Positions 1 to 64,000 of a DNA stretch of 64,000 nucleotides are shown here, piece after piece. Below the pieces are notes generated by a model, which searched no databases, was not told the origin of the DNA, and saw nothing but the letters and a program-made list of their open reading frames with translations. A program made the translations under genes and the position numbers. The DNA comes from a virus: positions 74,037-138,036 of IMG/VR virus record IMGVR_UViG_3300036715_002161, one strand, 5' to 3'. How positions within the stretch are numbered: position 1 is the first letter of the stretch; every line of letters starts with the position of its first letter.

Positions 1-1843
1 GGCCAATAGTCAAGTGAGTATTTTGGCGGCATTAGAGAGTATAACTGATAATGATCCGGCCACAGAGGCCACTCTGACCACACCTACTAATTCAGTCAAA
101 ACTTCTACCCTACCTTTATTTTTACGGAATTTCAAAAATAGACTTATTGGTATTCCAGGGGTCATGGTCAATTTCTGGCAACAAATAAAAAGGGATACTT
201 TTAATAAAGACTTGCTTCCTTTTATGGATATATTTAATAAATTATATCTACCGCTGGTAGAATCAGGTCTACAGATTTTCCAAAGGACTACCGGTCATAG
301 GTTTATAGAATCATTAATAGATGGTTCTAAGACTGACTATGATTGTGGGGCGGCCAATGGAGGGGTAAGGAAAATAATCACTCCTCACCCATATAGACTA
401 TTTATTGAGTCAGCTATTCAACAGGAAATGGCTATAAGAGTTATTAGTGAAACCATGCAGAATACTGGGGAACTTACTGATATTTTCTCTTTGTTCAATG
501 CGGTCTATGAATCTATCGACTACGATATGATTACTTTGGCCAGCCCAGCCGAGTCTGCTAATATGCTAGATGGGGTCAGTACCTGGGCCGCCGATACTAT
601 TATAAAACCCAAACTACCTTTTTATTATTCTCCAACTTGTAATATTTTCTTACCAGGGATGTATCTATCCTTAAATGTAAATAGTGATGAAAGCAATATT
701 CCTAGTAGACTAGACTTTAGAAATGATGAGAGTATTGATGGTACTAATAGTGCCAAACTAAATACTTACTTTAGGGCTCCGGCATCTGTTAGAGAAGCCA
801 TATCCAAAGGGTTTGATCCTCAGGGTAAAAATGACCTTTTGAGTACTACCGGCCAAGGTAAGGGTAAATTCAGTAAATATGAGCAAGGCAGGGGTGTCAA
901 GGTAGAAGTGGGTGTTTTACCTAGATGGCTATCTATGTTTAGTGCCGCTCAGTTTTCTGATCAAAGTAGTAGTAAAGAAAGCTGGCCAGACCCTACAAAT
1001 AAAAACAACTATGATTCTATTGATAGACTGGCAAATGCCTGGACTGCCAGGTATGGCAAAGAAAAGGATAATCTAAATCCATGGGTTAAAAACTCTGATG
1101 TCCAACCCTACCATAGAATGCTATTTTCTGCCGTTGACTACTATTATACTCAGTATGTTGCCAGAAGTAGGGCTGGTGTAATGGATTGTCCGTTTAACCC
1201 ATATGTAATACCTGGGTATCCCTTGGACATTATCTCAGGAAACCCAACCTCGCCAAGTTTCCATGGCTTATGTACTAGCATAACCCATACAATAACCTCT
1301 ACCTCTTGCCAGACTACTGTGTCTTTTGCCGCAGCCCTGACTTATTCTCAACTGGTAAACTACTATATACCTTTTGTTCACCCCTGGTTAGAGGTCAGCC
1401 TTGGCTTGGCCGATAATCCTACTTTGGTGGCCAACACTGAAGGCAAGATAAAGGCCAAGCAGTTCTACAAAGGGGTATTATCCAATTACGTAACTGCCAT
1501 AGGACCAGAGGACTTGCTGAACTTTTCTACCGGTTTACCCAACCCTTTGACAAGAGGAGGGGACAACTTGGTCGGACCAGGAGGATCAGCCACTTCAGTA
1601 GAGGGACATAATGGCGGAGAAATTAACCCCAATCTGACCTATCAAGGTAATCTAAGTTTAGCATACAGAGAAATTGAGTCCAAGGACAGTATAATGGCCA
1701 GAGAAAATATAAAGTTTATTGATATGCATCCCTCCGTATACAATAGTACCGTCTTCAAGTATATTGATAAAATTATTACTGACCCTAGTCAAAGACTAGA
1801 TCTTAACCAAAGTCCATTCCTGGACTATGCTGACCCCAGTTAA
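1..1843 (+). CDS. Virion structural protein, probably baseplate hub/tail-associated; 5' end truncated by the window
   Basis: Frame is open back to the window edge; lies upstream of baseplate genes; C-terminal segment (PFNPYVIPGYP...ITHTITSTSCQTTVSF) resembles hub-type beta folds. Mostly context-based. Confidence 0.5.
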   Translation, partial: ANSQVSILAALESITDNDPATEATLTTPTNSVKTSTLPLFLRNFKNRLIGIPGVMVNFWQQIKRDTFNKDLLPFMDIFNKLYLPLVESGLQIFQRTTGHRFIESLIDGSKTDYDCGAANGGVRKIITPHPYRLFIESAIQQEMAIRVISETMQNTGELTDIFSLFNAVYESIDYDMITLASPAESANMLDGVSTWAADTIIKPKLPFYYSPTCNIFLPGMYLSLNVNSDESNIPSRLDFRNDESIDGTNSAKLNTYFRAPASVREAISKGFDPQGKNDLLSTTGQGKGKFSKYEQGRGVKVEVGVLPRWLSMFSAAQFSDQSSSKESWPDPTNKNNYDSIDRLANAWTARYGKEKDNLNPWVKNSDVQPYHRMLFSAVDYYYTQYVARSRAGVMDCPFNPYVIPGYPLDIISGNPTSPSFHGLCTSITHTITSTSCQTTVSFAAALTYSQLVNYYIPFVHPWLEVSLGLADNPTLVANTEGKIKAKQFYKGVLSNYVTAIGPEDLLNFSTGLPNPLTRGGDNLVGPGGSATSVEGHNGGEINPNLTYQGNLSLAYREIESKDSIMARENIKFIDMHPSVYNSTVFKYIDKIITDPSQRLDLNQSPFLDYADPS

Positions 1844-1847
1844 AATA
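1839..1847 (+). promoter_or_regulatory. Putative late promoter motif GTTAAAATA
   Basis: Same 9-mer recurs at 3623, 8581, 9416, 15625 and 61785 directly upstream of + strand structural genes. Confidence 0.7.
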
Positions 1848-1852
1848 AAGGT

Positions 1853-2062
1853 ATGATTTCTACCTCAAGTCTGGCCGTCGGAGTTCAAACCGGTGCTGAA
1901 TTAATTCCTACCAATGCTGCACCGGTTCTAAGTTCGACAAGTGACGCCTTGGCCTGTTTTAGTCAACAACAGTTCAGTGCCAAACTACAAACTTACTTGG
2001 TAAGCTATGTAATGGCAGTGGGTGGTTACTATTCATTATACTCAGGGTTTAATCCAGAATGA
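1853..2062 (+). CDS. Hypothetical small protein
   Basis: ORF fills the gap between motif and sigma gene; stop overlaps next ATG (ATGA). Confidence 0.6.
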   Translation: MISTSSLAVGVQTGAELIPTNAAPVLSSTSDALACFSQQQFSAKLQTYLVSYVMAVGGYYSLYSGFNPE

Positions 2063-2754
2063 CAGAAGATGTAAAAAATCTAGACCAAGAGCTTTACTTT
2101 AAATGGGTTGAGGATAAATCCAAGCCTAACCTCAGCAAACTTGTAAAGCAGCTTTATCCAATTATATACTCGGAAGTCCGTAGACAGTCTGGTACTTTAC
2201 CAGAAGCTGCTCTTTCTGGGGAGGCCAAGAAATGGGCCATTAAAGCCATACAGACGTATGACCCTAGCAAGGGGGCCTTATTGTCTACTCATACTGTAAA
2301 CTACCTGGCCAAGACTCGTAGACTTAACTATAAGTATCAAAATGCAGTTAGGCTTCCAGAAAATCTACATAGACAATTCTCTGAGTTTAGAAATGTAGTT
2401 AGTCATTTGACTGATAATCTAAATCGTGATCCGACAGATGATGAGATTGCCGATGAAATTGGCTGGAGTAGGCCACAGGTGGTTAAGTTTAAAGGTGGTC
2501 TGTATGATGACCTGCTGGAATCAGGCTCATTAAAGCCTACTGAGGCAACTCAGTTTAATTCTAATAAGTTCTTGTTGGACCATATACTTTCTCAATTAGA
2601 TAGCCAAGAAAAATTTATACTGAATAATAGAGGTACTATGAATTCAACTCAATTGGCAGAAGCCTTGGGGGTAAATGTAAGTCGCCTCAATTATCTTGTC
2701 ATGAAGTTGACCAACAAAGTAGCCGCCACTAAAAAAGAAATAGGCATGTACTAG
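2059..2754 (+). CDS. Sigma-70 family sigma factor (phage-encoded)
   Basis: Region 2-like KAIQTYDPSKGA, AVRLPE, region 3 LNRDPTDDEIADEIG, C-terminal HTH STQLAEALGV. Confidence 0.85.
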   Translation: MTEDVKNLDQELYFKWVEDKSKPNLSKLVKQLYPIIYSEVRRQSGTLPEAALSGEAKKWAIKAIQTYDPSKGALLSTHTVNYLAKTRRLNYKYQNAVRLPENLHRQFSEFRNVVSHLTDNLNRDPTDDEIADEIGWSRPQVVKFKGGLYDDLLESGSLKPTEATQFNSNKFLLDHILSQLDSQEKFILNNRGTMNSTQLAEALGVNVSRLNYLVMKLTNKVAATKKEIGMY

Positions 2755-2755
2755 T

Positions 2756-3133
2756 ATGGCTGAGACAACTACCAGTTTAGGTACAGACCTAAACAGCATA
2801 CTCGATACTATAAAAGGATATAATAGCGCTATAAAAGCTCACCTATTATCTCCAGTAACAGACACACCTATACTGTTAGATTTAATTAAGCAGTTTAATA
2901 TTGATAACATAATAACCAAATCTAATAGAGAAGCCTTTGCTGGAGGGGACTTAGATCGAGGGGTGTTAGTAGATGTAATACATCAATATGACGCCCTTAT
3001 GAGAGAAATATCTATGAGAGCATCTGCCAAGCTAGAATACTACTCTACTGCCGCGGTTGAACTAGATAATATAAACTCTAAGCTTGATAATCAAAGGGGA
3101 ATATTTATTAATACTATAAGGGGATCTGCATGA
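2756..3133 (+). CDS. Hypothetical protein (baseplate cluster)
   Basis: Tightly packed ORF in structural operon. Confidence 0.6.
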   Translation: MAETTTSLGTDLNSILDTIKGYNSAIKAHLLSPVTDTPILLDLIKQFNIDNIITKSNREAFAGGDLDRGVLVDVIHQYDALMREISMRASAKLEYYSTAAVELDNINSKLDNQRGIFINTIRGSA

Positions 3134-3627
3134 ACCCACGCATAGGCATTGCCGAGAACCTACCAGTAGGAGCCACCAATGATTTATTATTGGTAAGTAC
3201 TCCTGAGGGCTATCCACAAGGCCAGCTTTTTTTTAAATTTGAGGACACCCCTAGAAAAATTACGGGTATTCAGAAAGTAGCCCAGCTATTTTTTAAGATA
3301 CTTTTTAGCACAAAAGGCTCTGATCCGGTTCGGCCCAATATAGGCACGACTTTTTCGGCCAATACGATAGGGGCCAACATAACCACTAATGATAGTGTCT
3401 TCTTGGCAACCATAACAGATGCTATAAACGATGCGGGTAATCAGGTTAAAGGTATTCTAAATACCCAGGGTAGTGACCCTGCTAGTCAACTAAGTAGATT
3501 ATCTATTCTTGGCATAACCACTTTTAAGGATGCCTTGGGAGTATATGTTCAGATAACTACTGCTGCCGGTGAATCCGCCTCCGTGGCTATACCTTTCCCG
3601 GAACTTAACCTACCCCTTTCCAGTTAA
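3130..3627 (+). CDS. Baseplate wedge protein, gp25/GPW-like
   Basis: ITGIQKVAQLFFKILFSTKGSDPVRPNIGT matches gp25-like pattern; precedes baseplate J-like gene. Confidence 0.7.
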   Translation: MNPRIGIAENLPVGATNDLLLVSTPEGYPQGQLFFKFEDTPRKITGIQKVAQLFFKILFSTKGSDPVRPNIGTTFSANTIGANITTNDSVFLATITDAINDAGNQVKGILNTQGSDPASQLSRLSILGITTFKDALGVYVQITTAAGESASVAIPFPELNLPLSS

Positions 3628-3631
3628 AATA
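3623..3631 (+). promoter_or_regulatory. Putative late promoter motif GTTAAAATA
   Basis: Exact motif 4 nt before ATG at 3636. Confidence 0.7.
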
Positions 3632-3635
3632 ACAC

Positions 3636-5633
3636 ATGACTATTACTACTGACCTATTCAGCTATTTACCAGGCCTTCAAGTATCTCCCAACGAAATCTT
3701 AGAGAGTGAGTTATTTTGCCAGCAAGTGTTACAGGCTCAGTTCCCCGACACTGATTGGAGGCAAGGTACGGGTGTTACCGATATGGTAATTAGGCCTAGT
3801 GCAACTCTACTGGCCTTAATTAATAAGGCACTAATTTTCTATTTCTCTCAAAATACCTTGGCCAGTGTAACCAATGACACTTCTACCAGTATCGTAGATA
3901 GTCTGTTGTCCAATTGGTTTATTACTAGAAATCAAGGATCTGCCTCAGTAATTAATGCCAGACTATATTTTGCTGTATCTAAAAATGTCATCTTAAATAC
4001 GAGTACATATTTTTCCCCAGATAACGTCTTACGTTTTTACCCAAGTGGTTCTCTGGCATTCAATGCAGATCAGATGAGTCTTGATATACCCTCTAATTCT
4101 TGGTACATAGATGTAGACCTGGTGGCAGAAACTCCAGGTAGTGGCTATGACATAAGCTCAGGTAGTCTATTATATTTCACCACATTCGACACTTATTTCT
4201 TACATGCCGAGATCAACTATTTGTCAGCGACATCGATTTCCTCCGAGAGTAACCTAGATTTTGTAAAAAGAACTTCGGACAGTATCTCTACTCGTAATCT
4301 TATAAATAACCCCAGTATCAGCTCTAACCTACTGGAGAATTTTTCCCTTATAACTGAAGTAGCCTCAAAAGGTCTAGGGGACCCAGAAATGATTAGGGAT
4401 CTTAGTCTAGTAACACCCCCATTTCCAAACGTACCAATATGGGTACATACGGGAGGTATGGTGGACGTATATTGCAGAGTACCTTTGACTACTAATACGT
4501 TACAATTTGTAACTGATGTTAATGGCAAAGTCTATATACCCGGCCCTAACTACAAAGGCATTCGCTCAGGCGTAACCGGAGGTATAGACGTTGATACAAT
4601 GTTTGTAACTCATTGCCAAGCCTTACCCAATACTTTTCAAATTACTGTAGATTCTACTAATGGACTCGTCCTATTTGGGAATATAAGTATTGAAGGGGCG
4701 GCTCCTGGAAATAATACCTTAAATACCCAGATAACGGCCATATCCGGGTCTCTTATTACTGTGGCCGACAAGATTTGGAATACTCTTTCGGACGCCGTGG
4801 TAGGCCCTGCCTATGTTGTTAGCAATCCTAATTTTGGTCAAGCTTCTGGCGTGTCCTTGAACAGTGGCTCTAATACTACTAATACTTTTGCCTTTTCCCC
4901 TTTTGCCGAAGTTTCTTTTGCTGGATTAGTCATTAGTGGTACTACTGGGTTAGCCACGGCCACCAGACCAGATCATGGTATCACTCCCGGTAGGTATGTG
5001 ACCATATCAGGAGCTACTCCTACAGGATATAATGGAACTTTTAAAGTTCTGTCATCTACAAAAGATACTTTTACCTATGAGATAGCTCCTAGTGTGACCG
5101 GGGCGGCTACTGGAATAATTAGCCTGTTCTATGTAGTTCCCAATAGTGATATTGGTTTTAGCAGTAGGCAACAATTACTATACGACTTTGGTACTGGCCA
5201 GGCCAATAAGACAGTTAGTCTTTCATTACATTCTTTTCAAGGATTGGACGGTATTCAGAACTACCTATCCAGTAAGAGTAATAAGGTCTTGGCTGCTGAT
5301 TTATTGGCTCGTGGATTTAATCTATGTATGCTGGATATTGAAATAGTAGGATATACTGGGGTAGCACCTAGTTCTGCCTTGTCTCTATCCCTGACACAAA
5401 ACTATCTGTCCTCTTTAGTTCCAGGCCAGGTTTTTGTTATGTCTGACCTGCTATCTACTTTGTACTCTGGCGGTATTACTACTATAAAGACTCCAATATC
5501 AATTACTTATAATATATATACCCGTGACCTGGTTCCTCCCATATCTGGTACTATTACGGACACCTTAAACACTAGAGATTCAACCAATATATTTATGGTT
5601 AATAGCATTAGTACTAGCTCAGAAAATGTCTAA
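3636..5633 (+). CDS. Baseplate J/gp6-like wedge protein
   Basis: N-terminal DWRQGTGVTDMVIRP, VDLVAETPGSGYDI, ESNLDFVKR and GGMVDVY are typical of baseplate J-like proteins; position after gp25-like gene. Confidence 0.75.
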   Translation: MTITTDLFSYLPGLQVSPNEILESELFCQQVLQAQFPDTDWRQGTGVTDMVIRPSATLLALINKALIFYFSQNTLASVTNDTSTSIVDSLLSNWFITRNQGSASVINARLYFAVSKNVILNTSTYFSPDNVLRFYPSGSLAFNADQMSLDIPSNSWYIDVDLVAETPGSGYDISSGSLLYFTTFDTYFLHAEINYLSATSISSESNLDFVKRTSDSISTRNLINNPSISSNLLENFSLITEVASKGLGDPEMIRDLSLVTPPFPNVPIWVHTGGMVDVYCRVPLTTNTLQFVTDVNGKVYIPGPNYKGIRSGVTGGIDVDTMFVTHCQALPNTFQITVDSTNGLVLFGNISIEGAAPGNNTLNTQITAISGSLITVADKIWNTLSDAVVGPAYVVSNPNFGQASGVSLNSGSNTTNTFAFSPFAEVSFAGLVISGTTGLATATRPDHGITPGRYVTISGATPTGYNGTFKVLSSTKDTFTYEIAPSVTGAATGIISLFYVVPNSDIGFSSRQQLLYDFGTGQANKTVSLSLHSFQGLDGIQNYLSSKSNKVLAADLLARGFNLCMLDIEIVGYTGVAPSSALSLSLTQNYLSSLVPGQVFVMSDLLSTLYSGGITTIKTPISITYNIYTRDLVPPISGTITDTLNTRDSTNIFMVNSISTSSENV

Positions 5634-8580
5634 TAATATTTCGCAGTTTTCTTCCAAAGGTCTTGATCTTGGTATAGACTCCAAGGTCTTGACCTTTATG
5701 TATGGGTTATCCGACTTTTGGAGATTCATGTTTGAAGACTCTGAAAAAATAAATCTTCTATTAGAGTCTGGGGCTACTCAGGCATCAGAAATTTATAATC
5801 ATTTTCTACAACTGACCTCTACCCTTAGTCTGGAGGGTATTTCAGCTCTGACAAATTCCCAGATAAAGCTGGTTTTAATAAATTCTACTGACCTGGTACC
5901 CGGCACGCCTTCTACTTATAAAATAAATGGTATATCTATTTCTTCTGCTAGGTTTATAGCAGACAAACCTTTTCTGCCAACGGCCACCTTAGAAGAAGGA
6001 GCTCATTACTTTATAGATGCCGGCTCTAATAATCTGTTACTATATAAACCAATAGAATCAATAGGTTTTCCTTCTAGAGTATTACCGGACGGTACTACTC
6101 AGTATTCTATTTGGATGGTGGATGCCAGGATAGATGAACAACTAATATCTAAGTATTATGGCAATCTGATTTCCATAAGCCCAGAAACGTCTACAGATAA
6201 CTTTAGTAACTTTGTATATGGACTATATTACCTATATACCAATGGTCCGGTTCTAAATACAATTAAAAAGGCCCTTAATCTAGTCCTAGGCATCCCGTTG
6301 GCTAGAGGCGTAGAGACTATACTTGACATTAGGCTATACCCCAATTCGCAACAGTATTTAGTAACCACCGATTCCAACTCCTACTTATTACCCTATGGAT
6401 TATCTCCAACCGGACAGGTAGGGGATGTTCTACAACCATTTCAGGAATTAACAAGTTGGGTAGTTATTAAGGATTACGTATCCGACGGAGTGTGGTGGCT
6501 TAATCTAGCTATACCTCCAGAACTGATACCATACCCCCCCAATGGTAAGGATAATAGGGCTACTGCTGGTAGTCATGCAGAGTATGTCATGGCCAATTAC
6601 TTGTACAAAAATACTTTTTTGGTCAATGTAAATACTACAAGTTTCAAAGACTTGGAACTTTTTACAAAACTAACAGACGTTATTAGCAGAGTTCGGCCAA
6701 CTTATACAAGCCCTATTTACATTTGGTCGGTTCCGGTCCCAGATGAAAAAATAGGTATATCAGATGCTAATCTAACCCTGGAGGTAGACAGCGTCCAAGT
6801 AGAATACGTATGCCCTAATATAGGGGTTTTTACAAGAGACTCCACTACTCCTATTTCTAGAAGAGGCGGGGCTTTTACCAGATTTTCTGGCCCCTCTTCT
6901 ATGGACCGTCAGGTTGGAACTAGCCCAATAGACAATGGTACAGGCACCATAGTAAATGGGACTACGGTTACTGGCTTTCAAGGCAGATTAAGACAATTTA
7001 GAAGTGCGACCAAAAACGAAGAAGGCTGGTTAAAAGCAGTAGTAGTCTATCCTACTGACAACTTCGTCCCCAACAATACTACACTATCTTTCTGTAGGGG
7101 TATAGATACCACTATTTCATCTTGGGGTATACCCGTCTATACAAACCCAGCCTATGCGGGGTTTAGGTCTGTATATTTACATACTACTAGTGTTGACTCT
7201 TTAAGAGCCAATGGCATAGAATTTACAGCCGTTTCAAATGACGTTACAGTACAGGTTACTGATAGTACGATAGGTAACGGCGATGGTGCTACTTCTAGCT
7301 TCAGGATAACTACCGGAGCTCAGACCTTGGTTGGAAATACCGACGTATTCAAAACTAACTGGCAGGGTAGGCAGTTACAGTATTTAAATCCCAGAACTAA
7401 CTTATTGACAGGCTCTGAAAGTATATCCAATGGATCCAATGGATGGTATGGTAATGATAGTCCGGTATACACTACGGATGGTACCATAGGACCAGATGGT
7501 GTAGGAGTAGCCCAGTTATTAATTGCAGGTGCTCAAAATTCCGGGTATGGTATTGGGAGCTTCCAATTAGGCATATTTGTACTTGGTCTGCAATATACTA
7601 TGTCTTTATTTTTTAAAGTCCCATCTAGCGGTAATTGTAATATAATATTTGGTAGTGATATAGAGCTTTGTGCAGTAAATACCACTACTTTAAAAGCTTC
7701 TTCCACAAAGGGAACTACTACTTTGACCAGTGTTGGTAATGGATGGTATAGGGCAAGTATTACCTTCACAGCTACAACCCCTAACCCTGTTATATACTCG
7801 TCCAATACGGGACGAGTATACATATGGGGTGCTCAAATAGAACGGTCCCCGGTACTCACTTCTTATATCAAAACAACCACAGCCCAAGTTACTAGAACGG
7901 ACTATTCATTAGTAGATGGACAAGTGATAATGAATAACCCTATACCTGAGAGTGGATCTATCATTAGCTGGTCTGGGGCCTATAGTGAAAGTAAACAAAC
8001 ATCTAATGGGACTGGAGGATGGCATACTCTGGCTTCTGGATCTAGGAATACAATGGGCATAAATACTGCTCCAATAAATGATGGTACCGGATACTCTGTT
8101 GCAAACTTCTTAATCCAAAACTTTAGCTCCTTATTTATAAGGGATACAGGGGCTAATCTACCGTGGTATTATCCAAAAAACTCGTATACCTCCATACCAT
8201 TGTCCGTTTCAGACGTTATTTCTGGTGACTTCTTAATGTTTTTTGAGCATGGTGACGACACAGGTATTAGCGTATATTGGGTAACATCTAATAACAACTT
8301 CGTAGGAAGGCCCTATATAAGCACTAACTCCTCTGATGATTTGTCAATAACCATAAGTGGTAACATTTCTAGAGGTATGGGGAATATCGGTAGTCCATAT
8401 TTTCTGACTCGTGGATCTCAGCAAGTAGTGATAGGCGGGGTAAGGGCTACTAATACCCTGAGTATAGATGCTGGTACTACAGACCTAGGAGCCTTATACT
8501 CCAATTACTCAGATTCTTTAAACCTTATTCAAAATATGGATAGATCGGGTAAATCCCTAGTGGTCAAGGGATACTTCTAG
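5626..8580 (+). CDS. Large baseplate wedge protein with inserted beta-sandwich (head-spike/carbohydrate-binding-like) domain
   Basis: Follows baseplate J; LYTNGPVLNTIKKALNLVLG; insert RTNLLTGSE...GNGWYRASIT...YIWGAQIE...TSYIKTT common in phage fibre domains. Confidence 0.65.
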   Translation: MSNNISQFSSKGLDLGIDSKVLTFMYGLSDFWRFMFEDSEKINLLLESGATQASEIYNHFLQLTSTLSLEGISALTNSQIKLVLINSTDLVPGTPSTYKINGISISSARFIADKPFLPTATLEEGAHYFIDAGSNNLLLYKPIESIGFPSRVLPDGTTQYSIWMVDARIDEQLISKYYGNLISISPETSTDNFSNFVYGLYYLYTNGPVLNTIKKALNLVLGIPLARGVETILDIRLYPNSQQYLVTTDSNSYLLPYGLSPTGQVGDVLQPFQELTSWVVIKDYVSDGVWWLNLAIPPELIPYPPNGKDNRATAGSHAEYVMANYLYKNTFLVNVNTTSFKDLELFTKLTDVISRVRPTYTSPIYIWSVPVPDEKIGISDANLTLEVDSVQVEYVCPNIGVFTRDSTTPISRRGGAFTRFSGPSSMDRQVGTSPIDNGTGTIVNGTTVTGFQGRLRQFRSATKNEEGWLKAVVVYPTDNFVPNNTTLSFCRGIDTTISSWGIPVYTNPAYAGFRSVYLHTTSVDSLRANGIEFTAVSNDVTVQVTDSTIGNGDGATSSFRITTGAQTLVGNTDVFKTNWQGRQLQYLNPRTNLLTGSESISNGSNGWYGNDSPVYTTDGTIGPDGVGVAQLLIAGAQNSGYGIGSFQLGIFVLGLQYTMSLFFKVPSSGNCNIIFGSDIELCAVNTTTLKASSTKGTTTLTSVGNGWYRASITFTATTPNPVIYSSNTGRVYIWGAQIERSPVLTSYIKTTTAQVTRTDYSLVDGQVIMNNPIPESGSIISWSGAYSESKQTSNGTGGWHTLASGSRNTMGINTAPINDGTGYSVANFLIQNFSSLFIRDTGANLPWYYPKNSYTSIPLSVSDVISGDFLMFFEHGDDTGISVYWVTSNNNFVGRPYISTNSSDDLSITISGNISRGMGNIGSPYFLTRGSQQVVIGGVRATNTLSIDAGTTDLGALYSNYSDSLNLIQNMDRSGKSLVVKGYF

Positions 8581-8589
8581 GTTAAAATA
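8581..8589 (+). promoter_or_regulatory. Putative late promoter motif GTTAAAATA
   Basis: Exact intergenic motif 5 nt before ATG at 8595. Confidence 0.75.
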
Positions 8590-8594
8590 ATTCA

Positions 8595-9062
8595 ATGAAC
8601 TTACAAGATAATATTGACTTGACCGGTACTCTGAGTATCTATCTAGATTATGGTGAAGGTAAAGAACTTTTTTTTAAAAAACAAAACTTAATCACAAATG
8701 TGGCTCGTATGGCCCTGCTCAGGTCTCTAACAATTTCTGGTGTTTCAGATCCTATAATAACTCTACATGCAGGTACTGGAGGTACTAGTGACACCAAAGG
8801 ATTATATCCATATGTAGAAAATCCTTTGGCAACCGGGTTGGCCCATGAGGTTATCGGGGTTCCAGTTAGCACCTTAGAAGACACCAATGCCATTACTATA
8901 ACCTTTTTGGCCGATATTTTGACCACTCAGGCCAATGGATTACTGATAACAGAGGCTGGGCTTTTTAAAACAAGTGGGGCCATGTTTAATCTAAAAAACC
9001 ATCCTGGTATTTTTAAAAGTGCTGCATTCTCCATTCACTATGAGTGGGTAATTGCCACATGA
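8595..9062 (+). CDS. Tail fibre attachment/baseplate protein
   Basis: KQNLITN...GTGGT...ANGLLITEAGLF...YEWVI pattern of tail-collar/fibre N-terminal family. Confidence 0.65.
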   Translation: MNLQDNIDLTGTLSIYLDYGEGKELFFKKQNLITNVARMALLRSLTISGVSDPIITLHAGTGGTSDTKGLYPYVENPLATGLAHEVIGVPVSTLEDTNAITITFLADILTTQANGLLITEAGLFKTSGAMFNLKNHPGIFKSAAFSIHYEWVIAT

Positions 9063-9415
9063 GCTCTTTGACATTTACTACTTCTTTAGTAAATGATTCC
9101 TACCATATACAAGTTAACGTAACAGGAGGTAGTCAACTACCTTCTGGGATTTTCGTGTATGAAAATTCTGGTACCAACCTACTAGGAAAATACTATGGTA
9201 TTTGTAGTTTGGCTGAGTTAACCAGACTTACCCTATTTACAGGGGAGGTGTTACCAGTATTCGGAAATAGGTTTGTCCGTAGTACTCAGGCTGATATCTC
9301 TGTCCCATTGGATTCTGATATAGCCGGAATAATAGCGACAATAAGTCACTCTGTAAGATTGCTTAACAAGGCCTATACTGGTCTTGGGTCTGTGACAAGC
9401 ATAGTTCCCCTCTGA
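9059..9415 (+). CDS. Hypothetical structural protein
   Basis: ATG at 9059 overlaps the upstream stop (ATGA); preferred over 9044. Confidence 0.55.
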   Translation: MSSLTFTTSLVNDSYHIQVNVTGGSQLPSGIFVYENSGTNLLGKYYGICSLAELTRLTLFTGEVLPVFGNRFVRSTQADISVPLDSDIAGIIATISHSVRLLNKAYTGLGSVTSIVPL

Positions 9416-9424
9416 GTTAAAATA
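9416..9424 (+). promoter_or_regulatory. Putative late promoter motif GTTAAAATA
   Basis: Exact intergenic motif 5 nt before ATG at 9430. Confidence 0.75.
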
Positions 9425-9429
9425 AATTT

Positions 9430-11313
9430 ATGAAACAGATATACGCAAATAATGCAGCCTCTACCCTAAGCGGTAGTATAGACAATATTCAGACTACTAT
9501 AAACCTGACCTCTACAACAGGTTTTCCTGTACCTGCTGCAAACCAATACTTTTTGGTTACAATCCAGGCTGGTTCCCAGATTGAAATCTGTAGAATAACT
9601 GCGGTTAGTGCTGGAGTATTGACGGTGGCCGCAGGTGGCCGAGGCCAAGAAGGGACAGCTGCTCAAAGTTTTACTAGTGGGGCCGCAGTAGAGATACGGG
9701 TTACCAGAGATACTTTAAACGGTTTTACTAATGCCTTGGGACCACTAACGTCCATAGACTTACTGGACAAACCCGTAAATGCCCAAAGCAATAATAATAG
9801 CTATTTAACTGGTAGTATTGATCTATTCGGTAATCCTGTGGCAGTAATTGCCCGCGATAATTACACTTGGAATTTCTTAAACTATTCTCTTTTATTTTCA
9901 GGTACAGTTGCAGGATCAACCTCTGGAACAAGCAATATCTCTACATCAACCGGAACCTTGCCTACTTTTACTAGTGGTGGTTCCTGTAATTATATTATTC
10001 AGTTTACTTCTGGAGCACTACAGGGTAGATCTAGAAATGTAACATCTTCGGTTTCTTCTACCGGTATATTATCTTGGACAACGGCTACTGCCTCAGCCCC
10101 AGGCAGTGGTGACTCCTTTGAAATATATCAGAATAATAATAGTATTCTAAATAGCCTTTCTAACTCTAATATTGTTTTTCCTTTGGCAGGTAGCTATACC
10201 TTGCTGGCGTCAGACTCAGGTAAAACGTTCCTGGTAAGCACCGGTTCCATTACCTTGCCTAGTCCGTCTTCTGGCTTGAAATATAAGCTTGTTGGGGTAA
10301 ATTCTGGTATTGCCACCTTAGTATCAAGTGGTGGCGTCCCGATCTATCTACCCGATTCAAGTAGTACGACCTCTTTGCCCGTAGGGCTAGTTACTACTAT
10401 TGAGGTTGTATGTGATGGTACTAGTTGGTTTGTGCTTAATACTTCTGGGCAAGTGATAACCAAAACTGCCACGGCGTCAAATCAGGCAATCTCACGAGGA
10501 CAGGGAGATATTAGATACCAAGGTATACTAGGATATAACCCAGTAAGACAAGGGAATATATCTACCCAGTCGCCTGGGCCAGTAATAAATATCGGGCAGT
10601 CTGTAGCTGACAACACCCGTGTTAAGCTTTCTGTAGATGCTACTGACCGAGGCAATGTAGTCTTGGAGAATGATAATAATACCTTCAATGGTATAAATAC
10701 ATTCAATCAACCAGTATATGTACCTGCGGCTTCTTTGGGGGGTCAGGCAATAAACTTGACTCAAGCTGATACCAGGTACACCCAAGGTATTAATTCAGTA
10801 CAAAGAGGTAAGAATACAATTTGGATTCCAGCCGGAGCTATGACGTCCAGGGTCACCTCCGGGGCCGCTATTGGAATAGTAGAAACTACTTATAATAAGG
10901 TTGTGCATAAAACTTTGGATTTTTCCCAAGGAGTTGCCCAGTACGCTCAGTTTAAAGTTCGTATGCCTAAGTCATGGAATGGGGCTGCTCCAGGTTTTGG
11001 AGCAACTTTTGTCTGGTCTGCTACCTCTGGAACTGGATCCGTAGTCTGGAGTATACAGGTTACCCCTATTGTCGATGGATCTCTAGATGCCATCTTCGGT
11101 ACTGCCATAACTACAACTCAGGGTGTTACTACCGGAAATATTTTGACTACTTCAGAGACTGCCGGGTTTTTACCTACTGGGGCATATGTTAGGGCTTCTG
11201 AACCAACCTTGATTTTTCAAGTATCTAGGCTCATAACTGACACTTTAACTACTACTGCTAGCCTACACGGTATCAGTCTTAGTTATATTACGGACCAAGC
11301 CAACGATGCTTAA
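9430..11313 (+). CDS. Tail fibre protein
   Basis: N-terminal ANNAASTLSGSI...EICRITA...RGQEGTAAQSF...VEIRVT fibre anchor domain; G/S/T-rich. Confidence 0.8.
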   Translation: MKQIYANNAASTLSGSIDNIQTTINLTSTTGFPVPAANQYFLVTIQAGSQIEICRITAVSAGVLTVAAGGRGQEGTAAQSFTSGAAVEIRVTRDTLNGFTNALGPLTSIDLLDKPVNAQSNNNSYLTGSIDLFGNPVAVIARDNYTWNFLNYSLLFSGTVAGSTSGTSNISTSTGTLPTFTSGGSCNYIIQFTSGALQGRSRNVTSSVSSTGILSWTTATASAPGSGDSFEIYQNNNSILNSLSNSNIVFPLAGSYTLLASDSGKTFLVSTGSITLPSPSSGLKYKLVGVNSGIATLVSSGGVPIYLPDSSSTTSLPVGLVTTIEVVCDGTSWFVLNTSGQVITKTATASNQAISRGQGDIRYQGILGYNPVRQGNISTQSPGPVINIGQSVADNTRVKLSVDATDRGNVVLENDNNTFNGINTFNQPVYVPAASLGGQAINLTQADTRYTQGINSVQRGKNTIWIPAGAMTSRVTSGAAIGIVETTYNKVVHKTLDFSQGVAQYAQFKVRMPKSWNGAAPGFGATFVWSATSGTGSVVWSIQVTPIVDGSLDAIFGTAITTTQGVTTGNILTTSETAGFLPTGAYVRASEPTLIFQVSRLITDTLTTTASLHGISLSYITDQANDA

Positions 11314-12064
11314 TGTCAATAGCCTTATCGGGTTCGGGGTTGGTGGTTCGGGATATGAAATCAAGATCTTGGTCAACACCGCAAACTTTTCGCTCACCTC
11401 CGCCCTGACTGCCGTAGGCTGGGGCGGCGGCCCAGCTGAGGTGAGAGTGATCGTGGCGCCAGGCGTGGTAGTCTACGGAACCGCCGGTAATCCTGGATTT
11501 ACTACAAGTGGCGTTCCCTACGGCTCCGTCATCAATCTAGTCAATTCTGGAATAATTACCGGGGCGGGCGGTATGGGGGGCGACGCTACACCTGTAACTT
11601 ATGGAGGCCCTGGAGGCTTTGGAGGAGTTGGCAGTACTGGGCTGATTACAACCGTGCCTATGACGATTGACAATTCGGCAGGAGTGATTGCCGGTGGTGG
11701 TGGCGGCGGTGGTGCTGGAGGCACCAGTAAAGCTGGTGACGTTTACAGCACTGGTGGTGGTGCTGGTGGAGGGGGATCTGGCTTTGGAGCAGGAGGATTA
11801 GCATCTACAGTACACTACCTTGGAGGCACTCCTCAACCTGGAGCAGTAGGGGGCTTGTTAACTGGTGGTGCTGGTGGTGCTGGCGATTTCCCCGGGGCTG
11901 CGGGTGGCGGTTGGCCTGGTACTGGAATTGGGGGAACTGGGGCAAATCGTGTAGACGATCCCAGTTCCCTGCTCGGGGTCGGCGGCAATCCCGGAAACTG
12001 CACTTCAGGGAGCAGCTTCATAACATGGATAGCTACTGGAACTAGATATGGCACTCTTGCCTAG
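11306..12064 (+). CDS. Glycine-rich receptor-recognition adhesin (T-even gp38-like)
   Basis: INLVNSGIITGAGGMGG, IDNSAGVIAGGGGGGGAGG polyglycine motifs; follows tail fibre. Confidence 0.75.
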   Translation: MLNVNSLIGFGVGGSGYEIKILVNTANFSLTSALTAVGWGGGPAEVRVIVAPGVVVYGTAGNPGFTTSGVPYGSVINLVNSGIITGAGGMGGDATPVTYGGPGGFGGVGSTGLITTVPMTIDNSAGVIAGGGGGGGAGGTSKAGDVYSTGGGAGGGGSGFGAGGLASTVHYLGGTPQPGAVGGLLTGGAGGAGDFPGAAGGGWPGTGIGGTGANRVDDPSSLLGVGGNPGNCTSGSSFITWIATGTRYGTLA

Positions 12065-12112
12065 CTTATTTAAAAGTGGAGACAACGCGTTGTCTCCTGG
12101 AGATAGTTTAAA

Positions 12113-12661
12113 ATGCAGTATTCATTTGTAAACACAGAAGGAAATATAATTGATACCAGGGTTTTTATCGAAAGACCTGACAACCCCCATTATTCAAAAG
12201 GGGTCTGGCTCCCAGATGAGCCTCCAGAGTATAATCCAGAGATTGAAAATCTGGAAGTAGTTTATCCAATTTCTATGGTGGCCGACTCCATCCCATACCT
12301 AGTCACAGACAAAGACATTGAGGTCATAAGATTGGCCAAAATAAAAGAGATGTACAGAGACTACTTAGCAGCCCAACAGTTACCAGTTTATTATATGGGT
12401 AGTACTTTTCAGGCCGATCTGGCTAGTCAAGACGTTCTTGCTAAGAGCCTGGCTGGTATGAGTGTTGTTGCTCCAGCAGGTTTTTACTGGGTAGATGTCC
12501 AGAACAACAAGGTAGCAATGAGTTTTGAAAACCTCCAAGGCATGGCTGCCGCCATGTTCCAACAGGGATGGGATGCCTTTAAAAATCTACAAGATAAAAA
12601 AGACTTAGCTAGTTCTCCAGATGCCACCGTGGCAACAATAAAAAATATAACTTGGGCATGA
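12113..12661 (+). CDS. Tail fibre assembly/chaperone protein (DUF4376-like)
   Basis: YMGSTFQADLASQ...YWVDVQNNKVAMSFENL...IKNITW. Confidence 0.7.
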   Translation: MQYSFVNTEGNIIDTRVFIERPDNPHYSKGVWLPDEPPEYNPEIENLEVVYPISMVADSIPYLVTDKDIEVIRLAKIKEMYRDYLAAQQLPVYYMGSTFQADLASQDVLAKSLAGMSVVAPAGFYWVDVQNNKVAMSFENLQGMAAAMFQQGWDAFKNLQDKKDLASSPDATVATIKNITWA

Positions 12662-12664
12662 TAG

Positions 12665-12997
12665 ATGGAATACGATTCTCGTATAGCAGTAGTAGAAATG
12701 AAGGTAGGAACCCTAGAGAAATCAATTGAGACTATGGCAGAAGGTATTCAACAGTTAGTTATTGCAGAGGCCAAGAGGGAGAACGACAAAGAGATTTTTG
12801 ATCGTTTGTTTGACTCTATAAAGCAGCTCCGTGAATATTCTTATGCTATAGATAAAAAAATAACTGACTACATATCTGCCCAGAATGAGGAGGATCTAAA
12901 TCAATACAAAACCCTTTTATTTAAAATACTAGGGCTGATAGGTTTAGTCCTGGCCTCGGGTCTTTCAGGTTTTCTTTTTAAAACTCACCTGTTGTAA
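12665..12997 (+). CDS. Coiled-coil protein with C-terminal TM helix; possible holin/antiholin
   Basis: Hydrophobic C-terminus ILGLIGLVLASGLSGFLF; start of lysis cluster. Confidence 0.45.
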   Translation: MEYDSRIAVVEMKVGTLEKSIETMAEGIQQLVIAEAKRENDKEIFDRLFDSIKQLREYSYAIDKKITDYISAQNEEDLNQYKTLLFKILGLIGLVLASGLSGFLFKTHLL

Positions 12998-12998
12998 A

Positions 12999-13445
12999 AT
13001 GAGAATAGTAATAAGATTCATACAATCTAACTCCTTGGTGTCTAAAGTAATTCGTTACTGGACCCGAGGGGATTGGTCTCATGTAGAACTTATGATGGAC
13101 GACGGCTGGTTAGTGTCCAGTATTACTGATGGGGTTGAAATCAAGCCTTTTGGATATAATACTTCTTTGGTAATGCAGTATACAAACCTGTTTACCACGA
13201 CTGAAAACTACTGTAAAATAATGGACTTTGCAGCTGCTCAGGTTGGTAAGCCTTATGATTGGAAATCCATTTTGGGGTTTATTTTCAGAAGAGACTGGAC
13301 CTTAGATAATTCCTGGATTTGTTCTGAGCTTATCTTGGCCTCCTTGATGGCAGGCGATGTTACCGTACTTAATACTAATAAATTAAATAGAGTAGATCCT
13401 AATACCCTTTATTTATCCCCGGTTTTTATACCAGAAAGAGGTTGA
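12999..13445 (+). CDS. Permuted papain-like amidase (NlpC/P60, YiiX-like)
   Basis: WSHVEL (His), GKPYDW, WICSEL (Cys) in permuted order. Confidence 0.8.
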   Translation: MRIVIRFIQSNSLVSKVIRYWTRGDWSHVELMMDDGWLVSSITDGVEIKPFGYNTSLVMQYTNLFTTTENYCKIMDFAAAQVGKPYDWKSILGFIFRRDWTLDNSWICSELILASLMAGDVTVLNTNKLNRVDPNTLYLSPVFIPERG

Positions 13446-13450
13446 CCTAA

Positions 13451-13747
13451 ATGGCCCTAGTACAAACAGCAGTTAGATTTTTCCTCCAAAATGAGCCCAG
13501 GTACTGGACTGTGGACAACAGACCTTTGACTGACCTTGACTCTAATGTCAAAAGTATTGTCACTGAAATCGGATTGATAGAGGCCACTGGAGTTCTTGGG
13601 ATGAAGTTTTATACAGGAGTAGGGTCTCCTGAGGGAGTAATTACGGCCTCAGTAGGCTCTCTCTACGTAAGGTCTGACGGTGCAGTCAATACTACTCTTT
13701 ATGTCAAACAAGTAGGTGCTGGGGCAACAGGTTGGGCGGCCAAATGA
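13451..13747 (+). CDS. Small virion protein with fibre-type C-terminal motif
   Basis: GVGSPEGVITASVGSLYVRSDGAVNTTLYVK...TGW is a common phage fibre terminal module. Confidence 0.6.
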   Translation: MALVQTAVRFFLQNEPRYWTVDNRPLTDLDSNVKSIVTEIGLIEATGVLGMKFYTGVGSPEGVITASVGSLYVRSDGAVNTTLYVKQVGAGATGWAAK

Positions 13748-14355
13748 TTACTCCTGAGCTTTTACAAAAATGTTTAGGTCTTAATGGAGCTCAGGCAAAA
13801 ATCTGGTCTGCCGTCTTGGGATATGTCTGCCTGAAGTTTGAGATAAATACACCTAAAAGACAAGCTGCCTTCCTGGCTCAAGTAGTGGTAGAATCCGAGT
13901 CCTTTACTCATTTGTCTGAAAATTTAAACTATTCTGAGATAGGATTATTGACCACTTTTAAAAAATACTTTACCAAGGTAGAAGCTGCCAAATACGCCAA
14001 AAACAAGGTGGCCATTGCCAATCGAGTCTATGCCTCTAGATTTGGTAACGGTCCAGAAGAGTCTGGAGATGGCTGGAAATATCGTGGTAGAGGTCTTATT
14101 CAGATAACATTCCATGACAACTACCTAGACTGTGGCCTAGGGCTTGGAGTAGATCTATTAAATAATCCAGAACTACTGGAGACGCCAAATTTGGCTGCCT
14201 CCTCTGCCGCCTGGTATTGGAAGAAACACGGCTGTAATGCCCTGGCTGACACAGATGACTTCCGATCAATTACCAAGGTTATTAACGGTGGTTTAAACGA
14301 TGAAGACCAGAGAGAGTCCTTCTGGGGTAAAATAAGACAGGAGATGAAAATATGA
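13744..14355 (+). CDS. Endolysin, glycoside hydrolase family 19
   Basis: AAFLAQVVVES, ENLNYS, GDGWKYRGRGLIQIT, ITKVINGG; ATG at 13744 overlaps upstream stop. Confidence 0.92.
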   Translation: MITPELLQKCLGLNGAQAKIWSAVLGYVCLKFEINTPKRQAAFLAQVVVESESFTHLSENLNYSEIGLLTTFKKYFTKVEAAKYAKNKVAIANRVYASRFGNGPEESGDGWKYRGRGLIQITFHDNYLDCGLGLGVDLLNNPELLETPNLAASSAAWYWKKHGCNALADTDDFRSITKVINGGLNDEDQRESFWGKIRQEMKI

Positions 14356-14576
14356 AAATTCTAAAAGATAGTTTTACAGTTGCCAATGGCCAAGATTTTG
14401 ATATTGGTAAAATTCTCTGGGTCATGGTATCATTAACTTTTATGGTGCTTGCAATCTTTTCAATATTGCTAAAAGGTCAAGCGTTTGACCCAGTTGGATT
14501 TGGTACCGGCGCTGGATTGGTCTTGGCTGGTGGTGGAGCCGCCCTAGGACTTAAGTCTGGAACAGAACCTAAATGA
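14352..14576 (+). CDS. Putative holin (two TM segments)
   Basis: 74 aa, two hydrophobic stretches, directly after endolysin. Confidence 0.55.
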   Translation: MKILKDSFTVANGQDFDIGKILWVMVSLTFMVLAIFSILLKGQAFDPVGFGTGAGLVLAGGGAALGLKSGTEPK

Positions 14577-14998
14577 CCGCCTTTAGAAATACTCTAGACC
14601 TTTCAAATCCCATGACCCTCTTTACGGGATTTGACCCCTATTATTGGGCTACAGATAATATTCCTCTGCAACAGCTACATGATAGAGACGCAGCCCTGGC
14701 CGATAGAATTGACCTAATCTCAGTAGGTAGAGTAGATGTAACAGGTAATGGCACAGCCTCCCCGGTAATAAATGCACTACCCACAGGTTGGGCTGTGACC
14801 CGTAACGGAACTGGTGACTATACCATTACCCATAGCTTATCGACTCTATTATATTCAGTTATGTCAAGTTGTCAAAGTACGACGCCGGCGTTTGTAAATC
14901 AATATGCAGCCTCCGCTAACACTTGTAGTATTCGTACATATAACCTGAGCGGGGCTGTAACTGATATGCAATTTTCTTTATTGATAACCAGACTATGA
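14573..14998 (+). CDS. Small virion/fibre-like protein
   Basis: VTRNGTGDYTITHSL beta module; N-terminus shares a motif with 13451-13747. Confidence 0.55.
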   Translation: MTAFRNTLDLSNPMTLFTGFDPYYWATDNIPLQQLHDRDAALADRIDLISVGRVDVTGNGTASPVINALPTGWAVTRNGTGDYTITHSLSTLLYSVMSSCQSTTPAFVNQYAASANTCSIRTYNLSGAVTDMQFSLLITRL

Positions 14999-15372
14999 AT
15001 CCCTATTTGCTATATATTAAGTGGGCAGTGCTCGTTGTTTTTGTATTGGTCTTGGTTGGTTTTGGCTATCATCTAGGCTCCAATCATTATGGTCCAATTA
15101 TTGCCGACCTTACTGAAAAAGTAGAGGCGGCCAAGGATGCCCAGACTGCCTTGTCTCTTTCTCTAGAGGCTCAAACCCAGAATGCCGAAACGGCCAAAAA
15201 ACAGGCCGATCTTGCCTTGGAAAATAGTAAGGCGGCCTTGGCTGCGGCCCGCAAGAGTCAGCAGAAGGCCTTAGACGAAATAGCTTTCTACAAAAGAGAG
15301 GTGGCTGACCCTAGAGGTCGCACCTGTTCCCAGGCAGTATTAGAAATAAAGGACAATATAAATGTTAAATAA
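14995..15372 (+). CDS. i-spanin (Rz-like)
   Basis: N-terminal TM helix, Ala/Lys-rich coiled coil, C-terminal Cys; overlaps lipoprotein gene. Confidence 0.75.
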   Translation: MNPYLLYIKWAVLVVFVLVLVGFGYHLGSNHYGPIIADLTEKVEAAKDAQTALSLSLEAQTQNAETAKKQADLALENSKAALAAARKSQQKALDEIAFYKREVADPRGRTCSQAVLEIKDNINVK

Positions 15373-15634
15373 AATTATACCTTTTCTCTTTTTAAGTCTG
15401 TGCTCCTGTGCTCAACCCGTAAGACCCAATGTAGTACCTCAGATTGTAAAAGTAGAAGTACCCGTTCCGTGTGTAGTTCCGGCTGTAGAAGAACCAGTAT
15501 TTATAACAGATGCTGAATTAGCCACTATGTCAGACTACCAAGTAATAATTTCCCTATGGGTAGACCATAAAGAGAGAAAGAATTATATTGAGGAACTTAA
15601 AGCCTCGAACAAAGGTTGTTCGGGGTTAAAATAG
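15362..15634 (+). CDS. o-spanin (Rz1-like lipoprotein)
   Basis: Signal peptide with lipobox-like LCSC, Pro-rich VKVEVPVPCVVP. Confidence 0.8.
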   Translation: MLNKIIPFLFLSLCSCAQPVRPNVVPQIVKVEVPVPCVVPAVEEPVFITDAELATMSDYQVIISLWVDHKERKNYIEELKASNKGCSGLK

Positions 15635-15666
15635 AGTAGTAAATTAACCAATAGGATATTATCAAA

Positions 15667-16314
15667 ATGGCAGGAACAAGCGATTACTTACAGAATAAAC
15701 TCATTGACTTTGAACTTAGAGGTCAGGCTTTTACTCCCACACCGACTATTTATATAGGCATTATGACTTGTACCAATGGAGCTCGAACCAGTGGCATAGC
15801 CCTAGCCCTCAATGCTACAATTAGTATGGTTGCTGCTGACGGGTTTAATCATTTATATAAGACCACTGTTGCTGGTAATACTGCCGTAACTGCTCCTCTT
15901 TTCCCAGGTGTTCCTGGAGAGACTATTACTGATGGTACCTGTACTTTGGTAGAACAGTCTGCATCAATTCAGAATGGTACTGCCGTCGTGGAACCTACCG
16001 GTATTGGTAGCTATCAGCGAGCTTCTGTGTCAACCTCCATGGCTACTTTTAATAATACGCAGGCCTCTGGTACGGCTGTGGCCAGCTCAGGGACCTCCTC
16101 TACTACTTCAAATACCAATACAATTTCTTTTGTGGCTGCAACTGCTGCATGGACCTCTGGTACAACCCAAGCTTGGGGTTTTGCCATTTTCGATGCCTTG
16201 TCTGGGGGTAACCTCCTACGCTATGGCGGCCTAAATGCAAACCAGGTTATTAACTCTGGAAATACCCTGACCTTTGCCCCCGGTACCTTGGTTATAAAAA
16301 TTGATAATGCCTAA
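15667..16314 (+). CDS. Virion structural/tail fibre-associated protein
   Basis: SDYLQNKLID...FAIFDALSGGNLL...TLTFAPGTL conserved phage family pattern; late motif at 15625-15633. Confidence 0.7.
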   Translation: MAGTSDYLQNKLIDFELRGQAFTPTPTIYIGIMTCTNGARTSGIALALNATISMVAADGFNHLYKTTVAGNTAVTAPLFPGVPGETITDGTCTLVEQSASIQNGTAVVEPTGIGSYQRASVSTSMATFNNTQASGTAVASSGTSSTTSNTNTISFVAATAAWTSGTTQAWGFAIFDALSGGNLLRYGGLNANQVINSGNTLTFAPGTLVIKIDNA

Positions 16315-16350
16315 TATATCGGTTATAGATATAGATAACGACTAATATAA

Positions 16351-17577
16351 ATGATATTTGCAGCGACCTCATTCAGTACTAATTCGTTTAGTACTACTGG
16401 AACGGTGATGGTTGCCATATCTGGTAGTTCAAACTCTAGGGCCTATGGCTCTGGAGTTCCTATTAATTCTGTACTGGCCATAGGCCAGACCAATTCTAAT
16501 AGTAGTTTGGCTGGAACGTTGGCCAAACAAGTAGCCATACTAGGCACGTCTAACTCCAATAGCAATAGTTTTGTATCCCTCCCAACCCAGGCCTCTGGAG
16601 TTTCTGGGCAAGATACTTTGGCGTCTGCTCCATATTCTACAGTCAGCTTTGGTACTAGTATTGATCTAGGCCTAATTAATATTTCTGGTATTATAGGTCA
16701 AAACTCAAACGGCTTAGCTTCAGTCTCTAGTATAAACCTTATTTCCGGTACGGCTGGTCAGTCATCTAGCTCTACGGCCCAGTTTTTTACAATTACAACT
16801 AACTACATTTCCGGTACGGCTGTCCAGTCATCTAGTTCTACGGCCCAGTTTTTTACAATTACAACTAACTACATTTCCGGGGTAGGGGGGCAAGTTTCAT
16901 CAGGGTCAGGGGACTCGTCCAACCTGTCTTTTATCTCAGGACTAACTAGTCAAGTTCAAACTCAAGGTGCTGACAGTTTCTTGATAACCACCCCTTCTGG
17001 AGTTTCTGGCCAAAGAAGTGTAATGGCAGGGGACCTGTTCAATCCTGTGTTTATTACCACTGACGGATCAGGTCAAACATCCTCTGGAAAAGGAACTGGA
17101 GTAATACCAACATGGATTAATCCAGGTCTCTCTAGTCAAGAAACAGTTTCTTTTGGAGATCTGGTAGTCGGAACTTTTATTGATCTGATACCGGTCTCAA
17201 CTATACCTACTCAAATAGGAGAGGGTCCAGTTGTCTATCCAGTAGATCAAGACCTGGTTATATACTCTGGGATTACTAGTAAGTTTCAGTTTGCCTATGT
17301 AGACCCCTTGTCTCTGCTACCAATCACCCTTGGTGGAGTAGAGGCGGTATTTGAGATAAGTAATATCAAAGATCAGTATAATATCATTTATACTCTGAGT
17401 ACCCAAACAGGTGAGTTACAAATAGATCCTGTTTTCGGAGTAATCACCATTAATTTCTCTTCAGATTTCACAGGTAGTACTGACCCTTTTTATGGTCTCT
17501 ATAGGCTAAGACTGATAGCCTCCGGTACCAGTCTTCAAATCCTTAAAGGATTTATTTTATTGGATGGGGCACCATGA
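16351..17577 (+). CDS. Ser/Gly/Thr-rich repetitive fibre protein with C-terminal adaptor domain
   Basis: ~20-aa periodic ISG..GQ repeats; C-terminal DLVIYSG...FQFAY...GELQI...ILKGFI. Confidence 0.6.
   Translation: MIFAATSFSTNSFSTTGTVMVAISGSSNSRAYGSGVPINSVLAIGQTNSNSSLAGTLAKQVAILGTSNSNSNSFVSLPTQASGVSGQDTLASAPYSTVSFGTSIDLGLINISGIIGQNSNGLASVSSINLISGTAGQSSSSTAQFFTITTNYISGTAVQSSSSTAQFFTITTNYISGVGGQVSSGSGDSSNLSFISGLTSQVQTQGADSFLITTPSGVSGQRSVMAGDLFNPVFITTDGSGQTSSGKGTGVIPTWINPGLSSQETVSFGDLVVGTFIDLIPVSTIPTQIGEGPVVYPVDQDLVIYSGITSKFQFAYVDPLSLLPITLGGVEAVFEISNIKDQYNIIYTLSTQTGELQIDPVFGVITINFSSDFTGSTDPFYGLYRLRLIASGTSLQILKGFILLDGAP
16741..16880 (+). repeat. In-frame 66-bp tandem duplication (2 copies plus partial)
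   Basis: 16741-16806 and 16807-16872 nearly identical, encoding ISGTA(G/V)QSSSSTAQFFTITTNY. Confidence 0.95.
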
Positions 17578-18065
17578 CAGCTTTGGCGATTCTATTTTGT
17601 GGTATATTCGATAGAATGAGGGGTTTCCACTGGAGATTCATGAGTTTCCTCTATGGCCTATTAATGGCTTTTATCTTTGGTATTACCTGGAAACTCTCCC
17701 TAGTCTTTGCCCTGTTGTGGTGGCTGGGGGCTGCTCCTGGTTGGGGAGAGCCCCTAGGGTCTCTTTTTGCAGGCAGATTTCAAAAGGTCTCTAGTAGAGA
17801 ATGGTGGCAGGTACTAGGTCTTCAAAATCCAGGAAATGAACTTTGGGCCTCTTTGTTTAGAGGAGCCATGTGGGGAGCCTGTATATTACCAATGTCCTAC
17901 TGGTTTCCAAGACTAGTATTTCTTCCGGTAATAACTGCCCTAGGTTTTGTCCTGGCAGTACCCATCGGCAAGTTTTTAGGCCATATCCTAAAAAAAGAAT
18001 CCTGGGCCACAATGGAATTCGTAAGAGGCCTTTTGATGGGCCTGGGCATATTTATAATAAGCTAA
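17574..18065 (+). CDS. Multi-pass membrane protein
   Basis: Several hydrophobic Trp/Gly-rich segments. Confidence 0.65.
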   Translation: MTALAILFCGIFDRMRGFHWRFMSFLYGLLMAFIFGITWKLSLVFALLWWLGAAPGWGEPLGSLFAGRFQKVSSREWWQVLGLQNPGNELWASLFRGAMWGACILPMSYWFPRLVFLPVITALGFVLAVPIGKFLGHILKKESWATMEFVRGLLMGLGIFIIS

Positions 18066-18089
18066 AATAATCACTTAAAGGAAAATTAA

Positions 18090-19400
18090 ATGTCTACTTC
18101 ATATTCGTACCCAGAAAGAGTCCAACAGTCTGTAACCAACACCCCTGGAACAGGGTCTTTCATCCTCGGAGCTCCCGTGGTTGGCTTTACCTCCATGGCC
18201 GCAGACTCTACTCTTGAATCAGTTATTATTACTGAAGGTAGTACTTGGGAAGTACGTAAAGATTGTATCTATACTCAAAATAATCTAACCCTGACTCGTG
18301 GTACTTTGGTAGCTTCTAGTAGCGGTGGCACCATTACTTTTTCTGGTGCTTGTATTGTAGCAGTTGGTCTCAGTGGAAGCTCGGAGGGCCTTAAGCAGAC
18401 CCGGATCAATTCTCTGGAAGGGAAAGTTTCTCAATTTTATACCAACAAAAGTAACTTTCCATCTCCGACTGGGGTGGTCGATGTTTTATATGTAGACAAA
18501 TCTACTAATATAATCTGGGTTTGGAACGGCTCTGCCTATGCTTCTACCCCTATGGCAGTAGACGTCAATAATAACTTTATTGCCCAGATTGCCCCCAGAA
18601 CTGGGACTATATCTAACTTGATGGGCATATTCAATGCAGCCTCTGGTGAGATTGCACGGACTACTGACTTTACTGCCAAGGTTTTATATCCAACTACAGT
18701 CGGTGGTACACCGGTACTTGAGCCTGCCAACAAATTTATTGGCTATTTGTGGGTGCCGCTCAGTGGGAATACCGGAATTACCAATAACGGCGCAATTTCA
18801 CTAAATACTACCGGTGCAATCATAGATCCTAATATTGCCTCTCTTGTCACTGTCAATACTAGTAATATAGATTTATCAGCTCTAAATACCCTGTTCACAG
18901 GGTATCTCTCACATGTTAATATTTCCGGCAGAATACACTATTCAAGTCAGACCGACTCAGAGGGCTTTAATAGGGGTGTAAAGGTCCTTATAGGGGGAGC
19001 AGCCAATTCTCTTTTCACTAATGCAACACTTACTGTTGAGGCAAGACAAGGCGCATCTTTTAATGGTACTATTTCTGGGAATACCTTGACAGTAACCGGT
19101 GTGTTTTATGGTAATATTATTATTGGCTCTGTTATTGCTGGGACTGGGGTTACTGCTGGTAGTAAAATCACAGCCTATGGCGCAACTCCTGGGCAGTATA
19201 CTCTATCGGCAGCAAGCACAGTATCCACTGCAACCAAAATGACCATAGACAGTAGGGACACTATAATCAATATTAATGAGAATTTAGATATGACTGCTCC
19301 TACTAACTTTTTAGGCTTTTCTGCAAACCATAATGCCGTTACCCTAATGCCCAACATATCAACTGCCGGGTACATTACCATCTCAATCTACTCGATATAA
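18090..19400 (+). CDS. Tail fibre/spike-like protein
   Basis: ERVQQSVTNTPGTGSFILG...WEV...LTRGT N-terminal anchor; SFNGTISGNTLTVT...GTGVTAG module; GCTAAAATA at 18061. Confidence 0.7.
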   Translation: MSTSYSYPERVQQSVTNTPGTGSFILGAPVVGFTSMAADSTLESVIITEGSTWEVRKDCIYTQNNLTLTRGTLVASSSGGTITFSGACIVAVGLSGSSEGLKQTRINSLEGKVSQFYTNKSNFPSPTGVVDVLYVDKSTNIIWVWNGSAYASTPMAVDVNNNFIAQIAPRTGTISNLMGIFNAASGEIARTTDFTAKVLYPTTVGGTPVLEPANKFIGYLWVPLSGNTGITNNGAISLNTTGAIIDPNIASLVTVNTSNIDLSALNTLFTGYLSHVNISGRIHYSSQTDSEGFNRGVKVLIGGAANSLFTNATLTVEARQGASFNGTISGNTLTVTGVFYGNIIIGSVIAGTGVTAGSKITAYGATPGQYTLSAASTVSTATKMTIDSRDTIININENLDMTAPTNFLGFSANHNAVTLMPNISTAGYITISIYSI

Positions 19401-19403
19401 TGA

Positions 19404-20720
19404 ATGAATATTCTATTCTCTCCCGGGGCTCCTTTAATAAGGGGTTTTAATCCACAAGATGATTTTACTTACACCGTCACGCAAAACCCTGGTGCTGCCG
19501 TAACCACCACCACTAGTGGACAATTATATGATGCTAATGTAACTCATTACTATAACTCAGGTATTCCAAATAACTTTGACATCTCCATACAGCAGTCTCT
19601 TACTAACCCGATCAAGTCTATGTCGATTACCCCTGTTCCACCGACTTTGGCAACCATAGACTTGCAAGGTCATGTTACCTATAGTGGCCAGGAAACGGCT
19701 GTTTTTGAAATACAATCAGGAGGTATAACCCGCCGTTACTTTCAATGGATGCAGTCTATCGGATTCGTAGATAACTATTACACTACCAGCTACTTGCCAA
19801 ACTCCCTTGGTGAACATATAAGTTCGTCAACGGATGCTCTCCTGATTGGAAAAGTGGCGCAAGGACAAACTAGCGGCTTGGCTTGGAATCTGAGTTACCC
19901 ACAATCAGGTGGTAGTCAGAACCGACTGCTAAATTGTAACTATGATGTAAATGCTATAGCGGCTGATATTAACCCTAACTTTTTTGGTAAGGATATTTTA
20001 AATATCTCAGCAGTAGGCATTGTCAATACTCATGGTAGTACCGTCTTCAACGAACATCCGGGACTGTTGATTACACCAAGGCATATCTTTGGTGCCAACC
20101 ACTACCAAACTGGAAATGGTGTAATCGGCTCTAAAATAGTATTTATGGCTAACGATGGTAGTTTCCAAGTCAGAACCCTGATTGATAAATGGTCAGATTC
20201 AGGTAGAGATCATTGGCTCGGATACTTAGACGCCCCAGTAACAGGTATACCTGTTTTGAAAATCATGCCAACTGGTTGGAGAACATACTTTAAAAGCCTC
20301 GATACCTCATTAGGTCCATATAAGGGTATAGTTGCTGTAATAAGTAAAACCACGCATCTAGCCAATGGTACTGGTAACAGTGACCGTTGGGCAGTCAATG
20401 ACTATCAGCAGTATATAATAAATTTTAGTGGTAGCGTCTGGGATTTTACTTCATGTGATACATCAACCTCTAGTCCAAGAAGTACATGGAATAGTCTCAT
20501 CTCCGGTGGGGATAGTGGTGGAGGAGTGTTCCTCCTCGTACAAAATTCACTGGTATTGATTAGTGCCTATGTATTTCCTGGAGGAGGTTACTCTATAGAA
20601 CAAAATTCATCTAGACTTGAATCCCAGATGCTCCTGCTCAGTACTAATAATGGTGGTAGTACTGCCGCTGTTGACAATACGTTTACCCGAGCCGATCTAA
20701 GTTCATTTACGACGTATTAG
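19404..20720 (+). CDS. Virion-associated protein with trypsin-like serine protease domain
   Basis: GLLITPRHIFGANH (His), RDHWLG (Asp), SGGDSGGGVF (Ser). Confidence 0.75.
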   Translation: MNILFSPGAPLIRGFNPQDDFTYTVTQNPGAAVTTTTSGQLYDANVTHYYNSGIPNNFDISIQQSLTNPIKSMSITPVPPTLATIDLQGHVTYSGQETAVFEIQSGGITRRYFQWMQSIGFVDNYYTTSYLPNSLGEHISSSTDALLIGKVAQGQTSGLAWNLSYPQSGGSQNRLLNCNYDVNAIAADINPNFFGKDILNISAVGIVNTHGSTVFNEHPGLLITPRHIFGANHYQTGNGVIGSKIVFMANDGSFQVRTLIDKWSDSGRDHWLGYLDAPVTGIPVLKIMPTGWRTYFKSLDTSLGPYKGIVAVISKTTHLANGTGNSDRWAVNDYQQYIINFSGSVWDFTSCDTSTSSPRSTWNSLISGGDSGGGVFLLVQNSLVLISAYVFPGGGYSIEQNSSRLESQMLLLSTNNGGSTAAVDNTFTRADLSSFTTY

Positions 20721-20725
20721 ACCAG

Positions 20726-20917
20726 GTGGAAAAGTGTAAGGTATGCCTTGTATGTTCAATCCTGATTTCCGAATGTGAAGACACCGGAGATGCTTCAGCC
20801 AGAGTTAAGGAAGTTTTATCACGAATCTACTCAAACCACAAAGAAGAAATAGATGTCTTAATGGCTGAAAAAAATCTCTCTGAAGTAGAATTCAAGTCTA
20901 CCACGACCTACTCTTAG
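20726..20917 (+). CDS. Hypothetical protein
   Basis: Last ORF before the convergent terminator. Confidence 0.45.
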   Translation: MEKCKVCLVCSILISECEDTGDASARVKEVLSRIYSNHKEEIDVLMAEKNLSEVEFKSTTTYS

Positions 20918-20919
20918 CT

Positions 20920-20950
20920 AAAAAAAACGCCCAAACCACGGGCATTTTTT
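20920..20950. terminator. Bidirectional intrinsic terminator
   Basis: A-tract, GCCC-loop-GGGC stem, T-tract, located where + and - gene blocks converge. Confidence 0.8.
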
Positions 20951-21688
20951 CTAGATTTCTACTACCAATTCCTGGATATATTCAGGGTTTAGCCTTATAG
21001 GTTCATATCCATAAGGGTTACAGATAACTCTGGTTTCTCCGATTTTATAGTCAAAGGAGTCATGAGTATGCCCGTGAATCCAGACCTCCGGTTGGTACTC
21101 CATAATCAATCTATCCAGGCTATTACTAAAGCAGTCATTTAAAAGGTCTCCTTTAAATCTGGCCGGAATGGATTGAAGACTAGGAGTATGATGGGTCACC
21201 ACTACAGTTTTAACCTTAGTATCCAAGGCATCTTTCAAGAACTCGACAGTATTACTGTTCTCTAGTACTGTGTCTTCTACCCTAAGTCCTTTAATAACCC
21301 TATAATCTGAGAAGTATTTCTGGACTTCCCACTTTCTAGGCTCTTCTATATTAGTCCAAAGAGTGTCTCCGATAAATCTAATCCCTTCGAAGAAAAACTC
21401 ATCTCCAGCCTGTAGGATCACACAGTTGGATAGGTCAGAGTATCTTTTTTTAAAGGCTTCCTTGGAGTATTGACTTCCGTAAAACTCGTGATTACCCGAC
21501 ACCATGACAAAAGTCTTGTCTGGATTCTCAATAAAGATTTCTCTGAGGCGATCTATAGACTCATGGCTGGAGGAGGTCATATCCCCGGCCATGACAACCA
21601 AGTCTGCCTCTTTGCTAATAGTAATCCCTAGACTATCAATAGGTCTAAGAAATTCAAGATGGACATCTGACATTACTTGAAACTTCAT
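20951..21688 (-). CDS. Calcineurin-like metallophosphoesterase
   Basis: SDVHLE, AGD, GNHE, THH, HGHTH. Confidence 0.92.
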   Translation of the reverse strand: MKFQVMSDVHLEFLRPIDSLGITISKEADLVVMAGDMTSSSHESIDRLREIFIENPDKTFVMVSGNHEFYGSQYSKEAFKKRYSDLSNCVILQAGDEFFFEGIRFIGDTLWTNIEEPRKWEVQKYFSDYRVIKGLRVEDTVLENSNTVEFLKDALDTKVKTVVVTHHTPSLQSIPARFKGDLLNDCFSNSLDRLIMEYQPEVWIHGHTHDSFDYKIGETRVICNPYGYEPIRLNPEYIQELVVEI

Positions 21689-21959
21689 TTTTTTCTCCTG
21701 CTAAAAATTCGCCCAAAAGAGCTGAATAGGCTGCTGCATCAACATAGTCATCAGCCCTAAAAGAACCTTGACGACCACGTACTAGTTTTAATAATATCAT
21801 AAACTCCCAGCCTTCGGCCTCTGTAAGTAAATGGCCAGTAAGGGAATTGAATACCTCGACTATGGTCTTCATACTACGTTCACCTTCTGGTTTATCTCGT
21901 TGACTACCTCGGTCTTTCATTTCAGAGGCAGCCTTCTCTAGGAAGTTAATTGCTTTCAT
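21654..21959 (-). CDS. Conserved phage protein (DUF6378-like, all-alpha NTP pyrophosphatase-like)
   Basis: GWEFMILLKLVR...DDYVDAAAYSAL. Confidence 0.7.
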   Translation of the reverse strand: MKAINFLEKAASEMKDRGSQRDKPEGERSMKTIVEVFNSLTGHLLTEAEGWEFMILLKLVRGRQGSFRADDYVDAAAYSALLGEFLAGEKNEVSSNVRCPS

Positions 21960-22045
21960 ATTGTTTAGATTTGAATATAGGCCTATGGTTGAATTTAAAA
22001 AGGGAAGTAGGTACCCTAGGTTAGGTCTTGGTATTTAAACCTCTC

Positions 22046-22390
22046 CTAGTGAAGAATCGTCCGTGTTAGGATATTCGGTTCAGTCTCCAGGTACTTAATA
22101 TAGGGTAGATTATCTGTGGCCTCCAAGATTCTTATAGTAGTTTCTTTATCATAGGCCTCATTACCACAGTCAGAGCAAACATATGCATTAACCATTAATG
22201 ATCTAGGCTCTTGGTCTAAGGGTGTTTCTAAAAAGACCTCGTGGTCTTTAACTAACTCTACTGTTCCTTCTCCACCACAATCATTACAATCAGAACTATC
22301 TATATCTTGTAGTCCAAATTCTTCCTGTGTATTAGACAAGGCTCGACGAATTGCTTCTTTTTCTACTTCATTAGTAACTTCGGTCTTCAT
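22046..22390 (-). CDS. Zinc-ribbon protein (YgiT/MqsA-type)
   Basis: CNDCGG ... AYVCSDCGNE. Confidence 0.6.
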   Translation of the reverse strand: MKTEVTNEVEKEAIRRALSNTQEEFGLQDIDSSDCNDCGGEGTVELVKDHEVFLETPLDQEPRSLMVNAYVCSDCGNEAYDKETTIRILEATDNLPYIKYLETEPNILTRTILH

Positions 22391-22415
22391 GATGATCTCC
22401 CATAGATTCTTAATA

Positions 22416-22929
22416 TTTTAGGTTTGTCAAAGCCCTTTTCCAAACTTTTCGTTTGAAATCAAGTACTTACCTTCCCAACTGACAAACTGACAAACTTTCT
22501 TGAAAAAAATGCCCCCACCTCTCTATAAAAAGCTCTATTAGAACGAAAGTACGACAACCTCTATATATATATATAATATAATATAATATAATATATATAT
22601 ATAGAACAAGGGGTTAGCTCTTTTTTGTAGAGACCCAGGCTTTTCCTTTTATAAAGGTTGGCAAATAATTTTATGCTGTAGACAGAAAAGATGTGCCATT
22701 TTCACGAAAAGTTTTGTCAGTTTGTCAATAATGGGGTTAAGTGCTTGATTTTAAAAAGAAATCCAACTGACAAAACTATTTTCCCATTTGTCAATAACTG
22801 ACAAAGTATAGATAACTCTTTGTTTTAATTAACTTTTTTAATTTGTCCATTTTGTCAATAAAATCCAAAAATTGACAAACTGACAAAATGCCTCTGACAG
22901 ACTTTTGGAGTTTTGTCAGTAATTTGTCA
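22416..22929. repeat. 514-bp inverted repeat, left copy; origin-like (TGACAAA iterons, AT core, two IHF-consensus sites)
   Basis: Reverse complement of 55984-56497 with about 7 substitutions and one AT-unit shift. Confidence 0.97.
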
Positions 22930-22935
22930 TAGACT

Positions 22936-22964
22936 AAAAAAAACCAGAGATGCTTTTCTGGTTT
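22936..22964 (-). terminator. Intrinsic terminator
   Basis: - strand AAACCAGA-AAAGCATC-TCTGGTTT followed by a T run. Confidence 0.75.
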
Positions 22965-23485
22965 CCTTATTCCTTTACTCATCCAATTTATTGAACCCGT
23001 TTATGCATATATCTCTATACTCCAGTACCAGGTACCAGCTCCTGGTTACCGGATCTGGGGGCTCGCCCCGTCAGGATTCTGAAAATATAAGAATAGGTGT
23101 TACACCTATTAACTACTTGTTTACAAATTACTAAAGGAAAAACAGATATACTTAAAAAATTTTACCTATCGCATGGGGGTGCCAGTAGATAGGAAGAGCT
23201 CAATATGCCGTTACAACATACATCTTACCTGTACTAGATACTATATCTATATTCAATTTACAAAATAAGTAAAGACTTTAAAGACCTTCTTTACTTACTT
23301 TGCTGAGATGAACTCAAATTTCTCATATCTCGATATGAGCGTTGGACCGTAGCGGATATATTAAAAAACGTAGCCAGAGGCGTAGTGTTTAATATGGAGC
23401 GGTGGGTCCAGAGCTCATATCGAGAAAGTTAAACGAGGACGTTAAGCATCCTCTAACCACTCATCATGGTAGTACTTCATCCCAA
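22936..23485 (-). ncRNA. Candidate large structured non-coding RNA (~550 nt)
   Basis: Bounded by phage promoter (23490-23518) and terminator; no long sense ORF; about ten hairpins with G-U pairs that work only on the - strand. Confidence 0.65.
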
Positions 23486-23489
23486 AGTC

Positions 23490-23518
23490 CTTATACCAGG
23501 TTTTTAGAAATTATCTAA
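23490..23518 (-). promoter_or_regulatory. Phage promoter TTAGATA-N13-TGGTATAAG
   Basis: One of about 10 copies of the bipartite motif. Confidence 0.8.
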
Positions 23519-23860
23519 ACAGTTCCCGATTTTTTTAAGTACGTTACTTGGGACCCTTTCTTCAAACATTGGAAATCCGTATGCCTCATTATTAGAATTC
23601 CATAAGGCGGTTTCGATATTGAGCATGGTACTAGTTTCATGGTTATAATTGATCAAATGAAACACCTGCCCAGAGTCCATCTTTTCTGTGGCAACTTCTC
23701 TTCCATTTTTAAAACAGAAAAGTTCGTCGTCTCTACAGAGGGCTATGGCCACTTCGGCCCTGTTAGCCTCTGGTTGAAGCTTAACTTTAAACGTTACTCC
23801 ACCCTTAGGCTCCCAACTACTTGTCCTAAGATGTCGATAAAAAATCATTTCTTTGTTCAT
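23504..23860 (-). CDS. Hypothetical conserved phage protein
   Basis: KGGVT...VAIALCRDDELFCFKNGREVA pattern seen in phage proteins. Confidence 0.6.
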   Translation of the reverse strand: MNKEMIFYRHLRTSSWEPKGGVTFKVKLQPEANRAEVAIALCRDDELFCFKNGREVATEKMDSGQVFHLINYNHETSTMLNIETALWNSNNEAYGFPMFEERVPSNVLKKIGNCLDNF

Positions 23861-24329
23861 TTAAGTATCCTAAAAATGCTAAACATATAGCATCGGCTTC
23901 ATGATCTGATTTAAGTTTTTTTCCATAAATCAATTCAGCAGCGGCCAATGAAAACTCTTTGTTGAAGGAATTGCCTGGATTAGTAAAACCATGATCTCTA
24001 ACCAGTATTTTGCACAGGGTTGATTTCCAATCTATGGCCCTTACCATTTGTACTGGTATTTCTTTAGACTCAAAGTAGAATACCAAGGCCCCTATCATCA
24101 TAAGTATATACTCAGATGCTCCTGAATTTACCCCACTATATCCTACATATCTCTCCATTACAACCGAAGAAATTGAGTAGTCTTGGAGCAGGGTTTCCAG
24201 GCCGGAAATAAAACCAGTAATACCTTGGTCCCTTGGTTTGCCACTATACCTAAGGACAACCTCTCCCTCTGGACTGATTATTCCTAGTCCAAAAGAAGCC
24301 CAACCTGGATCAATACCAAGGGCGAACAT
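23826..24329 (-). CDS. ruvC: RuvC-like Holliday junction resolvase
   Basis: LGIDPG, VVMER, DHEADAICLA. Confidence 0.85.
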   Translation of the reverse strand: MFALGIDPGWASFGLGIISPEGEVVLRYSGKPRDQGITGFISGLETLLQDYSISSVVMERYVGYSGVNSGASEYILMMIGALVFYFESKEIPVQMVRAIDWKSTLCKILVRDHGFTNPGNSFNKEFSLAAAELIYGKKLKSDHEADAICLAFLGYLNEQRNDFLSTS

Positions 24330-25320
24330 ACATTATCTCATCAAACTCCCCAAGACTTGGTTGCTGAGTTTTGAAGTACTGACTTCTGGCCACTTCAAAA
24401 CTAATTGGTTTTTCAGGCCTTTTCAATAGATTGGCAGCAATATTTTCAAGACTATTTTGAAAGACAACGGCCACAGTACGAAGCCCTGCCTCATTAGCCA
24501 CTGTCAAAAACTCCTTGCGGGACTTGATTGAAACATGGCAGTTGTCTACAAATCGGACCGGGTCTTCCTGCTTGACAAACTTATTAAACTCCTTTAATAC
24601 TTTACCACTAAAGCCAGAGTCTTCTGTGGAATGTTTCCAGGCTTCTTGGTAATTTCCAGGATACCAGTCCAGTCTAAGGGTGTCCATACTAAAGATGGGC
24701 CCATCCCTTTGACCCAACCAGGTACTCTTGCCGGACCCCGAACATCCAATCATGAATAAAATTTCATTTAATTTTATATCTGGTTCTGGCAAGGTCACAG
24801 GATTTTTAAGCCAAAACTCTGCCAAAAAAATCTTTTCCTTATGATTATCTGAGATTCTTCCTCGGCAGTCAGCCATAATTACCTTGGAGTATAAATCCCA
24901 GTCAATAGTGGCCTGTGCCCACTCAGGCTTGACCTTATAGTATAGGTGATTTTCAATCAGCCATATGACTTTACCCAGGTCAAACCCGAAAGGAATATTA
25001 TCCCTATTGGTAATCAGCCAGTCTTCGGCCAATCGGGCAGAAATAAGCTCATGGCCATAAAATACAGACCTACCTTCTTTATCTCTCTTGGCTTCCGGTT
25101 TGCCAGCATCATGGAAGGCCACGGCCAAAAAGCCTGAGGCCAGGTCAGTATTAGAAAGATCGATGTCGGACCTAAGGTATTCCTGTACTACCATGTCAGT
25201 ATGAACTAGCACTGACTCCTCCCTATGCCATTCAGAGTCTTCCCGACACAGACCCATTATACGAAACAATGGATCCGGCCTCAGAACTTCTTGATAGAAG
25301 TTCAGTAGGGTTTCTTTCAT
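24310..25320 (-). CDS. HD-domain plus P-loop polynucleotide kinase-like protein
   Basis: WHREESVLVHT, FHDAGK, FYGHELISA; GCSGSGKST Walker A. Confidence 0.85.
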   Translation of the reverse strand: MKETLLNFYQEVLRPDPLFRIMGLCREDSEWHREESVLVHTDMVVQEYLRSDIDLSNTDLASGFLAVAFHDAGKPEAKRDKEGRSVFYGHELISARLAEDWLITNRDNIPFGFDLGKVIWLIENHLYYKVKPEWAQATIDWDLYSKVIMADCRGRISDNHKEKIFLAEFWLKNPVTLPEPDIKLNEILFMIGCSGSGKSTWLGQRDGPIFSMDTLRLDWYPGNYQEAWKHSTEDSGFSGKVLKEFNKFVKQEDPVRFVDNCHVSIKSRKEFLTVANEAGLRTVAVVFQNSLENIAANLLKRPEKPISFEVARSQYFKTQQPSLGEFDEIMYVRPWY

Positions 25321-26969
25321 AGGTTGTTTACCCTTTCTCTAATTTCAGTAATAGTTTGAAACTTGGTGATTTCACCATCCTTAAAGACAGTTTCTAGACA
25401 ACCAGTTTTTTCCTGTTCTGGAGTTTGTTGATCGTATAGGACATATTTTCCATTTTCCTTTTCAACTCTTAAAAGACCTTTGGCTGATTTCTTGGTGCCT
25501 GAATCAGTGGCTGGATCTTTTACAAGTTCTACGGATTGACCTTGGATAACTCCATGGGTTGCTTTCATTGCAAATCCCAGAGAGTCTCTGGTTACATAGT
25601 TATAGGTGTATGACCCAATACCAAAAACCACGTTATCACTACAAAACCCTTTTTCCTCCAAACGCCTAAAGATTTCCTCGGCCCGTGCCAATGTAATTGA
25701 ATCACCATAGATCAAACCAATATGGCTATCCAACATCTTATACCCAGTGTCAGTTACAACTCCTCCGAAGATTTCCCAAAGACATTCTACAGCTCCTTTT
25801 AGCTCTGGGGTAAGAGTGGTTATTTCTAAGTTAACAGGATTAATATCATCATAGAGATTAACCCTATATAAGTTACCTTTCCAATGGAAATAAGTAAGGC
25901 CATCGGACCACATTGGGTTTACACCTGTTTCTAATTGAATCTTATCTAAATATCTCAAGGCCTCATTCATGGTATTCCCGACCGCATCAATTATTTTTAC
26001 CCCACAGATAATTTCTACGGGATCGCCAGAGTCAGGTCTTAAGACGGTTTTAGACTGGCCAATACCATTTGCGGGTCTGGCCAAAATCTCCTCCTTAAGC
26101 TCAGGGAGATACTCGGTAATAACCTTCCAAAAATCCCAGGTGTCAGAAACGATAGATACAATGCCTGTAGGATAGACTTCACTAATGAGTCTACGGAAGG
26201 TTTCAATTTCTGTTTCCTTGCTACCCATACACATTACAGAATGTTCCGTCGCAGGGACACTTCCCCCAAGGAAAGTATCCAAACCGTTGTAGTAGTCTTC
26301 TAGGTAGTCTAAGGATGGTACGGTATCAGTTCCTGAGAAACAGGTCAAATGGGCAGCTCCACTCTTGGCTGCATCCTGCATTGAACTCATACCTCTCATT
26401 GAGAAGTCGTGGCATTGCCATCCTTTGAAACCAGGGTGGCCCCCAGTCAGTGCAGAATATTTGTCAACCAGTTTTTTATAACCAAGGGCTGTGGTGGCCG
26501 AGGTAATTGGCTTCCACAATTCTACAGAAAACAAAGTTTCCAGATAGGTAACCAACCAGGCAAAGTGTGGATCGGTATTGGTCACAGTAAAGACCGGAAC
26601 TTTAAAGGGAACCATGCTTCCCTCTGGAAGGGCCTTAATTTCCAAAGGTAAGTATCCAAGTTCCCACAAGGCTTTGATATGATCGGTTCCGACCAGTCCG
26701 GGCCCAAGGGCTTTGTCCATTCTAGCCTTATATCGGTCAAGAATGTTTTCAATTGGTTTCCTGAAGAAATTATCTTTCCACAGGTCAATTAGAGTTGATT
26801 GCATGAACCCTTGAAGGCCGAAGAACAATACTCCTTCTACACCCTCTTGTAGAAAGTAGCTACCACTCCTGGGAGTGAAGTTGGAATAAATCTTTTCAGT
26901 TCCTTTCGGGTACTGGCTGATGTGGCCGGACTTATAGAAGTCGATTTGATGTTCTGGGCGAATATTCAT
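25317..26969 (-). CDS. nadV: Nicotinamide phosphoribosyltransferase-like (Namat/NadV)
   Basis: DFYKSGH, HDFSMRG, SVPATEHS, SIVSDTWD, RPDSGDP, IYGDSIT, KKSAKG. Confidence 0.93.
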   Translation of the reverse strand: MNIRPEHQIDFYKSGHISQYPKGTEKIYSNFTPRSGSYFLQEGVEGVLFFGLQGFMQSTLIDLWKDNFFRKPIENILDRYKARMDKALGPGLVGTDHIKALWELGYLPLEIKALPEGSMVPFKVPVFTVTNTDPHFAWLVTYLETLFSVELWKPITSATTALGYKKLVDKYSALTGGHPGFKGWQCHDFSMRGMSSMQDAAKSGAAHLTCFSGTDTVPSLDYLEDYYNGLDTFLGGSVPATEHSVMCMGSKETEIETFRRLISEVYPTGIVSIVSDTWDFWKVITEYLPELKEEILARPANGIGQSKTVLRPDSGDPVEIICGVKIIDAVGNTMNEALRYLDKIQLETGVNPMWSDGLTYFHWKGNLYRVNLYDDINPVNLEITTLTPELKGAVECLWEIFGGVVTDTGYKMLDSHIGLIYGDSITLARAEEIFRRLEEKGFCSDNVVFGIGSYTYNYVTRDSLGFAMKATHGVIQGQSVELVKDPATDSGTKKSAKGLLRVEKENGKYVLYDQQTPEQEKTGCLETVFKDGEITKFQTITEIRERVNNL

Positions 26970-27769
26970 TTAGTATAAACCTTAACGTTGGGGTTACAAA
27001 ATACAGTATCATTGACCATCTTAAATATAAATATATCTTTGTAATACAAGAGTAAGTCAAAAAATCCTTTAGAAAAGATACCATGTGTTACATACAGGAA
27101 AAGATGTACGGTACTACCAGTCTGTCTTATGGCCTTGGCCAACTCTATAAATGTCTTGCCACCGTCACATATGTCGTCGACAACTAATATTGACCGATAT
27201 TTATAGGCCTCCAACTCTTTATTGTTTACCTCTATACCGACAATATCCCCATTGTCTGCATCTCTGATCTTGGTGGCGGCAGTAAACGGTAAGTTAAGGG
27301 ACATGGCCAGTGTTCTAGTTTTTTCTAAAGCTCCATGGTCTGGGGCCATCAGTATTGACTTATCTAACACTGGCCGTGGGATTGCCACTAAGGCAGCAAT
27401 AAATTGGGGGATTACGGAGCTACGTTCTAAAAGACCTGAGACTTCACTATGAGGGTCTACAAGGCTGACATGGTAAAACTTGGCAGCATTTATAAGGTCA
27501 CAGAAAACTTTTAGAGAAAATGCTTCTCCAGGATAACATGCACGGTCTTGTCTACCATAGGGTAAATATTCCAGACTAAGGCTTACCTCTATTACTCCTG
27601 CCCGATCCAGGGCGTCTTTGACCAGTAATAGGGTCATTAAGTCATCAGAGGACCGGATGTCATAATCCAGACAGATTTTCTCAGGTAAGGACTCAACCAG
27701 TCGTATCTGGATTTCCCCGGCTGAGAATTTAATAGGATAGCCAGGAGCCATCAGTTCAGATATTTTCAT
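26966..27769 (-). CDS. prs: Ribose-phosphate pyrophosphokinase-like (Prs/Adps)
   Basis: FSAGE, YLPYGRQDR, DPHS, APDHGA, VVDDICDGGKTF, THGIFS. Confidence 0.92.
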   Translation of the reverse strand: MKISELMAPGYPIKFSAGEIQIRLVESLPEKICLDYDIRSSDDLMTLLLVKDALDRAGVIEVSLSLEYLPYGRQDRACYPGEAFSLKVFCDLINAAKFYHVSLVDPHSEVSGLLERSSVIPQFIAALVAIPRPVLDKSILMAPDHGALEKTRTLAMSLNLPFTAATKIRDADNGDIVGIEVNNKELEAYKYRSILVVDDICDGGKTFIELAKAIRQTGSTVHLFLYVTHGIFSKGFFDLLLYYKDIFIFKMVNDTVFCNPNVKVYTK

Positions 27770-28173
27770 TTAAATTCCCCATTTATAATCTCCGAGTCTG
27801 ACGAGTTTAAACCGCTGCTACAATTTACTGCGACTACTTCAGAGGTACTCTTTAGACTGAATCGGACAAGTCGGGTCTCCAAGGCATCACAGCCGAACAA
27901 ATGTTCATATTCGGCAGATGCATGGAGCCACCATCTAAGAGCTTGGGCAGCCGAATACCCCAGGAGTCCGGCATTGGAAAGTTCTTGGTCATACGGACTA
28001 TGACTTGGAATTCCAGAAGGATTTTCTTGAAACTTGACCTCGACCCAGTTATTGTCGAAAGTCTGACCTGAAACGGTCAAAGGTCTACTAGATACTCTGG
28101 CCTCTACTGAATACCCGGTCTTTCGACTAGATCCAGTACTTCTGTTCATTCTGTAACCTTGCTCAAGTTCCAT
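27766..28173 (-). CDS. Hypothetical protein, first gene of the NAD operon
   Basis: RBS AAGGAG upstream; stop overlaps prs start. Confidence 0.65.
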   Translation of the reverse strand: MELEQGYRMNRSTGSSRKTGYSVEARVSSRPLTVSGQTFDNNWVEVKFQENPSGIPSHSPYDQELSNAGLLGYSAAQALRWWLHASAEYEHLFGCDALETRLVRFSLKSTSEVVAVNCSSGLNSSDSEIINGEFK

Positions 28174-28191
28174 TTAATTCTCCTTTGAAAT

Positions 28192-28430
28192 AAAAAAAGT
28201 TCAATCCACACCTGACTGGGATAGCGAATCCCAATCAGGTACAGGTTGAAGACTGCTCTTGTGAAACAATCAACAGCTTTCTGAATACCGGCAGGTCACC
28301 ACCAGGCTCCAGACGTCCAGTTTCAACAGCTTGACTAAGGCTGTTACGTTATGTCAGGGCGTCTGTAACACCCCTATCAATACCCTATGCTTATAACTGG
28401 AAAGTTCAGCAAAAGTATTAATTCTCTATT
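28192..28430 (-). ncRNA. Candidate structured leader/small RNA ending in a long terminator hairpin
   Basis: Promoter at 28434-28463; nested stems; 14-bp hairpin plus T7 at 28192-28250. Confidence 0.6.
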
Positions 28431-28433
28431 GTT

Positions 28434-28463
28434 CTTATACCAAATTCTTAGGAACTTATCTAA
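28434..28463 (-). promoter_or_regulatory. Phage promoter TTAGATA-N14-TGGTATAAG
   Basis: Exact bipartite motif. Confidence 0.8.
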
Positions 28464-28497
28464 TTCAACCTAGACTTGGAGACAAAGGTTCTGCCTA

Positions 28498-29121
28498 TTA
28501 TTTCCTATGTCTAAACGATTGTCTTAGGTCAAAGCCATACTGATTAATTTTGTCCCGGTCACCTATTTCTACCAGAGTAGGTTCCGGTGGAGACATAAAA
28601 CAGGCCAGGTCTTGATAAAGTTGTTCTGGTGGATATTGGGCGGCAAAGCCTACTATGTTCTTAAGGATGGGGATTTCGGCGTCAATTACCACATAGTCTT
28701 TATACGGAGTCAATCCTTTGATTATAAAAACTGGGGTTCCCATTCTATGGGAAAGGTCTACCAGGTTTTGATCCATGAAGCCTGTATAGTAATCTAATTG
28801 CTTCTTGTTAACACTACGTGGATTATAGAGCAGAATTTTAGCTATTTCCGTGTGTCTTACCGGGTTGAAGAGGCTCCAGGTATAATCGGGATCCATCACT
28901 ATTAGGTAGTATTTACCAACTACACATAAATATCTACATTGGTAGTCTCTGGTCGGAAATAGGTTTCGATCTGTCTCATAGTTAATTGTTATACTTCCAG
29001 AGATCCCTTCTGCTGACAAGGGAACAAGCCTATTACGAGAGTAGATTACTTTGGGATCACCACCACCATATAGGTGAGGTACATGGTCATAATAGTCTTT
29101 GAACTTGGATTGAATTATCAT
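28498..29121 (-). CDS. Hypothetical conserved phage protein
   Basis: MIIQSKFKDYYD...DKINQYGFDLRQSFR conserved-looking termini. Confidence 0.7.
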   Translation of the reverse strand: MIIQSKFKDYYDHVPHLYGGGDPKVIYSRNRLVPLSAEGISGSITINYETDRNLFPTRDYQCRYLCVVGKYYLIVMDPDYTWSLFNPVRHTEIAKILLYNPRSVNKKQLDYYTGFMDQNLVDLSHRMGTPVFIIKGLTPYKDYVVIDAEIPILKNIVGFAAQYPPEQLYQDLACFMSPPEPTLVEIGDRDKINQYGFDLRQSFRHRK

Positions 29122-29192
29122 AGATTAGAAATGTTCCAATGTTTCATTCTATTTTCTCCTTGGGTATGGTAAAGTCAGGTAACGTAGTTCAC

Positions 29193-29543
29193 TTACTCTT
29201 CCCACTCAATACTAATACAGGCAATAAGACCTGGCCAACGATTACATGAAGCTCGTGCTTCTTCTTCGGTTTTATAAATAGACCTACCTGCCACTTCATC
29301 TTTATATATATTGATCCAGCCTTCCTTCTTAACTGGAGCCATGAATAGATCCATGAGAGGGTGGGGACTTTCGTTTGAGATACGTCCAGTCACTGTGAAA
29401 GTGATGATCTGCCCAAGTATTACTGCACAAACCTTGTGGCTCCCATCTACTGAGGGGAAGTATGCAATATCAGTCACCAGTTTTTTATCGCCAGTCATTA
29501 CTTTTGCACCGGCAAGTGCTTCTTCTAAAACAAATGGTTTCAT
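29193..29543 (-). CDS. MKPF-family paralog 1
   Basis: Shares MKPF..ALAGAKV, TDIAY, DLFMAP, EGWINI, IEWEE with five other ORFs. Confidence 0.9.
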   Translation of the reverse strand: MKPFVLEEALAGAKVMTGDKKLVTDIAYFPSVDGSHKVCAVILGQIITFTVTGRISNESPHPLMDLFMAPVKKEGWINIYKDEVAGRSIYKTEEEARASCNRWPGLIACISIEWEE

Positions 29544-29729
29544 TTCAATATCCTTCTACTATTATTAAATGGGTTTGGAACTACGCGGCTAATTAGGTCA
29601 GCAACTGAATGCCACCCAGCCTGTGCTTCCGCGAACTGCTCCGCAGCTTCCCATGCGTTGTCGGCCTGCAATAAATCAAATGTTTCCAAATTATCTAGTT
29701 CCATTGCTTGATTGCTCATTTCAATCCCG

Positions 29730-30074
29730 CTAGATTTCCCACTTAATACGAATACAGTCGATAGGACCTAGGCCACCTGAAGCTCGTGCTTCTCCTTCGG
29801 TTTTATATATAAACTGCCCAGTCATTCTACCAATATGGATATTGATCCAACCTTCTTTCTTAACTGGAGCCATGAATAGATCCAGGAGAGGGTTGGGACT
29901 ATATTTTGAGATACGTCCAGTCTCTGTGAAATAACGGATTCCCCCGTCTATTACTGCACCAACCTTGTAGGGACTGTTTACTGAAGGTAAATACGCAATA
30001 TCAGTTGCCGGTTTTCCAAGGCCGGTTATTACTTTTGCACCGGCCAAGGCTGCTTCTAAATTAAAAGGTTTCAT
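29730..30074 (-). CDS. MKPF-family paralog 2
   Basis: Same conserved blocks. Confidence 0.9.
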   Translation of the reverse strand: MKPFNLEAALAGAKVITGLGKPATDIAYLPSVNSPYKVGAVIDGGIRYFTETGRISKYSPNPLLDLFMAPVKKEGWINIHIGRMTGQFIYKTEGEARASGGLGPIDCIRIKWEI

Positions 30075-30086
30075 TATATTTTCTCC

Positions 30087-30437
30087 CTACTCTTCACACT
30101 CTTCCCACTCAATACGAACACAGGCAATCCGACCTGAGCTGGAAGCTTGTGCTTCTTCTTCGGTTTTATGTACACAATACCCAAGCTTCCTACTCTTATA
30201 GATATTGATCCAGCCTTCACTCTTAACTGGAGCCATAAATAGATCACAGATAAAGTCGTGTTTTTTGTCGCGGAAATGTCCATCCACTGTGAAAAAGCGG
30301 ACTCCTCCATTTATTACTGCACCAACCTTGTAGACGCTATTTTCTGATGGGAAATACGCAATATCAGTTGCCGGTTCTCCACAGCCGGTTATTACTTTTG
30401 CACCGGCCAGAGCTTCTTCTAAATTAAAAGGTTTCAT
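30087..30437 (-). CDS. MKPF-family paralog 3
   Basis: Same conserved blocks. Confidence 0.9.
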   Translation of the reverse strand: MKPFNLEEALAGAKVITGCGEPATDIAYFPSENSVYKVGAVINGGVRFFTVDGHFRDKKHDFICDLFMAPVKSEGWINIYKSRKLGYCVHKTEEEAQASSSGRIACVRIEWEECEE

Positions 30438-30547
30438 TCTGTTTCCTATTGAAAGTTTCTACTTGACCGGTTAAAGAATTGTTTGACCAGGCCGCGATAT
30501 ACTATATTCCCTTTTGAAGTTAATACTGTTGCGCCTAGTCTTTATAC

Positions 30548-30623
30548 TGGTGGGACCGCCCAGGGATGATCTGGGATAATACAAATTATGAGTTTGCTGC
30601 ATTACCAGTTATGCTACAGTCCC
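30548..30623 (-). tRNA. tRNA with CAT anticodon (Met or Ile2), encoded CCA, atypical T-loop
   Basis: Acceptor GGGACTG/CGGTCCC, anticodon arm GCAAA-CTCATAA-TTTGT, T arm CCCAG-ATCATCC-CTGGG, ends ACCA. Confidence 0.85.
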
Positions 30624-30625
30624 TT

Positions 30626-30702
30626 TGGTCCGACAGACAGGATTTGAACCTGTAACCTACGGATTAGAAATCCGTTGCGCTATCCGGTTGTGCTACTGTC
30701 GG
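30626..30702 (-). tRNA. tRNA-Arg(TCT), encoded CCA
   Basis: Acceptor CCGACAG/CTGTCGG, anticodon arm ACGGA-TTTCTAA-TCCGT, GGTTCAAATCC. Confidence 0.95.
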
Positions 30703-30727
30703 TATAATAATATTTCCTTCTATGTTT

Positions 30728-30757
30728 CTTATACCAAGTTTACCTCTCAGTATCTAA
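30728..30757 (-). promoter_or_regulatory. Phage promoter TTAGATA-N14-TGGTATAAG driving the tRNA pair
   Basis: Exact motif 25 nt upstream of tRNA-Arg. Confidence 0.8.
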
Positions 30758-31102
30758 TTCGGTAACCAGACTCTTTAGGTCGTAAAAAACCTTGGCCCCA
30801 TTAGCCATTACCAGGTTGGCCACGGCCTGTAGTGACCTGTCCAGTAGAGGCCCAAATCTCAAAAACACCAAATTGGGTCTTTTATTACTATCATCTACTT
30901 CGGCCACAGAATATACTCCGGTCATTTCTGTAGTTAAGACGTATAGACAGATGTCACATTCCCGCCTCTGTCTAATTTCTTCGGCCTGGCACTCCGGAGT
31001 CCAGTCTGGGACCAACGGATTAAAGTAATCGCATTTGAGCATAGGAATAAGCTCGTCTCTCCAATTGGAGCCAGCACAGGTACCACCTAGGAATATTTTC
31101 AT
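30740..31102 (-). CDS. Nucleoside 2-deoxyribosyltransferase-like protein
   Basis: KIFLGGTC...WRDELI...YFNP...W...E...CDICLYVLT...GVYSVAE. Confidence 0.75.
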   Translation of the reverse strand: MKIFLGGTCAGSNWRDELIPMLKCDYFNPLVPDWTPECQAEEIRQRRECDICLYVLTTEMTGVYSVAEVDDSNKRPNLVFLRFGPLLDRSLQAVANLVMANGAKVFYDLKSLVTELDTER

Positions 31103-31341
31103 AGGCCAATCGGTCTCTTGTCCAAACCTGGAACGGCTAGTAGTTCAGCCAAGTCATCGACGTGCAGGCAGTCACACAGACAGGCATAGTCGTTTGCCGC
31201 CTGGATTACGGCAATATTACCATTGCAATAGCTACTACCTGGGGTGGCACTATGAAGTACTCCGAAGGAGACTACCTTGCCTCCGTCCAGTTTTACAATT
31301 TTGTCACCATTTTGGGCCTCACGGCCATTTCTGTAATGCAT
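31099..31341 (-). CDS. Hypothetical Cys-containing protein
   Basis: 80-aa ORF with AAGGA RBS; stop overlaps next start. Confidence 0.65.
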   Translation of the reverse strand: MHYRNGREAQNGDKIVKLDGGKVVSFGVLHSATPGSSYCNGNIAVIQAANDYACLCDCLHVDDLAELLAVPGLDKRPIGL

Positions 31342-31618
31342 ATTAGATTCCTTTCATTGGCCTATTCAGCCCTTAAACCCTGCTCAGTTTGACACATCAA
31401 TCTTTCCTGGTCCTCCCAGGTTACTAATATAATACCACTATTGAATTTAAAAAGTCTATATTTAAATTTTTCATATCTTACTCTGAAAGAAGTATTTAAA
31501 GTCCATAGTGGATTAGAAGTTTCTTGCCAGCCAAAAACTCTACCCAGCTGCCTTTAAACTAGGCCTTGGCAACTTCAAGAGGGCATTGTGGGATTTCCGG
31601 CACTTAATTTCATTCTGT

Positions 31619-31963
31619 TTACTCCTCCCACTCAATACGAACACAGGCGATAATATTTGAGCCAGCTGAAGCTTGTGCTTCTTTTTCGGTTTTATATATA
31701 TTCCCCATTGACTTTCCACCCTTATAGATATTGATCCAGCCTTCACTCTTAACGGGAGCCATGAATAGATCCAGGAAAGCGTTGGGACATTCCTTAGATA
31801 GACATCCAGCCACTGTGAAGTAAGAGGTTTCTCCGTTTATTATTGCATAAACCTTGTAGGGACTGTTTACTGAAGGTAAATACGCAATATCAGTTACCGG
31901 TTTTTTCTCGCCAGTCATTACTTTTGCACAGGCCAAGGCTGCTTCTAAATTAAATGGTTTCAT
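31619..31963 (-). CDS. MKPF-family paralog 4
   Basis: Same conserved blocks. Confidence 0.9.
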   Translation of the reverse strand: MKPFNLEAALACAKVMTGEKKPVTDIAYLPSVNSPYKVYAIINGETSYFTVAGCLSKECPNAFLDLFMAPVKSEGWINIYKGGKSMGNIYKTEKEAQASAGSNIIACVRIEWEE

Positions 31964-31975
31964 TATATTTTCTCC

Positions 31976-32323
31976 TTACTCCTCCCACTCAATACGAACA
32001 CAGTCTATCGGACCTGTCCAACCTGAAGCTAGTATTGCATCTTCTTTGGTTTTATAAATACACTCTCCTGGCTTTTCATCTTTATAGATATTGATCCAGC
32101 CTTCCTTTATAACTGGAGCCATGAATAGATCCATGAGAAGGTTGGGGTTTTCGTCTGAGATACGTCCAGTCACTGTGAAAGTGGCGATATGCCCGTATAT
32201 TACTGTGTAAACCTTGTGGCTCCCACTTATCGAGGGGAAGTATGCAATATCAGTCACCGGTTTTTTACTGCCGGTTATTACTTTTGCACCGGCCAAGGCT
32301 GCTTCTAAATTAAAAGGCTTCAT
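31976..32323 (-). CDS. MKPF-family paralog 5
   Basis: Same conserved blocks. Confidence 0.9.
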   Translation of the reverse strand: MKPFNLEAALAGAKVITGSKKPVTDIAYFPSISGSHKVYTVIYGHIATFTVTGRISDENPNLLMDLFMAPVIKEGWINIYKDEKPGECIYKTKEDAILASGWTGPIDCVRIEWEE

Positions 32324-32335
32324 TATATTTTCTCC

Positions 32336-32683
32336 TTACTCTTCCCACTCAATATGAACACAGGCAATAAGATTTGAGCTGGATGAAGCTCGTGCTTCTT
32401 CTTCGGTTTTATATAAACAATGCCCAATCCTCCCACCTTTATAGATATTGATCCAGCCTTCACTCATAACTGGAGCCATAAATAGATCACGGGTAAAGTC
32501 GTTGTTTCCGCTGTGGAATAAATATCCAGCCTCTGTGTACTGAGAGACTTCCATATCTATTACTGCATAAACCCTGTATCTACAGTTCGATGATGGTAAA
32601 TACGCAATATCAGTTACCGGTTTTCCAAGGCCGTTCATTACTTTTGCACCGGCAAGTGCTGCTTCTAAATTAAATGGTTTCAT
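32336..32683 (-). CDS. MKPF-family paralog 6
   Basis: Same conserved blocks; directly downstream of DNA polymerase. Confidence 0.9.
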   Translation of the reverse strand: MKPFNLEAALAGAKVMNGLGKPVTDIAYLPSSNCRYRVYAVIDMEVSQYTEAGYLFHSGNNDFTRDLFMAPVMSEGWINIYKGGRIGHCLYKTEEEARASSSSNLIACVHIEWEE

Positions 32684-32716
32684 TCTGTTTCCTATCGAAA
32701 GTTTCTACTTGCATAG

Positions 32717-35515
32717 TCATCCTTTTAAATCAAACAAAACAGCCTCAATTTCAGGCTGGGTAACACCTCTATGTACTGACTTTAATTTCCCCCAGTTAAA
32801 TCCAATTTCGGCATCGCTACCAATAGGTAGGTCAAGCCAATCAAAGGTTTCAACCAACAGATCATCCATGCATTGGAATATAAGTTCAATTGCTTCGGCT
32901 ACTCTTGGGATTGGTACTTCTAACTCAAGTGAGTCATATACCGTAGATGTAGCCATACCTCCCAAGGATTTAACTGCTTCACTGGCCCTGCCGAAAGCAA
33001 ACAAGCCAGCACTACTGGTTGGACTTTGAATAAGAACATTCTGTGAATTTCGTAAGCCTCCTTTGTATACTGCCGTTCTACGAAATGGTGGCAGGGTGCC
33101 AAACTGCATTTTCCTAAATCCAAATACCGTTACCACAAAATGATTAAACTCGGCCATCTTATGGGCATTACTGATAAATACCTCAATACCTGGGTATGTC
33201 ACAAAGTACAAGGCAATCAAACGCTCTGCCTCTGACAGTGGAATATCTAGGTTATGAGCAATGCCGTTTGCGGTTGAGCCGTAGATAATACCGAACGTCA
33301 AGGCTTTTGCCACCTGTCTTTTATTCTTATAATCTGAATACAGAGGGTTACGATCATCCTTAAGCACTACCACAAACTCTTCATACGGTATACCAAACAT
33401 TTGACCTGCTGAAAAGCTATGAAAGTCCATTCCCTTTCTAATGGCTTCTAATAATAATGGATCTTTGCTCAATGCCCCTAGAACTTTAACCTCGGCAGAA
33501 CTGAAGTCAAAAGTTACAAAGGCATTACCCTGTTCTACACAATAACACTCTCGTATGTTATACCCATGTTTTGCCCTGGGAATCTGGGTCAAATTAGGAT
33601 CCTCACCGCTTATACGAAATGAACTGGTACCGTGCAAATTATAAGACGGGTGAATACGACCATCTCTTTTTACAAAGTTTAAGTAGTCTTTGATAAAAGT
33701 CCTCCAGGTGGAGGCAATGTCATTGCGCTTGGCCAACTGCCGGAGCCATTCCTCTTGGGTAAGACTATACAATGCTCTGATGGCATCACCATCCGTAGAG
33801 GGGTCACCCATCTTAGTAAACTTCTGAGGGGTAAACCCTTTGACCTCATACAGGAATTTGGCCAATTCTGTCCCAGAATCCAGATTGACATCGCCAGTAA
33901 CTAGTTTGATTTCTCTTTCCAGGCTGTCCATGTCAGCCCTCATCCTACGATCCATGTCACGGTTCAAGGCCTTATCATACTTGATCCCATTTATCTCCAG
34001 GTCAGTAATGAAGTCAAAGGCTGGACCTGTATACTTTTCATATGTCTCCATTATACTGGGAGCCAATACCTCTCTTTTTTTAGACTCTGGACCATAAAAC
34101 TCCGTATACTTTGGAGTAGTATATAGCCTGGTCCCAAAACTAGCGGCAAGCTGGCTTGTGGCCAAACAGTCGATGCCAGCATACAGTAAAAGGTCTTCCA
34201 CAGGGAAATCCTCATAAGTCCTATATACCGGCTTACTTGGACTTAGCAGGCTGTCTTCTTCTTCCTCTCCTTCTTCTTCCAGATCTTTGGCCTTAGTCAG
34301 GTCTGGTAATTTGTCCTCATATCCCCCAAGCTCAGTCTCGGGGATCCAATCTACTACGGCCTGTTTTAGACCATACATTCCCTGTAGACCAGAGTTGATC
34401 ATATGAAGAATCAGCATAGTATCGAATACTATATTTCGTATCTTTACACCAGTTGTATGCCAAGTATAAAGATAATCAAACTTCATATTATGACCTACCT
34501 TACCTATCGCTGGGTCAGTCAGAATTTCAGCCACTCCAGGCCAGATTAGGTCGGGGTCATACCAAGTATTTTCCCTATGCCATAAAGGAAAGACCACGGC
34601 CTTATAAATACCGTTTTCTTTATACCCAAACTGGGCGGTCAAGAGTTTGGCCTCAGAGTCCATAGGGTCAAGTCCTGTGGTTTCAGTATCATAGCTGAGT
34701 AATACATTGTTCCTACCAAGGGCCAATACGTGGGCTATTGCCTCCTGGGCTTCAACTTCAGTTCTGGGTATCCAGATATTTTCACCAGCTCTGGCCAAAG
34801 CTGAGTCCAGGTCAGGAACTCCAAGCTCTCCTTGTATAATTCTACGAACTTTGTTTAGATCGCGTAGGATAACGCTGTAGAAGTCAGGGCCCCAAAAAGC
34901 TCCGGTGGAGTTCTGTCTCAACATCATCAGTATTCTCGGGTGAAGAGTCAGTACAACTGGAATATCTTTATATGTAAATATATCACCAAGATTATTCTTA
35001 TTAGACTTCTTAAGACCCAGGGCTTTGGTAACCCCCGTGGTCAGACTTACAATAACCTTAGGCTTAAGCCGATCTATCTCGCTGAAGAGATAAGGTCTAC
35101 ACTTACGCATAGTAACTTCACTAGGAGCCTTGCCTTTTACCAGGTCAGCTGCATCTAGACTACACTTTAGCAGGCTGGTTACCTTATAAGTAATGCCTGA
35201 ATCAGTAAAGGCGGCCTTGGCCAGGTATTCGATAACTCCAAGGTTTATCTTCTCTATGGCATAACCAGGCCTTTTGAACTTAGGATCGTCCAAGGCCTTA
35301 TAATCTTGAATTATGAGAACATCCAGAGGTTTTTCTGGGTTTACTTTTAATAGGTAAAAAGAGGATGGAGCTTTTTGTTTAAGGGTACAAACTTTGTCAC
35401 ACCATTGTGGTGATATTGTATCAAAGTTCTCTTTTGGGATAATTGCATCTTCTACGGCTTTTGTAGTCTTTCTGGAGTATAGTTCTTCCAAGGAAAGAGT
35501 AGTTAATTTCGCCAT
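32717..35515 (-). CDS. polA: Family A DNA polymerase with N-terminal uracil-DNA glycosylase-like domain and 3'-5' exonuclease
   Basis: UDG-like LKC...KCRPYLFSEIDRLKPKVIV...TLHP; exo YDTETTG, GHNMKFD, YAGID; pol DFSSAE, RQVAKALTFGIIYG, TVYDS. Confidence 0.93.
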   Translation of the reverse strand: MAKLTTLSLEELYSRKTTKAVEDAIIPKENFDTISPQWCDKVCTLKQKAPSSFYLLKVNPEKPLDVLIIQDYKALDDPKFKRPGYAIEKINLGVIEYLAKAAFTDSGITYKVTSLLKCSLDAADLVKGKAPSEVTMRKCRPYLFSEIDRLKPKVIVSLTTGVTKALGLKKSNKNNLGDIFTYKDIPVVLTLHPRILMMLRQNSTGAFWGPDFYSVILRDLNKVRRIIQGELGVPDLDSALARAGENIWIPRTEVEAQEAIAHVLALGRNNVLLSYDTETTGLDPMDSEAKLLTAQFGYKENGIYKAVVFPLWHRENTWYDPDLIWPGVAEILTDPAIGKVGHNMKFDYLYTWHTTGVKIRNIVFDTMLILHMINSGLQGMYGLKQAVVDWIPETELGGYEDKLPDLTKAKDLEEEGEEEEDSLLSPSKPVYRTYEDFPVEDLLLYAGIDCLATSQLAASFGTRLYTTPKYTEFYGPESKKREVLAPSIMETYEKYTGPAFDFITDLEINGIKYDKALNRDMDRRMRADMDSLEREIKLVTGDVNLDSGTELAKFLYEVKGFTPQKFTKMGDPSTDGDAIRALYSLTQEEWLRQLAKRNDIASTWRTFIKDYLNFVKRDGRIHPSYNLHGTSSFRISGEDPNLTQIPRAKHGYNIRECYCVEQGNAFVTFDFSSAEVKVLGALSKDPLLLEAIRKGMDFHSFSAGQMFGIPYEEFVVVLKDDRNPLYSDYKNKRQVAKALTFGIIYGSTANGIAHNLDIPLSEAERLIALYFVTYPGIEVFISNAHKMAEFNHFVVTVFGFRKMQFGTLPPFRRTAVYKGGLRNSQNVLIQSPTSSAGLFAFGRASEAVKSLGGMATSTVYDSLELEVPIPRVAEAIELIFQCMDDLLVETFDWLDLPIGSDAEIGFNWGKLKSVHRGVTQPEIEAVLFDLKG

Positions 35516-35545
35516 TATATTTCCTACTTGGGTTGATCGGAGGTG

Positions 35546-35791
35546 TTACTCTTTCTTATACCACGAATTTCCTATTATTCCATTTCTGGCCTTGAAAATT
35601 GTCAAGGCTAATATTTCCTCTGACAATTTAAAAAAAGACTCATTTAACCTCTGGTAGGCTGCCCTATGTTTGGGCGAGCCTGGAACCAGTTGTTGTAAGT
35701 CTTCTTTTAAAATTTCGAGAGAAAGACGGGACAGTTTCTGCTGAGTATGAACCTCGGCCACTACTGATAAAACTGGGTCTTCCTGATCCAA
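35546..35791 (-). CDS. Hypothetical protein
   Basis: Packed ORF; contains TGGTATAAG (35555-35563) near its 3' end, upstream of the polymerase. Confidence 0.5.
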   Translation of the reverse strand: MDQEDPVLSVVAEVHTQQKLSRLSLEILKEDLQQLVPGSPKHRAAYQRLNESFFKLSEEILALTIFKARNGIIGNSWYKKE

Positions 35792-35792
35792 A

Positions 35793-36077
35793 TCAGCGTC
35801 CCGGAATAATGGTCAAGGATACTTTTACAGGCTTGAAAATAGACCCGGCAAAATAGCGAGCCACGTTTCGACTAGTACATACGAAGTTGTCTAAACGGTT
35901 GGAACTTTTATGTACCAAACCCCAACGATTACTTTTGGCATTATGTACTAATACTTCAACCTCTACTTTACGAATTACTCCTGTTTTATTGTCTCGGGCA
36001 TCTTGTCTAGTGCCATATAGAGGAATCTTTGAATTTTTCAACTGGTCTTCACACACCCACATTTGTTTTGTAATCAT
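35793..36077 (-). CDS. Hypothetical protein
   Basis: AAGGA RBS, packed ORF. Confidence 0.6.
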   Translation of the reverse strand: MITKQMWVCEDQLKNSKIPLYGTRQDARDNKTGVIRKVEVEVLVHNAKSNRWGLVHKSSNRLDNFVCTSRNVARYFAGSIFKPVKVSLTIIPGR

Positions 36078-36093
36078 TTTATTTCCTTTTAAG

Positions 36094-36324
36094 TTAAGTT
36101 TTAGGTTTTCTTACCCGGCGGACCACCAATGGCCCAAAGGTAAAATTAATGGTTAGAAATTTGGCATCATAGGCAGCTCTTATTGCATCAAAATCAGAAT
36201 CTGCCTTAACTACACCAAGCCTTGGAAGGGGACCCCATTTGGGTTTCCAATAATCTGGAAACACATCATAGGTATAAGTAAATCCCCGGTACCTACTAGA
36301 GTAATACTTTACTGTTGGCTGCAT
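36094..36324 (-). CDS. Hypothetical protein
   Basis: Packed ORF on the coding strand. Confidence 0.55.
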   Translation of the reverse strand: MQPTVKYYSSRYRGFTYTYDVFPDYWKPKWGPLPRLGVVKADSDFDAIRAAYDAKFLTINFTFGPLVVRRVRKPKT

Positions 36325-36378
36325 GTTAATACTTAAAATCTGGGAGAATTCCCAGTTCCAAGAATAATACGTAATACA

Positions 36379-36924
36379 CTACTTGTCAATGATTACTTTC
36401 CAATAAGACTTAGATTTTTCTGCATATACAACAAGTCCTTCTGGTCTCATAAAACCAGGAGAAGCCATGGAGCCATCAGTTTCAAGCCGGGTTCTACACT
36501 CAGAAATCCCCTTATTTAATTCTTCTTGGCAAGATTCAGCCATGTATGGAATATTATGGCAGCACAGGCTTTTCTTAGTAGGGTTGAAAAGACTAAATCG
36601 TTTTTCAGTAAGTTCATACCCCCGGTTTATACTCTGCCCCCACCATTCACCAAAATGGTGACCTACTCCTAGGTCAAGTATAAGTTGCTCGGCATTTTTG
36701 GCTACCCAGGACCCCAGGCCATAGTGATCAACTTCAAGACTTAATAGTCTACTACGGCTTTGAGCTCCTATATAATAGGTAAGTCCTTCTACTTCAAGAT
36801 GATTTATAAACGTATCAAAAGCCTCCTGCTGTATTACTATACAGGCATTTGTGCCATCTATCTTTTCTGTAATATGAAATACTTCATTTTCTAATCTTGG
36901 TATTTTTGGCCAAGCAATAAACAC
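36379..36924 (-). CDS. RNA ligase (Rnl2-like nucleotidyltransferase domain)
   Basis: WPKIPR, TEKIDGTNA, QSRSR, FGEWWG, PEGLVV. Confidence 0.85.
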   Translation of the reverse strand: MFIAWPKIPRLENEVFHITEKIDGTNACIVIQQEAFDTFINHLEVEGLTYYIGAQSRSRLLSLEVDHYGLGSWVAKNAEQLILDLGVGHHFGEWWGQSINRGYELTEKRFSLFNPTKKSLCCHNIPYMAESCQEELNKGISECRTRLETDGSMASPGFMRPEGLVVYAEKSKSYWKVIIDK

Positions 36925-36933
36925 TTATCTCTC

Positions 36934-37125
36934 CTATACAATTAGGTGTTTTTCAATTTTCGGCACTGAATAGTCTTGTAACTCCTCTACTAAAATGTAC
37001 TTGTTAAGTCTACGGGCGGCGGCCATTACTATCTTCTCTTCGCTAAGGCCCAACCCGCCCCTTACTACGGTATAGTCAAGGACCTTAATCAAATCTGATT
37101 TCAAGTTGTGCGCTGTCTGGTTCAT
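36934..37125 (-). CDS. Hypothetical protein
   Basis: Packed ORF. Confidence 0.45.
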   Translation of the reverse strand: MNQTAHNLKSDLIKVLDYTVVRGGLGLSEEKIVMAAARRLNKYILVEELQDYSVPKIEKHLIV

Positions 37126-37324
37126 GTTGTGGGTTCTCTATAGTTTTTCCCAAGGCTTTATCGATAGAATTTGAATGGTACAATTTAAGTATCAAGTCCT
37201 CCTGGAAATGAATCTTCTTGGCGGCCTCTTCTAAAAGATCGCTGATTCTGTCTGGCTCACCTCTAGGAATACTTCTACGAATTTCCTCCCTTTTAAGTAG
37301 GCGGTAGACCAAGTCATCCTCCAT
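37085..37324 (-). CDS. Hypothetical protein
   Basis: DLVYRL...DRISDLLEEAA pattern common in phage small proteins. Confidence 0.55.
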   Translation of the reverse strand: MEDDLVYRLLKREEIRRSIPRGEPDRISDLLEEAAKKIHFQEDLILKLYHSNSIDKALGKTIENPQHEPDSAQLEIRFD

Positions 37325-37891
37325 TTAATTACTCCTAAGACCTGTAACAGATGCAGAAATATTTAAATAGGCGTTTTGTGTCCCTTGAGAATTACTGATA
37401 AATCCTTTGGTAAAATCTCTGGCAATACCGTAGGACTGACCTACTGCAAAGGCATCTTGGTTTGCGGCCAGGAATACTACGGTCCAACCTTCTCCCTGCT
37501 TTGTCTCAATTAGCTGTTTGACCTGAGAGGTTGTAAACTCCTTGCTGGCATTTTCCCCACCATCAGTAAGAATACAAAGAATTACCTTGTCAGCCCAATC
37601 TTCCGCTTTGATACGAACTGCCTGTTCGTTAATTAGTTTGCCTAGGGAGTCCAAAAGAGCCGTAGACCCTCTGGGGACAAAAGTCTCACAGGTCAAGTCA
37701 GTAGCTTCACTCAGTTTTTTACCCTGGTAAACGTATTCGAAAAAGTCATCAAACAGGGCCAAGGTCATACGAGCCTTCCCCTTAACTTCTCTCTGATCTT
37801 TTAAAAAAGTGTTAAATCCCCCAATGGCATCCTCTGCTATTATGGCCATGGATCCACTACGATCAATAAGTGTAAGTATTTCAGTTTTCAT
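37325..37891 (-). CDS. von Willebrand factor A domain protein
   Basis: MIDAS DRSGSM, PRGSTALLD, LTDGGENAS; likely start MKTEIL at 37891. Confidence 0.9.
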   Translation of the reverse strand: MKTEILTLIDRSGSMAIIAEDAIGGFNTFLKDQREVKGKARMTLALFDDFFEYVYQGKKLSEATDLTCETFVPRGSTALLDSLGKLINEQAVRIKAEDWADKVILCILTDGGENASKEFTTSQVKQLIETKQGEGWTVVFLAANQDAFAVGQSYGIARDFTKGFISNSQGTQNAYLNISASVTGLRSN

Positions 37892-37892
37892 T

Positions 37893-38141
37893 TTAGCTAT
37901 TCTCTGGGTGCATAGATTCATATTCTTCAATGGCAAAGTCCCATCCGTCCCAATTATCAACCCCTGCATTTCTAAGACAATACAGAAGGTCAGAGTCAGT
38001 ATAAGCCTCCTCTATTTCTTCAGCTAAGCCATCCAATCTTTCCTGGAAGGTATGTACCATATCCATTACTTCTGAGCTCAACTCCAGCTTACTAAGTTCA
38101 GCCTGTAATTCTGTGTATTCCAGCAACATATCTTTAATCAT
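37893..38141 (-). CDS. Hypothetical protein
   Basis: LRNAGVDNWDGWDFA motif widespread in phage small proteins. Confidence 0.7.
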   Translation of the reverse strand: MIKDMLLEYTELQAELSKLELSSEVMDMVHTFQERLDGLAEEIEEAYTDSDLLYCLRNAGVDNWDGWDFAIEEYESMHPENS

Positions 38142-38157
38142 ATAACTTTCTCCTAAA

Positions 38158-40956
38158 TCAGTTTCTAATAAAACTTCCTATGCTCTGCAAGGCCTCCGGG
38201 GCCTCTGTCAGATTTAATTTCAACACTCTACGAATGGTCCCGTTCATACCCATAGACTTCCTGGTCTCTTCTACAAAGTACTTAGATTCTCTTATAGAAT
38301 TATATATGGCCTGCTTGGAAAATACCTCTTCAGTATCATTTCTTTTCTCTTTGTTTACTATTCTAAAAATCTCAGAGAACCACAGATATAGAAAATCTCC
38401 TTCTTGCCGAATATGGTCCGGGGAAATTGGTGGCCTATCTCCTACCTGTAGCCCTTCTAACATTTCGAAGAATCTAATTACCATGTCGCCCTCTTCCATA
38501 TTAAGGGTTTCATTGAGACTGGCCTGGCGCATATACCCAAGATAGTCATATTCCGGAAAGTAGGTTTTGGCCAACAGATTTGCAAAATACCCGGGAATAC
38601 ACCAGTTGATTGCAGTCCTGCTTGGGACACCAAGACTTTGCATGGCATGATTCAAATCTTTGGTGCCTTTTACTATGGTCTCGGCATCAAGACGGTGGGC
38701 ATTAGCTATCCAGTGGTATCCTATACCTGACAGAATATCTTTTCTACTAGTAATCCATTCATAGCTAGTAATCTTCTCTCGACCTTCCTTGGGCACACGG
38801 ACGATAATACACCTTTGACGGGTGGCATCATCTGAAATAGTATCTTGTCCACCAAGAATAAGGGTAGACCTAACCTTCTGACTACTAGTGGCAAAAGACT
38901 CTTTGGCACCAATAGTCCTACTTATCCGGTTATAGTATCCACGCATTTTACCATAGATCTCTACCGACTCCTTATTAGCCCGTAGTTCGTCAATACAAGC
39001 TGGCAAACTTGAAAAATAGGCCATCTTTCTACCCCAGCCCACACCTGAGTTCATATTAGGAACAGTAATCAATCTTGCCTCTGGTGGGCCGAATAGGCTA
39101 AGTAACCAACTAAGGACTGTACTTTTACCACGGTCCTTATCTCCCCATAGCATTAAAAAGGGGAAACCATCTCCAATACGACTGAACAAAAGATTACTAT
39201 ATACTGAGCTCCAACAGAAGCCAACGCTGGTCAGAGCTTCTCCAAGCATGGTCCCATTACGGTTAAGGTTCAAACTAAGCTGTCTTATAAACCCCTCCAA
39301 CAAGTCTTCTGACTCTTGGACGGTAAGTCTATCATACAGGGTCAGTACCTTATTACTAAGGAATTCCCCGTCTACGTCGTGAGCAGTACTAGAATCAACC
39401 GACACCGGTTTTAGCCCGTGTTTTTCATCCGTCCAAATTACTCCTGTTTCATCGGCAACATACTTTACTCCCAGGTCATTTATAAAATAGTCTTTGAACA
39501 ACCATCCTTTTAAGGCTTCATGTCTGCCAATAATCTCCGGTATATGGACGACCCTTTCTGTTCCTTGAGAATATACGTATTCCCAAAGAGAGGTAAGATC
39601 CTCTTCTTTGCCATAATAACTGGCATCGGCTGCATTGGCCACCAAGGTTTTGAATAGCTTGGTTGAGACTTTGGCCTCTGACGGGATTATTAAGGGCTCA
39701 CTTACATAACCATTATCCTTGGTCAAAATCATTTCTCTTTGACGTTGGCCATCTCTTATAAAGATGTTCATCAACTTCATAGTGAAATTGGTTATTTTTA
39801 CCAAGGTGGGCTCTCCGTCCTTGTAACGGATTTTATAGTAAGCTCCGTCTTTTTCAACAATACCATTGACAGTATTACTTTCTGAGGCTTGTTCCTGGGA
39901 ATAATCAGAGTCTGAAATCCCATAGTCAGGACAACTGGTTACTGCCAAGGCAGACTCAAGGGTGGCCCCGCCCTTCAGGTACTCATCAATATCTTTACCG
40001 TCCAACCGTACTTGTCTAAGAGATGAAAATGAGGTTTTGAGTTTGTTTACTTTTGTACGATAGCCATCACCAGCCGGATCAGGGTCGAACAGAGTTATGA
40101 CTTCTCTGTTGGCAAGATTGACTCGTAACCAATCAAGTTGTGTAGATGACACACTACCGATTGTGGCAATCACCCCAGATTCCCAACCAGCTTCTATTGT
40201 GGAGATAAGGTCATTTTCACCCTCTACTACAATTACCGGACCATCCAAAGTTATAGAGTCAGAATTGTAGAAACAGTGACCCCTAAGCTTATTTTTATTG
40301 GGTAACTGATACTCTAACTGCTTGAGTGGATCTTTAAATGTAAAATGACTAGTATGACTTTTAACCTTGTGGGGATAGATAAACACCTTAGAAGGTAGGA
40401 AGTCTTTGCCTCTGCGGTTTACAAGTCCAGAGGCCTTTATAAGCTCTTCATCATATCCAAGAGAAACCAAGTGTGGAACAAGTCCACCATCACTCCATCC
40501 TACCTGCATATCCCCTAAGACTTTAGGTAGATGCTTTCTCCGGTCGTGCTGAAACTCCAAAGGTGTTAACCCATTAAGTTCAGGGCAAGGGCCTGTTTCA
40601 AGTAGGATATTATGATAGTAGACTGCCGCCTGATTAAAAATACCCTGGACTGGATTATGATCTTTGGGTAGGACAACATCATACTCTGTGGACAGAAGCT
40701 TTACGGCCTCTACAGGGGTAATGGCCTTGACCTTGGCAGTCAAGGCAATCACATCTCCTGTTTCGTCACAGGAAAAGCACTTGTAGAAGGACTCCTTTTC
40801 AGTCTTCTTAATTCTAAAACAATCTCTATGATTACAAAATGGGCACTCTTTATCCTCTGGTTCAAAAGTAGATTCGCCAATGGCCCTATACTCGGTTGAA
40901 AATAACTTCTCTGCTACATCAATTATATCTACTTGGTCTTTGACCGTGGCGAACAT
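38158..40956 (-). CDS. Primase-helicase (zinc finger, TOPRIM, P-loop)
   Basis: CPFCNH...YKCFSC...GDVI; VVEGEND, FDPDPAG, KDIDEY; GDKDRGKS, CIDE. Confidence 0.9.
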   Translation of the reverse strand: MFATVKDQVDIIDVAEKLFSTEYRAIGESTFEPEDKECPFCNHRDCFRIKKTEKESFYKCFSCDETGDVIALTAKVKAITPVEAVKLLSTEYDVVLPKDHNPVQGIFNQAAVYYHNILLETGPCPELNGLTPLEFQHDRRKHLPKVLGDMQVGWSDGGLVPHLVSLGYDEELIKASGLVNRRGKDFLPSKVFIYPHKVKSHTSHFTFKDPLKQLEYQLPNKNKLRGHCFYNSDSITLDGPVIVVEGENDLISTIEAGWESGVIATIGSVSSTQLDWLRVNLANREVITLFDPDPAGDGYRTKVNKLKTSFSSLRQVRLDGKDIDEYLKGGATLESALAVTSCPDYGISDSDYSQEQASESNTVNGIVEKDGAYYKIRYKDGEPTLVKITNFTMKLMNIFIRDGQRQREMILTKDNGYVSEPLIIPSEAKVSTKLFKTLVANAADASYYGKEEDLTSLWEYVYSQGTERVVHIPEIIGRHEALKGWLFKDYFINDLGVKYVADETGVIWTDEKHGLKPVSVDSSTAHDVDGEFLSNKVLTLYDRLTVQESEDLLEGFIRQLSLNLNRNGTMLGEALTSVGFCWSSVYSNLLFSRIGDGFPFLMLWGDKDRGKSTVLSWLLSLFGPPEARLITVPNMNSGVGWGRKMAYFSSLPACIDELRANKESVEIYGKMRGYYNRISRTIGAKESFATSSQKVRSTLILGGQDTISDDATRQRCIIVRVPKEGREKITSYEWITSRKDILSGIGYHWIANAHRLDAETIVKGTKDLNHAMQSLGVPSRTAINWCIPGYFANLLAKTYFPEYDYLGYMRQASLNETLNMEEGDMVIRFFEMLEGLQVGDRPPISPDHIRQEGDFLYLWFSEIFRIVNKEKRNDTEEVFSKQAIYNSIRESKYFVEETRKSMGMNGTIRRVLKLNLTEAPEALQSIGSFIRN

Positions 40957-40961
40957 CTACT

Positions 40962-42044
40962 TCACTCCGATAATAGGGTTATTAAGGTACGCTGCCATAT
41001 GGCAGTAGATTTATCACTATAATTATTTAAGAATCTACGGTTAAGCTTATGGACTCCTACTTTTGATAAAGATAAGGCCCGCTTCATAGTAGTTACTACA
41101 CTACCTACATCATTAGGATCTGCTGCAAACATTTGATTAACCCATTTGATTTCTGGGGAAACTACCACTGGTACATGTTGGCTGACAAAATCGGCAGTGA
41201 CAATATTAAAAGTCTCTGAAAAGCTTACCTGAGTTCCTAAGTCCATGGTAGCTACCACATTTAAGAAATCATCATGGTTGTACCAATTATGAGAAATTAG
41301 TTTATGTCTTGGGTGATCTTTAAATACGGCCCTGAGATTACTCAGGACAGGGTTGCCATGCATCTCTAGTCTAGCCCCATTAATATGGAACTCCATTTTT
41401 TTTTCCAGGGAATCAGCTACCTCTATTGAGGCTAAAGCCTGTACCAGGTGATTCTTAAATGGTCTAATGGCCCCAAAACAGCCTATTTTTAAAACCCCAT
41501 TTGAAGGTAAGCAGGTAATATGTTTCTTCTCTGGGGGTATAGAGTAGATGTTTGGTAGGTATATCACTGAATTTTTACCAACAAGTCTAGGGTTAAAGCT
41601 TAAGGCCCAATTATAGGCATCATCGGCAGCGTCTTCTGAATTAAAGGCAAGCTTAATACCTTGTTCTAAGTAGCCTCTAATCCACTCAAAAATCATACCC
41701 TCAACTGCGGCAAATTCCGTATTACTATGACTGCGCACCATCCAGGTCACATGCGGGTATAGTTTTTTCAGCTCGGCAAACTTACTTGGAACTACCCAAA
41801 ACCCCTCTATTATGACAAGCTCAGGTCTAAAAGTAGAAACCTCACGATCAATACTATTATTATCTACTACATCTACAATCTTGGCCTCTACTACCTTTTT
41901 AGCATTTAGGGCATCAACTATAAAACGTACTGAGTTATACAACCCAGAACATTTAGTTGGTAAACCTACACTGCCTCCATAGTAGTCAGATGACCAACTA
42001 CTATTACGTTGTTTACATATAAATAAAACTCGTTCTTTTCTCAT
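40962..42044 (-). CDS. Glycosyltransferase (GT-B/GT4-like)
   Basis: GCFGAIRPFKNH, QVSFSETFNIVTAD...VPVVVS. Confidence 0.75.
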   Translation of the reverse strand: MRKERVLFICKQRNSSWSSDYYGGSVGLPTKCSGLYNSVRFIVDALNAKKVVEAKIVDVVDNNSIDREVSTFRPELVIIEGFWVVPSKFAELKKLYPHVTWMVRSHSNTEFAAVEGMIFEWIRGYLEQGIKLAFNSEDAADDAYNWALSFNPRLVGKNSVIYLPNIYSIPPEKKHITCLPSNGVLKIGCFGAIRPFKNHLVQALASIEVADSLEKKMEFHINGARLEMHGNPVLSNLRAVFKDHPRHKLISHNWYNHDDFLNVVATMDLGTQVSFSETFNIVTADFVSQHVPVVVSPEIKWVNQMFAADPNDVGSVVTTMKRALSLSKVGVHKLNRRFLNNYSDKSTAIWQRTLITLLSE

Positions 42045-42940
42045 TTGATTTCCTTAATCTCAAAATATCTTTTAGTTGACAATTCTATTGGCTTTAATTC
42101 ACCGGATTTGCATTCTACTCTGTAGTCGCAATATTTACAACTATTACAAGATATGTGCTTGAAGAATCCAAGGTCATCTACTCGGTCTATACTAGCCTGA
42201 ATGCCTGAGGTCAGCCCATGTAGCAGCTTTGTTTCAACTTCTTCGACAGAGGAGTATTCTCCCATTTTGGTTTGTCCAGCCCTAATGAAGTGAACTCCGG
42301 ATTGAGCTCCGGTTAATTTCTCGACACCATAATGGAATAATACCTTATAAGTGTTTAGCTGCCCTGCGAAATTCTTAACTCCCATTTCTGCCGGAGCTCC
42401 TGTCTTATGATCTATTAGAATAACGTCTTTATTTTCCAATTGAATACAGAGATCAATTACACCTCTGAAGAAGACATCTTCTCCAAAAAATCCTGTGGGC
42501 CTCCATTGGTCATCACAACCAATTCTTAGTTCAGTAAAATATCTCTTAACCTTATTAACCCTTTCGAACTCCCTTAGTTTAGAGGCGAAAGTCTCAATAC
42601 TCATTTCTAGCGTCTCTACCTGGGCTTCCCAGTAAGGGTCTAATATAGGAGTAAATTCTCTTTTAGTGGCCAAAAAAGAGTTTTGGACAGACTTACCTTG
42701 TATTACAAGTTCACAGATACGGTGGGCCGCCTTACCTACCTCAGTAACCAAGCTAAAAGGAGGTTGGGGAGTCTTAACCTTCAATATATACTTAAGGTAA
42801 AAATTAAAAGGGCAAGACTGTAACATCTTATACTTGGAAAAACTCCAGGCACCCAGGCCAAACATACCAAAATTTAAACTAGCAGGATCTTCAAAAGACG
42901 CTTGTTCTGCTTTTATAATTATTTCAGTTAAAGTTGACAT
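42041..42940 (-). CDS. PD-(D/E)XK exonuclease (RecB/Cas4-like, Cys-containing)
   Basis: WSFSK...CP, GKAAH, RGVIDL, IDHKTG, QLNTY, CKYCDYRVEC. Confidence 0.88.
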   Translation of the reverse strand: MSTLTEIIIKAEQASFEDPASLNFGMFGLGAWSFSKYKMLQSCPFNFYLKYILKVKTPQPPFSLVTEVGKAAHRICELVIQGKSVQNSFLATKREFTPILDPYWEAQVETLEMSIETFASKLREFERVNKVKRYFTELRIGCDDQWRPTGFFGEDVFFRGVIDLCIQLENKDVILIDHKTGAPAEMGVKNFAGQLNTYKVLFHYGVEKLTGAQSGVHFIRAGQTKMGEYSSVEEVETKLLHGLTSGIQASIDRVDDLGFFKHISCNSCKYCDYRVECKSGELKPIELSTKRYFEIKEIK

Positions 42941-43354
42941 CTAATGTTTACTTCCTTTTGTGTCAAATACTAGTCCACCATGTTGTACTACCTCGGCCAA
43001 CTTTTCAGTTAATTCCTCAGTAGATTTTTGCTCATACTGCTCCGTAGTGGTAGTCTTGATATATTTAGAATACATATTACTGTATTCTGGTCTTAAGAAC
43101 ATAACCCATTTCACATTAGATTTCAGTAATCTGAGATAGACTTGATCTCTTATATACGGTTCTACCGTCTTCACCCCATCTCTTAAAATGACAATGGCGG
43201 GCAAGGTTAGTAAAAAAGAGTCTTCGGTTTCTTCAAGTAATACAGCCATAAAATTAGTATCATCTTTATCTCCCAGGACAAAGGCTCTTGGACCTGGCTT
43301 ACTGGAGAAAAGTAATATATCTACTGGCTCTGTTTCAGATACATCTTCGGTCAT
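42941..43354 (-). CDS. Hypothetical protein
   Basis: Packed ORF with AAGGA RBS. Confidence 0.6.
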   Translation of the reverse strand: MTEDVSETEPVDILLFSSKPGPRAFVLGDKDDTNFMAVLLEETEDSFLLTLPAIVILRDGVKTVEPYIRDQVYLRLLKSNVKWVMFLRPEYSNMYSKYIKTTTTEQYEQKSTEELTEKLAEVVQHGGLVFDTKGSKH

Positions 43355-43397
43355 ATACTTCCTTTAATAAATGCACTGGCCTGCATTCATTTTTAAT

Positions 43398-44246
43398 TTA
43401 CATAGTGTACTTGCTAGATCCAGAAACGGCAGCCGTTACTTCTGGCTCCAAAACTTGAACAGTGGTCACTTCAGACTCATCCAATTCCATGTGGCTAGGC
43501 AGGGCCATAGGGGTTGCACTGGTCAGACTTTTGACGTAATCATAGAATTTGGCCAGGGACTCTTCCCGATTTGCACTAATCTGATCGAACAATTCTTGAA
43601 GGAATGGTAGTGAATCTTTGGCCGAGGTGGTGTCATTAGCCGCCAATAGCACTTCCACATTCTTTGACTTTTTAGAAGTCTCGGTAGTAAGAGTATATTG
43701 ACGTTTATAAGTAGAAACACCGTTCTTAGACATCAAACTCATCCAGGCAGTACCGTTGGAATAGTTCGACTTACTAAAGTTTACCATAAATACTTTGTCC
43801 AATTCTGGCGTGGTGGCCATTACTGTTACAGTAGTATTACACTGACTTTTATTGTTCTCTTCGTCAAATTTAGAATACTGGCAGCTTGAGCAATTACCAA
43901 ACCGGAACCCAACCTTTGTGTCCTGACTACTGCAAATTACACGACTATTATTTTGATCTGGATCCCAGTATTGACGACCTTTCCATGCTCGAAGTGGAAT
44001 TACCGTCAGAGGCTGTTCAAATACCGTATCACGAATGACTATAGAACCAATTACAGCCGACTTGGGGAGCTTGGAGCGGTCGCTTGTGCCTTGGACTACT
44101 TTAAGGGAGTCTGGACGCCACTCAATTGGGTTATCGCCAATCCCCTCTACTACTTCCCCCATTTTAGAGACAAGCTCTGCGGCACCGGCCTTGATTTTTG
44201 CAGGTAGGGTCGTTGCCAGTTCTGCTAATTTATCTAAGTTTTTCAT
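43398..44246 (-). CDS. Putative ssDNA-binding/recombination protein
   Basis: Near exonuclease and primase; LKVVQGTS, Cys cluster, acidic C-terminal tail. Confidence 0.5.
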   Translation of the reverse strand: MKNLDKLAELATTLPAKIKAGAAELVSKMGEVVEGIGDNPIEWRPDSLKVVQGTSDRSKLPKSAVIGSIVIRDTVFEQPLTVIPLRAWKGRQYWDPDQNNSRVICSSQDTKVGFRFGNCSSCQYSKFDEENNKSQCNTTVTVMATTPELDKVFMVNFSKSNYSNGTAWMSLMSKNGVSTYKRQYTLTTETSKKSKNVEVLLAANDTTSAKDSLPFLQELFDQISANREESLAKFYDYVKSLTSATPMALPSHMELDESEVTTVQVLEPEVTAAVSGSSKYTM

Positions 44247-44429
44247 TTAATTTTCCTGTAATGTAAAAAAGTTACTATTGATTGCTTCTGCTAATTCAGT
44301 CAGAGTAAACCCCCAGGAGTCCTGGAGCCTATCGCTGACCACCCCTTGGTGAAAAAGAATAAGGTCTGATTCTGTTATGATCGGTGACCCAGACTTCTCC
44401 ATCATACTAGTTATACCATCATTATTCAT
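44247..44429 (-). CDS. Hypothetical protein
   Basis: Packed ORF. Confidence 0.5.
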   Translation of the reverse strand: MNNDGITSMMEKSGSPIITESDLILFHQGVVSDRLQDSWGFTLTELAEAINSNFFTLQEN

Positions 44430-44434
44430 AATGT

Positions 44435-44620
44435 TTAACTGATATTAAATTGTACTTCAAACGAACGTGAGTCTAGATAGCCACCACGTTTAGGATCTGA
44501 TCCCATCATTAAGGAGTAGACTTCGTCTAATTCTTGGAGGGCCTGTTCCGAGGTCTCTCTTGAAGTTAAGACCAATCTATGTTCTTTATCTGATATTTTC
44601 AGAAGTTCTACTTTAATCAT
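44435..44620 (-). CDS. Hypothetical protein
   Basis: Packed ORF. Confidence 0.5.
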   Translation of the reverse strand: MIKVELLKISDKEHRLVLTSRETSEQALQELDEVYSLMMGSDPKRGGYLDSRSFEVQFNIS

Positions 44621-44641
44621 TTCTCGCTTTCTTTAAAAAGT

Positions 44642-45793
44642 CTATTCTACAGGGGTAGTATCATATGTCAAGATAAATATCTTATCTCTATACTTAATGG
44701 CCCATTCTTTCCAATTTATTTCTCTGGTCTGGAATCCACCCCCCGGCGGGTTTTCATTCAAGTATAAATTCATAAGCATACCCATGACTTCTGGCATTTC
44801 TGTCTGGGCCTTTATGGCAAATTCTTTCCGGCCCAAGGTTTTGTTCTGATCAAAGAAGTGTTCAGTACGGCTTACCCATCCATTAAAAATAGGTAATATG
44901 ACATTCTCCATTTCCTGAACCATATTCAGGGCAGCTGGGTCGTCCCAGAACATTGCTCGAAGGTCGTCAGCCCCCTCATTGATGACTACTTCAAAAAGCC
45001 TGGATGGGCAGGTAATACTATCTTTAGTCTTATGAAGGGTCAGGTACTTTGTATTTTTAACCTTTACATTATAAGTAGACCCATCAGCCTGGGCTATTTT
45101 TATTACGTAACCTTCTCCAGAGGTCTCGGCCCGGATGTCATCTACTACTTTCTGCTGCTGAAGTCCTGGCTGGTAGATGGTAAAGTCCACCATTCTACAT
45201 AGGTCAATACCAAGTATAGACAAGAGTTCTGTGTCAATAGTATCTCCCGAGTCTTTATCTCTTAGCTGTAATACGGTCAACCTTTCATCTTGATATGGCA
45301 CCACAATCCTGTTTGTAGGAGAGGTGTATTCCATATTAGTGGTAAACCCTAAAAGCTCTAAGTTTAGAATGATTTGTTTGAAAGATGCATTATTTGGCTG
45401 ATCTAAAAAAGCCATGGCAGCTAAGGCCTGGTCTGATTCCAAGGAGCCTTTGGACTTAAGAAAAAGCTCTCCCTCCAATAAGTAGCTGGAGATAAGAGAA
45501 CCGTCCATTTTTACCATTTGACATAAAAACTCGCCCTGAGTATGATCTACTCCACCCTCTTCGTAGTTGAAGAATTTTTCCATCGGTAGACTTATCAACT
45601 TAACATTTTCCGGGTCGGTGATGTCAAACATAGTCCCTCTACAATTCTTGGCTCCAGGCCTTTGAAATTCTGTCCAAGAAGACAGCCTATAATTAAAAAT
45701 CCTCAGGGTTCTATTTAGCTTAAAAAAGTCTTTGAAGAAAAAAGGACTTTCGTCCCCCACCAGGTTCATCAAATCTATATATAATGTTTTCAT
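44642..45793 (-). CDS. T4 Rnl1-like RNA ligase
   Basis: CRGTMF, PMEKFFNYEE, KMDGSLI, EYTSPTNRIVV, EGYVI, KVKNTKY. Confidence 0.9.
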   Translation of the reverse strand: MKTLYIDLMNLVGDESPFFFKDFFKLNRTLRIFNYRLSSWTEFQRPGAKNCRGTMFDITDPENVKLISLPMEKFFNYEEGGVDHTQGEFLCQMVKMDGSLISSYLLEGELFLKSKGSLESDQALAAMAFLDQPNNASFKQIILNLELLGFTTNMEYTSPTNRIVVPYQDERLTVLQLRDKDSGDTIDTELLSILGIDLCRMVDFTIYQPGLQQQKVVDDIRAETSGEGYVIKIAQADGSTYNVKVKNTKYLTLHKTKDSITCPSRLFEVVINEGADDLRAMFWDDPAALNMVQEMENVILPIFNGWVSRTEHFFDQNKTLGRKEFAIKAQTEMPEVMGMLMNLYLNENPPGGGFQTREINWKEWAIKYRDKIFILTYDTTPVE

Positions 45794-46224
45794 TTACACT
45801 CCAAAGGCCCAACCCATTTTTCATAGGCTGCAACCCAATTTTGAGAAATTTCTTTTTGGGCCTCTACCAAAGTAATTTTGCCACTACAGACAAGCCTGTT
45901 CAACTTGGTCTCTATGACGTCCTTTTTTCTGGCGCCACAAATCCCTGCATACAGCTGAGGCTGTAGATTACCAATGTCTGTTGGGTGTCCACCTAGCCCT
46001 AGGTTTTCTACGTGGTCTTCTTCATAATCGGCTAGATTTTTATCAGGTAGATTCCGGGCCTTTATCTGGGCTACCTTTACCCTATTAGTATAACTAACTG
46101 GTGGTCTTATCGTCTCAGTCCAGCCGACAACACAGATGGTGGAGTGAATATTTTCCTGATTAACGGCTGGATTACTAACCCCAGGAGAAAGTAATAAGTT
46201 TCCTACTAATAATAAAGTTTTCAA
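45790..46224 (-). CDS. HNH-like protein with hydrophobic N-terminus
   Basis: TICVVGWTETIRPP, YEEDH...LGGHP...NLQPQ, KKD.IE..L..LVC. Confidence 0.65.
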   Translation of the reverse strand: MKTLLLVGNLLLSPGVSNPAVNQENIHSTICVVGWTETIRPPVSYTNRVKVAQIKARNLPDKNLADYEEDHVENLGLGGHPTDIGNLQPQLYAGICGARKKDVIETKLNRLVCSGKITLVEAQKEISQNWVAAYEKWVGPLECK

Positions 46225-46739
46225 TTTTTGGTCCTATCCACTAATTCTAAAAGGTCTTCTAGTAAGACGGGTTTCATCCCGTAGTTACCCGTCCAGACAT
46301 CAAACCTATTTTTTACGATTTCTGAAGTCCCATGACTATGGCCATGAAGGTGTAGACTATTGTAATACTTTTTATTCCAGGATTCAATAGGGTAGTGGAA
46401 CAGGGCAATATCAGTACCATAACCATTATAGTTCTTCAAGAATAAATAATCCTGAATAGAGTGGAAACACCTTTTATAATTATCTGTATGATCGTGGTTC
46501 CCTTTGATCAGGTGCTTTCTACCATTAAGACTATTAAGAATTTCCTTGGTTTTTTCCACCTTATGAAATGATACATCTCCCAGGTGAAAGACAATGTCTT
46601 CTGGATCCACCAAGGCATTCCAATTATCAATCATATCCCTATCCATATCATCTGCATTTGCATATGGTAAGTTACAGAACCTGATAATATTAGTATGTCC
46701 GAAGTGAGTGTCTGAGGTAAACCATGTTTTTATTGACAT
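46221..46739 (-). CDS. Calcineurin-like phosphoesterase
   Basis: FTSDTHFGH, HLGD, GNHD, HYP, HGHSH; true start likely MSIKTW at 46739. Confidence 0.9.
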   Translation of the reverse strand: MSIKTWFTSDTHFGHTNIIRFCNLPYANADDMDRDMIDNWNALVDPEDIVFHLGDVSFHKVEKTKEILNSLNGRKHLIKGNHDHTDNYKRCFHSIQDYLFLKNYNGYGTDIALFHYPIESWNKKYYNSLHLHGHSHGTSEIVKNRFDVWTGNYGMKPVLLEDLLELVDRTKN

Positions 46740-46761
46740 ATTTTTTAAAGTACTATACAGT
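46733..46761 (+). promoter_or_regulatory. Host sigma70-type promoter TTGACA-N17-TACAGT for the sigma gene
   Basis: Perfect -35, 17-nt spacer, 4/6 -10 match, 25 nt before ATG 46787. Confidence 0.6.
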
Positions 46762-46786
46762 TGATAGATAACAACAGGATATAAAA

Positions 46787-47557
46787 ATGGATTTAAGTAA
46801 ATACTATTCCGAAATCTCCAGATACAAGTCAATAGGGGCAGAAGAGGAGGTAGCCTTGTTTAAAACGTTTCAAGCTACTACAACTACAGAAAAAGAAAAA
46901 ACCAAGATTAAGGATCGTATAATCTCCTCTAACCTAAGGTTTGCCTTTAAGGAGGCCAAGAAGTTTTCAAAGAATGATCCTATATTATTTGAGGATTTGA
47001 TCTGTGCCGCCAACGAAGGATTATTGGTAGGTTTTGAAAAGTTCAATCCGGCCAATGGTGTTAGGTATTTATCATATGCAGGTTGGTGGGTAAAGCAAAG
47101 GATATTAGATGAGATGTCAAAAAAGAGAATAGTTTCTTTACCTAAATCAAAGCAGCAGCTGGCCACTAGAATTCAAAAAGCCAAAGATAGAGACGAATCC
47201 CTATCCTTGGCCGATTTAGTAAAGGTCTTTCCAGAGGATAACCCCAAGGACATTAAGGAACTTTCCGATACTAGATACCTTACGTATTATATGGAGGACC
47301 TCAGTGATGATCTTCTAGAAATAGATCCAATAGGTGAACAAGTTCAAATTAACATTGATAATAATAAGGTTTGGAAATCTGTCTCTGATCTACCCTCTCC
47401 GCACAGGGAAGTAATTGCCCAACTATTTGGGCTTGATGATGGGGTCGAGCAGTCGATTACAAACATATGTAAGTCAATGAAAGTTTCTAAGGAAACGGTA
47501 CGACAGATTAAAGCGGAGGGCCTCGAAATGCTCACAAGAAAGCTGGGCCCTACTTAG
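46787..47557 (+). CDS. Sigma-70 family sigma factor (RpoD/RpoS-like, regions 1.2-4)
   Basis: LSKYYSEI, SNLRFAFKEAKKF, DLICAANEGL..GFEKF, YAGWWVKQRI, region 4 LFGLDDG...VSKETVRQI. Confidence 0.92.
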   Translation: MDLSKYYSEISRYKSIGAEEEVALFKTFQATTTTEKEKTKIKDRIISSNLRFAFKEAKKFSKNDPILFEDLICAANEGLLVGFEKFNPANGVRYLSYAGWWVKQRILDEMSKKRIVSLPKSKQQLATRIQKAKDRDESLSLADLVKVFPEDNPKDIKELSDTRYLTYYMEDLSDDLLEIDPIGEQVQINIDNNKVWKSVSDLPSPHREVIAQLFGLDDGVEQSITNICKSMKVSKETVRQIKAEGLEMLTRKLGPT

Positions 47558-47656
47558 GTTTTATAAGGATCAAAAGTCCCAGTTAATCATTTTGATTCAT
47601 GTTAGACACTACCGAGTTCTTGTGGTTTGATAGTGGTTGCTACTCTACCGATGGTT

Positions 47657-48202
47657 CTATTGTACCGGTAGTTTTGGTTTGTTCTTAGACCCTGGTTTAC
47701 GGCCTCGACGTTTTAATAGTACTGGTCCAGGATTTTCTTCCTGGCCTCCCACCAGTAGCTCTCGTGACACTCCAGGTCCATTATCTCTTGATTTTCGGAT
47801 TCTAGGTGTTGACTGGCCAATATCTGTTTTACTATTGTGGGTTGACTTTTCAACTGATTTTCTGACAAGTCCGGAGTCCACGACTGGTCTAACCTCGGAG
47901 AAGTCATGTGTAATAGTGGGGATTTTGAAAACTGTTTGTTCTTTAGAATTTTTACGCAGCTTTTTGAAAACATAGTTTATCTTTCCAGACAGGTAATTTT
48001 TAAGTTCAATTTTTATCTCTTCACTTGGCTGGGTAGTAGTATCCAGCGCCCCATCTAGTCCTTTATCTAGATAGAAATATTTTACATAGCTTAGTATCCT
48101 ACCAGACCCATCAGGTAGGCTTAGGAAAAAATGATAAGATCCTTTGATCGAGTTAAACCCTAAATAATACGGAAGATTATTCTCCTGTTGTTTCATAGAC
48201 AA
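47657..48202 (-). CDS. Hypothetical protein with C-terminal AT-hook motif
   Basis: KRRGRKPGSKNKPK; own promoter TTACATA-N14-TGGTATAAG at 48227-48256. Confidence 0.65.
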   Translation of the reverse strand: MSMKQQENNLPYYLGFNSIKGSYHFFLSLPDGSGRILSYVKYFYLDKGLDGALDTTTQPSEEIKIELKNYLSGKINYVFKKLRKNSKEQTVFKIPTITHDFSEVRPVVDSGLVRKSVEKSTHNSKTDIGQSTPRIRKSRDNGPGVSRELLVGGQEENPGPVLLKRRGRKPGSKNKPKLPVQ

Positions 48203-48323
48203 ACCTATATATTTTTCTTATATCTACTTATACCACAACCTGATGGTATTATGTAATCTAGTTTACGACTGGGAAATTCCTATTTGGTATGTGGTAATGT
48301 ATACGGCTTTACAATACCCGACT

Positions 48324-48776
48324 TTATTTTTTAGTAGGTTTAAAGTCAGAGATAAAAGGCTGAATGGATATTTTACCGGAGTCCAAAACCAGACTAAATG
48401 GTGCATTTTCCCCCATAGAAGCAACGACTGTCATATAGGTTATTCCAAACGTTTTAATCAGTTCTGAAAACTGACTGGCAAGTGCATAGCCCCTTGCCAA
48501 ACGATCCACCTGGATCTTATCTTCTATAATCCTTAGAAAATCCCGTAAAGTATTAGCTTTGTTAACCTCAGTATTAGAAATATCAATACCAAAAGTGTCC
48601 TTGATGCCAAGACACATCTCAATCATATCAAGGCCATCCATTTCTAGGTCTTTTCTAAGATCTGTTTCTAAATGTATGTCAGATCTCTGCCTATCTAGTT
48701 GCTCTGATATAGTGGTAATCAGATACTGCTGTCTATCTTCAGGCTTCAATGTATATCTCCTCAAACACAGGTTCAA
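48324..48776 (-). CDS. Acyl carrier protein-like domain protein lacking the attachment serine; start uncertain
   Basis: ISEQL...DLRKDLEMDGLDMIEM...DTFGIDIS...TLRD; DSLD replaced by DGLD. Confidence 0.75.
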   Translation of the reverse strand: MNLCLRRYTLKPEDRQQYLITTISEQLDRQRSDIHLETDLRKDLEMDGLDMIEMCLGIKDTFGIDISNTEVNKANTLRDFLRIIEDKIQVDRLARGYALASQFSELIKTFGITYMTVVASMGENAPFSLVLDSGKISIQPFISDFKPTKK

Positions 48777-48993
48777 TCAATGGCTCTATTTTTTTAATCC
48801 GCCAGGGTTCAATACAACTCCCTTTGTATAAACCTATGTGCCCTATGGTAGATATAATGTCACTACAAAATACACACTTCGCTAAATCATTTAAAGGACC
48901 TCTGTCAACAGTAAGTATATTACCTATTGTATCCCCATTATTACAACAAACTGTAGGTTTTATGACTACTACTAAATCACCATGTTTAAACAT
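48739..48993 (-). CDS. Hypothetical Cys-rich protein
   Basis: FKHGDLVVVI...CC...CVFC. Confidence 0.55.
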   Translation of the reverse strand: MFKHGDLVVVIKPTVCCNNGDTIGNILTVDRGPLNDLAKCVFCSDIISTIGHIGLYKGSCIEPWRIKKIEPLIEPVFEEIYIEA

Positions 48994-49034
48994 ATATATC
49001 TACCTAAACGTTTACTAAAAGAACACTAGGAGTT

Positions 49035-49217
49035 TTAATTCTGAGATTTATCTTTTGCCTCTTTAATCTTTCGGTTAAGTTCAACGTTAATGTCTTCAAG
49101 TTTTAAAAACTCTCTACGACAATAACTATCATTTTTTACAGGTAAGCCAGCCCTGTTTACTTCTTGACTAGGCCCAAATCCAAAGGCAGTGGCCAAGTCC
49201 TTCAAAAAAGATTTCAT
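49035..49217 (-). CDS. Hypothetical protein
   Basis: Packed ORF. Confidence 0.5.
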   Translation of the reverse strand: MKSFLKDLATAFGFGPSQEVNRAGLPVKNDSYCRREFLKLEDINVELNRKIKEAKDKSQN

Positions 49218-49219
49218 AA

Positions 49220-49423
49220 CTAAGATACCGATAAGTGATTTTTAGTACAGACCTCAAAGATCTTGTACCCTAAAATAATTTGTTGACCAGGGTCAGGCTT
49301 ATAATGAGGCGATTCATTCAGTAACCTAAGTTCACCCTCTCCCAAGTATAGGTTCTGGGGCAATTGGCCAGTAGTGCGTATGAACTCTTGAGCCGTCACA
49401 CGTATCCTATAAATGATTTCCAT
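49220..49423 (-). CDS. Hypothetical protein
   Basis: Directly preceded by promoter motif 49428-49457. Confidence 0.55.
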   Translation of the reverse strand: MEIIYRIRVTAQEFIRTTGQLPQNLYLGEGELRLLNESPHYKPDPGQQIILGYKIFEVCTKNHLSVS

Positions 49424-49458
49424 AGTACTTATACCAAATTCAATAATTAATATCTAAC

Positions 49459-49650
49459 CTAGGCTCCCACCATTTTACCGCCTACTTCCGGAAAACACTC
49501 TACTACTACATTTTTCTCCGGAGCCACCTTTTTGATAATTGTTTCAATGGCATAAGTCTTCAATTTTAAGCAGGCATCTGCACTGGGAACTTCGATTACC
49601 TGAGCTCCTGTATTTCCAAACAGTAGAATTAAAACGTAGTATGTGTTCAT
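49459..49650 (-). CDS. Small exported/membrane protein
   Basis: Hydrophobic N-terminus, two Cys. Confidence 0.55.
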   Translation of the reverse strand: MNTYYVLILLFGNTGAQVIEVPSADACLKLKTYAIETIIKKVAPEKNVVVECFPEVGGKMVGA

Positions 49651-49663
49651 CCCAAACCTTTAA

Positions 49664-49813
49664 TTAGTGGGGGTACCCCCAAGTTACTGTTGCCGTAATG
49701 GCAAAGGCAGATAACCAGTAAAACATATCTGCCCACTTTCCCTGGACTGCCCACCATAGTGCATTTAGTAGGTATAGTACAAGAATAACATAATTAAATA
49801 TTTTAGGATTCAT
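49664..49813 (-). CDS. 49-aa membrane peptide (not in ORF track)
   Basis: MNPKIFNYVILVLYLLNALWWAVQGKWADMFYWLSAFAITATVTWGYPH. Confidence 0.55.
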   Translation of the reverse strand: MNPKIFNYVILVLYLLNALWWAVQGKWADMFYWLSAFAITATVTWGYPH

Positions 49814-49866
49814 TGGTCAAACAAAGGTCCGAGATTAGGGATTACATATAGGCACATACTGTTTCC

Positions 49867-51474
49867 TTATTTATAACAAACTGCCTCTAGTAACCAGTTT
49901 TGAAGGACCTTATTATTAGACCTTAAGAACTTCTTAAATCTGCTATCAATTAAAACCGTATGACCCCAGTCAGTGTCAGACCTCACTACTCTGCCTATCT
50001 GTTGACCAAATGTTATCAAGGCTCGATAGTTATATCCTATAAAGTCATTTTTTAATTGATGATATGTAAATGGGTCTGAGACATTATCATATGGCACTCG
50101 AAGAATAATCTGAAACCTAGCTCGGTCATCCTTCATGTCCACGCCCTGCTGACAGATGGGAGAGATTAAGACCAAAGGCTTATCTGACTCATAGAACATA
50201 TTTAAAACCTGTTGGAAATCTGTTTTGTCATGTAGAATCACCCGCCCCGTTTTCTTAAGAGAGGCATAAATCTGTCTGGCCACTGCATAGCTTGGGGTAT
50301 GGATAAGCCCTTTTACGTCATGATATGTTTCCAAGACAGTCTCCAGGCTTTTAACTATGCTAGGGTAATTTTCATCCCAGGTCCGATGAGATGTATCTAC
50401 CAGTAAGTCTTCTTTTACAACAATAGGCCTATTTTTTTTATTGAAACTAGAGGCCACCTTGATAAAATAAGTTTCGTCCTTTACGAGTCCTAGCCCTCTA
50501 CAGAAAAGCTCTTTTGAATACACAGTACCAGACATTAAAAGTCTTCTAGTGCCATAATTGAACAGGAGACTATTTGCGTCTCGACCTATATCCAGCGGGA
50601 CTATCTTGAGCCTAACCTCATGCCTAGGAGTATCGTTAGTGTCAAGGCTAAAAATGTAATTCTGCTCATGTTCCCGGTAGATTATTTCAAGATTAAATAT
50701 GAACTTAGACACTCTTTCCAAGTAATCATCTCTAGGTGAGGTACTGCCACCAATAGGTATACTTTCAGAGTATTCTGTTTGCATCTCAGACAAAAGGATT
50801 TCCCATGTTCCTGGTGGAGTATTTTCATAAGAGGCACCTGAAAGTACGGCTGCTGCCTTTTCTGGAAGCATTATTGAGAAAGTCGCAAAATCTCGGATTA
50901 CCCCAGCTATCTCATGGGCCTCATCCACTATCAGCAAATCTCTTGGAGGAAAGTGCCCAGCAAAAGAAGACTGGTAAATAAAAGAGTGGAAATTGTGTAC
51001 CACGGTCTTATTCTCAATAGCCAAGTCTATGGCTAGCTTATAAGGGCACGGATTAATTGCTACACATTCTTTGTATACGGCTGGGCTGCCTTTACAAGGC
51101 CCTTCTGCACAAGAATAAGATCCACGACGAACTTCTGATTTACCAGTAGCCCGTATGGAATCTAAAACCCCACTGATATAATCCTTATCCTTATTCTTAT
51201 AGATACATGGGTATGCATTTCTACCCTTCATCAAGTAGGCATCTGTCGGGAAATCGTCATTATATTGATTTTGTAACGATTTTCTAGGGGTGATAATATA
51301 GGAACTTTCTTCCTTATTACCAAAAGTAACGGCAATGGCGCTTTTACCACAGCCGACGGGGCCTTCAACTATTACATTTTTATACCCCGAGTCAAAAGCC
51401 TTTTCAATCTCCAGGATAATTTCTTTCTGGGATTTTCTAGGATTTGGCAAGGGGAAATATTGCATTACAGACAT
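49867..51474 (-). CDS. DinG/XPD-family helicase
   Basis: PRKSQ Q-motif, GPVGCGKS, Cys cluster, IVDEAH, MSGT, QQIGRVVRSDTDWG. Confidence 0.9.
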   Translation of the reverse strand: MSVMQYFPLPNPRKSQKEIILEIEKAFDSGYKNVIVEGPVGCGKSAIAVTFGNKEESSYIITPRKSLQNQYNDDFPTDAYLMKGRNAYPCIYKNKDKDYISGVLDSIRATGKSEVRRGSYSCAEGPCKGSPAVYKECVAINPCPYKLAIDLAIENKTVVHNFHSFIYQSSFAGHFPPRDLLIVDEAHEIAGVIRDFATFSIMLPEKAAAVLSGASYENTPPGTWEILLSEMQTEYSESIPIGGSTSPRDDYLERVSKFIFNLEIIYREHEQNYIFSLDTNDTPRHEVRLKIVPLDIGRDANSLLFNYGTRRLLMSGTVYSKELFCRGLGLVKDETYFIKVASSFNKKNRPIVVKEDLLVDTSHRTWDENYPSIVKSLETVLETYHDVKGLIHTPSYAVARQIYASLKKTGRVILHDKTDFQQVLNMFYESDKPLVLISPICQQGVDMKDDRARFQIILRVPYDNVSDPFTYHQLKNDFIGYNYRALITFGQQIGRVVRSDTDWGHTVLIDSRFKKFLRSNNKVLQNWLLEAVCYK

Positions 51475-51480
51475 GGTTGT

Positions 51481-51753
51481 TCACCTAATAAGTGTTTCGT
51501 AAAGTTTCCAATCACAGGCCAAAATATCTTCCGGTTTAAACCCTACAAGTCCTGTGAACAAAAATGGTTCTGGTTTAAACATGATACTCCAATATTCTCC
51601 AGGTTGCCATCCTGACCGACAGATTTTTTCGCCACACTTTAATTCAAATAATGCTTTTTCAAAGTTCATAATAGTTCTCCAAAAGAAACAAATAAAAAAA
51701 ACCAGGATCAAAACTACCGATCCTGGCGAGTGGCTAGACAAAAAAGCTAGCAA
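51481..51753 (-). CDS. Small conserved phage protein (DUF2829-like); probable start at internal MNFEKAL
   Basis: MNFEKALFELKCGEKICRSGW...EDILACDW. Confidence 0.6.
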   Translation of the reverse strand: MLAFLSSHSPGSVVLILVFFICFFWRTIMNFEKALFELKCGEKICRSGWQPGEYWSIMFKPEPFLFTGLVGFKPEDILACDWKLYETLIR

Positions 51754-51816
51754 GGAGCAGCGGTCTAATAAAACGACCGCAACAAAAGAAAAAAGTAAAC
51801 TCTACTCTCTACCTTA

Positions 51817-51846
51817 CTTATACCAATATATAAGCCCTATATCTAA
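51817..51846 (-). promoter_or_regulatory. Phage promoter TTAGATA-N14-TGGTATAAG
   Basis: Exact bipartite motif, intergenic. Confidence 0.8.
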
Positions 51847-52470
51847 TTATTGTTCAGCTGCTTCAAGTACTTCTCTTTCTGCATCCAGGTCCCGGTTTAG
51901 GGCTTTTTGAGTTGAAAAACCTTCTGGGTACCGGGCCTTTAATTTCTTAATATTAGCCTCTCTGGCATTGGCCACCGACAAGTCTTGGAGAAGACAGAAG
52001 AAGTTAAGTGAGTTTGAAACCTCTAGTAGAATTTCCATTATTCTGGAAGTATCTATCGGGCTGGTGATTATAATCTCAAGCATGGAAGAAGCCTCTCTCA
52101 TGCCTACCGACAATACTCCAACCAAGGCCCTCTGTTTAGCTGTGGCGTCGGACAGATCATATAACTTCCTCAGATCTACAAATTCGTCATTCTGCATAAG
52201 TGCCTCATGCTGGTCCATATCTACTACCTGACCTCTGATTTTTTCCAAGGCCAAATATCCAAGAGCCAAGTACCAGTAGACATCACCTACTTCTTCTACT
52301 ACGTTTACCAGGTCAAGCTTTTTATTGTAGAATCGCTCACGCTTTAAGGCATCAACTAACTCTCCGATTTCAGTCATAAGCCCGTAGGCAGTATGCTCTA
52401 GGTCGTTGTCTACGGTAGAATCTTTGAGATTGGTATTGGCCGACAGAAGCGCATATTCTTTGAAATTCAT
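51847..52470 (-). CDS. MazG-like nucleotide pyrophosphohydrolase
   Basis: GLMTEIGELVDALKR, EEVGDVYWY, NIKKLKARYPEGF. Confidence 0.88.
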   Translation of the reverse strand: MNFKEYALLSANTNLKDSTVDNDLEHTAYGLMTEIGELVDALKRERFYNKKLDLVNVVEEVGDVYWYLALGYLALEKIRGQVVDMDQHEALMQNDEFVDLRKLYDLSDATAKQRALVGVLSVGMREASSMLEIIITSPIDTSRIMEILLEVSNSLNFFCLLQDLSVANAREANIKKLKARYPEGFSTQKALNRDLDAEREVLEAAEQ

Positions 52471-52479
52471 TTTTAGGTC

Positions 52480-53511
52480 CTATAAGGAAAATTTAAAATT
52501 AGTAGTGTCATTTGTCAGAGTACCGACTAGATAGCTTGACAATTCAACTTCTTGTGGTGCTACTTGAGTATTAATATTACCATACCACTTCTCAACCCAG
52601 GGAATTGGATGGGTTAATTTATGGTGACCCTTAGGACTAAGTCCAATGGCCGCCTTTCTACGTGGCAGTAAATACTCTACGTATTGTATCAGGATTTTCT
52701 CATTTAGGCCAAGAATACTTCCCTGACTAAATAGATATTTAACCCAGTCGATTTCCTGTTGACCGGCCTGGTCAAAAATTTCAGTAGCCCGATTCCTGTT
52801 GTCACCTATGATTTGGACAAAGTCTGGGTCGTCTTTTGGCAAGGCTTTAAGTATGTGTTGGACCAAGGCCATATGCTGGGTTTCGTCCCTTGAAATGAGC
52901 TTGACAACCTTAGCCGAAGCCTCTACTTTACCACGTTCGGCAAAGGAAAAAGTGCAGGCAAAACTTGTGGGAAACCGTATTGCCTCTAAGGCATTGGCCG
53001 AAATCAAGGCAAGGTAAAGATTCTCCTTATTTGGGTTGTCAATCAAGGCATCATAGGCATGGGTCACTGCTGTGGCGCAATCTACAATCGGCACAATATT
53101 AGGTAGGTCGTCAAATATTACAGAAGGGTCAGAGTATATTGCCCGGATTATATGGGTATAACTTTCGCTATGAATACTTTCAAAGAAAGACCAGGTCAAA
53201 ATACAGTTCTCTAAACTAGGATCAGTACAATGAGGTAAAAAGGCCATACTAGGAGCCCGACCCTGGATAGAATCCAGTAGAATCTGTCTCTTTAGATTAC
53301 TGGTAAAGACAAACTGTTCCTCTTCGGACAAACTTTCAAAACTACTTTTTTCACCAGACCAATCCACTTCTACTTCTGGATTCCAGTAGAAAGACTTCAT
53401 CTTAGTATTCAATTTATAAAAGATAGGGTGAGGCAAGACATCATATCTTGCAATCCCCCTACCCTCCCCAAAAAATAGCTTTGGAGAAAAAGGGTCAAGG
53501 TTAAGAATCAT
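52480..53511 (-). CDS. nrdB: Ribonucleotide reductase class Ia beta subunit
   Basis: LLDSIQGR, ESIHSESY, LEAIRF, RDETQH, QVAPQEVELSSY. Confidence 0.96.
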   Translation of the reverse strand: MILNLDPFSPKLFFGEGRGIARYDVLPHPIFYKLNTKMKSFYWNPEVEVDWSGEKSSFESLSEEEQFVFTSNLKRQILLDSIQGRAPSMAFLPHCTDPSLENCILTWSFFESIHSESYTHIIRAIYSDPSVIFDDLPNIVPIVDCATAVTHAYDALIDNPNKENLYLALISANALEAIRFPTSFACTFSFAERGKVEASAKVVKLISRDETQHMALVQHILKALPKDDPDFVQIIGDNRNRATEIFDQAGQQEIDWVKYLFSQGSILGLNEKILIQYVEYLLPRRKAAIGLSPKGHHKLTHPIPWVEKWYGNINTQVAPQEVELSSYLVGTLTNDTTNFKFSL

Positions 53512-55766
53512 TAAATTTTACAAGCTCCACTTTCACAGGAAGTATCTTCTTCTACATTTGGGTCTTCGTCCAGGACGTTGCTGTAATACAAACATTTAGT
53601 CCCAAGCTTATAGGCCAATAAAATATCACTCAATATTACTCCAGTAGAAATTTGCTGTTTGGCCGGGTTATAAGTAGTATTAGTACTGATGGCCTGATCA
53701 ATAAACTTCTGCATTATTGCCAAGGTTTTTAAGTAGTCTGAGACTGGGACATCCCAAGCTAACTGGTAGGCATGGTTGAGTTTGTTAATCTCCGGTACTA
53801 CCTGGGCCATAGTACCATCTTTAGACCCTTTAATTGTAATTAATCCTTTTGGAGGCTCGATTCCATTAGTCTCATTGGCCAACTGACTAGATGTCTCACT
53901 AGGCATAAGGGCCATCAAGGTAGAATTACGAATGCCATGTTTTAGTACCCGCTCCTTAAGGCTATCCCAATCCATCTTCAAGGTATATTCCAAACCAAAG
54001 GTGGCAAGATCCTTTGGAAATATACCTTGGGAGTACCTGGTTGGCTTAGAGAATTTGTAGTCTGGATTTTCAGAGGCCAGGTCAATAGAGGCCTTAGTCA
54101 AGTAATAAGCCATCTGTTCCATTTTGTCGTGGACGGCCTGAAGAGTTTCAGGGCTACCCCAGACCAAACTGTTCTTGGCCAAGTAATGGGCAAAACCGAT
54201 TATGCCAATACCTAAGGGGCGATATTCCTGAGTATGGAGCCGGGCTTCTTCCAAAGGATAATCTTGGTAGTCCAGGAGTCGGTCTAAGGCCCTTACTGCC
54301 ATGTTACAGGCCAATTCCATTTCCGATTCAGTATCAATCTTACCCCAGTTTAGGGCTGACAGGGTACACAATGCAATACGGCCCTTGGTTTGATCCTTAG
54401 ACATGTGCTCAGTAACTTGCAAGATTTCCGTGCAAAGGTTAGTCATTTTTACCGATTCCAAGAATGGGCTTTGACTATTAACGTGGTCTGCATTCAATAT
54501 ATAAATACGGCCAGTTTCAAATCTTTCTGTGGCCAGTTTGGTGAAGACGTCAATTGCCGCCATTGTTCTTTTAGTCTTAGTAGGATCTTTTTCATATTGC
54601 TCATATAAAACTTTAAAATTTTCAGGTGGGCCATAAAAAGCTTCATATAGGTCAGGTACTTCTTCAGGACTAAAAAAGGTAATATCTCCTTTTTGAATCA
54701 ATCTTTCGTACATCGTCTTATTTAAGTGAACACAGTAGTCTACCGTTCTTATACGGTTTTCTTCCGTACCTTTTACGTTTTTCAATTCAATCAAGGCAGG
54801 GAATTCTAAATGAAAAATAGGCCAATTCATTGTACAACTTGCCCCTCTAATTGCACCTTGACTACAGGACTTAAGGGCTGCATTGAAGTATTTTGCAAAA
54901 GGTATTACCCCAGTAGAGACTGCATCCCCTTTTCTAACCTTTTGACCTTGGGCCCGGATGGCCCCGATATTAAGACCTATTCCAGCCTTGCGAGAGGCAT
55001 AGTCTACAATGGCCGAAGCTGCTGCATTAATACTATCCCGACTATCCCCTGAAGAAATCAAGACGCAACTACTAAACTGTTTTTCAGAAGTCCGGAGACC
55101 GGCCATTAAAGGAGTAGGTAGAGAGACATAGTGCTGAGACACCAAGTCATAGTAAACCTTGATTGCTTGCATACGTTCTTCTCCTGAGTACTCATGAAAG
55201 AGAATTGCCGACACAAGGATGTAGGGTATTTGATAGGTTTCAAAGACCTGTCTGGTCTGCCTGTCTTGGACTAGATATTTCTTATGCATCTGTTCAGAAC
55301 CGGCATATCTAAAAAGATCGTCCCGGGAATGATCGATAAATGAGTCGATTGTTTTCCACTCCTGGTCGGAGTACATATCCCTAAGATCAGGATCATAGTA
55401 ACCTAGGGCGGTATTAGTCTCAATAAACCATATCAAAGGTTTTACTAAATAAGACCCACAAGTATCCTTGCGGACTCCAAGCCAACGTAGCCGAGCCGCC
55501 ACATGGTCATAGCTAGGAGTATCCTCCGAAATAAGGTCGGCAGCCGCCTTAATTGTACTCTCGTTAATTGAAGTGGTAGTAATACCCTCATAGAACTTGG
55601 TATTAGCCATGAGCTCGATGGCCGACACTGAAGTATTCTTAATTGCCTTTAGCCCTAGATTGGGATCACCATTACAAACACGGTCCAAGACCAGATGAAT
55701 CTTATTAAGGTCAATGTCTTGAAGACCCCCACTACGTTTTTGTACTTGCATCTTTTGTTGTCTCAT
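53511..55766 (-). CDS. nrdA: Ribonucleotide reductase class Ia alpha subunit with ATP cone
   Basis: VQKRSG, QFSSCVLI, TNLCTEI, LMPSETSSQ, LYY, CESGACKI. Confidence 0.97.
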   Translation of the reverse strand: MRQQKMQVQKRSGGLQDIDLNKIHLVLDRVCNGDPNLGLKAIKNTSVSAIELMANTKFYEGITTTSINESTIKAAADLISEDTPSYDHVAARLRWLGVRKDTCGSYLVKPLIWFIETNTALGYYDPDLRDMYSDQEWKTIDSFIDHSRDDLFRYAGSEQMHKKYLVQDRQTRQVFETYQIPYILVSAILFHEYSGEERMQAIKVYYDLVSQHYVSLPTPLMAGLRTSEKQFSSCVLISSGDSRDSINAAASAIVDYASRKAGIGLNIGAIRAQGQKVRKGDAVSTGVIPFAKYFNAALKSCSQGAIRGASCTMNWPIFHLEFPALIELKNVKGTEENRIRTVDYCVHLNKTMYERLIQKGDITFFSPEEVPDLYEAFYGPPENFKVLYEQYEKDPTKTKRTMAAIDVFTKLATERFETGRIYILNADHVNSQSPFLESVKMTNLCTEILQVTEHMSKDQTKGRIALCTLSALNWGKIDTESEMELACNMAVRALDRLLDYQDYPLEEARLHTQEYRPLGIGIIGFAHYLAKNSLVWGSPETLQAVHDKMEQMAYYLTKASIDLASENPDYKFSKPTRYSQGIFPKDLATFGLEYTLKMDWDSLKERVLKHGIRNSTLMALMPSETSSQLANETNGIEPPKGLITIKGSKDGTMAQVVPEINKLNHAYQLAWDVPVSDYLKTLAIMQKFIDQAISTNTTYNPAKQQISTGVILSDILLAYKLGTKCLYYSNVLDEDPNVEEDTSCESGACKI

Positions 55767-55983
55767 TAAAACCCCAAGCTTAAAGTATTATGGAATCAAA
55801 GTAAATAGGCCCATGGAAAAATTAGTTTCTTTTCTACCCAAGGTCAAGTCTCTAAAGTAGTTTGGATTTTTATAAAGGCTGATTCCACAGCCATAAGAAG
55901 TGAACCGAACGATTTCTACAGTAAATCTACCATCTTTAAGTTTTGCATCGAAAGGGTATTGCAGCATTGTTAAATCTCCTAGG

Positions 55984-56497
55984 TGACAAGTTACTGACAA
56001 AACTCCAAAAGTCTGTCAGAGGCATTTTGTCAGTTTGTCAATTTTTGGATTTTATTGACAAAATGGACAAATTAAAAAAGTTAATTAAAACAAAGAGTTA
56101 TCTATACTTTGTCAATAATTGACAAATGGGAAAATAGTTTTGTCAGTTGGATTTCTTTTTAAAATCAAGCACTTAACCCCATTATTGACAAACTGACAAA
56201 ACTTTTCGTGAAAATGTCACATCTTTTCTGTCTACAGCATAAAATTATTTGCCAACCTCTATAAAAGGAAAAGCCTGGGTCTCTACAAAAAAGAGCTAAC
56301 CCCTTGTTCTATATATATATATATTATATTATATTATATTATATATATATAGAGGTTGTCATACTTTCGTTCTAATAGAGCTTTTTATAGAGAGGTGGGG
56401 GCATTTTTTTCAAGAAAGTTTGTCAGTTTGTCAGTTGGGAAGGTAAGTACTTGATTTCAAACGAAAAGTTTGGAAAATGGCTTTGACAAACCTAAAA
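55984..56497. repeat. 514-bp inverted repeat, right copy
   Basis: Reverse complement of 22416-22929. Confidence 0.97.
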
Positions 56498-56526
56498 AGA
56501 GCCTAGGGAATTTCTCCCTAGGTTAT
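56494..56526 (-). terminator. Intrinsic terminator abutting the right repeat copy
   Basis: - strand CCTAGGGA-GAAAT-TCCCTAGG then CTCTTTTT. Confidence 0.7.
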
Positions 56527-56527
56527 T

Positions 56528-56623
56528 TCATTCCGGTAACATTGCTACTAGGGACATCAAGACCATCATCATTACTACTGGAATTAAATACATTGTTAGC
56601 AATACTTTTAGGACTATTACCAT
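56528..56623 (-). CDS. 31-aa hydrophobic peptide (not in ORF track)
   Basis: MVIVLKVLLTMYLIPVVMMMVLMSLVAMLPE, GAGGT RBS. Confidence 0.5.
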   Translation of the reverse strand: MVIVLKVLLTMYLIPVVMMMVLMSLVAMLPE

Positions 56624-56626
56624 TTG

Positions 56627-56851
56627 CTACCTCACTTCCTTTTCATACTTCTCTGGTAAAGTGTCCCCCGGCTTAACTACTGTAATACCAGTAGGGGTTT
56701 CGATACTGACGGGTTTACCAGAAATCCCGTCAAATATTACTGTAGGTTGGTCAAGATATTCTTTGAACTCACTACCTAACACATATGTGGCTCCTAATGC
56801 ACAAATTACTATCAGCAGATTTTTAACTACAGATTGAGTCATACTCTTCAT
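56627..56851 (-). CDS. Small membrane-anchored protein
   Basis: N-terminal TM helix. Confidence 0.6.
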   Translation of the reverse strand: MKSMTQSVVKNLLIVICALGATYVLGSEFKEYLDQPTVIFDGISGKPVSIETPTGITVVKPGDTLPEKYEKEVR

Positions 56852-57263
56852 TTATTTTCCTTTCAGATTTTTCAAATTTGTGCCAGTAGATTGCTGCACT
56901 CTTTTTAAACTGGCCTTTAAGATAACTACCGATACCGATGTTGTAAGCCTCGACGGCAGCCTTTTTAGATCCTAGGAGGCCATAGTAGCTTTCAAGCAGT
57001 ACTACCCCAGCCTGAATGTTTTCAGATGGCCTTAGAAGCTCTTTACGACGTTTTGGACTTTCAGATCTAACCATCATCAGACCTACTGATTTCTGATACT
57101 TGGCCTTAGGTTTGAAATTGGACTCTACCTGTATTATTGCCAGGACTTCAGAGCCATTGGGAAACCCTGTGGTAGAGGCTTTTTTGAAGACCTCCAGGCA
57201 GAGAGACTCAGCCTGCGCACAGATGGAGCTTACAATTAGAACCAGGAAGCATATAGTTTTCAC
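56823..57263 (-). CDS. Lytic transglycosylase (SLT domain) with signal peptide
   Basis: AIIQVESNF, SVGLMMV, ENIQAG, AYNIG. Confidence 0.85.
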   Translation of the reverse strand: MKTICFLVLIVSSICAQAESLCLEVFKKASTTGFPNGSEVLAIIQVESNFKPKAKYQKSVGLMMVRSESPKRRKELLRPSENIQAGVVLLESYYGLLGSKKAAVEAYNIGIGSYLKGQFKKSAAIYWHKFEKSERKINEEYDSICS

Positions 57264-57471
57264 CAGTCTTCTCCTTCAGATACTGTAAGGCTATTTTGTG
57301 CAAGATCATTATTGGAACTGATGGGAATTGGTCCTCCAGTACAAACCTTAAGGTTGGATGCTGTCTACCCTCGATCATCAGGCTTTTAACGGCAGCAGTA
57401 TGAGTTGGATTATCAAGGTCAAACACGACCTCCTTCTTTGGAACACCTTTAAGACTTTTACAAATATTCAT
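57208..57471 (-). CDS. Hypothetical protein
   Basis: AAGGAG RBS; follows promoter 57509-57538. Confidence 0.6.
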   Translation of the reverse strand: MNICKSLKGVPKKEVVFDLDNPTHTAAVKSLMIEGRQHPTLRFVLEDQFPSVPIMILHKIALQYLKEKTGENYMLPGSNCKLHLCAG

Positions 57472-57508
57472 TTGTATCTCCTTATTTATGTATGTTTACT
57501 TCAGAGAT

Positions 57509-57538
57509 CTTATACCAATAAACCTTGTTATTATCTAA
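57509..57538 (-). promoter_or_regulatory. Phage promoter TTAGATA-N14-TGGTATAAG
   Basis: Exact bipartite motif. Confidence 0.8.
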
Positions 57539-59252
57539 GACTTTCCACTATATCTACTAGGATTGCCTTATTACAAACAAGCTTCTGGTCAAGTCTTTCT
57601 AATACTCTATACTCTACTGGTGAGTCTGATAAAATTCTCCAGTAATGGCACTCTCTTTTCTGAGACATTCTATGTATCCGATCTTGCTGCTGTAGGTATA
57701 CCTCTAATGAGAAGTTAATACTATAAAAAACCATGTTACAGACGTCAGAAGAAAACCCTGGTAAAATCTCTTCTTCTTGGTGACCAGTAATAGTTACCCC
57801 GTAGTTGATACTCTTGGCCTGACAGATTAAAACCTTTACTGTCTTGTTTTTATTAAAATCCGCCACCTTACCGGCTGCATCCTTTTCCCCACCGGCAATT
57901 ACTTCATACGTAATACCAGCCTTATCAAGATACTCTTTTATTATGGCCAGTTCAGCCCGTAGATTAAACCAAAGAACTACTCTTTCGGTCTTGAGCCCTT
58001 CTGTCAATAGTTTGACCATGGCTTCGGCCTTGGGTTGCCCGCTAAAAACCTGGGTCTTCCTAGGCCTGTCATCTTTGACCTTACCCGGTTGGCCGAATAA
58101 GTCAGCCAATAAACTTTTAGTATCAGACTCAGATTCTTTATAGTAGATAAACCCATTTGAAATCTGATTTAGTTTACTCAGAAGGGAGAGTGGGTTATCT
58201 ACTTCAACTATACTGCCATCGGCTAATGTACACATATAGTTAGATGCCAAGGCTTCATACAGGTCCTTCTGGTCTGAGGCCATACTTACTTGTATATCAT
58301 GAAACTTTTTGGCTGGTAGGTCTAGCCATTCCTCTTTTGTCATAACCACAGAAACAGAGGCTAATATGTCCCTGACCTCTTCAATATTTCTGTAACCCAC
58401 TACAATCTTTGGAGCTTTTGAATCCTTCTGATTTACCTGGACAGTATATTCGTTCTTGAAGTGACTATAGTAGTTACCCACAATCTCTAGTTCCAGGAAT
58501 TTGACAGGGGCGTAGATGTCTAAAGGAGAGTTATTTACCAAGGTCCCAGACATAATCATTTTTGATTCTAGGCTAAAAATCCTGGATAGTCTAAGTATGG
58601 ACTCCGTCCTAGAAGTCTTGATATTCTTTATAAGGGCTTCGTCAACACCCATAAACTGCCATTGTATCTTGGACAGCGGACCTTCCAAGATTACTGCCTT
58701 GTCATAGTTGATCACCACCAGGTCTGCCTGTAATATTCCTGGAAGCTCTTGTTCCCAATTGGTTGTTTCAATTACATATACCTTGAGTTCAGGCCTATGT
58801 TTAAGGGCCTCCTCTACCCAGACCCCTTTTAGTGTTACAGGGCAGATGACCAACGACTTTACAAATTTCATCAAAAAGATAAAATCCAGGACAACTTTTG
58901 TCTTACCCATGCCAGGTTCTAATAAAAGCCCTAGATTTCTAAAGGTATAGGCAAACCTCAAGGCTATTAGTTGATGCCTTTCTGGATTGGTAAAAAAGGT
59001 AAAGTCTGAGGGTAGGTCCAGAATCTTAATCTTGGTCTGGACCATCTCTTTTATGTCGGCAGAAAAGCTTATCTTTTTAAATCTGGTCTTGATTCTACTA
59101 TAAAGGTTCTGAACTAATCTCTGGTCGTACTTACAGGAAAGAAAAGAGCCTCTTGGTAGAAGCCCTGGAAATTTATGTAGTTTGGATAATTCTTTGCTGC
59201 CTTCCGGCTCAAAAATTACACAAGTTTTAGCCAGGTCACTATATATTTTCAT
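57531..59252 (-). CDS. SNF2-family helicase
   Basis: EPGMGKT, LVICP, INYD, VDEA, MSGT, QQQDRIHRMSQ; start likely MKIYSD at 59252. Confidence 0.9.
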   Translation of the reverse strand: MKIYSDLAKTCVIFEPEGSKELSKLHKFPGLLPRGSFLSCKYDQRLVQNLYSRIKTRFKKISFSADIKEMVQTKIKILDLPSDFTFFTNPERHQLIALRFAYTFRNLGLLLEPGMGKTKVVLDFIFLMKFVKSLVICPVTLKGVWVEEALKHRPELKVYVIETTNWEQELPGILQADLVVINYDKAVILEGPLSKIQWQFMGVDEALIKNIKTSRTESILRLSRIFSLESKMIMSGTLVNNSPLDIYAPVKFLELEIVGNYYSHFKNEYTVQVNQKDSKAPKIVVGYRNIEEVRDILASVSVVMTKEEWLDLPAKKFHDIQVSMASDQKDLYEALASNYMCTLADGSIVEVDNPLSLLSKLNQISNGFIYYKESESDTKSLLADLFGQPGKVKDDRPRKTQVFSGQPKAEAMVKLLTEGLKTERVVLWFNLRAELAIIKEYLDKAGITYEVIAGGEKDAAGKVADFNKNKTVKVLICQAKSINYGVTITGHQEEEILPGFSSDVCNMVFYSINFSLEVYLQQQDRIHRMSQKRECHYWRILSDSPVEYRVLERLDQKLVCNKAILVDIVESLR

Positions 59253-59577
59253 TATCCCATACTTTCTTACCAAAACTAAATGCCTCGGCCACTGCAAACG
59301 CCCTTGGTATAACTTCCCTTAATCTGATTAATTCTGCATAGCTTTTTGGAAAAACTAAAACTACAGGGTAATTCCACTGTATTTGTTGCTCACAAGGTAT
59401 CCTCTGGTATATATCTAATCTGTCTGAAAAATTTATTTTTGACAAGACTATTAAATTACTTTTTGTTATTTCTGATTCATGAAGGGCCCAGGAAGACACT
59501 ATACTAGCCATCCCGAATCCAATCACATTCACATCTTCTTGTCTATTTCTAGTCCATCTTCTTATCCAATTAAACAT
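59239..59577 (-). CDS. Hypothetical protein
   Basis: Packed ORF. Confidence 0.55.
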   Translation of the reverse strand: MFNWIRRWTRNRQEDVNVIGFGMASIVSSWALHESEITKSNLIVLSKINFSDRLDIYQRIPCEQQIQWNYPVVLVFPKSYAELIRLREVIPRAFAVAEAFSFGKKVWDNENI

Positions 59578-59947
59578 CGTATTTACTTATACCTTTATCG
59601 GTTGTATAAAAAACTCTTTTAATACCAACTGCCCTTATCAATTCCTGACAGGTAACACAGGGCAATGCCAAGGCCTTAGTACCATCTTTTTTAATTCTGG
59701 TTACATATAGGTAAGATCCTACTAGGTCTGATTGTAGTCCGGCATTTAAGGCTTTGATTATGGCGGCCTGTTCTGCATGTAGGGTATGTTCTACTTTCCT
59801 GGGTAAGATAAAGCCTTTGGGATCTCTATAACATCGTATTGCATTATGGGCATAGGATACCAAACACTTCTTTTTTGTAATTACCGCCCCTACTCTGGCC
59901 CTGTCAAAGGTACTTTTCTTGGCCTGCCTTTCAGCTATTCTGATCAT
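59570..59947 (-). CDS. Zinc-dependent cytidine/dCMP deaminase-like protein
   Basis: RVGAVI, LHAEQAAI, PCVTC, GIKRVFY. Confidence 0.88.
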   Translation of the reverse strand: MIRIAERQAKKSTFDRARVGAVITKKKCLVSYAHNAIRCYRDPKGFILPRKVEHTLHAEQAAIIKALNAGLQSDLVGSYLYVTRIKKDGTKALALPCVTCQELIRAVGIKRVFYTTDKGISKYDV

Positions 59948-60269
59948 AGGTTTTGAGAAAAGAATCTAAGTAGTTATTGATACTGCGTAAGACCTTTAAG
60001 GTCTCTACTGCATTCTCTTTAGATAACAGGTAGATCAGCTGTCCTAGTTTGATGGCATCTTCCTCTAGATTCTTGGGTACTTTAACACTTACTGAAAGGC
60101 ATATTTCAGTGCCTTTCAAAGCCTTGCCCCTTACTTCATTTAAGAAGTTATCTGAGATCAGTGGATGCTCGTGTAAATAAAGAAGTTCTGAAATCGGAGG
60201 GTCAGTGTCATCACCTTCAAAAAACTTCTTTATTTTTGGATTATTAAAAGAAAAATTGAAATCACTCAT
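59931..60269 (-). CDS. Hypothetical protein
   Basis: Packed ORF. Confidence 0.55.
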   Translation of the reverse strand: MSDFNFSFNNPKIKKFFEGDDTDPPISELLYLHEHPLISDNFLNEVRGKALKGTEICLSVSVKVPKNLEEDAIKLGQLIYLLSKENAVETLKVLRSINNYLDSFLKTYDQNS

Positions 60270-60468
60270 TGCCTTGTATTACCTCGTATCCCATTCCATC
60301 TATATCTGACCTAATTGACCATGGTGGTTTCAGGAAGTCAGTGAAATTATCGTCATTTAACCTAGTAGTGACCTTAAACTTTATCCCTTCTGAAATCAGG
60401 AAGTCGACTACCGCGAAATTACTACCTTTAGTAGCTAATAAGGCCAGGGGTATCTTTACCTTAGTCAT
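60262..60468 (-). CDS. Hypothetical protein
   Basis: AGGAG RBS. Confidence 0.55.
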   Translation of the reverse strand: MTKVKIPLALLATKGSNFAVVDFLISEGIKFKVTTRLNDDNFTDFLKPPWSIRSDIDGMGYEVIQGNE

Positions 60469-60478
60469 TTTGTCTCCT

Positions 60479-60510
60479 AAAAAAACCCGAGTATACTCTC
60501 TCGGATTTCT
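60479..60510 (-). terminator. Intrinsic terminator
   Basis: - strand TCCGAG-AGAGTATA-CTCGGG followed by a T run. Confidence 0.65.
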
Positions 60511-60518
60511 ATGTCAAG

Positions 60519-60932
60519 TCAGAGGGAAGAGACTATATCTTGATCCTGGTCCATTTCCCCAGAAGCCTTATATAGGGCTAGACTACCAAGTATTACAACT
60601 GCCGCCCCAAGGACAAAACTGTATTTGCCTCGGTTGTCATAGATATGATCTAGGGTTTTTCTTATCCAGGATCTATCCACTTCGGTAATCTCGTACTTGG
60701 CCCTTCTTTCGACAACAGTTCGACGATCCCAGCTATCAGGATCCTCTCTAATATTATCCAGAACAATACCTAATTCCAAGACTTTACGACCCAGCTCCAT
60801 CTTGGCAGCCAGGTCAGTACAATCTTCATACTGCTCAGTAATATCTGAAAGAACATCTTCCATTGCTGGTATTAATCCCTTCGGGTCTTCAATTTCAACT
60901 ATTCTTATCTCTTCCAGAGCCTGCATTTCCAA
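60519..60932 (-). CDS. Hypothetical protein with C-terminal TM helix
   Basis: FVLGAAVVILGSLAL. Confidence 0.55.
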   Translation of the reverse strand: MEMQALEEIRIVEIEDPKGLIPAMEDVLSDITEQYEDCTDLAAKMELGRKVLELGIVLDNIREDPDSWDRRTVVERRAKYEITEVDRSWIRKTLDHIYDNRGKYSFVLGAAVVILGSLALYKASGEMDQDQDIVSSL

Positions 60933-60940
60933 CCTACCTT

Positions 60941-61183
60941 TCAGACTTCCAATACTTCCAATACTATGCCCTTAAGGATTTCTATTTCTACAGGGTCAAC
61001 GGTACCCGACTTCATCATCTCCATCAACTTGTGGGAAAATGATTCTAGTTTCAGGTCAATACTGTTACACTCTTCAAGGCCACCTAGGAGGTCATCAGTC
61101 CGCTGCTTATTTTCCAATTTCAGCCTACTGACAAGTTGCAGAACCTCAAATGCTCCAGTTTCAGTTTCATTAAGTTCGCTCAT
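60941..61183 (-). CDS. Hypothetical protein (likely start MSELNET)
   Basis: Internal ATG with AAGGTG RBS overlapping the upstream gene end. Confidence 0.5.
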   Translation of the reverse strand: MSELNETETGAFEVLQLVSRLKLENKQRTDDLLGGLEECNSIDLKLESFSHKLMEMMKSGTVDPVEIEILKGIVLEVLEV

Positions 61184-61454
61184 TTTCTTCACCTTTAAGT
61201 AATGTACGGAACACGTCTTTGGCCTCTTTTTCAAAAGACAGGAAATCGGCAAATACTGCCTCCCGCCCACAGTTGTCAATTTTTGGATCAGCAATTTTTG
61301 TCTCAAAACTAGCTAAGACTTTTTTGGCCTGTTGGAACTGTAAAGAATTCTCTTCTTTTTTGTTTACCTCTAGTAGATGTCCTAGGGACAGAATCCGCAT
61401 ATACATCAGACGGGATTGGCTTGGTAGACTAATTAATACTTCAGTTCTGTTCAT
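61170..61454 (-). CDS. Hypothetical protein
   Basis: AAGGAG RBS; follows promoter 61498-61527 (TTAAATA-N14-TGGTATAAG). Confidence 0.6.
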   Translation of the reverse strand: MNRTEVLISLPSQSRLMYMRILSLGHLLEVNKKEENSLQFQQAKKVLASFETKIADPKIDNCGREAVFADFLSFEKEAKDVFRTLLKGEENERT

Positions 61455-61523
61455 TTATTGCTCCTTTATATAGTTGAGTGAAATTTCCTGCATGATACTT
61501 ATACCAAAATTACCCACTGTTAT

Positions 61524-61733
61524 TTAATGTATTTTATTGTAATAGGAAATTCTCAGGTCAATTACTCGAACACATAGCTTCAGGGCATCTATATGAGCCT
61601 GTATCATATTTTGTTCAAATCCATCGTACTCTAACACTTGTTTCTCAAGATCACTAATTTTTAAGTCGGTAATGGCTTTTTCGGCCAATAATAGTCTAAC
61701 CTCTTTTTCCATCCCATCTTCTCCTGTTGACAA
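61524..61733 (-). CDS. Hypothetical protein, first gene of the leftward block
   Basis: Follows TGGTATAAG at 61751-61759. Confidence 0.5.
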   Translation of the reverse strand: MSTGEDGMEKEVRLLLAEKAITDLKISDLEKQVLEYDGFEQNMIQAHIDALKLCVRVIDLRISYYNKIH

Positions 61734-61750
61734 ATAAGTCCTTCTATGTT

Positions 61751-61793
61751 CTTATACCACTTTTAATCCGTATTCTCTACCAGAGTTAAAATA
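61751..61793. promoter_or_regulatory. Back-to-back divergent promoters (leftward TGGTATAAG class, rightward GTTAAAATA class)
   Basis: CTTATACCA at 61751-61759 and GTTAAAATA at 61785-61793 at the strand switch. Confidence 0.7.
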
Positions 61794-61815
61794 CTGGGTA
61801 ACCTATAACTTCTAT

Positions 61816-63540
61816 ATGAACCTTGATCCTACTACTATAAGTGGCCCCGGCTTTGGTGCAAATCAATCAGGAAATCCCTGGTTTAACTTGGCCAACCAAT
61901 ATGCTCCCAGGAACCTACATGACATCATTCGTTGGGCCAGGTATATTATCTTACAATCACCAACGGCCACAGAAGTTATACGGAAATTGGCCACCTACCC
62001 AATTACTGACTTTAATATAGACACCAAGAGTGAGCCTTTAAAAAAGAGGTATAGGGATATTTTCAAGTCCTTAAAACTTAAGGAGTCCTTACAGAACTGT
62101 GGGTTCGAGTTCTTTTCAATTGGTAATGTATTCGTTTCAATCTACTTGCCAATAAACCGTGAACTGGTCTGCCCTAAGTGTTTGACTAGACATAGTAGTA
62201 AAAAAGCCTCTTTCCTATCCTTTAAGAAGTGGGAATTTACAGGAGCCTGCCCTACCCATGGATGTGGATATTCTGGTGTATTTACTCGTCATGATTCCAA
62301 GTCAATGAACGTAGCCGACATCAATATCATTAAGTGGACTCCAGAACATATCGTAGTAAACCATAATCCTATTACTGGAGAAAAAGACTTTTACTATAAG
62401 ATACCCAATTCACTCAAACAGAAGATTCAAAGAGGAGATAGGTTAGCCGTCAATTCAACCCCTTGGGGGTTTATAGAGGCTATCAGACATAATCAGGACT
62501 TTAAGTTTGATACTGATGCCATCTTTCATTTACAGAATATTTCTACTGGTGGTAGTATTGAAGGCGTGGCCGTCCCTCCAATGTTGTCCCTGTTTAGCCT
62601 GGTCTTTTATCAGGCAACCCTTAGGAAGGCAAATGAGGCCATAGCCACAGAGTATCTGACCCCGCTCAGAACAATCTTCCCACAGGCCCAGACGGGTAAT
62701 TCAGACCCGTCCCTGGCCCTAAACCTGAAAAACTTCCGTAATATAATGGAAAATGCCATTAGATTACACAAAAGGGATAAGAACCACTATCTGATTGCTC
62801 CGGTACCTATTGGATATAATGCTCTGAGTGGGGAGGGTAAAAACCTAATGGTAAGCCAGGAGATTGCCCAGGCCGAGGAACAGATCCTTATTAGTCTAGG
62901 AGTCTCTCAGGAACTGCTTAGTGGTACTACCAACTGGACTAGTACCAGCGTAGGTCTACGTATGATGGAGAATACTCTTCTGTCTTATATCTCTAGGATT
63001 GAAGACCTTGTATCTTGGAGCATGGCCAAGATTACAGCCTACTTGGGATTAGCTAATGTAGAAGTCTCAATGGTGCCTTTCCGTCTGTTGGACGACCCAG
63101 CCTTTAAACAATTACTACTTAGTCTTGCCTCAAGCGGTAAAGCCTCCCTTACCACGTTGTTTGAAGAGAATGGCTTAGATTTTCACAGCGAGATGGAAAA
63201 TCTTATTGACGAAGCCGCAGCCGCAGCCTCTTCTGTAGTCGAAACTCAGGTTAGGTCCGAGCAGGCCCAATTTATGGCGGCCTCCAAGGCAGGAGAGGAT
63301 ATTACCAAAGACCTATCTTTCGTATCCGCCTTGGCCAAGAGTCAGATGATATACGAACAGATATCTGGAGCTAGTCCAGAAGATAAAAAGGCTATGCTCA
63401 ATCAGCTAAAAATGGCTGACTATGGTCAATATTGGATGGTCAGTCAATTGATGGCAGGAGTCCTACAAGAAGAACAACCCCAAACTCAGGTAGAACAACC
63501 ACAACCTCAGGAGAATACGGATGCTAAACAGGGACAGTAA
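61816..63540 (+). CDS. Probable portal protein with Cys-rich insertion
   Basis: Size, first gene of + block; KLATYPITD, EFFSIGNVFVSI, IFHL...PPMLS, LGVSQELLSG resemble portal motifs. Confidence 0.65.
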   Translation: MNLDPTTISGPGFGANQSGNPWFNLANQYAPRNLHDIIRWARYIILQSPTATEVIRKLATYPITDFNIDTKSEPLKKRYRDIFKSLKLKESLQNCGFEFFSIGNVFVSIYLPINRELVCPKCLTRHSSKKASFLSFKKWEFTGACPTHGCGYSGVFTRHDSKSMNVADINIIKWTPEHIVVNHNPITGEKDFYYKIPNSLKQKIQRGDRLAVNSTPWGFIEAIRHNQDFKFDTDAIFHLQNISTGGSIEGVAVPPMLSLFSLVFYQATLRKANEAIATEYLTPLRTIFPQAQTGNSDPSLALNLKNFRNIMENAIRLHKRDKNHYLIAPVPIGYNALSGEGKNLMVSQEIAQAEEQILISLGVSQELLSGTTNWTSTSVGLRMMENTLLSYISRIEDLVSWSMAKITAYLGLANVEVSMVPFRLLDDPAFKQLLLSLASSGKASLTTLFEENGLDFHSEMENLIDEAAAAASSVVETQVRSEQAQFMAASKAGEDITKDLSFVSALAKSQMIYEQISGASPEDKKAMLNQLKMADYGQYWMVSQLMAGVLQEEQPQTQVEQPQPQENTDAKQGQ

Positions 63541-63757
63541 TATGCCATTAATGTCCTCTACTAAAAATGAGGCCAATGATTATAACATTAAGTACCTGAA
63601 GGTTGACCTTGATGATGCCTCTGGAATAGTGGACTTACAAGATATAGAAACTAGAGCCTTAAGGGATGCTGGTGTACAAATAATGACCCGTGATAAATTC
63701 ACTTTTATGGATCGGTACTTTATGATAATTTCTTATATGGAACGAAATGCAGCCTAA
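63521..63757 (+). CDS. Hypothetical protein
   Basis: Overlaps both neighbours in operon style. Confidence 0.55.
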   Translation: MLNRDSNMPLMSSTKNEANDYNIKYLKVDLDDASGIVDLQDIETRALRDAGVQIMTRDKFTFMDRYFMIISYMERNAA

Positions 63758-64000
63758 ATTAACTCCCATCTATTCTGACCCTAGCGACATTAATAGACAT
63801 GCCGATTCTGTCCTGGAAACGGCCTTGACCGAGCAGTTCCCTATTGAGAGCAAGAATTATATCTTACAGGTCAGTAATGTAAAAGCAGATCCTAAGAAGT
63901 TTACGGCAAATGATGAAAAGACGGCCATCCTACAATCCAAGTCTTTGACCTATCCAATTAGAGGAGACCTAACCTTGACCTCCAAGGCCACGGGTAAGGT
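63747..64000 (+). CDS. N-terminus of a multisubunit RNA polymerase beta-like subunit (truncated by window; not in ORF track)
   Basis: MQPKLTP...EQFPIESKNYILQVSNV...SKSLTYPIRGDLTL resembles bacterial RpoB N-terminal FPI.S...L......TY..P.R..L.L. Confidence 0.65.
   Translation, partial: MQPKLTPIYSDPSDINRHADSVLETALTEQFPIESKNYILQVSNVKADPKKFTANDEKTAILQSKSLTYPIRGDLTLTSKATGK

Follow-up and report, generated by a model that had tools for sequence, protein, structure and literature searches.

A dispersed 514-bp palindromic repeat as a candidate replication origin or origin/enhancer element in a 138-kb phage

What does a long, near-perfect inverted repeat do when it brackets the replication genes of a large phage? 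The question arises from a 64,000-nt window, the whole stretch of DNA analyzed, which belongs to a phage genome of 138 kb with 197 ORFs (G000); positions are those of the window unless marked as genome. The first-pass annotation had described two non-coding, inverted 514-bp copies at 22416–22929 and 55984–56497, distinguished by about seven substitutions and one shifted AT dinucleotide, and all of these details were recovered. A repeat search returned inverted arms of 514 nt, 97% complementary (the copies being about 98% alike), with 33054 nt between them. Gapless alignment mismatched 15 of 514 columns, eight of them inside the (AATAT)4 core because one AT dinucleotide sits on the opposite side, which leaves seven substitutions. 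No ORF of at least 70 aa lies inside either copy, two ORFs merely overlapping the final 17 nt. The repeat is present not twice but three times, the third copy lying outside the window; it is direct relative to B (3 mismatches in 514, 99.4% identity) and inverted relative to C. The three units are:

genome G000:C1:55153-55666, plus strand: unit copy A, 514 bp, 18.4 kb before the window
22416–22929 (genome 96452–96965), plus strand: unit copy B, 514 bp, non-coding
55984–56497 (genome 130020–130533), minus strand: unit copy C, inverted relative to B

Misassembly had been named as the event that would undo the repeat. In four of four public metagenome runs, repeat-only Logan contigs had 2.3–3.2x the depth of flanking contigs, and three distinct flanks exited each repeat end. 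A depth of about 3x together with three alternative flanks per end indicates that the repeat is no misassembly and that all three copies are real. This depth is the value expected from copy number alone, and the Logan contigs end at the repeat.

Each unit is built as an imperfect palindrome containing an A/T core, a CCACCTC-like box, two IHF-consensus sites and 12–13 TGACAAA heptamers. The elements of B and C are as follows:

22452–22755, unstranded: imperfect palindrome of B, about 300 nt, with 57-nt arms at 22452–22508 and 22699–22755 (74% complementary)
22457–22469, plus strand: IHF-consensus match in the outer left arm of B, WATCAANNNNTTR
22562–22603, unstranded: A/T core of B, 42 bp of pure A/T, near-palindromic, a candidate unwinding element
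22738–22750, minus strand: IHF-consensus match in the right arm of B
22756–22929, unstranded: asymmetric right-hand extension of B with more TGACAAA/TTTGTCA heptamers
56158–56461, unstranded: imperfect palindrome of C, with arms at 56158–56214 and 56405–56461
56163–56175, plus strand: IHF-consensus match in C
56310–56351, unstranded: A/T core of C, 42 bp of pure A/T, with the AT dinucleotide across (AATAT)4 relative to B
56444–56456, minus strand: IHF-consensus match in C

Each palindrome arm of B carries a tandem pair of TGACAAA besides an IHF-consensus site, and the heptamers of its extension occur in both orientations, single or paired at an 8–11 bp period. These elements are strongly concentrated in the units. 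Six of the 15 IHF-consensus matches in the genome fall within the three units, two in each; 41 of 134 occurrences of TGACAA lie within the 1542 bp that the units occupy (1.5 expected, about 27-fold enrichment). Apart from the three 42-bp cores, the longest A/T run in the genome measures 20 bp, and the three 80-bp windows of lowest GC are likewise those of the cores; the cores of the relative G001 likewise are its longest runs and lowest-GC windows, and those of Salmonella phage Arash make up five of the seven lowest-GC windows of that genome. Folded as single-stranded DNA, the whole unit reached −86.7 kcal/mol (z = −9.8), equaled by 0 of 100 shuffles. Mirrored heptamers, IHF-consensus sites and a core predicted to be the most meltable DNA of the genome together give the unit an origin-like anatomy, in line with the origins that the first-pass annotation had proposed here.

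The same element recurs in relatives. Three units were found in the uncultured G001 and G002 as in G000, three in Vibrio phage D69 and five in Arash, and one design holds in all: mirrored heptamers, an inverted box and an A/T-rich centre. The sequences themselves change. The TGACAAA of G000 is replaced in relatives by CTGGACA, by GTTACAA, or by GTTACA and TGTAGCA, and its inverted box CCCCCACCTCTC by CCATACCTCAC or CCCACCTCAAGA. Outside units, clusters of at least three heptamers per 60 bp were absent from all four genomes searched, each with its own heptamer (G000, G001, Arash and D69). A search of IMG/VR for the box pair and its spacing returned 16 places in 10 contigs; the six contigs examined all belong to this lineage. 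G003 and G007 each have one internal unit and a partial unit at both contig ends, so that units account for the assembly breaks there. Small ORFs have been called across Arash units (gp115c, gp116c and gp171c), and the units explain such calls. The main text of the Arash paper does not mention the elements, its two uses each of ‘repeat’ and ‘origin’ concerning other matters.

These genomes are only distantly related. Of the 197 ORFs of G000, 69 are common to G001, 51 to D69 and 53 to Arash. Units A and B are nevertheless syntenic with two units of G001 (a and b), in a background of proteins only about 45% identical, and all three unit positions are conserved in G001, G002 and G003. The family keeps three to five copies per genome of a putatively cis-acting ‘homologous region’, whose design, copy number, spacing and, in part, position are conserved. 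This conservation bears on whether the repeat is a selfish, non-autonomous, MITE-like element that recently spread to three sites. A palindrome-rich, non-coding unit whose 98–99.4% identical copies end sharply in otherwise unrelated DNA would suit such an element; yet the two ends of the unit do not form inverted repeats, none of the three copies has a target-site duplication, and the recombinase families PF00589 and PF00239 had no match in the genome. Synteny of A and B with units of relatives and the retention of design and copy number across the family also argue against recent spread. An exact match to a 31-nt stretch of the unit was likewise absent from IMG/VR and JGI metagenome contigs beyond G000’s own records, which the search may omit. 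We regard a mobile element as highly improbable.

The near-identity of copies is better viewed against the comparison between genomes. Copies within a genome are 98–99.4% identical in G000 and 77–96% in relatives, whereas between lineages, in which proteins are 30–59% identical, units barely align, giving only fragments with E = 0.005–0.03. Paralogous units within G002 are 87.5–93.3% identical, against 80.7–91.8% for G001/G002 orthologues, and the cores of these two genomes are mosaic, some blocks being common to paralogues only. The ongoing homogenisation suggested from the identity of B and C alone is supported by the proposed comparison of similarity within and between genomes.

A second reading takes the inverted pair itself as the functional design. 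Between B and C lie genes for a family A DNA polymerase, a DnaG-type primase-helicase, an exonuclease, a RuvC-like resolvase and nrdA/nrdB, as well as two tRNAs, which agrees with the gene content annotated earlier. The first-pass annotation had proposed that the pair flips this 33-kb module to give genome isomers, or converts theta replication into double rolling-circle amplification. Arms of 514 bp that are 98% identical and inverted are ample substrate for homologous recombination, and the phage encodes the RuvC-like resolvase and exonuclease. Inversion would also leave transcription unaffected, since no unit edge would lose its partner. Where G000 and G001 are rearranged relative to each other, breakpoints coincide with units (nrdAB beside C, and the block to the right of A), and the account of Campylobacter phage CP21 in PMC4546147 includes inversion of a module between repeat regions. 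Against these points, the third copy of G000 is direct and so are all five of Arash. Unit orientation reads ++- in G000, +-- in G001, +-+ in D69 and +++++ in Arash, so an inverted arrangement is not conserved across the four lineages, and the enclosed genes differ between G000 and relatives. No inversion was seen among G001, G002, G006, G003 and G007 or among D69, D181 and D148; in G001, G002 and G006 and in the D69 group, assembly could have recovered either orientation, but this is weak evidence as assemblies report one path only. The earlier observation that the window has no site-specific recombinase extends to the whole 138-kb genome, where neither Phage_integrase (PF00589) nor Resolvase (PF00239) was matched, with controls positive in 14/14 and 12/14 genomes. 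Homologous recombination could substitute for the missing dedicated recombinase. GC skew tracks the coding strand throughout and shows neither a minimum nor an inflection at B or C, where an inflection had been anticipated. With three copies, variable orientation and enclosed genes, and no fixed inversion, the bracketing of the replication module is not supported as a functional design, and we consider the flipping or amplifying system very unlikely. On the reading favored below, the inverted orientation of B and C is incidental rather than the purpose of the element, and homologous recombination between them may occasionally invert the 33-kb segment.

The copies are spaced more evenly along the genomes than expected by chance. 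The chance probability of a smallest gap at least as large as the one seen was 2e-5 for the five units of Arash, 0.005 for D69, 0.055 for G001 and 0.07 for G000. Even spacing is what multiple origins would favor; it would also suit a structural role in the chromosome, in which units are places where an HU-like or partition-like protein anchors or bends the DNA (forming loops or condensing DNA before packaging), or as cruciforms cut to start recombination-dependent replication. An HU/IHF-family gene was found in all five relatives tested and lies 0.1–2.3 kb from a unit in four of them. The IHF-consensus sites, a core that could form a cruciform according to fold prediction and the RuvC-like gene 0.9 kb from B point the same way. 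However, no HU/IHF gene was found in G000, we know of no precedent for such a chromosome-anchor role in tailed phages, and the data do not separate the structural reading from the origin reading. A structural role appears distinctly unlikely to us.

Transcription offers a further reading, as the units lie where operons begin or end, and their edges carry outward promoters or incoming terminators. The features flanking B and C are:

22046–22390, minus strand: 114-aa gene, starting 26 nt beyond the left edge of B, without its own class promoter
22941–22964, unstranded: terminator of incoming leftward transcription, a hairpin with a minus-strand T-run, 12 nt to the right of B
53511–55968, minus strand: small ORF and nrdA, with the RBS and ATG about 15 nt past the edge of C, an operon head without class promoter
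56502–56522, minus strand: terminator of an incoming leftward operon, a hairpin whose T-run enters the edge of C

Directly against the left edge of A, and likewise of each of the three G001 units, lies a TGGTATAAG-type promoter that points left. Genes diverge at copy A only, those flanking B and C running the same way on both sides. Three genes begin 15–26 nt beyond a unit edge without either of the phage’s two promoter classes, which implies promoters of some kind inside the units; the 114-aa gene would then be transcribed from inside B, and the promoter of the small ORF and nrdA operon would sit within C. One candidate in C, ATGACA-18-TATAAT, matches at 11 of 12 positions and is directed into the core. 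Such unit-internal promoters fit a purely transcriptional role equally well.

The units could accordingly be transcription-control hubs only, in which a phage regulator uses the heptamers as operators or enhancer-like sites, IHF/HU bending helps to switch the edge promoters, the A/T core is promoter DNA and no origin function exists. Their position at operon heads and ends, the promoters and promoterless genes at their edges, the 11/12 match in C and the sigma factor that G000 encodes all lend themselves to this, as does the precedent of the HU-like protein TF1 of SPO1, which acts on transcription. On the other hand, there are 27 TGGTATAAG promoter sites in G000 and 41 in G001, besides a separate late motif, and in neither genome do heptamer arrays accompany any promoter of these two types. 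In the units and their surroundings, sigma-70-type matches do not exceed the frequency in shuffles, and transcriptional control gives no reason for even spacing, the most meltable DNA or a 300-nt palindrome. We therefore hold a role in transcription alone to be unlikely.

We instead favor, tentatively, the view that the 514-bp repeat is a dispersed origin or origin/enhancer element, similar to the homologous regions (hrs) of baculoviruses and kept alike by gene conversion. Each copy is read from its anatomy as a putative bidirectional replication origin, and it probably also controls the predicted promoters at its edges. A phage-encoded protein would bind the mirrored heptamer arrays (TGACAAA in G000), and IHF/HU-type proteins would bend the arms, namely host IHF in G000 and, in relatives, an HU-like protein of the phage. 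Melting or extrusion of the CCACCTC-type boxes and the 42-bp A/T palindrome might follow, after which the primase-helicase and family A polymerase would be loaded. Gene conversion would keep the copies of one genome near-identical while those of different genomes drift apart, since all copies must fit one binding protein and recombine mutually. Counting against the origin view are the lack of a GC-skew inflection at B and C and the arrangement of genes, which is divergent at A alone.

The binding protein did not reveal itself. No conserved gene adjoining units was found across genomes, no Pfam family was assigned to seven unknown proteins, and the primase-helicase had no PDB relative by sequence. 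No heptamer cluster precedes any gene, so no autoregulated initiator is apparent. A wider proposal, which we see as possible but doubtful, concerns an undescribed family of 138–187-kb myoviruses that includes the cultured Arash and D69. Replication in this family would start at three to five evenly spaced, homogenised, palindromic heptamer/A-T origins doubling as promoter hubs, a phage counterpart of baculovirus hrs and herpesvirus oriS/oriL, and the segment between the inverted copies (22416/55984) would flip to give genome isomers.

Replication origins are poorly characterized in large lytic phages, and here a single recognizable cis element, with co-varying heptamers and concerted evolution, recurs throughout a deep phage lineage at three to five copies per genome. 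If the units are origins, they provide a signature by which multi-origin replication in tailed phages could be recognized from sequence, a natural system for how dispersed origins stay alike and a counterpart to what is seen in large DNA viruses of eukaryotes. Arash and D69 are cultured, which makes the question directly testable.

Several known systems resemble the units in part. In iteron origins (lambda ori, P4 ori/crr, SPP1 oriL/oriR, R6K, pSC101), short initiator sites lie by A/T-rich DNA, and IHF sites are common. In P4 and in SPP1 a single initiator binds two separate cis regions; in P4 this initiator is the primase-helicase. Classical iterons are 17–22 bp direct repeats beside or inside the initiator gene. 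The units share the short repeated sites, clustered only in the unit and adjacent to A/T-rich DNA predicted to unwind, and the IHF sites; they differ in their 7-nt mirrored heptamers and in having three to five near-identical copies tens of kb apart, and no candidate for a cognate initiator encoded beside the repeats was found. Lambda-type O-protein and iteron work is the subject of PMC7466680.

It had also been stated that the architecture was not known from tailed phages, which is too strong given the repeat-separated modules of Campylobacter group II phages (PMC4546147). According to the genome comparison in that paper, the genomes of CP21, CP220 and CPt10 fall into four modules with the long repeat regions RR1–RR4 between them, two modules being inverted in CP21 (PMC4546147). 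The likeness lies in myovirus genomes of about 180 kb, similar bipartite repeats with direct or inverted arms, assembly breaks and modules inverted between relatives; RR1–RR4, however, are described there as kilobase arrays of up to 18 units of 72–86 bp, some enclosing genes, in genomes rich in transposase and homing-endonuclease genes, unlike the setting of the units (PMC4546147). The sections on RR1–RR4 report no A/T core, IHF sites, heptamer design or assigned function (PMC4546147).

By analogy, T4 would resemble this phage lineage in having multiple origins, which in T4, unlike the units, are not one repeated sequence. Iteron arrays of this kind are not known from the T4 origins. In that large lytic phage, initiation at several origins is tied to transcription into an unwinding element, forming an R-loop (PMC3016281).

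The origins of herpes simplex virus, oriS and oriL, share with the units the three copies, the palindrome, the A/T centre and the inverted boxes. Two of these three origins lie in inverted repeats, and their A/T-centred palindromes stand between transcription units. The inverted boxes are bound by the viral initiator UL9, the origins span 45–144 bp, and the repeats holding oriS isomerise the genome. They differ from the units in this short length, in the location of oriS inside large isomerising inverted repeats and in a known initiator. Baculovirus hrs are more alike within than between genomes and are implicated in recombination. The phage units have the same dispersed, intergenic, palindromic copies and the same excess of within-genome likeness. 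Hrs are reported to act as origins and enhancers (PMC4535591, PMC6669502). The phage units and hrs are not homologous: hrs are arrays of 2–8 repeats of about 60–70 bp, bound by IE-1, in insect viruses, and each unit of these tailed phages is a single quasi-palindrome of 200–600 bp that carries IHF-type sites and 7-nt heptamers. As several dispersed, non-coding, A/T-rich regions of imperfect palindromes, hrs are still the best match for how the units might work.

A repeat search of the whole window returned a single long inverted pair, the two copies that the first-pass annotation had described as 514-bp near-perfect inverted repeats. The description holds: the pair is 514 nt long, 97% complementary and separated by a gap of 33054 nt. 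Read side by side, copies B and C differ by 7 substitutions and one AT dinucleotide moved across the (AATAT)4 centre; compared without gaps, they mismatch in 15 of 514 columns. Both are non-coding, as had been stated: neither contains an ORF that reaches 70 aa. The window is the terminal 64 kb of a 138,036-bp record (G000), and a third copy, A, lies elsewhere in that record, direct to B (3/514 mismatches) and inverted to C (14 mismatches).

Copies of the repeat unit in G000
Genome 55153-55666: copy A
Window 22416-22929, plus strand: copy B
Window 55984-56497, minus strand: copy C

The ends of the record (G000:C1:1-178 and 137859-138036, the latter being window 63823-64000) form a 178-bp direct overlap (99.4%) within coding sequence, which makes a circular, complete assembly of ~137.9 kb probable, despite the record's class of linear and 78% complete. 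Depth was taken from Logan contigs covering the region in four public runs (microbial mats, sediments), which give copy number and flanks and do not resolve flank pairing, orientation isomers or origin firing. Repeat-only contigs had about three times the flank depth in all four runs, and in all four each repeat end carried two additional flank sequences, those on the right side (clean consensus) being the flanks of A and C. The genome therefore holds exactly three copies, and misassembly of one of them, a doubt raised beforehand, is excluded.

Depth of repeat-only contigs and of their flanks
Run X1: repeat 158.7; flanks 54-59
Run X2: repeat 29; flanks 9.2-10.9
Run X3: repeat 54.8; flanks 17
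Run X4: repeat 39.8; flanks 12.5-17.3

An exact 31-mer of the unit had no matches in JGI metagenome contigs or IMG/VR, searches that possibly left out the unit's own records, and the unit matched none of 50,697 phage records. The 15-mer TGACAAACTGACAAA was unspecific in IMG/VR, with single chance matches in each of at least 101 stretches.

The replication and nucleotide-metabolism genes reported between B and C are all present: a family A DNA polymerase, a DnaG-type primase-helicase, an exonuclease, a RuvC-like resolvase, nrdA, nrdB, tRNA-Met and tRNA-Arg, along with two helicases and a sigma factor. The polymerase (window 32717-35515, minus strand) has an N-terminal UDG-superfamily domain; its homologue in Salmonella phage Arash is annotated as uracil DNA glycosylase only, and its counterpart in the uncultured relative G001 is split into ORFs of 419 and 569 aa. 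At window 29187-32711, a gene-sized repeat of 350 nt, encoding paralogues of 114-116 aa, is present in five to six copies that have diverged to 63-80% identity and form two groups around the two tRNA genes. Two tandem 66-bp copies (95% identity) lie at 16741-16872 within a 408-aa ORF of the structural region.

The centre of each unit is a pure A/T near-palindrome of 42 bp. The three cores are the genome's longest A/T runs, the fourth longest reaching only 20 bp, and they also mark the three 80-bp windows lowest in GC. Each arm has a perfect IHF-consensus match (the genome has 15 matches, 6 of them in units) and a tandem pair of the heptamer TGACAAA in mirror orientation; with further heptamers in a 170-bp right-hand extension, TGACAAA occurs 12-13 times per unit. 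The units, 1542 bp together, hold 41 of the genome's 134 TGACAA sites where 1.5 are expected, and the G000 genome has no TGACAA cluster outside them. Each unit forms an imperfect palindrome of ~300 nt, with arms of 57 nt that are 74% complementary; as single-stranded DNA, its folding energy is -86.7 kcal/mol (z = -9.8). In our estimate, the units are quite unlikely to have a structural or cruciform-cutting role. DnaA boxes, a sigma-54 promoter, a Pho box and a protelomerase-type site fitted the unit poorly on inspection by eye, and an Rfam search of window 22300-23600 gave only a chance miRNA match (E = 0.85). Comparison of the three copies found neither terminal inverted repeats nor target-site duplications, and that the unit is a mobile element appears highly improbable.

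The nearest NrdA in a homologue search was only 62% identical, so G000 has no close relatives; distant ones were located through an NrdA homologue, and units were then sought in their whole records. Of the 197 ORFs of G000, 69 are in common with G001, 53 with Arash and 51 with Vibrio phage D69, at ~27-59% identity.

Units and their motifs in G000, in the relatives G001, G002, G003, G006 and G007 and in cultured phages
G000: heptamer TGACAAA; box CCCCCACCTCTC
G001 (181 kb, complete): three units of 400-600 bp
G002: three units of 400-600 bp
G003 and G007: one internal unit each; both contig ends inside partial units
G001-G003: heptamer CTGGACA; box CCATACCTCAC
G006 (partial contig): two units
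D69: three units; heptamers GTTACA and TGTAGCA; box not recognised
Arash: five units, at 26.7, 66.5, 100.2, 138.6 and 173.4 kb, all direct, 86-96% alike; heptamer GTTACAA; box CCCACCTCAAGA

All lineages have a common design of mirrored heptamer arrays, an inverted CCACCTC-type box and an A/T-rich centre, often with IHF-consensus sites. In each genome tested, clusters of its own heptamer are confined to the units. The box pair at fixed spacing was found at 16 places in 10 IMG/VR contigs, and the six contigs examined all belong to the lineage. In Arash, the small ORFs gp115c and gp171c have been called across units; in its main text, the publication on Arash makes no mention of the element. G003 and G007, two independent IMG/VR contigs, start and stop in partial units of inverted orientation and are without the 46-kb structural segment that lies between the contig-end units. 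In these two records the units break assemblies and depress completeness estimates.

Within genomes, the units are 98-99.4% identical in G000, 79-88% in G001, 83-92% in G002, 86-96% in Arash and 77-82% in D69, and between lineages only fragments align (E = 0.005-0.03). The collinear G001 and G002 genomes are ~80-85% identical; in the unit cores, G002 paralogues are 87.5-93.3% identical versus 80.7-91.8% for G001/G002 orthologues, and some blocks are common to paralogues only. The ongoing homogenisation suggested in the first-pass annotation is thus borne out by copies more alike within than between genomes, a pattern that supports gene conversion as the probable process.

The proposed bracketing of the replication module did not carry over to the relatives. 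Copies A and B are syntenic with units a and b of G001; the third unit has nrdA and a 146-aa gene as its neighbours in G000 but the polymerase and the primase-helicase in G001, and in Arash the replication genes flank a unit on both sides. Gene-order breakpoints between G000 and G001 fall at units (G000:C1:55684-59529 and window 53511-55766): a LigD-phosphoesterase/537-aa block to the right of A is elsewhere and inverted in G001, and nrdAB adjoins C in G000 only. Since the orientation patterns differ among four lineages (G000 ++-, G001 +--, D69 +-+, Arash +++++), inverted orientation is not required. No inversion was found among G001, G002 and G006, which are collinear, as are G003 and G007 over the parts covered, nor among D69 and its kin D181 and D148, where the markers, which cover two of the three segments between units, keep strand and place. 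Such collinearity is weak evidence against free flip-flop, because one assembly reports one path. A search of the whole G000 genome found no tyrosine or serine recombinase, extending what had been noted for the window, and a role of the units in flipping or amplification is very unlikely.

The distribution of the units around the circle is more regular than that of points placed at random.

Gaps between units, with the probability that random placement would leave no gap smaller than the smallest one observed; the lineages are related and some unit positions orthologous, so the four tests are not independent
Arash: 39.7, 33.8, 38.4, 34.8 and 34.2 kb; 2e-5
D69: 57.8, 60.1 and 68.8 kb; 0.005
G001: 46.3, 58.9 and 76.3 kb; 0.055
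G000: 41.3, 33.6 and 63.0 kb; 0.07

The units are located at operon boundaries. Copy A separates leftward from rightward genes, and a class promoter lies 10-40 bp beyond its left edge. At B, a terminator is placed 12 nt beyond the right edge, and a 114-aa gene starts 26 nt beyond the left one. One edge of C adjoins a terminator; at the opposite edge are the RBS and ATG of a small ORF, after which comes nrdA. Two promoter classes were recognised in G000. The first, TTAGAT-N17-TGGTATAAG (extended -10), is represented by 27 TGGTATAA sites, of which 25 are on the minus strand, and in G001 all 41 TGGTATAA[G/C] sites are on that strand. The second, AGGTTAAAATA, lies upstream of plus-strand structural genes and probably represents a late class recognised by the phage sigma factor, whose gene is the sole plus-strand gene of the minus-strand replication block.

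Transcription features in the window
23490-23530, minus strand: example of the first class, TTAGAT-N17-TGGTATAAG
46787-47557, plus strand: phage sigma factor (Sigma70_r2 and r4), with homologues in G001 and Arash

Neither TTAGAT-N17-TGGTATAAG nor AGGTTAAAATA was found inside the unit, and the heptamers were therefore rejected as sigma -35 elements or phage promoters. In consensus scans, sigma-70-like sites in and around the units were not commoner than in shuffles (13 versus 9.9 and 6 versus 5.7). Three genes that begin 15-26 nt outside a unit lack a class promoter, from which we infer that the units hold promoters of a third kind. A purely transcriptional role is unlikely. Beside B, ~550 nt without an ORF (window 22936-23518, minus strand; no Rfam match) lie between a TGGTATAAG promoter and the terminator abutting the unit, and would be transcribed toward it.

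In the search for an initiator, no gene neighbouring the units proved to be conserved across the genomes compared. Pfam assigned no family to 7 of 10 candidate proteins, the others being a LigD phosphoesterase, an Rv2179c-like exoribonuclease and the sigma factor; thymidylate synthase is the product of the G000 ORF at 11153-11932, which is conserved close to a unit in Arash, and a 336-aa neighbour protein had a single IMG/VR match (29%). P4 alpha provides a precedent for a primase-helicase as initiator, and by this analogy the phage primase-helicase is a candidate only. An HU-family gene is present in all five relatives tested, 0.1-2.3 kb from a unit in four of them; no HU/IHF-family gene was found in G000. 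The Arash gene is an open frame of 91 aa that belongs to the HU/IHF family (PF00216, E = 1.9e-29) and lies at L205:1406-1681, plus strand (OQ632216.1 66705-66980), ~100 bp from a unit, where OQ632216.1 instead annotates an overlapping 168-aa minus-strand ORF, gp116c.

GC skew, suggested beforehand as a check and considered as an origin signal, has no inflection at B or C. Because mirrored arrays, a meltable core, bending sites, HU genes in relatives and even, homogenised copies combine, we tentatively read the units as replication origins that probably also act as promoters or enhancers; a small remainder of probability goes to readings other than those weighed here. Each unit would be a nucleoprotein machine that opens DNA, with the genome's most meltable DNA at the centre of its mirrored binding-site arrays and with sites for bending proteins, and the evenly spaced copies would be forced to stay alike. 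The literature searched does not describe, for tailed phages, any heptamer/A-T palindrome that is conserved, homogenised and present at three to five copies per genome, and it offers nothing on dispersed origin-like repeats in phages nearer than a T4 review and papers on baculoviruses.

The same combination of features is known from herpesvirus oriS and oriL and from archaeal ORB/DUE origins. Among phages, T4 is reported to have several origins per genome (PMC3016281), and dispersed repeat regions are reported to split the genomes of Campylobacter group II phages into modules (PMC4546147). Baculovirus hrs, for which origin and enhancer activity is reported (PMC4535591), likewise show the combination seen in the units.

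What the first reader, a model, noticed from the sequence alone, without database searches (positions are those of the whole stretch)
22936..23518. Promoter-to-terminator ~550-nt ORF-free unit packed with hairpins: candidate novel large ncRNA beside the left repeat
Seen on the - strand: phage promoter (23490-23518), then ACCAT/GTGGT, GAGGATG/CGTCCTC, a ~98-nt rod closed by a perfect 13-bp stem (23328-23340 with 23413-23425) with inner TGGACC/GGTCCA and ATATTAAA/TTTAATAT stems, a 15-bp stem CAAAGTAAGTAAAGA/TCTTTACTTATTTTG, TATGTTG/CGGCATA, CCTATC/GATAGG, AATAGGTG/CACCTATT, CTG..GGGG/CCCC.CAG, TCCGGTA-CCAGG/CCTGG-TACTGGA, and a terminator ending a few nt from the repeat. Non-Watson-Crick positions in five stems are G-U on the - strand (A-C on +), the pattern expected of a selected RNA structure. 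An overlapping palindrome (CTCATAT-CGAG-ATATGAG, 23322-23339) competes with the 13-bp stem. The only notable sense ORF I saw is a 12-aa peptide, MKYYHDEWLEDA (23480-23442). I cannot match it to tmRNA, RNase P or an intron. Inference: an undescribed phage RNA, e.g. a replication primer/regulator, protein sponge or anti-defence decoy.
Basis: partly seen in the sequence, partly recalled or inferred. Interest (0 to 1): 0.85.

Follow-up and report, generated by a model that had tools for sequence, protein, structure and literature searches.

The report
Orphan-phage gene-free early transcription unit
A 545-base stretch of an uncultivated phage genome has an early-type promoter, a strong terminator and no gene, so it may make a non-coding RNA, but only its first third folds unusually well and no relatives or RNA data exist to prove it.

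Summary
The sequence features are real. Window 23518-23491 (- strand) belongs to a promoter family (TTAGAT-N15/16-TGGTATAA). That family has 13 matches in the 138-kb genome, all on the - strand, against 1.2 expected. A clean intrinsic terminator sits at 22968-22937. The roughly 545 nt between them have no ORF over 23 aa in sense, none under recoding, and no codon periodicity. Of 20 such promoter-like sites, three lack an ORF starting within 65 nt: this one, the tRNA promoter and one with a 261-nt leader.

"Packed with hairpins" holds only in part. The 98-nt rod (z -9), the 16-bp hairpin (z -5.7) and the terminator are exceptional. The 286-nt 3' body folds like shuffled sequence (z -0.8).

The G-U strand argument fails. 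Base composition explains the asymmetry, and the rod is 11 kcal/mol more stable on the + strand.

There is no Rfam match. No homologue exists outside the phage's own population, so covariation cannot be tested. Five population substitutions are uninformative, and two of them break the 13-bp stem without compensation.

Verdict: a plausible but unproven early phage non-coding RNA gene. The scan has noted ORF-free promoter-to-terminator units in other phages before.

The parts
23490..23518 (-). Early-type promoter. The -35-like TTAGAT is at 23518-23513, followed by a 15-nt spacer ending in C, then the extended -10 TGGTATAAG at 23498-23490. The inferred start is near 23483. The -35 lies inside the last codons of the upstream 118-aa ORF, whose stop is at 23506-23504.
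   Evidence: one of 13 regex matches, all on the - strand, with 1.23 expected. Another member drives the two tRNA genes. The transcription start is inferred and was not measured.
23442..23480 (-). 12-codon ORF MKYYHDEWLEDA. It starts about 3 nt after the inferred transcription start and has no Shine-Dalgarno sequence. Its stop codon lies in the loop of the next hairpin.
   Evidence: Probably not translated, but this was not tested.
23435..23453 (-). 7-bp hairpin GAGGAUG/CGUCCUC with a weak T-rich tail. It is a terminator-like site.
   Evidence: terminator scan; -9.8 kcal/mol, z -4.5.
23328..23425 (.). 98-nt imperfect inverted repeat, the 'rod'. It has a perfect 13-bp closing stem, then 6-bp and 8-bp inner stems. 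It is equally significant on both strands and more stable on the + strand.
   Evidence: (I5), 38, 75: - strand -39.5 kcal/mol, z -9.0; + strand -50.6 kcal/mol, z -9.6. The population variant in run X3 changes 23420 and 23421 without compensation and deletes 23403.
23322..23339 (.). Perfect 18-bp palindrome CTCATAT-CGAG-ATATGAG. It overlaps the 3' arm of the 13-bp stem. It could be an alternative pairing or a protein-binding dyad.
   Evidence: read directly from the sequence.
23260..23303 (-). A+U-rich hairpin with a 16-bp stem (two G-U pairs on the - strand) and a 12-nt loop.
   Evidence: (I18), 38, 75: -16.6 kcal/mol, z -5.7 on -; -10.7 kcal/mol, z -4.5 on +.
22972..23257 (-). 3' body with small hairpins at 23203-23221, 23165-23193, 23092-23110 (followed by a T-rich tail), 23055-23074 and 23021-23053. 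It is not more structured than shuffled sequence.
   Evidence: z -0.77, 44 of 200 shuffles as good; z -1.36.
22937..22968 (-). Intrinsic terminator: a 12-bp stem, an 8-nt loop and a U8 tract. It ends at the edge of the 524-bp repeat. The same hairpin is terminator-like on the + strand with a poorer tail.
   Evidence: -12.2 kcal/mol, z -4.0; + strand listing.
22416..22939 (.). Context, not part of the RNA: one of three copies of a 524-bp repeat, 98-99% identical to one another. It carries clustered TGACAAA/TTTGTCA heptamers and a 46-bp (TA)n palindrome.

Best explanation
The stretch is a stand-alone early transcription unit that makes a non-coding RNA.

Proposed course of events:
- The RNA polymerase that reads the phage's TTAGAT-N15/16-TGGTATAAG promoters is presumably the host sigma-70-type enzyme early in infection.
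- It starts near 23483 on the - strand and transcribes about 545 nt that cannot encode a protein.
- It is released at the hairpin-U8 terminator at 22968-22937.

Only the 5' third is unusually structured. That third holds two small hairpins, a 98-nt rod and a 16-bp hairpin. These long duplexes would probably be the functional and stabilising part. They could act as a nuclease-resistant, double-stranded surface for a host or phage protein, working in trans as a decoy or sponge. The 286-nt body then looks like a spacer before the terminator.

Shown: promoter-family membership, the terminator, the absence of coding capacity, and the exceptional stability of two inverted repeats.

Inferred: that the promoter fires, that the RNA accumulates, which strand matters for the rod, and any function.
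For: - Promoter family: 13 of 13 matches are on the - strand, 11 are intergenic, and 1.23 are expected.
- That strand carries the replication and nucleotide-metabolism genes and the tRNAs.
- The + strand structural genes instead carry G[TCG]TAAAATA: 16 matches on +, 1 on -.
- 17 of 20 GGTATAA promoter-like sites have an ORF of at least 30 aa starting within 65 nt. The three exceptions are this unit (none before the terminator), the tRNA promoter, and one with a 261-nt leader.
- The terminator is strong.
- There is no ORF, no recoded ORF and no period-3 signal.
- It lies in the largest non-coding stretch of a 92.6%-coding genome.
- The rod and hairpin have z -9 and -5.7, and the window holding them is in the top 6 of 1378.
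- Precedent: about 1-kb ORF-less gaps of the lytic phages ICP1 and K give abundant long non-coding transcripts of unknown function (passages read in PMC7567579 and PMC9241854).
Against: - There is no expression evidence of any kind.
- No homologue exists, so there is no covariation test.
- Folding significance is the same on both strands, and the rod is more stable on the + strand. The inverted repeats could therefore act as DNA.
- More than half of the unit is no better folded than shuffles.
- A natural variant (run X3) carries two adjacent uncompensated changes in the perfect 13-bp stem.
- There is no complementarity longer than 13 nt to the rest of the genome, so no antisense target is evident.
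- Two internal terminator-like hairpins might cut the transcript short.
- Transcription could also simply read in from the upstream operon.
Confidence: 0.4

Rival explanations
1. The stretch has no function of its own. It is the untranslated tail of the upstream early operon plus a stack of terminators that keep transcription out of the 524-bp repeat. The promoter is orphaned, left after loss of a gene or serving only to top up downstream transcription.
For: - The 3' 286 nt fold like random sequence.
- There are three terminator-like hairpins in series.
- At repeat copy 3 a terminator hairpin also abuts the repeat on the side that - strand transcription arrives from.
- Population diversity in the unit is 5 substituted sites in 583 nt. 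The flanks show 10 in about 816 nt and 3 in about 882 nt, so the unit is no more conserved than its neighbours.
Against: - A 545-nt useless stretch is odd in a 92.6%-coding genome.
- No period-3 remnant of a decayed gene is present.
- The promoter is a good family member.
- The rod and the 16-bp hairpin are far beyond chance.
Confidence: 0.2
2. The important features act as DNA. The 98-bp inverted repeat, the 18-bp perfect palindrome and the 16-bp inverted repeat could be protein-binding dyads or cruciform or single-strand hairpin signals. They might serve priming or recombination and work together with the adjacent iteron and AT-core repeat.
For: - The z-scores are symmetrical on the strands.
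- The rod is more stable on the strand opposite to the promoter.
- There is a perfect palindrome plus a third half-site.
- The unit is adjacent to a repeat with 13 heptamers and a (TA)n core.
- Similar TGACAAA arrays occur in unrelated contigs, one of them between an SSB gene and a D5-type primase-helicase gene.
- Three changes cluster within 19 nt of the rod in an otherwise identical 1.5 kb in run X3. This is the kind of event quasi-palindromes undergo; that link is inference.
Against: - The other two copies of the repeat have no such inverted repeats beside them.
- This reading does not explain the promoter and terminator framing.
- No binding protein is known.
Confidence: 0.15
3. The unit is a cis-acting leader. 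The structured RNA made just after the promoter modifies RNA polymerase (a put-like or nut-like processive antiterminator) or is an RNase III processing site. Transcripts then pass the three terminators and the repeat into the downstream 114-aa, DUF6378 and phosphoesterase genes.
For: The order is promoter, then very stable stem-loops, then a spacer, then successive terminators, then genes on the same strand. An earlier scan note on another phage reached a put-like reading for a similar gap. That note is a lead only.
Against: - About 1.1 kb, including a 524-bp repeat, separates the promoter from the next gene.
- A promoter-like site for that gene lies inside the left end of the repeat.
- The rod has no resemblance to known put or nut elements that I could test.
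- No relatives exist for comparison.
Confidence: 0.1
4. The RNA is an origin-activating or primer RNA for the neighbouring iteron and AT-core repeat. This is the first reader's primer idea, on the model of ColE1 RNA II or the T4 oriF/oriG R-loop.
For: It is about 545 nt long, directed towards the repeat, and ends at its edge. The repeat has origin-like anatomy. The similar length to ColE1 RNA II is recalled knowledge.
Against: - A canonical hairpin-U8 terminator releases the RNA before the repeat.
- The (TA)n core lies about 330 nt beyond the terminator.
- Repeat copies 1 and 3 lack any such unit.
- No G-rich or C-rich hybrid-forming pair was seen.
Confidence: 0.08
5. The unit encodes one or more very small proteins: the 12-aa MKYYHDEWLEDA or the 23-aa GTG ORF at 23460-23389. 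Alternatively the 12-codon ORF is a leader peptide controlling the hairpin that holds its stop codon.
For: The stop codon of the 12-aa ORF lies in the loop of the first terminator-like hairpin.
Against: - Neither ORF has a Shine-Dalgarno sequence.
- The AUG would be about 3 nt from the 5' end.
- Neither ORF has homologues.
- The region has no period-3 signal.
Confidence: 0.05

Closest known systems
Long non-coding transcripts from ORF-less gaps of large lytic phages: the ICP1 transcript of about 800 nt between gp139 and gp140, and the two phage K lncRNAs
   Same: Each is an intergenic gap of about 0.5-1 kb in a large virulent phage with no coding capacity and of unknown function. The ICP1 transcript is the most abundant phage RNA (passages read in PMC7567579, and PMC9241854).
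   Different: Those RNAs were seen by RNA-seq, and this one has no expression data. There is no sequence similarity to any record of the phage collection.
GOLLD and ROOL, large ornate RNAs often found in phages and prophages
   Same: The size class is similar, the setting is a phage, and the function is unknown. They often lie near tRNA genes (statement in PMC7567579; for 10.1101/2024.12.08.627333 only the listing and the start of the abstract were seen).
   Different: No covariance-model match appears even at E up to 10. Here the fold is a string of local hairpins, and over half of the unit is not better than random, so it is not an intricate multi-domain fold. It lies 7 kb from the tRNAs.
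ColE1 RNA II pre-primer and T4 oriF/oriG R-loop origins (recalled textbook knowledge, not from a call)
   Same: A promoter fires towards an origin-like element. The RNA length of about 550 nt resembles RNA II, and the RNA has a structured 5' part.
   Different: Here an intrinsic terminator ends the RNA before the repeat. The AT core is hundreds of nt further on. Two other copies of the repeat lack the unit.
Phage T4 stable RNAs C and D (species 1 and 2), and HK022 put RNAs (both recalled, not from a call)
   Same: They are phage-encoded, structured, non-coding RNAs made from early or tRNA-type promoters. The put RNAs are stem-loops just downstream of a promoter and ahead of terminators.
   Different: Both are much shorter, about 70-140 nt. 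No sequence or model was available to test membership.

Membership tests
Independent bacterial/phage non-coding RNA gene (operational definition) | Own promoter | tested here: met
   The site matches a 13-member, strand-exclusive promoter family, with 1.23 expected by chance. This is a sequence match only, and activity was not measured.
Independent bacterial/phage non-coding RNA gene (operational definition) | Intrinsic terminator at the 3' end | tested here: met
   A 12-bp stem plus U8 at 22968-22937, -12.2 kcal/mol, z -4.0.
Independent bacterial/phage non-coding RNA gene (operational definition) | No protein-coding capacity | tested here: met
   The period-3 signal is 0.59 against a coding median of 5.27, and 0 of 125 coding windows score as low.
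Independent bacterial/phage non-coding RNA gene (operational definition) | A transcript is observed | not testable with these tools
   Only four DNA metagenome runs hold the stretch.
Independent bacterial/phage non-coding RNA gene (operational definition) | Structure conserved with covariation in homologues | not testable with these tools
   No homologue was found. Population variants give 5 substitutions: 2 in loops, 1 turning G-U into A-U, and 2 disruptive.
Rfam large RNAs (GOLLD, ROOL, HEARO, OLE, raiA, 6S, tmRNA, RNase P, group I/II introns) | Covariance-model match | tested here: not met
   There is no family at gathering score in the window apart from two tRNAs. At E up to 10 on 22600-23700 there are only five chance-level hits, to mir-6129, RsaD, mir-3660, FsrA and U4. 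ARAGORN finds nothing.
ColE1-type RNA II primer | The transcript runs into the origin and forms a persistent hybrid, with no terminator before the origin | tested here: not met
   A strong terminator ends the unit at the edge of the repeat.
ColE1-type RNA II primer | Antisense RNA I from the 5' region | tested here: inconclusive
   The consensus scan found no + strand promoter-like site inside the unit. The scan is crude.
T4 oriF/oriG-type R-loop origin | An unwinding element immediately downstream of the promoter | tested here: not met
   The only A/T core, at 22560-22605, lies about 880 nt from the promoter and beyond the terminator.
Retron msr-msd RNA | Adjacent reverse transcriptase gene | tested here: not met
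   Nine neighbouring ORFs scanned against Pfam and PHROGs show no reverse transcriptase.
MITE-like or dispersed repeat element (for the rod) | Further copies in the genome | tested here: not met
   Self-BLAST finds no second copy.

The most novel reading that the evidence does not exclude
The unit may be the gene for a previously undescribed early phage RNA with no relative in any public collection. Its long duplex 5' domain (the 98-nt rod plus the 16-bp hairpin) would act either as a decoy for a host double-strand-RNA-sensing or nuclease system, or as the switch that singles out one of three identical iteron and AT-core repeats for use, for example as an origin.
Probability: 0.12. Interest if true: 0.6.

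Novelty: new member of a known kind. Interest (0 to 1): 0.33.

Why it matters
Large lytic phages repeatedly turn out to make abundant long non-coding RNAs whose roles are unknown, as in ICP1, phage K, GOLLD and ROOL. A clean promoter-to-terminator, gene-free unit in a very isolated phage lineage would add an independent example. Its nearest protein relatives are about 38% identical. It also sits next to a thrice-repeated origin-like element, which could link early transcription to replication or to genome architecture.

As it stands it is only a candidate. Its value lies mainly in the phage's clear two-class promoter grammar, which makes the prediction directly testable in vitro.

Tried and rejected
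Searches for homologues all failed.
- Megablast and blastn of 22600-23900 against the phage collection gave no match.
- The search for related loci with the flanking 118-aa and 114-aa proteins in viral contigs gave none. The 336-aa protein gave one distant locus.
- The pattern built from the 13-bp arms found nothing in viral contigs.
- The 15-nt double iteron gave over 100 chance hits, only one with two matches, and was useless.
- The double-iteron pair at its native spacing gave 0.
- The search for homologous proteins with the 118-aa protein found only its own 3-member cluster.
- For the 336-aa protein the next relatives after a 96% variant are at most 38% identical.
- An alignment-based scan gave 192 relatives, of which 80 were kept. 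0 of those 80 loci carry any other neighbour gene of the unit, so synteny is absent.
- The metagenome scan with the 118-aa protein gave none. The tool may withhold near-identical records.

Expression: no RNA holder is listed. The four holders are DNA metagenome runs kept as contigs, so start, end and strand of any RNA could not be read.

Antisense target search: nothing longer than 13 nt, E about 0.9.

Recurrent G-TAA-C hairpin motif: two occur in the unit, but there is no genome-wide family. TAA-loop hairpins number 29 against 20 in shuffles.

Readings rejected:
- Coding under alternative codes.
- A decayed gene.
- A second analogous gap at 35516-36378. It holds 76-94-aa ORFs.

Literature: a search for the heptamer with 'iterons' gave four unrelated papers, seen as listing only. 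A broad lncRNA query gave nothing relevant. Supplementary files were not opened.

Full report
SETTING

The window is the last 64 kb of a 138,036-bp IMG/VR virus record. The two ends of the record overlap by 178 bp at 99.4% identity. The genome is therefore probably complete and circularly permuted, although it is labelled linear and 78% complete.

It is a large phage that is very isolated in sequence space.
- There is no DNA match in the phage collection at either sensitivity.
- The two ORFs flanking the finding have no relatives beyond their own clusters.
- A better-conserved neighbour, the 336-aa HD plus P-loop kinase-like protein, drops from a 96% population variant straight to 38% identity.

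Genes on the - strand of the window include DNA polymerase, primase, helicases, ribonucleotide reductase, NAMPT, a RuvC-like resolvase and two tRNAs.

WHAT IS THERE

On the - strand, the 118-aa ORF ends at 23504 and the next ORF of at least 50 aa starts at 22390. This 1,113-nt stretch is the longest non-coding region of a genome that is otherwise 92.6% covered by ORFs of at least 50 aa.

Its lower 524 bp (22416-22939) are one of three copies of a repeat, 98-99% identical to one another. The repeat carries nearly all the clustered TGACAAA/TTTGTCA heptamers of the genome and a 46-bp (TA)n palindrome.

The upper part, 22940-23503, is the finding.
- It has no sense ORF longer than 23 aa.
- Nothing opens up under table 4 or TAG=Q.
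- Its period-3 signal is 0.59. The median of 125 coding windows is 5.27, and none of them scores as low.

It is therefore neither coding nor a freshly decayed gene.

PROMOTER AND TERMINATOR

K-mers enriched in non-coding DNA pointed to TGGTATAAG. Listing its occurrences showed a family with TTAGAT(A) 15-16 nt upstream.

The pattern T[TA]A[GA]A[TC]-N14-19-G[GT]TATAA has 13 matches. All are on the - strand and 11 are intergenic. 100 block shuffles gave a mean of 1.23 and a maximum of 5. The pattern was written after looking at the data. The site at 23518-23491 is one of the 13, and another lies just upstream of the two tRNA genes.

The + strand structural genes instead carry G[TCG]TAAAATA: 16 matches on +, 1 on -. 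This confirms another first-stage note. The phage therefore has two promoter classes partitioned by strand, and the unit has the early-type one.

Of 20 GGTATAA promoter-like sites, 17 have an ORF of at least 30 aa starting within 65 nt. The exceptions are this unit (no ORF before its terminator), the tRNA promoter, and one site with a 261-nt leader.

The unit ends in a textbook terminator: a 12-bp stem and U8, -12.2 kcal/mol, z -4.0. The terminator abuts the repeat. Two weaker terminator-like hairpins lie inside, at 23453-23435 and 23110-23092.

The inferred transcript runs from about 23483 to 22937, roughly 545 nt. The start is inferred from the -10 element only.

STRUCTURE

The whole stretch beats shuffles on both strands: z -5.80 on - and -5.54 on +. 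The inferred transcript has z -5.22.

Dissection shows where the signal lies.
- The 98-nt rod has z -9.0 on - and -9.6 on +.
- The 16-bp hairpin has z -5.7 on - and -4.5 on +.
- The terminator and the first small hairpin are also significant.
- The 286 nt at 22972-23257 contain five of the listed stems. They have z -0.77 on -, with 44 of 200 shuffles as good, and -1.36 on +.

A genome-wide control used 1378 windows of 300 nt, with folding energy regressed on composition. It ranks 23165-23464 fifth on - and sixth on +. Windows 22965-23364 rank 269th to 494th.

The unit is therefore not packed with significant structure. It has two exceptional inverted repeats at its 5' end and an ordinary body.

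STRAND

The - strand fold does have 22 G-U pairs against 11, and it is 15.4 kcal/mol more stable.

However, the - strand is G+T-rich. In 60 shuffles, each compared with its own reverse complement, the - version is 13.4 +/- 6.6 kcal/mol more stable and has 7.5 +/- 5.2 more G-U pairs. 24 and 16 of the 60 shuffles are as extreme as the observed values.

The rod, the dominant element, is 11 kcal/mol more stable on the + strand. The thermodynamic evidence therefore does not choose a strand, or even choose RNA over DNA. The - strand reading rests on the promoter and terminator alone.

POPULATION VARIATION

Four DNA metagenome runs hold the stretch. Their contigs, laid on 21600-24400, show five substituted sites in the unit.
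- 23101 lies in the middle of a TAA triloop.
- 23177 lies in an apical loop.
- 23221 turns a closing G-U into A-U on the - strand.
- 23420 and 23421 are adjacent changes in the 5' arm of the perfect 13-bp stem. Their partners 23333 and 23332 are unchanged in the same contig.

There are also two indels. One is a 1-nt deletion at 23403 in an internal loop. The other is a low-depth insertion behind 23179 in a loop.

Site density matches that of the flanks: 10 sites in 21600-22415 and 3 in 23519-24400. This is too little to test selection on structure. What there is shows that the perfect stem is not inviolable.

COMPARATIVE DATA

None could be obtained.
- An alignment of the 336-aa family found 192 IMG/VR relatives, of which 80 were kept. 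0 of those 80 loci contain any other gene of this neighbourhood.
- Metagenome scans gave no relative of the 118-aa protein.

KNOWN FAMILIES

Rfam gives nothing at gathering score except the tRNAs. At E up to 10 it gives only chance-level hits. ARAGORN finds nothing. GOLLD, ROOL, 6S, tmRNA, RNase P and introns are therefore not met.

A ColE1 RNA II-type or T4 R-loop-type role fits poorly for three reasons.
- The RNA is terminated before the repeat.
- The A/T core lies about 330 nt beyond the terminator.
- Repeat copies 1 and 3 have no such unit. Copy 1 sits between divergent genes. Copy 3 sits upstream of the nrd genes and has its own abutting terminator.

The closest documented kind is the ORF-less-gap long non-coding transcripts of large lytic phages. 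In ICP1 this is an RNA of about 800 nt from a gap of about 1 kb, and it is the most abundant phage transcript. Phage K has two lncRNAs (passages read).

Earlier notes of this scan describe ORF-free promoter-to-terminator units in RaK2-like jumbo phages and other phages. I could not test any relation to them beyond the negative blastn against the phage collection.

VERDICT

The best reading, at about 40%, is an early, stand-alone non-coding transcription unit whose functional part, if any, is the duplex-rich 5' third.

The rivals are:
- a functionless tail and terminator stack (20%);
- DNA-level inverted repeats linked to the neighbouring repeat (15%);
- a cis-acting antitermination or processing leader (10%);
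- an origin primer or activator (8%);
- micro-ORFs (5%).

It would be a new member of a known kind. Interest is moderate to low until a transcript or relatives are found.

Noticed in passing
window 22416-22939, window 55984-56499 (inverted), and G000:C1:55153-55676: Three dispersed copies of a 524-bp element are 97.9-99.4% identical to one another. Each carries about 13 TGACAAA/TTTGTCA heptamers, often as 8-bp-period pairs, and a 46-bp (TA)n palindrome. Copy 1 lies between divergent genes. Copy 2 lies beside the finding. Copy 3 lies 218 nt upstream of the ribonucleotide reductase gene. Such high identity implies concerted evolution or recent spread.
   Followed up: partly
L187:3071-3341; L194:89-277; L193:2190-2279; L195:626-715: Dense arrays of the same TGACAAA/TTTGTCA heptamer occur in metagenome contigs that share no protein with this phage (up to 13 heptamers in 271 bp). 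In L187 the array lies between an SSB gene and a D5-type (DUF5906/Pox_D5) primase-helicase gene. In L193 and L194 the arrays abut FtsK/SpoIIIE-family ATPase genes. The contigs were found with a pattern that already required three heptamers.
   Followed up: partly
whole genome G000: Two promoter-like motif classes are partitioned by strand. TTAGAT-N15/16-TGGTATAA has 13 of 13 matches on the - strand, which carries the replication, nucleotide-metabolism and tRNA genes. G[TCG]TAAAATA has 16 of 17 matches on the + strand, which carries the structural genes, often only a few nt before the ATG.
   Followed up: yes
G000:C1:1-178 and 137859-138036 (window 63823-64000): The two ends of the record are 99.4% identical over 178 bp. 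The genome is therefore probably complete and circular or circularly permuted at about 137.86 kb, although it is labelled linear and 78% complete.
   Followed up: no
window 23403-23421: In one metagenome run (X3) a 6-kb contig is identical to the window over 22910-24400 except for three changes within 19 nt of the rod's 5' arm: 23420 T>A, 23421 C>T and a 1-nt deletion at 23403. A clustered change of this kind could be a template-switch event in a quasi-palindrome. That interpretation is inference.
   Followed up: no
window 28174-28463: A second early-type promoter, with TTAGAT at 28463, is followed by a 261-nt ORF-free leader before a 135-aa ORF. Apart from the tRNA promoter, it is the only other family member without an ORF close behind it. 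The 300-nt window at 28165 ranks among the better-folding ones on the - strand, z -2.86.
   Followed up: no
window 23203-23221 and 23092-23110: Two 8-bp hairpins 111 nt apart share a G-UAA-C triloop closing motif. No further intergenic copy exists in the genome.
   Followed up: yes
window 24310-25320: The 336-aa HD plus P-loop kinase-like protein (PHROG 6931, Pfam AAA_33) belongs to a widespread phage family. That family is annotated 'poly A polymerase' in Campylobacter and Rhodothermus phages. It has 192 relatives in IMG/VR, always in a different gene neighbourhood.
   Followed up: partly

What the first reader, a model, noticed from the sequence alone, without database searches (positions are those of the whole stretch)
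28174..28463. ~240-nt structured leader with terminator in front of the NAD-reconstitution operon
Seen on the - strand: exact phage promoter, then nested pairings CTGAA/TTCAG, AGG..TATTG..AGG/CCT..TGGTG..CCT, CAGACG/CGTCTG and AACAGC/GCTGTT forming a rod with bubbles. A 14-bp hairpin with two G-U pairs and T7 follows, ending just before the RBS of 28173. I see no other promoter for the downstream operon. Inference: either an attenuator/riboswitch tying NAD-salvage expression to a metabolite (NAD+, ADP-ribose, PRPP) or antiterminator, or an independent 6S-like rod RNA; one bubble contains TATAAG, the phage's own -10 sequence.
Basis: partly seen in the sequence, partly recalled or inferred. Interest (0 to 1): 0.72.

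Follow-up and report, generated by a model that had tools for sequence, protein, structure and literature searches.

The report
Promoter, untranslated RNA and terminator before phage operon
In an orphan metagenomic phage, a strong phage promoter fires into about 235 bases of untranslated RNA that ends at a very strong terminator just before an operon holding NAD-rebuilding genes; this looks like a termination gate or small RNA, not a demonstrable riboswitch.

Summary
The anatomy is real. On the - strand, an ORF-free gap (28174-28497) holds an exact copy of the phage's recurrent promoter: TTAGATA-N14-TGGTATAAG, 28463-28434. That motif gives 8 matches in the window, all on the - strand, against 0.13 expected.

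About 235 nt of RNA without any ATG follow. Next comes a 21-bp hairpin (28250-28200, -27.8 kcal/mol) plus T7. This is the most stable of the 81 hairpin-plus-T-run rows found in the 138-kb genome. It ends 7 nt before the AAGGAG RBS of the 135-aa gene at 28173.

The claimed rod is not supported. It is 12.4 kcal/mol worse than the MFE fold and less stable than the average shuffle. Without the terminator the RNA body is only marginally structured (z -1.78; 12 of 200 shuffles as good).

No Rfam family matches. No homologue was found in 173 other loci (1.43 Mb), and this phage has no close relatives in the collections, so covariation could not be tested. The best antiterminator pairing is worth about -6 kcal/mol, against a terminator that adds about -27.

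The same order, promoter then terminator then RBS, recurs at two other promoters of this phage.

Best reading: a promoter-proximal termination gate, relieved by read-through or antitermination, whose terminated product is a small RNA. The riboswitch and 6S-like readings are unsupported. Interest is modest.

The scan had noted this same stretch once before (e1-6145900), in another window of this same genome; it found no look-alike on other DNA.

The parts
28457..28463 (-). -35-like element TTAGATA of the class-A phage promoter
   Evidence: 0-mismatch match to the recurrent motif; 22 such promoters on the - strand of the genome
28434..28442 (-). extended -10 element TGGTATAAG (hexamer TATAAG at 28439-28434)
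28427..28427 (-). inferred transcription start (an A, 7 nt after the -10 hexamer); not measured
   Evidence: inference from promoter geometry; sequence
28253..28427 (-). untranslated RNA body, about 175 nt; predicted as a row of five local hairpins, with no ATG
   Evidence: MFE -51.4 kcal/mol, z -1.78; no ATG; no ORF; no Rfam family
28200..28250 (-). terminator hairpin: 14-bp core with two G-U pairs, extended to 21 bp, 5-nt loop
   Evidence: -27.8 kcal/mol, the lowest of 81 hairpin-plus-T-run rows in the genome; present in every fold
28192..28198 (-). T7 tract of the terminator, 1 nt after the stem
28180..28185 (-). Shine-Dalgarno AAGGAG of the 135-aa gene, 7 nt after the T tract
28418..28431 (-). 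upstream copy (CAATAGAGAATTAA) of a 14-nt imperfect direct repeat, 12 of 14 identical
   Evidence: its partner is 28174-28187 (CAAAGGAGAATTAA, the working RBS region), 244 nt away
28174..28187 (-). downstream copy of the direct repeat; overlaps the RBS
27766..28173 (-). first gated gene, 135 aa, family of unknown function
   Evidence: 45 homologues besides itself at E<=0.001, none with a Pfam domain; no Pfam, PHROG or NCBIfam hit; AF2 pLDDT 88.6 with no PDB match at E<=0.001
26966..27769 (-). Prs-like gene, Adps-like, first gene of a NARP1-type pair
   Evidence: Pfam Pribosyltran_N and Pribosyltran; phrog_619; 38-43% identity in the listed rows to Prs-like genes of cultured phages
25317..26969 (-). 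NAMPT-like gene, Namat-like, second gene of the pair
   Evidence: Pfam NAPRTase and NAMPT_N; phrog_448, E 1.7e-192
24310..25320 (-). 336-aa gene with a polynucleotide-kinase-like P-loop C-terminus
   Evidence: AAA_33; phrog_6931 and phrog_505; weak NCBIfam hits far below their cut-offs
23826..24329 (-). RuvC-like resolvase gene, still in the same run of overlapping genes
   Evidence: phrog_1770 and phrog_159

Best explanation
This is a promoter-proximal termination gate.

A strong class-A phage promoter starts an untranslated RNA of about 235 nt. That RNA runs into the most stable intrinsic terminator of the genome, 7 nt before the RBS of the operon. The operon holds the 135-aa gene, the Adps-like and Namat-like genes, a kinase-like gene and a RuvC-like gene.

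Most transcripts should stop there and leave a stable small RNA with a 3' hairpin and a U tail. The operon is made only from polymerases that read through. Read-through would come either from a constant leak or, more likely for a phage, from a processive antitermination factor made earlier in infection.

The gate would therefore set the level or timing of the operon. It would also stop transcripts coming from the upstream unit.

Shown here: promoter identity, absence of ORF and ATG, terminator strength, absence of a second promoter motif, and recurrence of the layout. Inferred: the start site, termination efficiency, read-through and its cause, and accumulation of the RNA.
For: - The promoter is an exact member of a class with 8 window matches against 0.13 expected, all on the - strand.
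- Leader lengths. Of the 22 class-A promoters, the RBS-plus-ORF screen gives a leader of 13-64 nt for 13. It gives 147-290 nt for five: 51825, 44418, 48235, 30736 (which drives two tRNAs) and this one at 260. It found no such ORF for three, and the first row for one (51825) is a spurious start, as read.
- The terminator hairpin (-27.8 kcal/mol) is the lowest of 81 rows; the next are -22.7 and -19.8. It forms in every fold.
- The order is promoter, then terminator, then RBS. That is the reverse of the ordinary terminator-then-promoter order, and only 18 nt lie between the T tract and the ATG.
- The same order recurs in this phage. The promoter at 51846-51817 is followed by a leader of about 110 nt, a hairpin at 51727-51701 with a T9 run, then GGAG and the ATG of a 62-aa gene. 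A promoter 8.2 kb before the window is followed by an 11-bp hairpin plus T6 starting 6 nt after the -10 hexamer, before its gene.
- No class-A, sigma-70-type or late-type promoter motif serves the operon downstream of the terminator.
- There is no ATG in 255 nt. P = 0.003 in 2000 dinucleotide shuffles, although 4% of all 255-nt genome windows also have none.
Against: - No expression data. No RNA run holds the stretch, so the start, the stop and any read-through are all inferred.
- No antiterminator was identified. Pfam Phage_antitermQ, Antiterm and NusG find nothing in the 138-kb record, which is only 78% complete.
- The RNA body is barely more structured than chance (z -1.78) and has no homologue. 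Nothing shows that its sequence matters.
- A 14-nt direct repeat flanks the RNA plus terminator. It may mark an accidental insertion that the phage merely tolerates.
- In the variant run X4, contigs end at 28225 and 28313. I infer differences inside the RNA. That would not fit strong constraint, but the letters were not shown.
- Counter-defence genes would be expected early, which sits uneasily with a tight gate.
Confidence: 0.45

Rival explanations
1. This is a stand-alone, trans-acting small RNA gene. The promoter and terminator exist to make a 235-nt regulatory RNA that acts on host or phage targets. The effect on the downstream operon is a side effect.
For: - It is a complete promoter-to-terminator unit without ORF or ATG.
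- A long 3' hairpin plus U7 is typical of stable small RNAs (recalled).
- The phage has other ORF-free units driven by the same promoter class. One drives two tRNAs at 30548-30702. Another is a stretch of about 550 nt from 23518 to a terminator near 22940; part of it, 23135-23503, folds with z -4.6.
Against: - No target was found. The best complementarity to the phage genome is a 14-nt match at E 0.15.
- There is no homologue.
- The body is weakly structured.
- It does not explain why the operon has no promoter of its own.
Confidence: 0.25
2. This is a relic. A 244-nt piece carrying a terminator was inserted or duplicated into an ordinary promoter-RBS cassette. The RNA body has no function, and the operon lives on leaky read-through.
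For: - A 12-of-14 direct repeat sits exactly at the two ends (28431-28418 and 28187-28174), 244 nt apart.
- The upstream copy sits where other class-A promoters carry their RBS, for example TATAAG-aacatagaaggactt-TTG at 61759.
- Body z is -1.78, and there is no homologue.
- Contig breaks inside the RNA in run X4 hint at variation.
Against: - ATG avoidance.
- The extreme strength of the hairpin.
- Two further promoter-terminator-RBS layouts in the same genome argue for design rather than accident.
- No second copy of the piece exists in the genome.
Confidence: 0.15
3. This is a metabolite-sensing riboswitch or attenuator (NAD+, ADP-ribose, PRPP or similar) that opens the terminator when the counter-defence pathway is needed.
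For: The position, directly before an operon holding a NARP1-type pair; a long untranslated leader ending in a terminator; and alternative pairings, such as the repeated AAGCTGTTGA at 28332-28323 and 28279-28270.
Against: - No Rfam family, including the NAD+ and PRPP classes, at gathering score or at E up to 10.
- The competing helix (CUUAGUCA with UGAUUGGG, plus 3 bp) adds about -6 kcal/mol. The full transcript is 26.7 kcal/mol lower with the terminator than without it.
- The first gated gene is not an NAD gene, and its homologues sit in unrelated contexts.
- Among 87 other non-redundant Prs-NAMPT loci, 8 have a terminator-like hairpin near the operon front. The two distinct cases inspected lie just behind the previous gene's stop, the ordinary place.
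- A cultured Prs-NAMPT phage, Eryne, has an AT-rich 198-nt gap there with no terminator in the fold.
Confidence: 0.05
4. This is a 6S-like rod RNA that binds RNA polymerase through a promoter-like bubble.
For: Complementary words that could build a rod exist, and TATAAG lies at 28395-28390.
Against: The rod is 12.4 kcal/mol worse than the MFE and less stable than the mean shuffle. Pair probabilities are 0.0 for three of four helices. No 6S hit appeared at E up to 10. A TATAAG in 235 nt is not rare.
Confidence: 0.02

Closest known systems
Lambda PR'-tR' unit (the 194-nt '6S' leader transcript, read through with Q); recalled from textbook knowledge, not from a call
   Same: A strong promoter, a roughly 200-nt untranslated leader, a strong intrinsic terminator directly before an operon, and a short terminated RNA as the default product.
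   Different: No Q-family protein was found (Pfam PF06530 and PF03589 gave nothing). The -10-like TATAAG lies about 33-38 nt into the transcript, by my count from the inferred start; that is further in than the Q-system pause elements as I recall them. The gated genes are on the strand of the early-type promoters, not late genes.
HK022 put RNA (a cis-acting RNA that makes polymerase terminator-resistant); recalled
   Same: Structured RNA just behind an early promoter and upstream of terminators. It would explain how transcripts from this promoter alone pass the hairpin.
   Different: There is no sequence or model to test against. The body here is about 175 nt of weakly supported hairpins. The other two gated leaders of this phage share no significant similarity with it; the 51825 leader was compared, with an alignment score of 18 against a null mean of 16.7 and a null maximum of 24.
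Leader-derived small RNAs made by termination in a 5' leader: GraL before greA (PMC2836576) and UpsM before the dcw cluster (PMC5089854); abstract starts seen in the listing only
   Same: The promoter serves both a short terminated RNA and, by read-through, the downstream genes.
   Different: Those are cellular and conserved. This one is in a phage with no known relatives, and its terminator is much stronger than a partial terminator would need to be.
NAD+ riboswitches (nadA and pnuC motifs) and PRPP riboswitches in Rfam
   Same: Position before genes of NAD or PRPP metabolism; a terminator as the putative expression platform.
   Different: No match at gathering score or at E up to 10. No credible antiterminator.

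Membership tests
Any Rfam riboswitch or cis-regulatory family (including NAD+-I, NAD+-II, PRPP, bglG-cis-reg, freshwater-2) | Covariance-model score at or above the family's gathering score | tested here: not met
   Window-wide, only two tRNAs pass. At E up to 10 over 28100-28560, the best hits are bglG-cis-reg at 19.1 bits against 80 and freshwater-2 at 16.3 against 49.9; both lie on the terminator and RBS.
Transcriptional riboswitch (as a mechanism) | Mutually exclusive terminator and antiterminator of comparable stability | tested here: not met
   Full transcript -84.9 kcal/mol with the terminator, -58.2 with its 3' arm blocked. The 5' arm's alternative pairing adds about 6 kcal/mol over the body alone (-57.7 against -51.4).
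Transcriptional riboswitch (as a mechanism) | Aptamer conserved, with covariation, across relatives | not testable with these tools
   No relatives were available. Nothing in the phage collection at DNA level. NAMPT relatives reach at most 60% identity. The polymerase-size protein's best relative is 23% identical. None of the 173 loci carries the class-A promoter. nhmmer, blastn and the covariance model found nothing.
6S RNA | Long rod with a central bubble as the dominant fold | tested here: not met
   The forced rod gives -39.0 against an MFE of -51.4 kcal/mol; pair probabilities are 0.0 for three of four helices; no 6S hit.
Intrinsic (Rho-independent) terminator | G+C-containing hairpin directly followed by a U tract | tested here: met
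   A 21-bp stem, -27.8 kcal/mol, followed by C and U7. The tool's simple scan missed it; I attribute that to the extended stem lying between the 14-bp core and the T run.
Class-A promoter of this phage | TTAGATA, 13-14 nt, TGGTATAAG on the - strand upstream of a gene or RNA | tested here: met
   0 mismatches.
NARP1 (Adps plus Namat), for the gated genes | Adjacent Prs-like then NAMPT-like genes in one operon | tested here: met
   This matches the layout in 10.1101/2024.02.11.579819 (passages read). Enzyme specificity for ADPR or ADPR-PP was not tested.
Lambda Q-type antitermination | A Q-family protein encoded by the phage | tested here: not met
   PF06530 and PF03589: 0 matches at E<=0.1 in the 138-kb record, which is 78% complete.

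The most novel reading that the evidence does not exclude
The leader is a new kind of sensor. The RNA, or an RNA-protein pair, would open the strongest terminator of the genome only when host NAD+ is being destroyed, for example by binding ADP-ribose, nicotinamide or a defence signal. The phage would then switch on its NAD-rebuilding and repair operon on demand. That would be the first regulated anti-defence operon of this type.
Probability: 0.04. Interest if true: 0.85.

Novelty: new member of a known kind. Interest (0 to 1): 0.3.

Why it matters
If the gate is real, it shows how one phage times or doses a counter-defence operon (a NARP1-type NAD+ rebuilding pair plus repair-type genes) by termination control.

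Together with two further promoter-terminator-RBS units and two ORF-free promoter-driven units (one drives two tRNAs, one about 550 nt of RNA), it points to a phage transcription programme built on terminators and small RNAs, in a lineage with no known relatives.

The NARP1 preprint I searched has no occurrence of the words riboswitch, promoter or terminator. That paper therefore does not address regulation of this pathway; I did not search the other NARP1 papers for this.

As it stands, this is a single sequence without expression or comparative support.

Tried and rejected
RELATIVES FOR COVARIATION (none usable)
- blastn of 1.5 kb against 50,697 phage records: no match.
- tblastn against the phage records: no match for the 135-aa protein. 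The 207-aa protein gave one 32%-identical hit in Ralstonia phage RP13.
- The search for related loci in viral contigs:
  - the 135-aa protein alone: none;
  - its 43-sequence alignment: 12 loci at 32-46% identity, in unrelated gene contexts;
  - the Prs-like protein: none;
  - the 207-aa protein: one locus at 29%;
  - NAMPT: 80 loci kept of 135, at 41-60%;
  - the 932-aa protein: one locus at 23%.
- NAMPT in metagenome contigs: 80 loci kept of 393, best 57%.
- None of the 173 loci carries the class-A promoter.
- nhmmer and blastn of the RNA against them: nothing below E 0.5.
- A single-sequence covariance model of the body (R1): only itself in 1.49 Mb.
- Exact 27-mer in viral contigs: 0 hits.
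- Exact 22-mer in genome contigs: one hit in a 72%-GC actinobacterial contig that does not extend beyond 22 nt, so it is chance.

SEQUENCING RUNS
- No RNA holder is listed.
- Four DNA runs (microbial mat and sediment) hold the stretch; three may be its own source.
- Laying them showed no listed difference inside 28174-28463, but 187 rows were not shown.
- In run X4, contigs end at 28225 and 28313 with extra depth between. I read this as variation inside the RNA that I could not see.

OTHER TESTS
- Antiterminator for upstream transcripts: the inverted repeat 28464-28478 / 28236-28250 (80% over 15 nt) does not displace the terminator in the 324-nt fold.
- Shared motif among leaders: none above the null.
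- Targets in the phage genome: none.
- Known antiterminator families: none.
- Terminators before other Prs-NAMPT operons: my first script (0 of 78) chose start codons badly and is superseded (8 of 87). Of those, four loci (two distinct sequences) have the hairpin directly before prs. I inspected one locus of each, and both hairpins sit just behind the previous stop codon.
- Structure of the 135-aa protein: a confident model with no PDB match.
- Supplements of papers were not opened.

Full report
WHERE WE ARE

The window is the last 64 kb of a 138-kb virus record, estimated 78% complete. The same DNA is held by four microbial-mat and sediment DNA runs, three of which may be its own source.

From about 21 kb to 61 kb nearly all genes lie on the - strand. 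The finding lies in a 324-nt gap (28174-28497). Upstream is a 207-aa gene of unknown function (28498-29121). Downstream is a run of overlapping genes:
- a 135-aa gene (27766-28173);
- a Prs-like gene (26966-27769);
- a NAMPT-like gene (25317-26969);
- a 336-aa gene with a polynucleotide-kinase-like P-loop (24310-25320);
- a RuvC-like resolvase (23826-24329).

The Prs-then-NAMPT pair has the layout described for NARP1 in 10.1101/2024.02.11.579819 (passages read). In the listed rows the Prs-like protein is 38-43% identical to those of cultured phages. Calling the whole run an 'NAD operon' is too narrow. Its first gene is of unknown function, and that gene's homologues sit in unrelated contexts.

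THE OBSERVATION: WHAT HOLDS

Promoter.
- TTAGATA-N14-TGGTATAAG at 28463-28434 is an exact copy of a motif that occurs 8 times in the window with up to 2 mismatches. All 8 are on the - strand. The expected number is 0.13, and 0 of 100 shuffles reach 8.
- One more exact copy with N13 lies at 23490-23518.
- Across the genome I count 22 on the - strand.

Leader lengths by the RBS-plus-ORF screen.
- 13 promoters: 13-64 nt.
- 5 promoters: 147-290 nt. These are 51825 (147, by my reading), 44418 (163), 48235 (253 by this screen, though an earlier ORF list puts a TTG start 24 nt away), 30736 (290, driving tRNA-Arg and tRNA-Met) and this one (260).
- 3 promoters: no such ORF found. These include 23498, which is followed by about 550 nt without an ORF and then a terminator.

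The gap is non-coding. No frame on the - strand exceeds 49 aa from stop to stop. There is no ATG at all in the 255 nt up to the gene's own start codon. P = 0.003 in 2000 shuffles, but 4% of all genome windows of that size also lack ATG.

Terminator.
It extends to 21 bp (28250-28200) and is followed by C and T7 (28198-28192).
- AAGGAG follows at 28185-28180 and the ATG at 28173.
- At -27.8 kcal/mol it is the most stable of the 81 hairpin-plus-T-run rows my scan lists for the whole genome. The next are -22.7 and -19.8.

No class-A, sigma-70-type or late-type promoter motif lies between the terminator and the genes, or anywhere down to 23518.

THE OBSERVATION: WHAT DOES NOT HOLD

- The 'rod with bubbles'. 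The complementary words are there. Forcing three of the four helices gives -39.0 kcal/mol, against -51.4 for the MFE and -43.6 for the average shuffled sequence. Three of the four helices have pair probability 0.0.
- The MFE is a row of five local hairpins.
- The z-score of -4.5 for the whole gap is mostly the terminator. The body alone (28253-28428) has z -1.78, with 12 of 200 shuffles as good. The opposite strand has z -0.41.
- Among 15 gaps of 150-400 nt in the genome, this one, 23135-23503 and one gap that contains a terminator stand out.

WHAT IT IS NOT

- No Rfam family matches. At E up to 10, four of the five weak hits are on the terminator and RBS, and the fifth is on the opposite strand of the body. 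All are far below their thresholds.
- A riboswitch needs an antiterminator that can compete. With the 3' arm blocked, the 5' arm pairs with the loop of the third hairpin (8 bp with three G-U pairs, plus 3 bp) and gains about 6 kcal/mol. The terminator lowers the full transcript by 26.7 kcal/mol.
- I could not test conservation, because the phage has no close relative in any collection I could reach. None of the 173 fetched loci carries its promoter type.
- Other Prs-NAMPT loci do not show this layout. 8 of 87 non-redundant loci have a terminator-like hairpin near the operon front. The two distinct cases I inspected sit just behind the previous gene's stop. The cultured phage Eryne has an AT-rich 198-nt gap with no terminator in its fold.

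WHAT IT MOST LIKELY IS

The telling feature is the order: promoter, long untranslated RNA, very strong terminator, RBS. An ordinary boundary between transcription units has the terminator first and the promoter second.

The same reversed order occurs twice more in this genome.
- At 51846-51690: class-A promoter, a leader of about 110 nt, an 11-bp hairpin with a T9 run, then GGAG and the ATG of a 62-aa gene.
- At a promoter 8.2 kb before the window: an 11-bp hairpin plus T6 begins 6 nt after the -10 hexamer and precedes the gene.

I therefore read the unit as a promoter-proximal termination gate. Most transcripts end at 28192-28198 as a small RNA of about 235 nt. The operon is expressed only by read-through, either leaky or driven by an antitermination factor. 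I could not identify such a factor; no Q, Antiterm or NusG family member was found. This works like lambda PR'-tR', or HK022 put plus terminators (both recalled). It also works like cellular leader-derived small RNAs such as GraL and UpsM (listing only). Membership in any of these families is not claimed.

The 21-bp stem is also long enough to be cut by RNase III, which could free the operon mRNA from read-through transcripts. That is inference only.

A PIECE OF HISTORY

A 14-nt direct repeat, 12 of 14 identical, brackets the RNA plus terminator exactly: CAATAGAGAATTAA at 28431-28418 and CAAAGGAGAATTAA at 28187-28174, 244 nt apart. The upstream copy sits where other class-A promoters carry their RBS.

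The simplest history is that a canonical promoter-RBS-ATG cassette was split by a 244-nt insertion or duplication. This fits either a gate that was acquired or a tolerated relic.

In run X4, contigs stop at 28225 and 28313 with extra depth between. This suggests allelic differences inside the RNA, but the letters were not shown.

VERDICT

The promoter, the non-coding gap and the terminator are real and significant. The rod, the riboswitch and the 6S readings are unsupported. The best explanation is a termination gate that also yields a small RNA (0.45). Rivals are a trans-acting small RNA (0.25), a relic insertion (0.15), a riboswitch (0.05) and a 6S-like RNA (0.02). It is a new member of a known kind of control element, in an orphan phage, without expression or comparative evidence. 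Interest 0.3.

Noticed in passing
window 51690-51846 (- strand): A second promoter-leader-terminator-RBS unit. An exact class-A promoter is followed by a leader of about 110 nt, then a GCCAGGATCGG/TGATCCTGGT hairpin with a T9 run, then GGAG and the ATG (51669) of a 62-aa gene. The 90-aa TTG ORF listed at 51481-51753 is probably spurious.
   Followed up: partly
window 22936-23518 (- strand): An exact class-A promoter (13-nt spacer) is followed by about 550 nt without an ORF and a weak terminator (ACCAGA...TCTGGT plus T8) next to the repeat-rich stretch at 22416-22929. The part at 23135-23503 folds with z -4.6.
   Followed up: partly
genome C1:65750-65810, about 8.2 kb before the window (- strand): A class-A promoter whose transcript would begin with an 11-bp hairpin plus T6, directly before the RBS of a 65-aa gene. 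It is either a very early stop or a 5' stabiliser.
   Followed up: partly
genome C1:13253-13276 and C1:42536-42559 (- strand): Two copies of one terminator hairpin (CAGGGCTC...GAGCCCTG and CAGCGCTC...GAGCGCTG) that differ by a paired, stem-preserving double change. They belong to a repeated promoter-gene-terminator module.
   Followed up: no
window 27766-28173: The 135-aa protein belongs to a family with 45 other members at E<=0.001 and invariant AQALRWW. None has a Pfam domain. The AF2 model is confident (pLDDT 88.6: a long beta-hairpin, a helix, a beta-hairpin) and has no PDB match at E<=0.001.
   Followed up: partly
window 24310-25320: The 336-aa gene after the NAMPT-like gene combines a weak match to part of a CCA-adding enzyme model (residues 26-111) with a polynucleotide-kinase-like P-loop (residues 187-315). 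That looks like an RNA-repair type enzyme. A metallophosphoesterase gene lies at 20951-21688. A 2026 preprint (10.64898/2026.01.28.702374, abstract start only) links phage phosphatases to NARP1.
   Followed up: no
window 29192-30000: The paralogous genes of about 115 aa are a hotspot of variation in all four metagenome runs, with many substitutions, small indels and joints between paralogues. In the flanks only run X4 shows differences: four in the Prs-like gene and six in the 207-aa gene.
   Followed up: no
window 28225 and 28313: In run X4, contigs end at these two places inside the RNA and depth rises between them. This suggests a second allele of the terminator loop through the fourth hairpin. 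The differing letters were among the rows not shown.
   Followed up: partly
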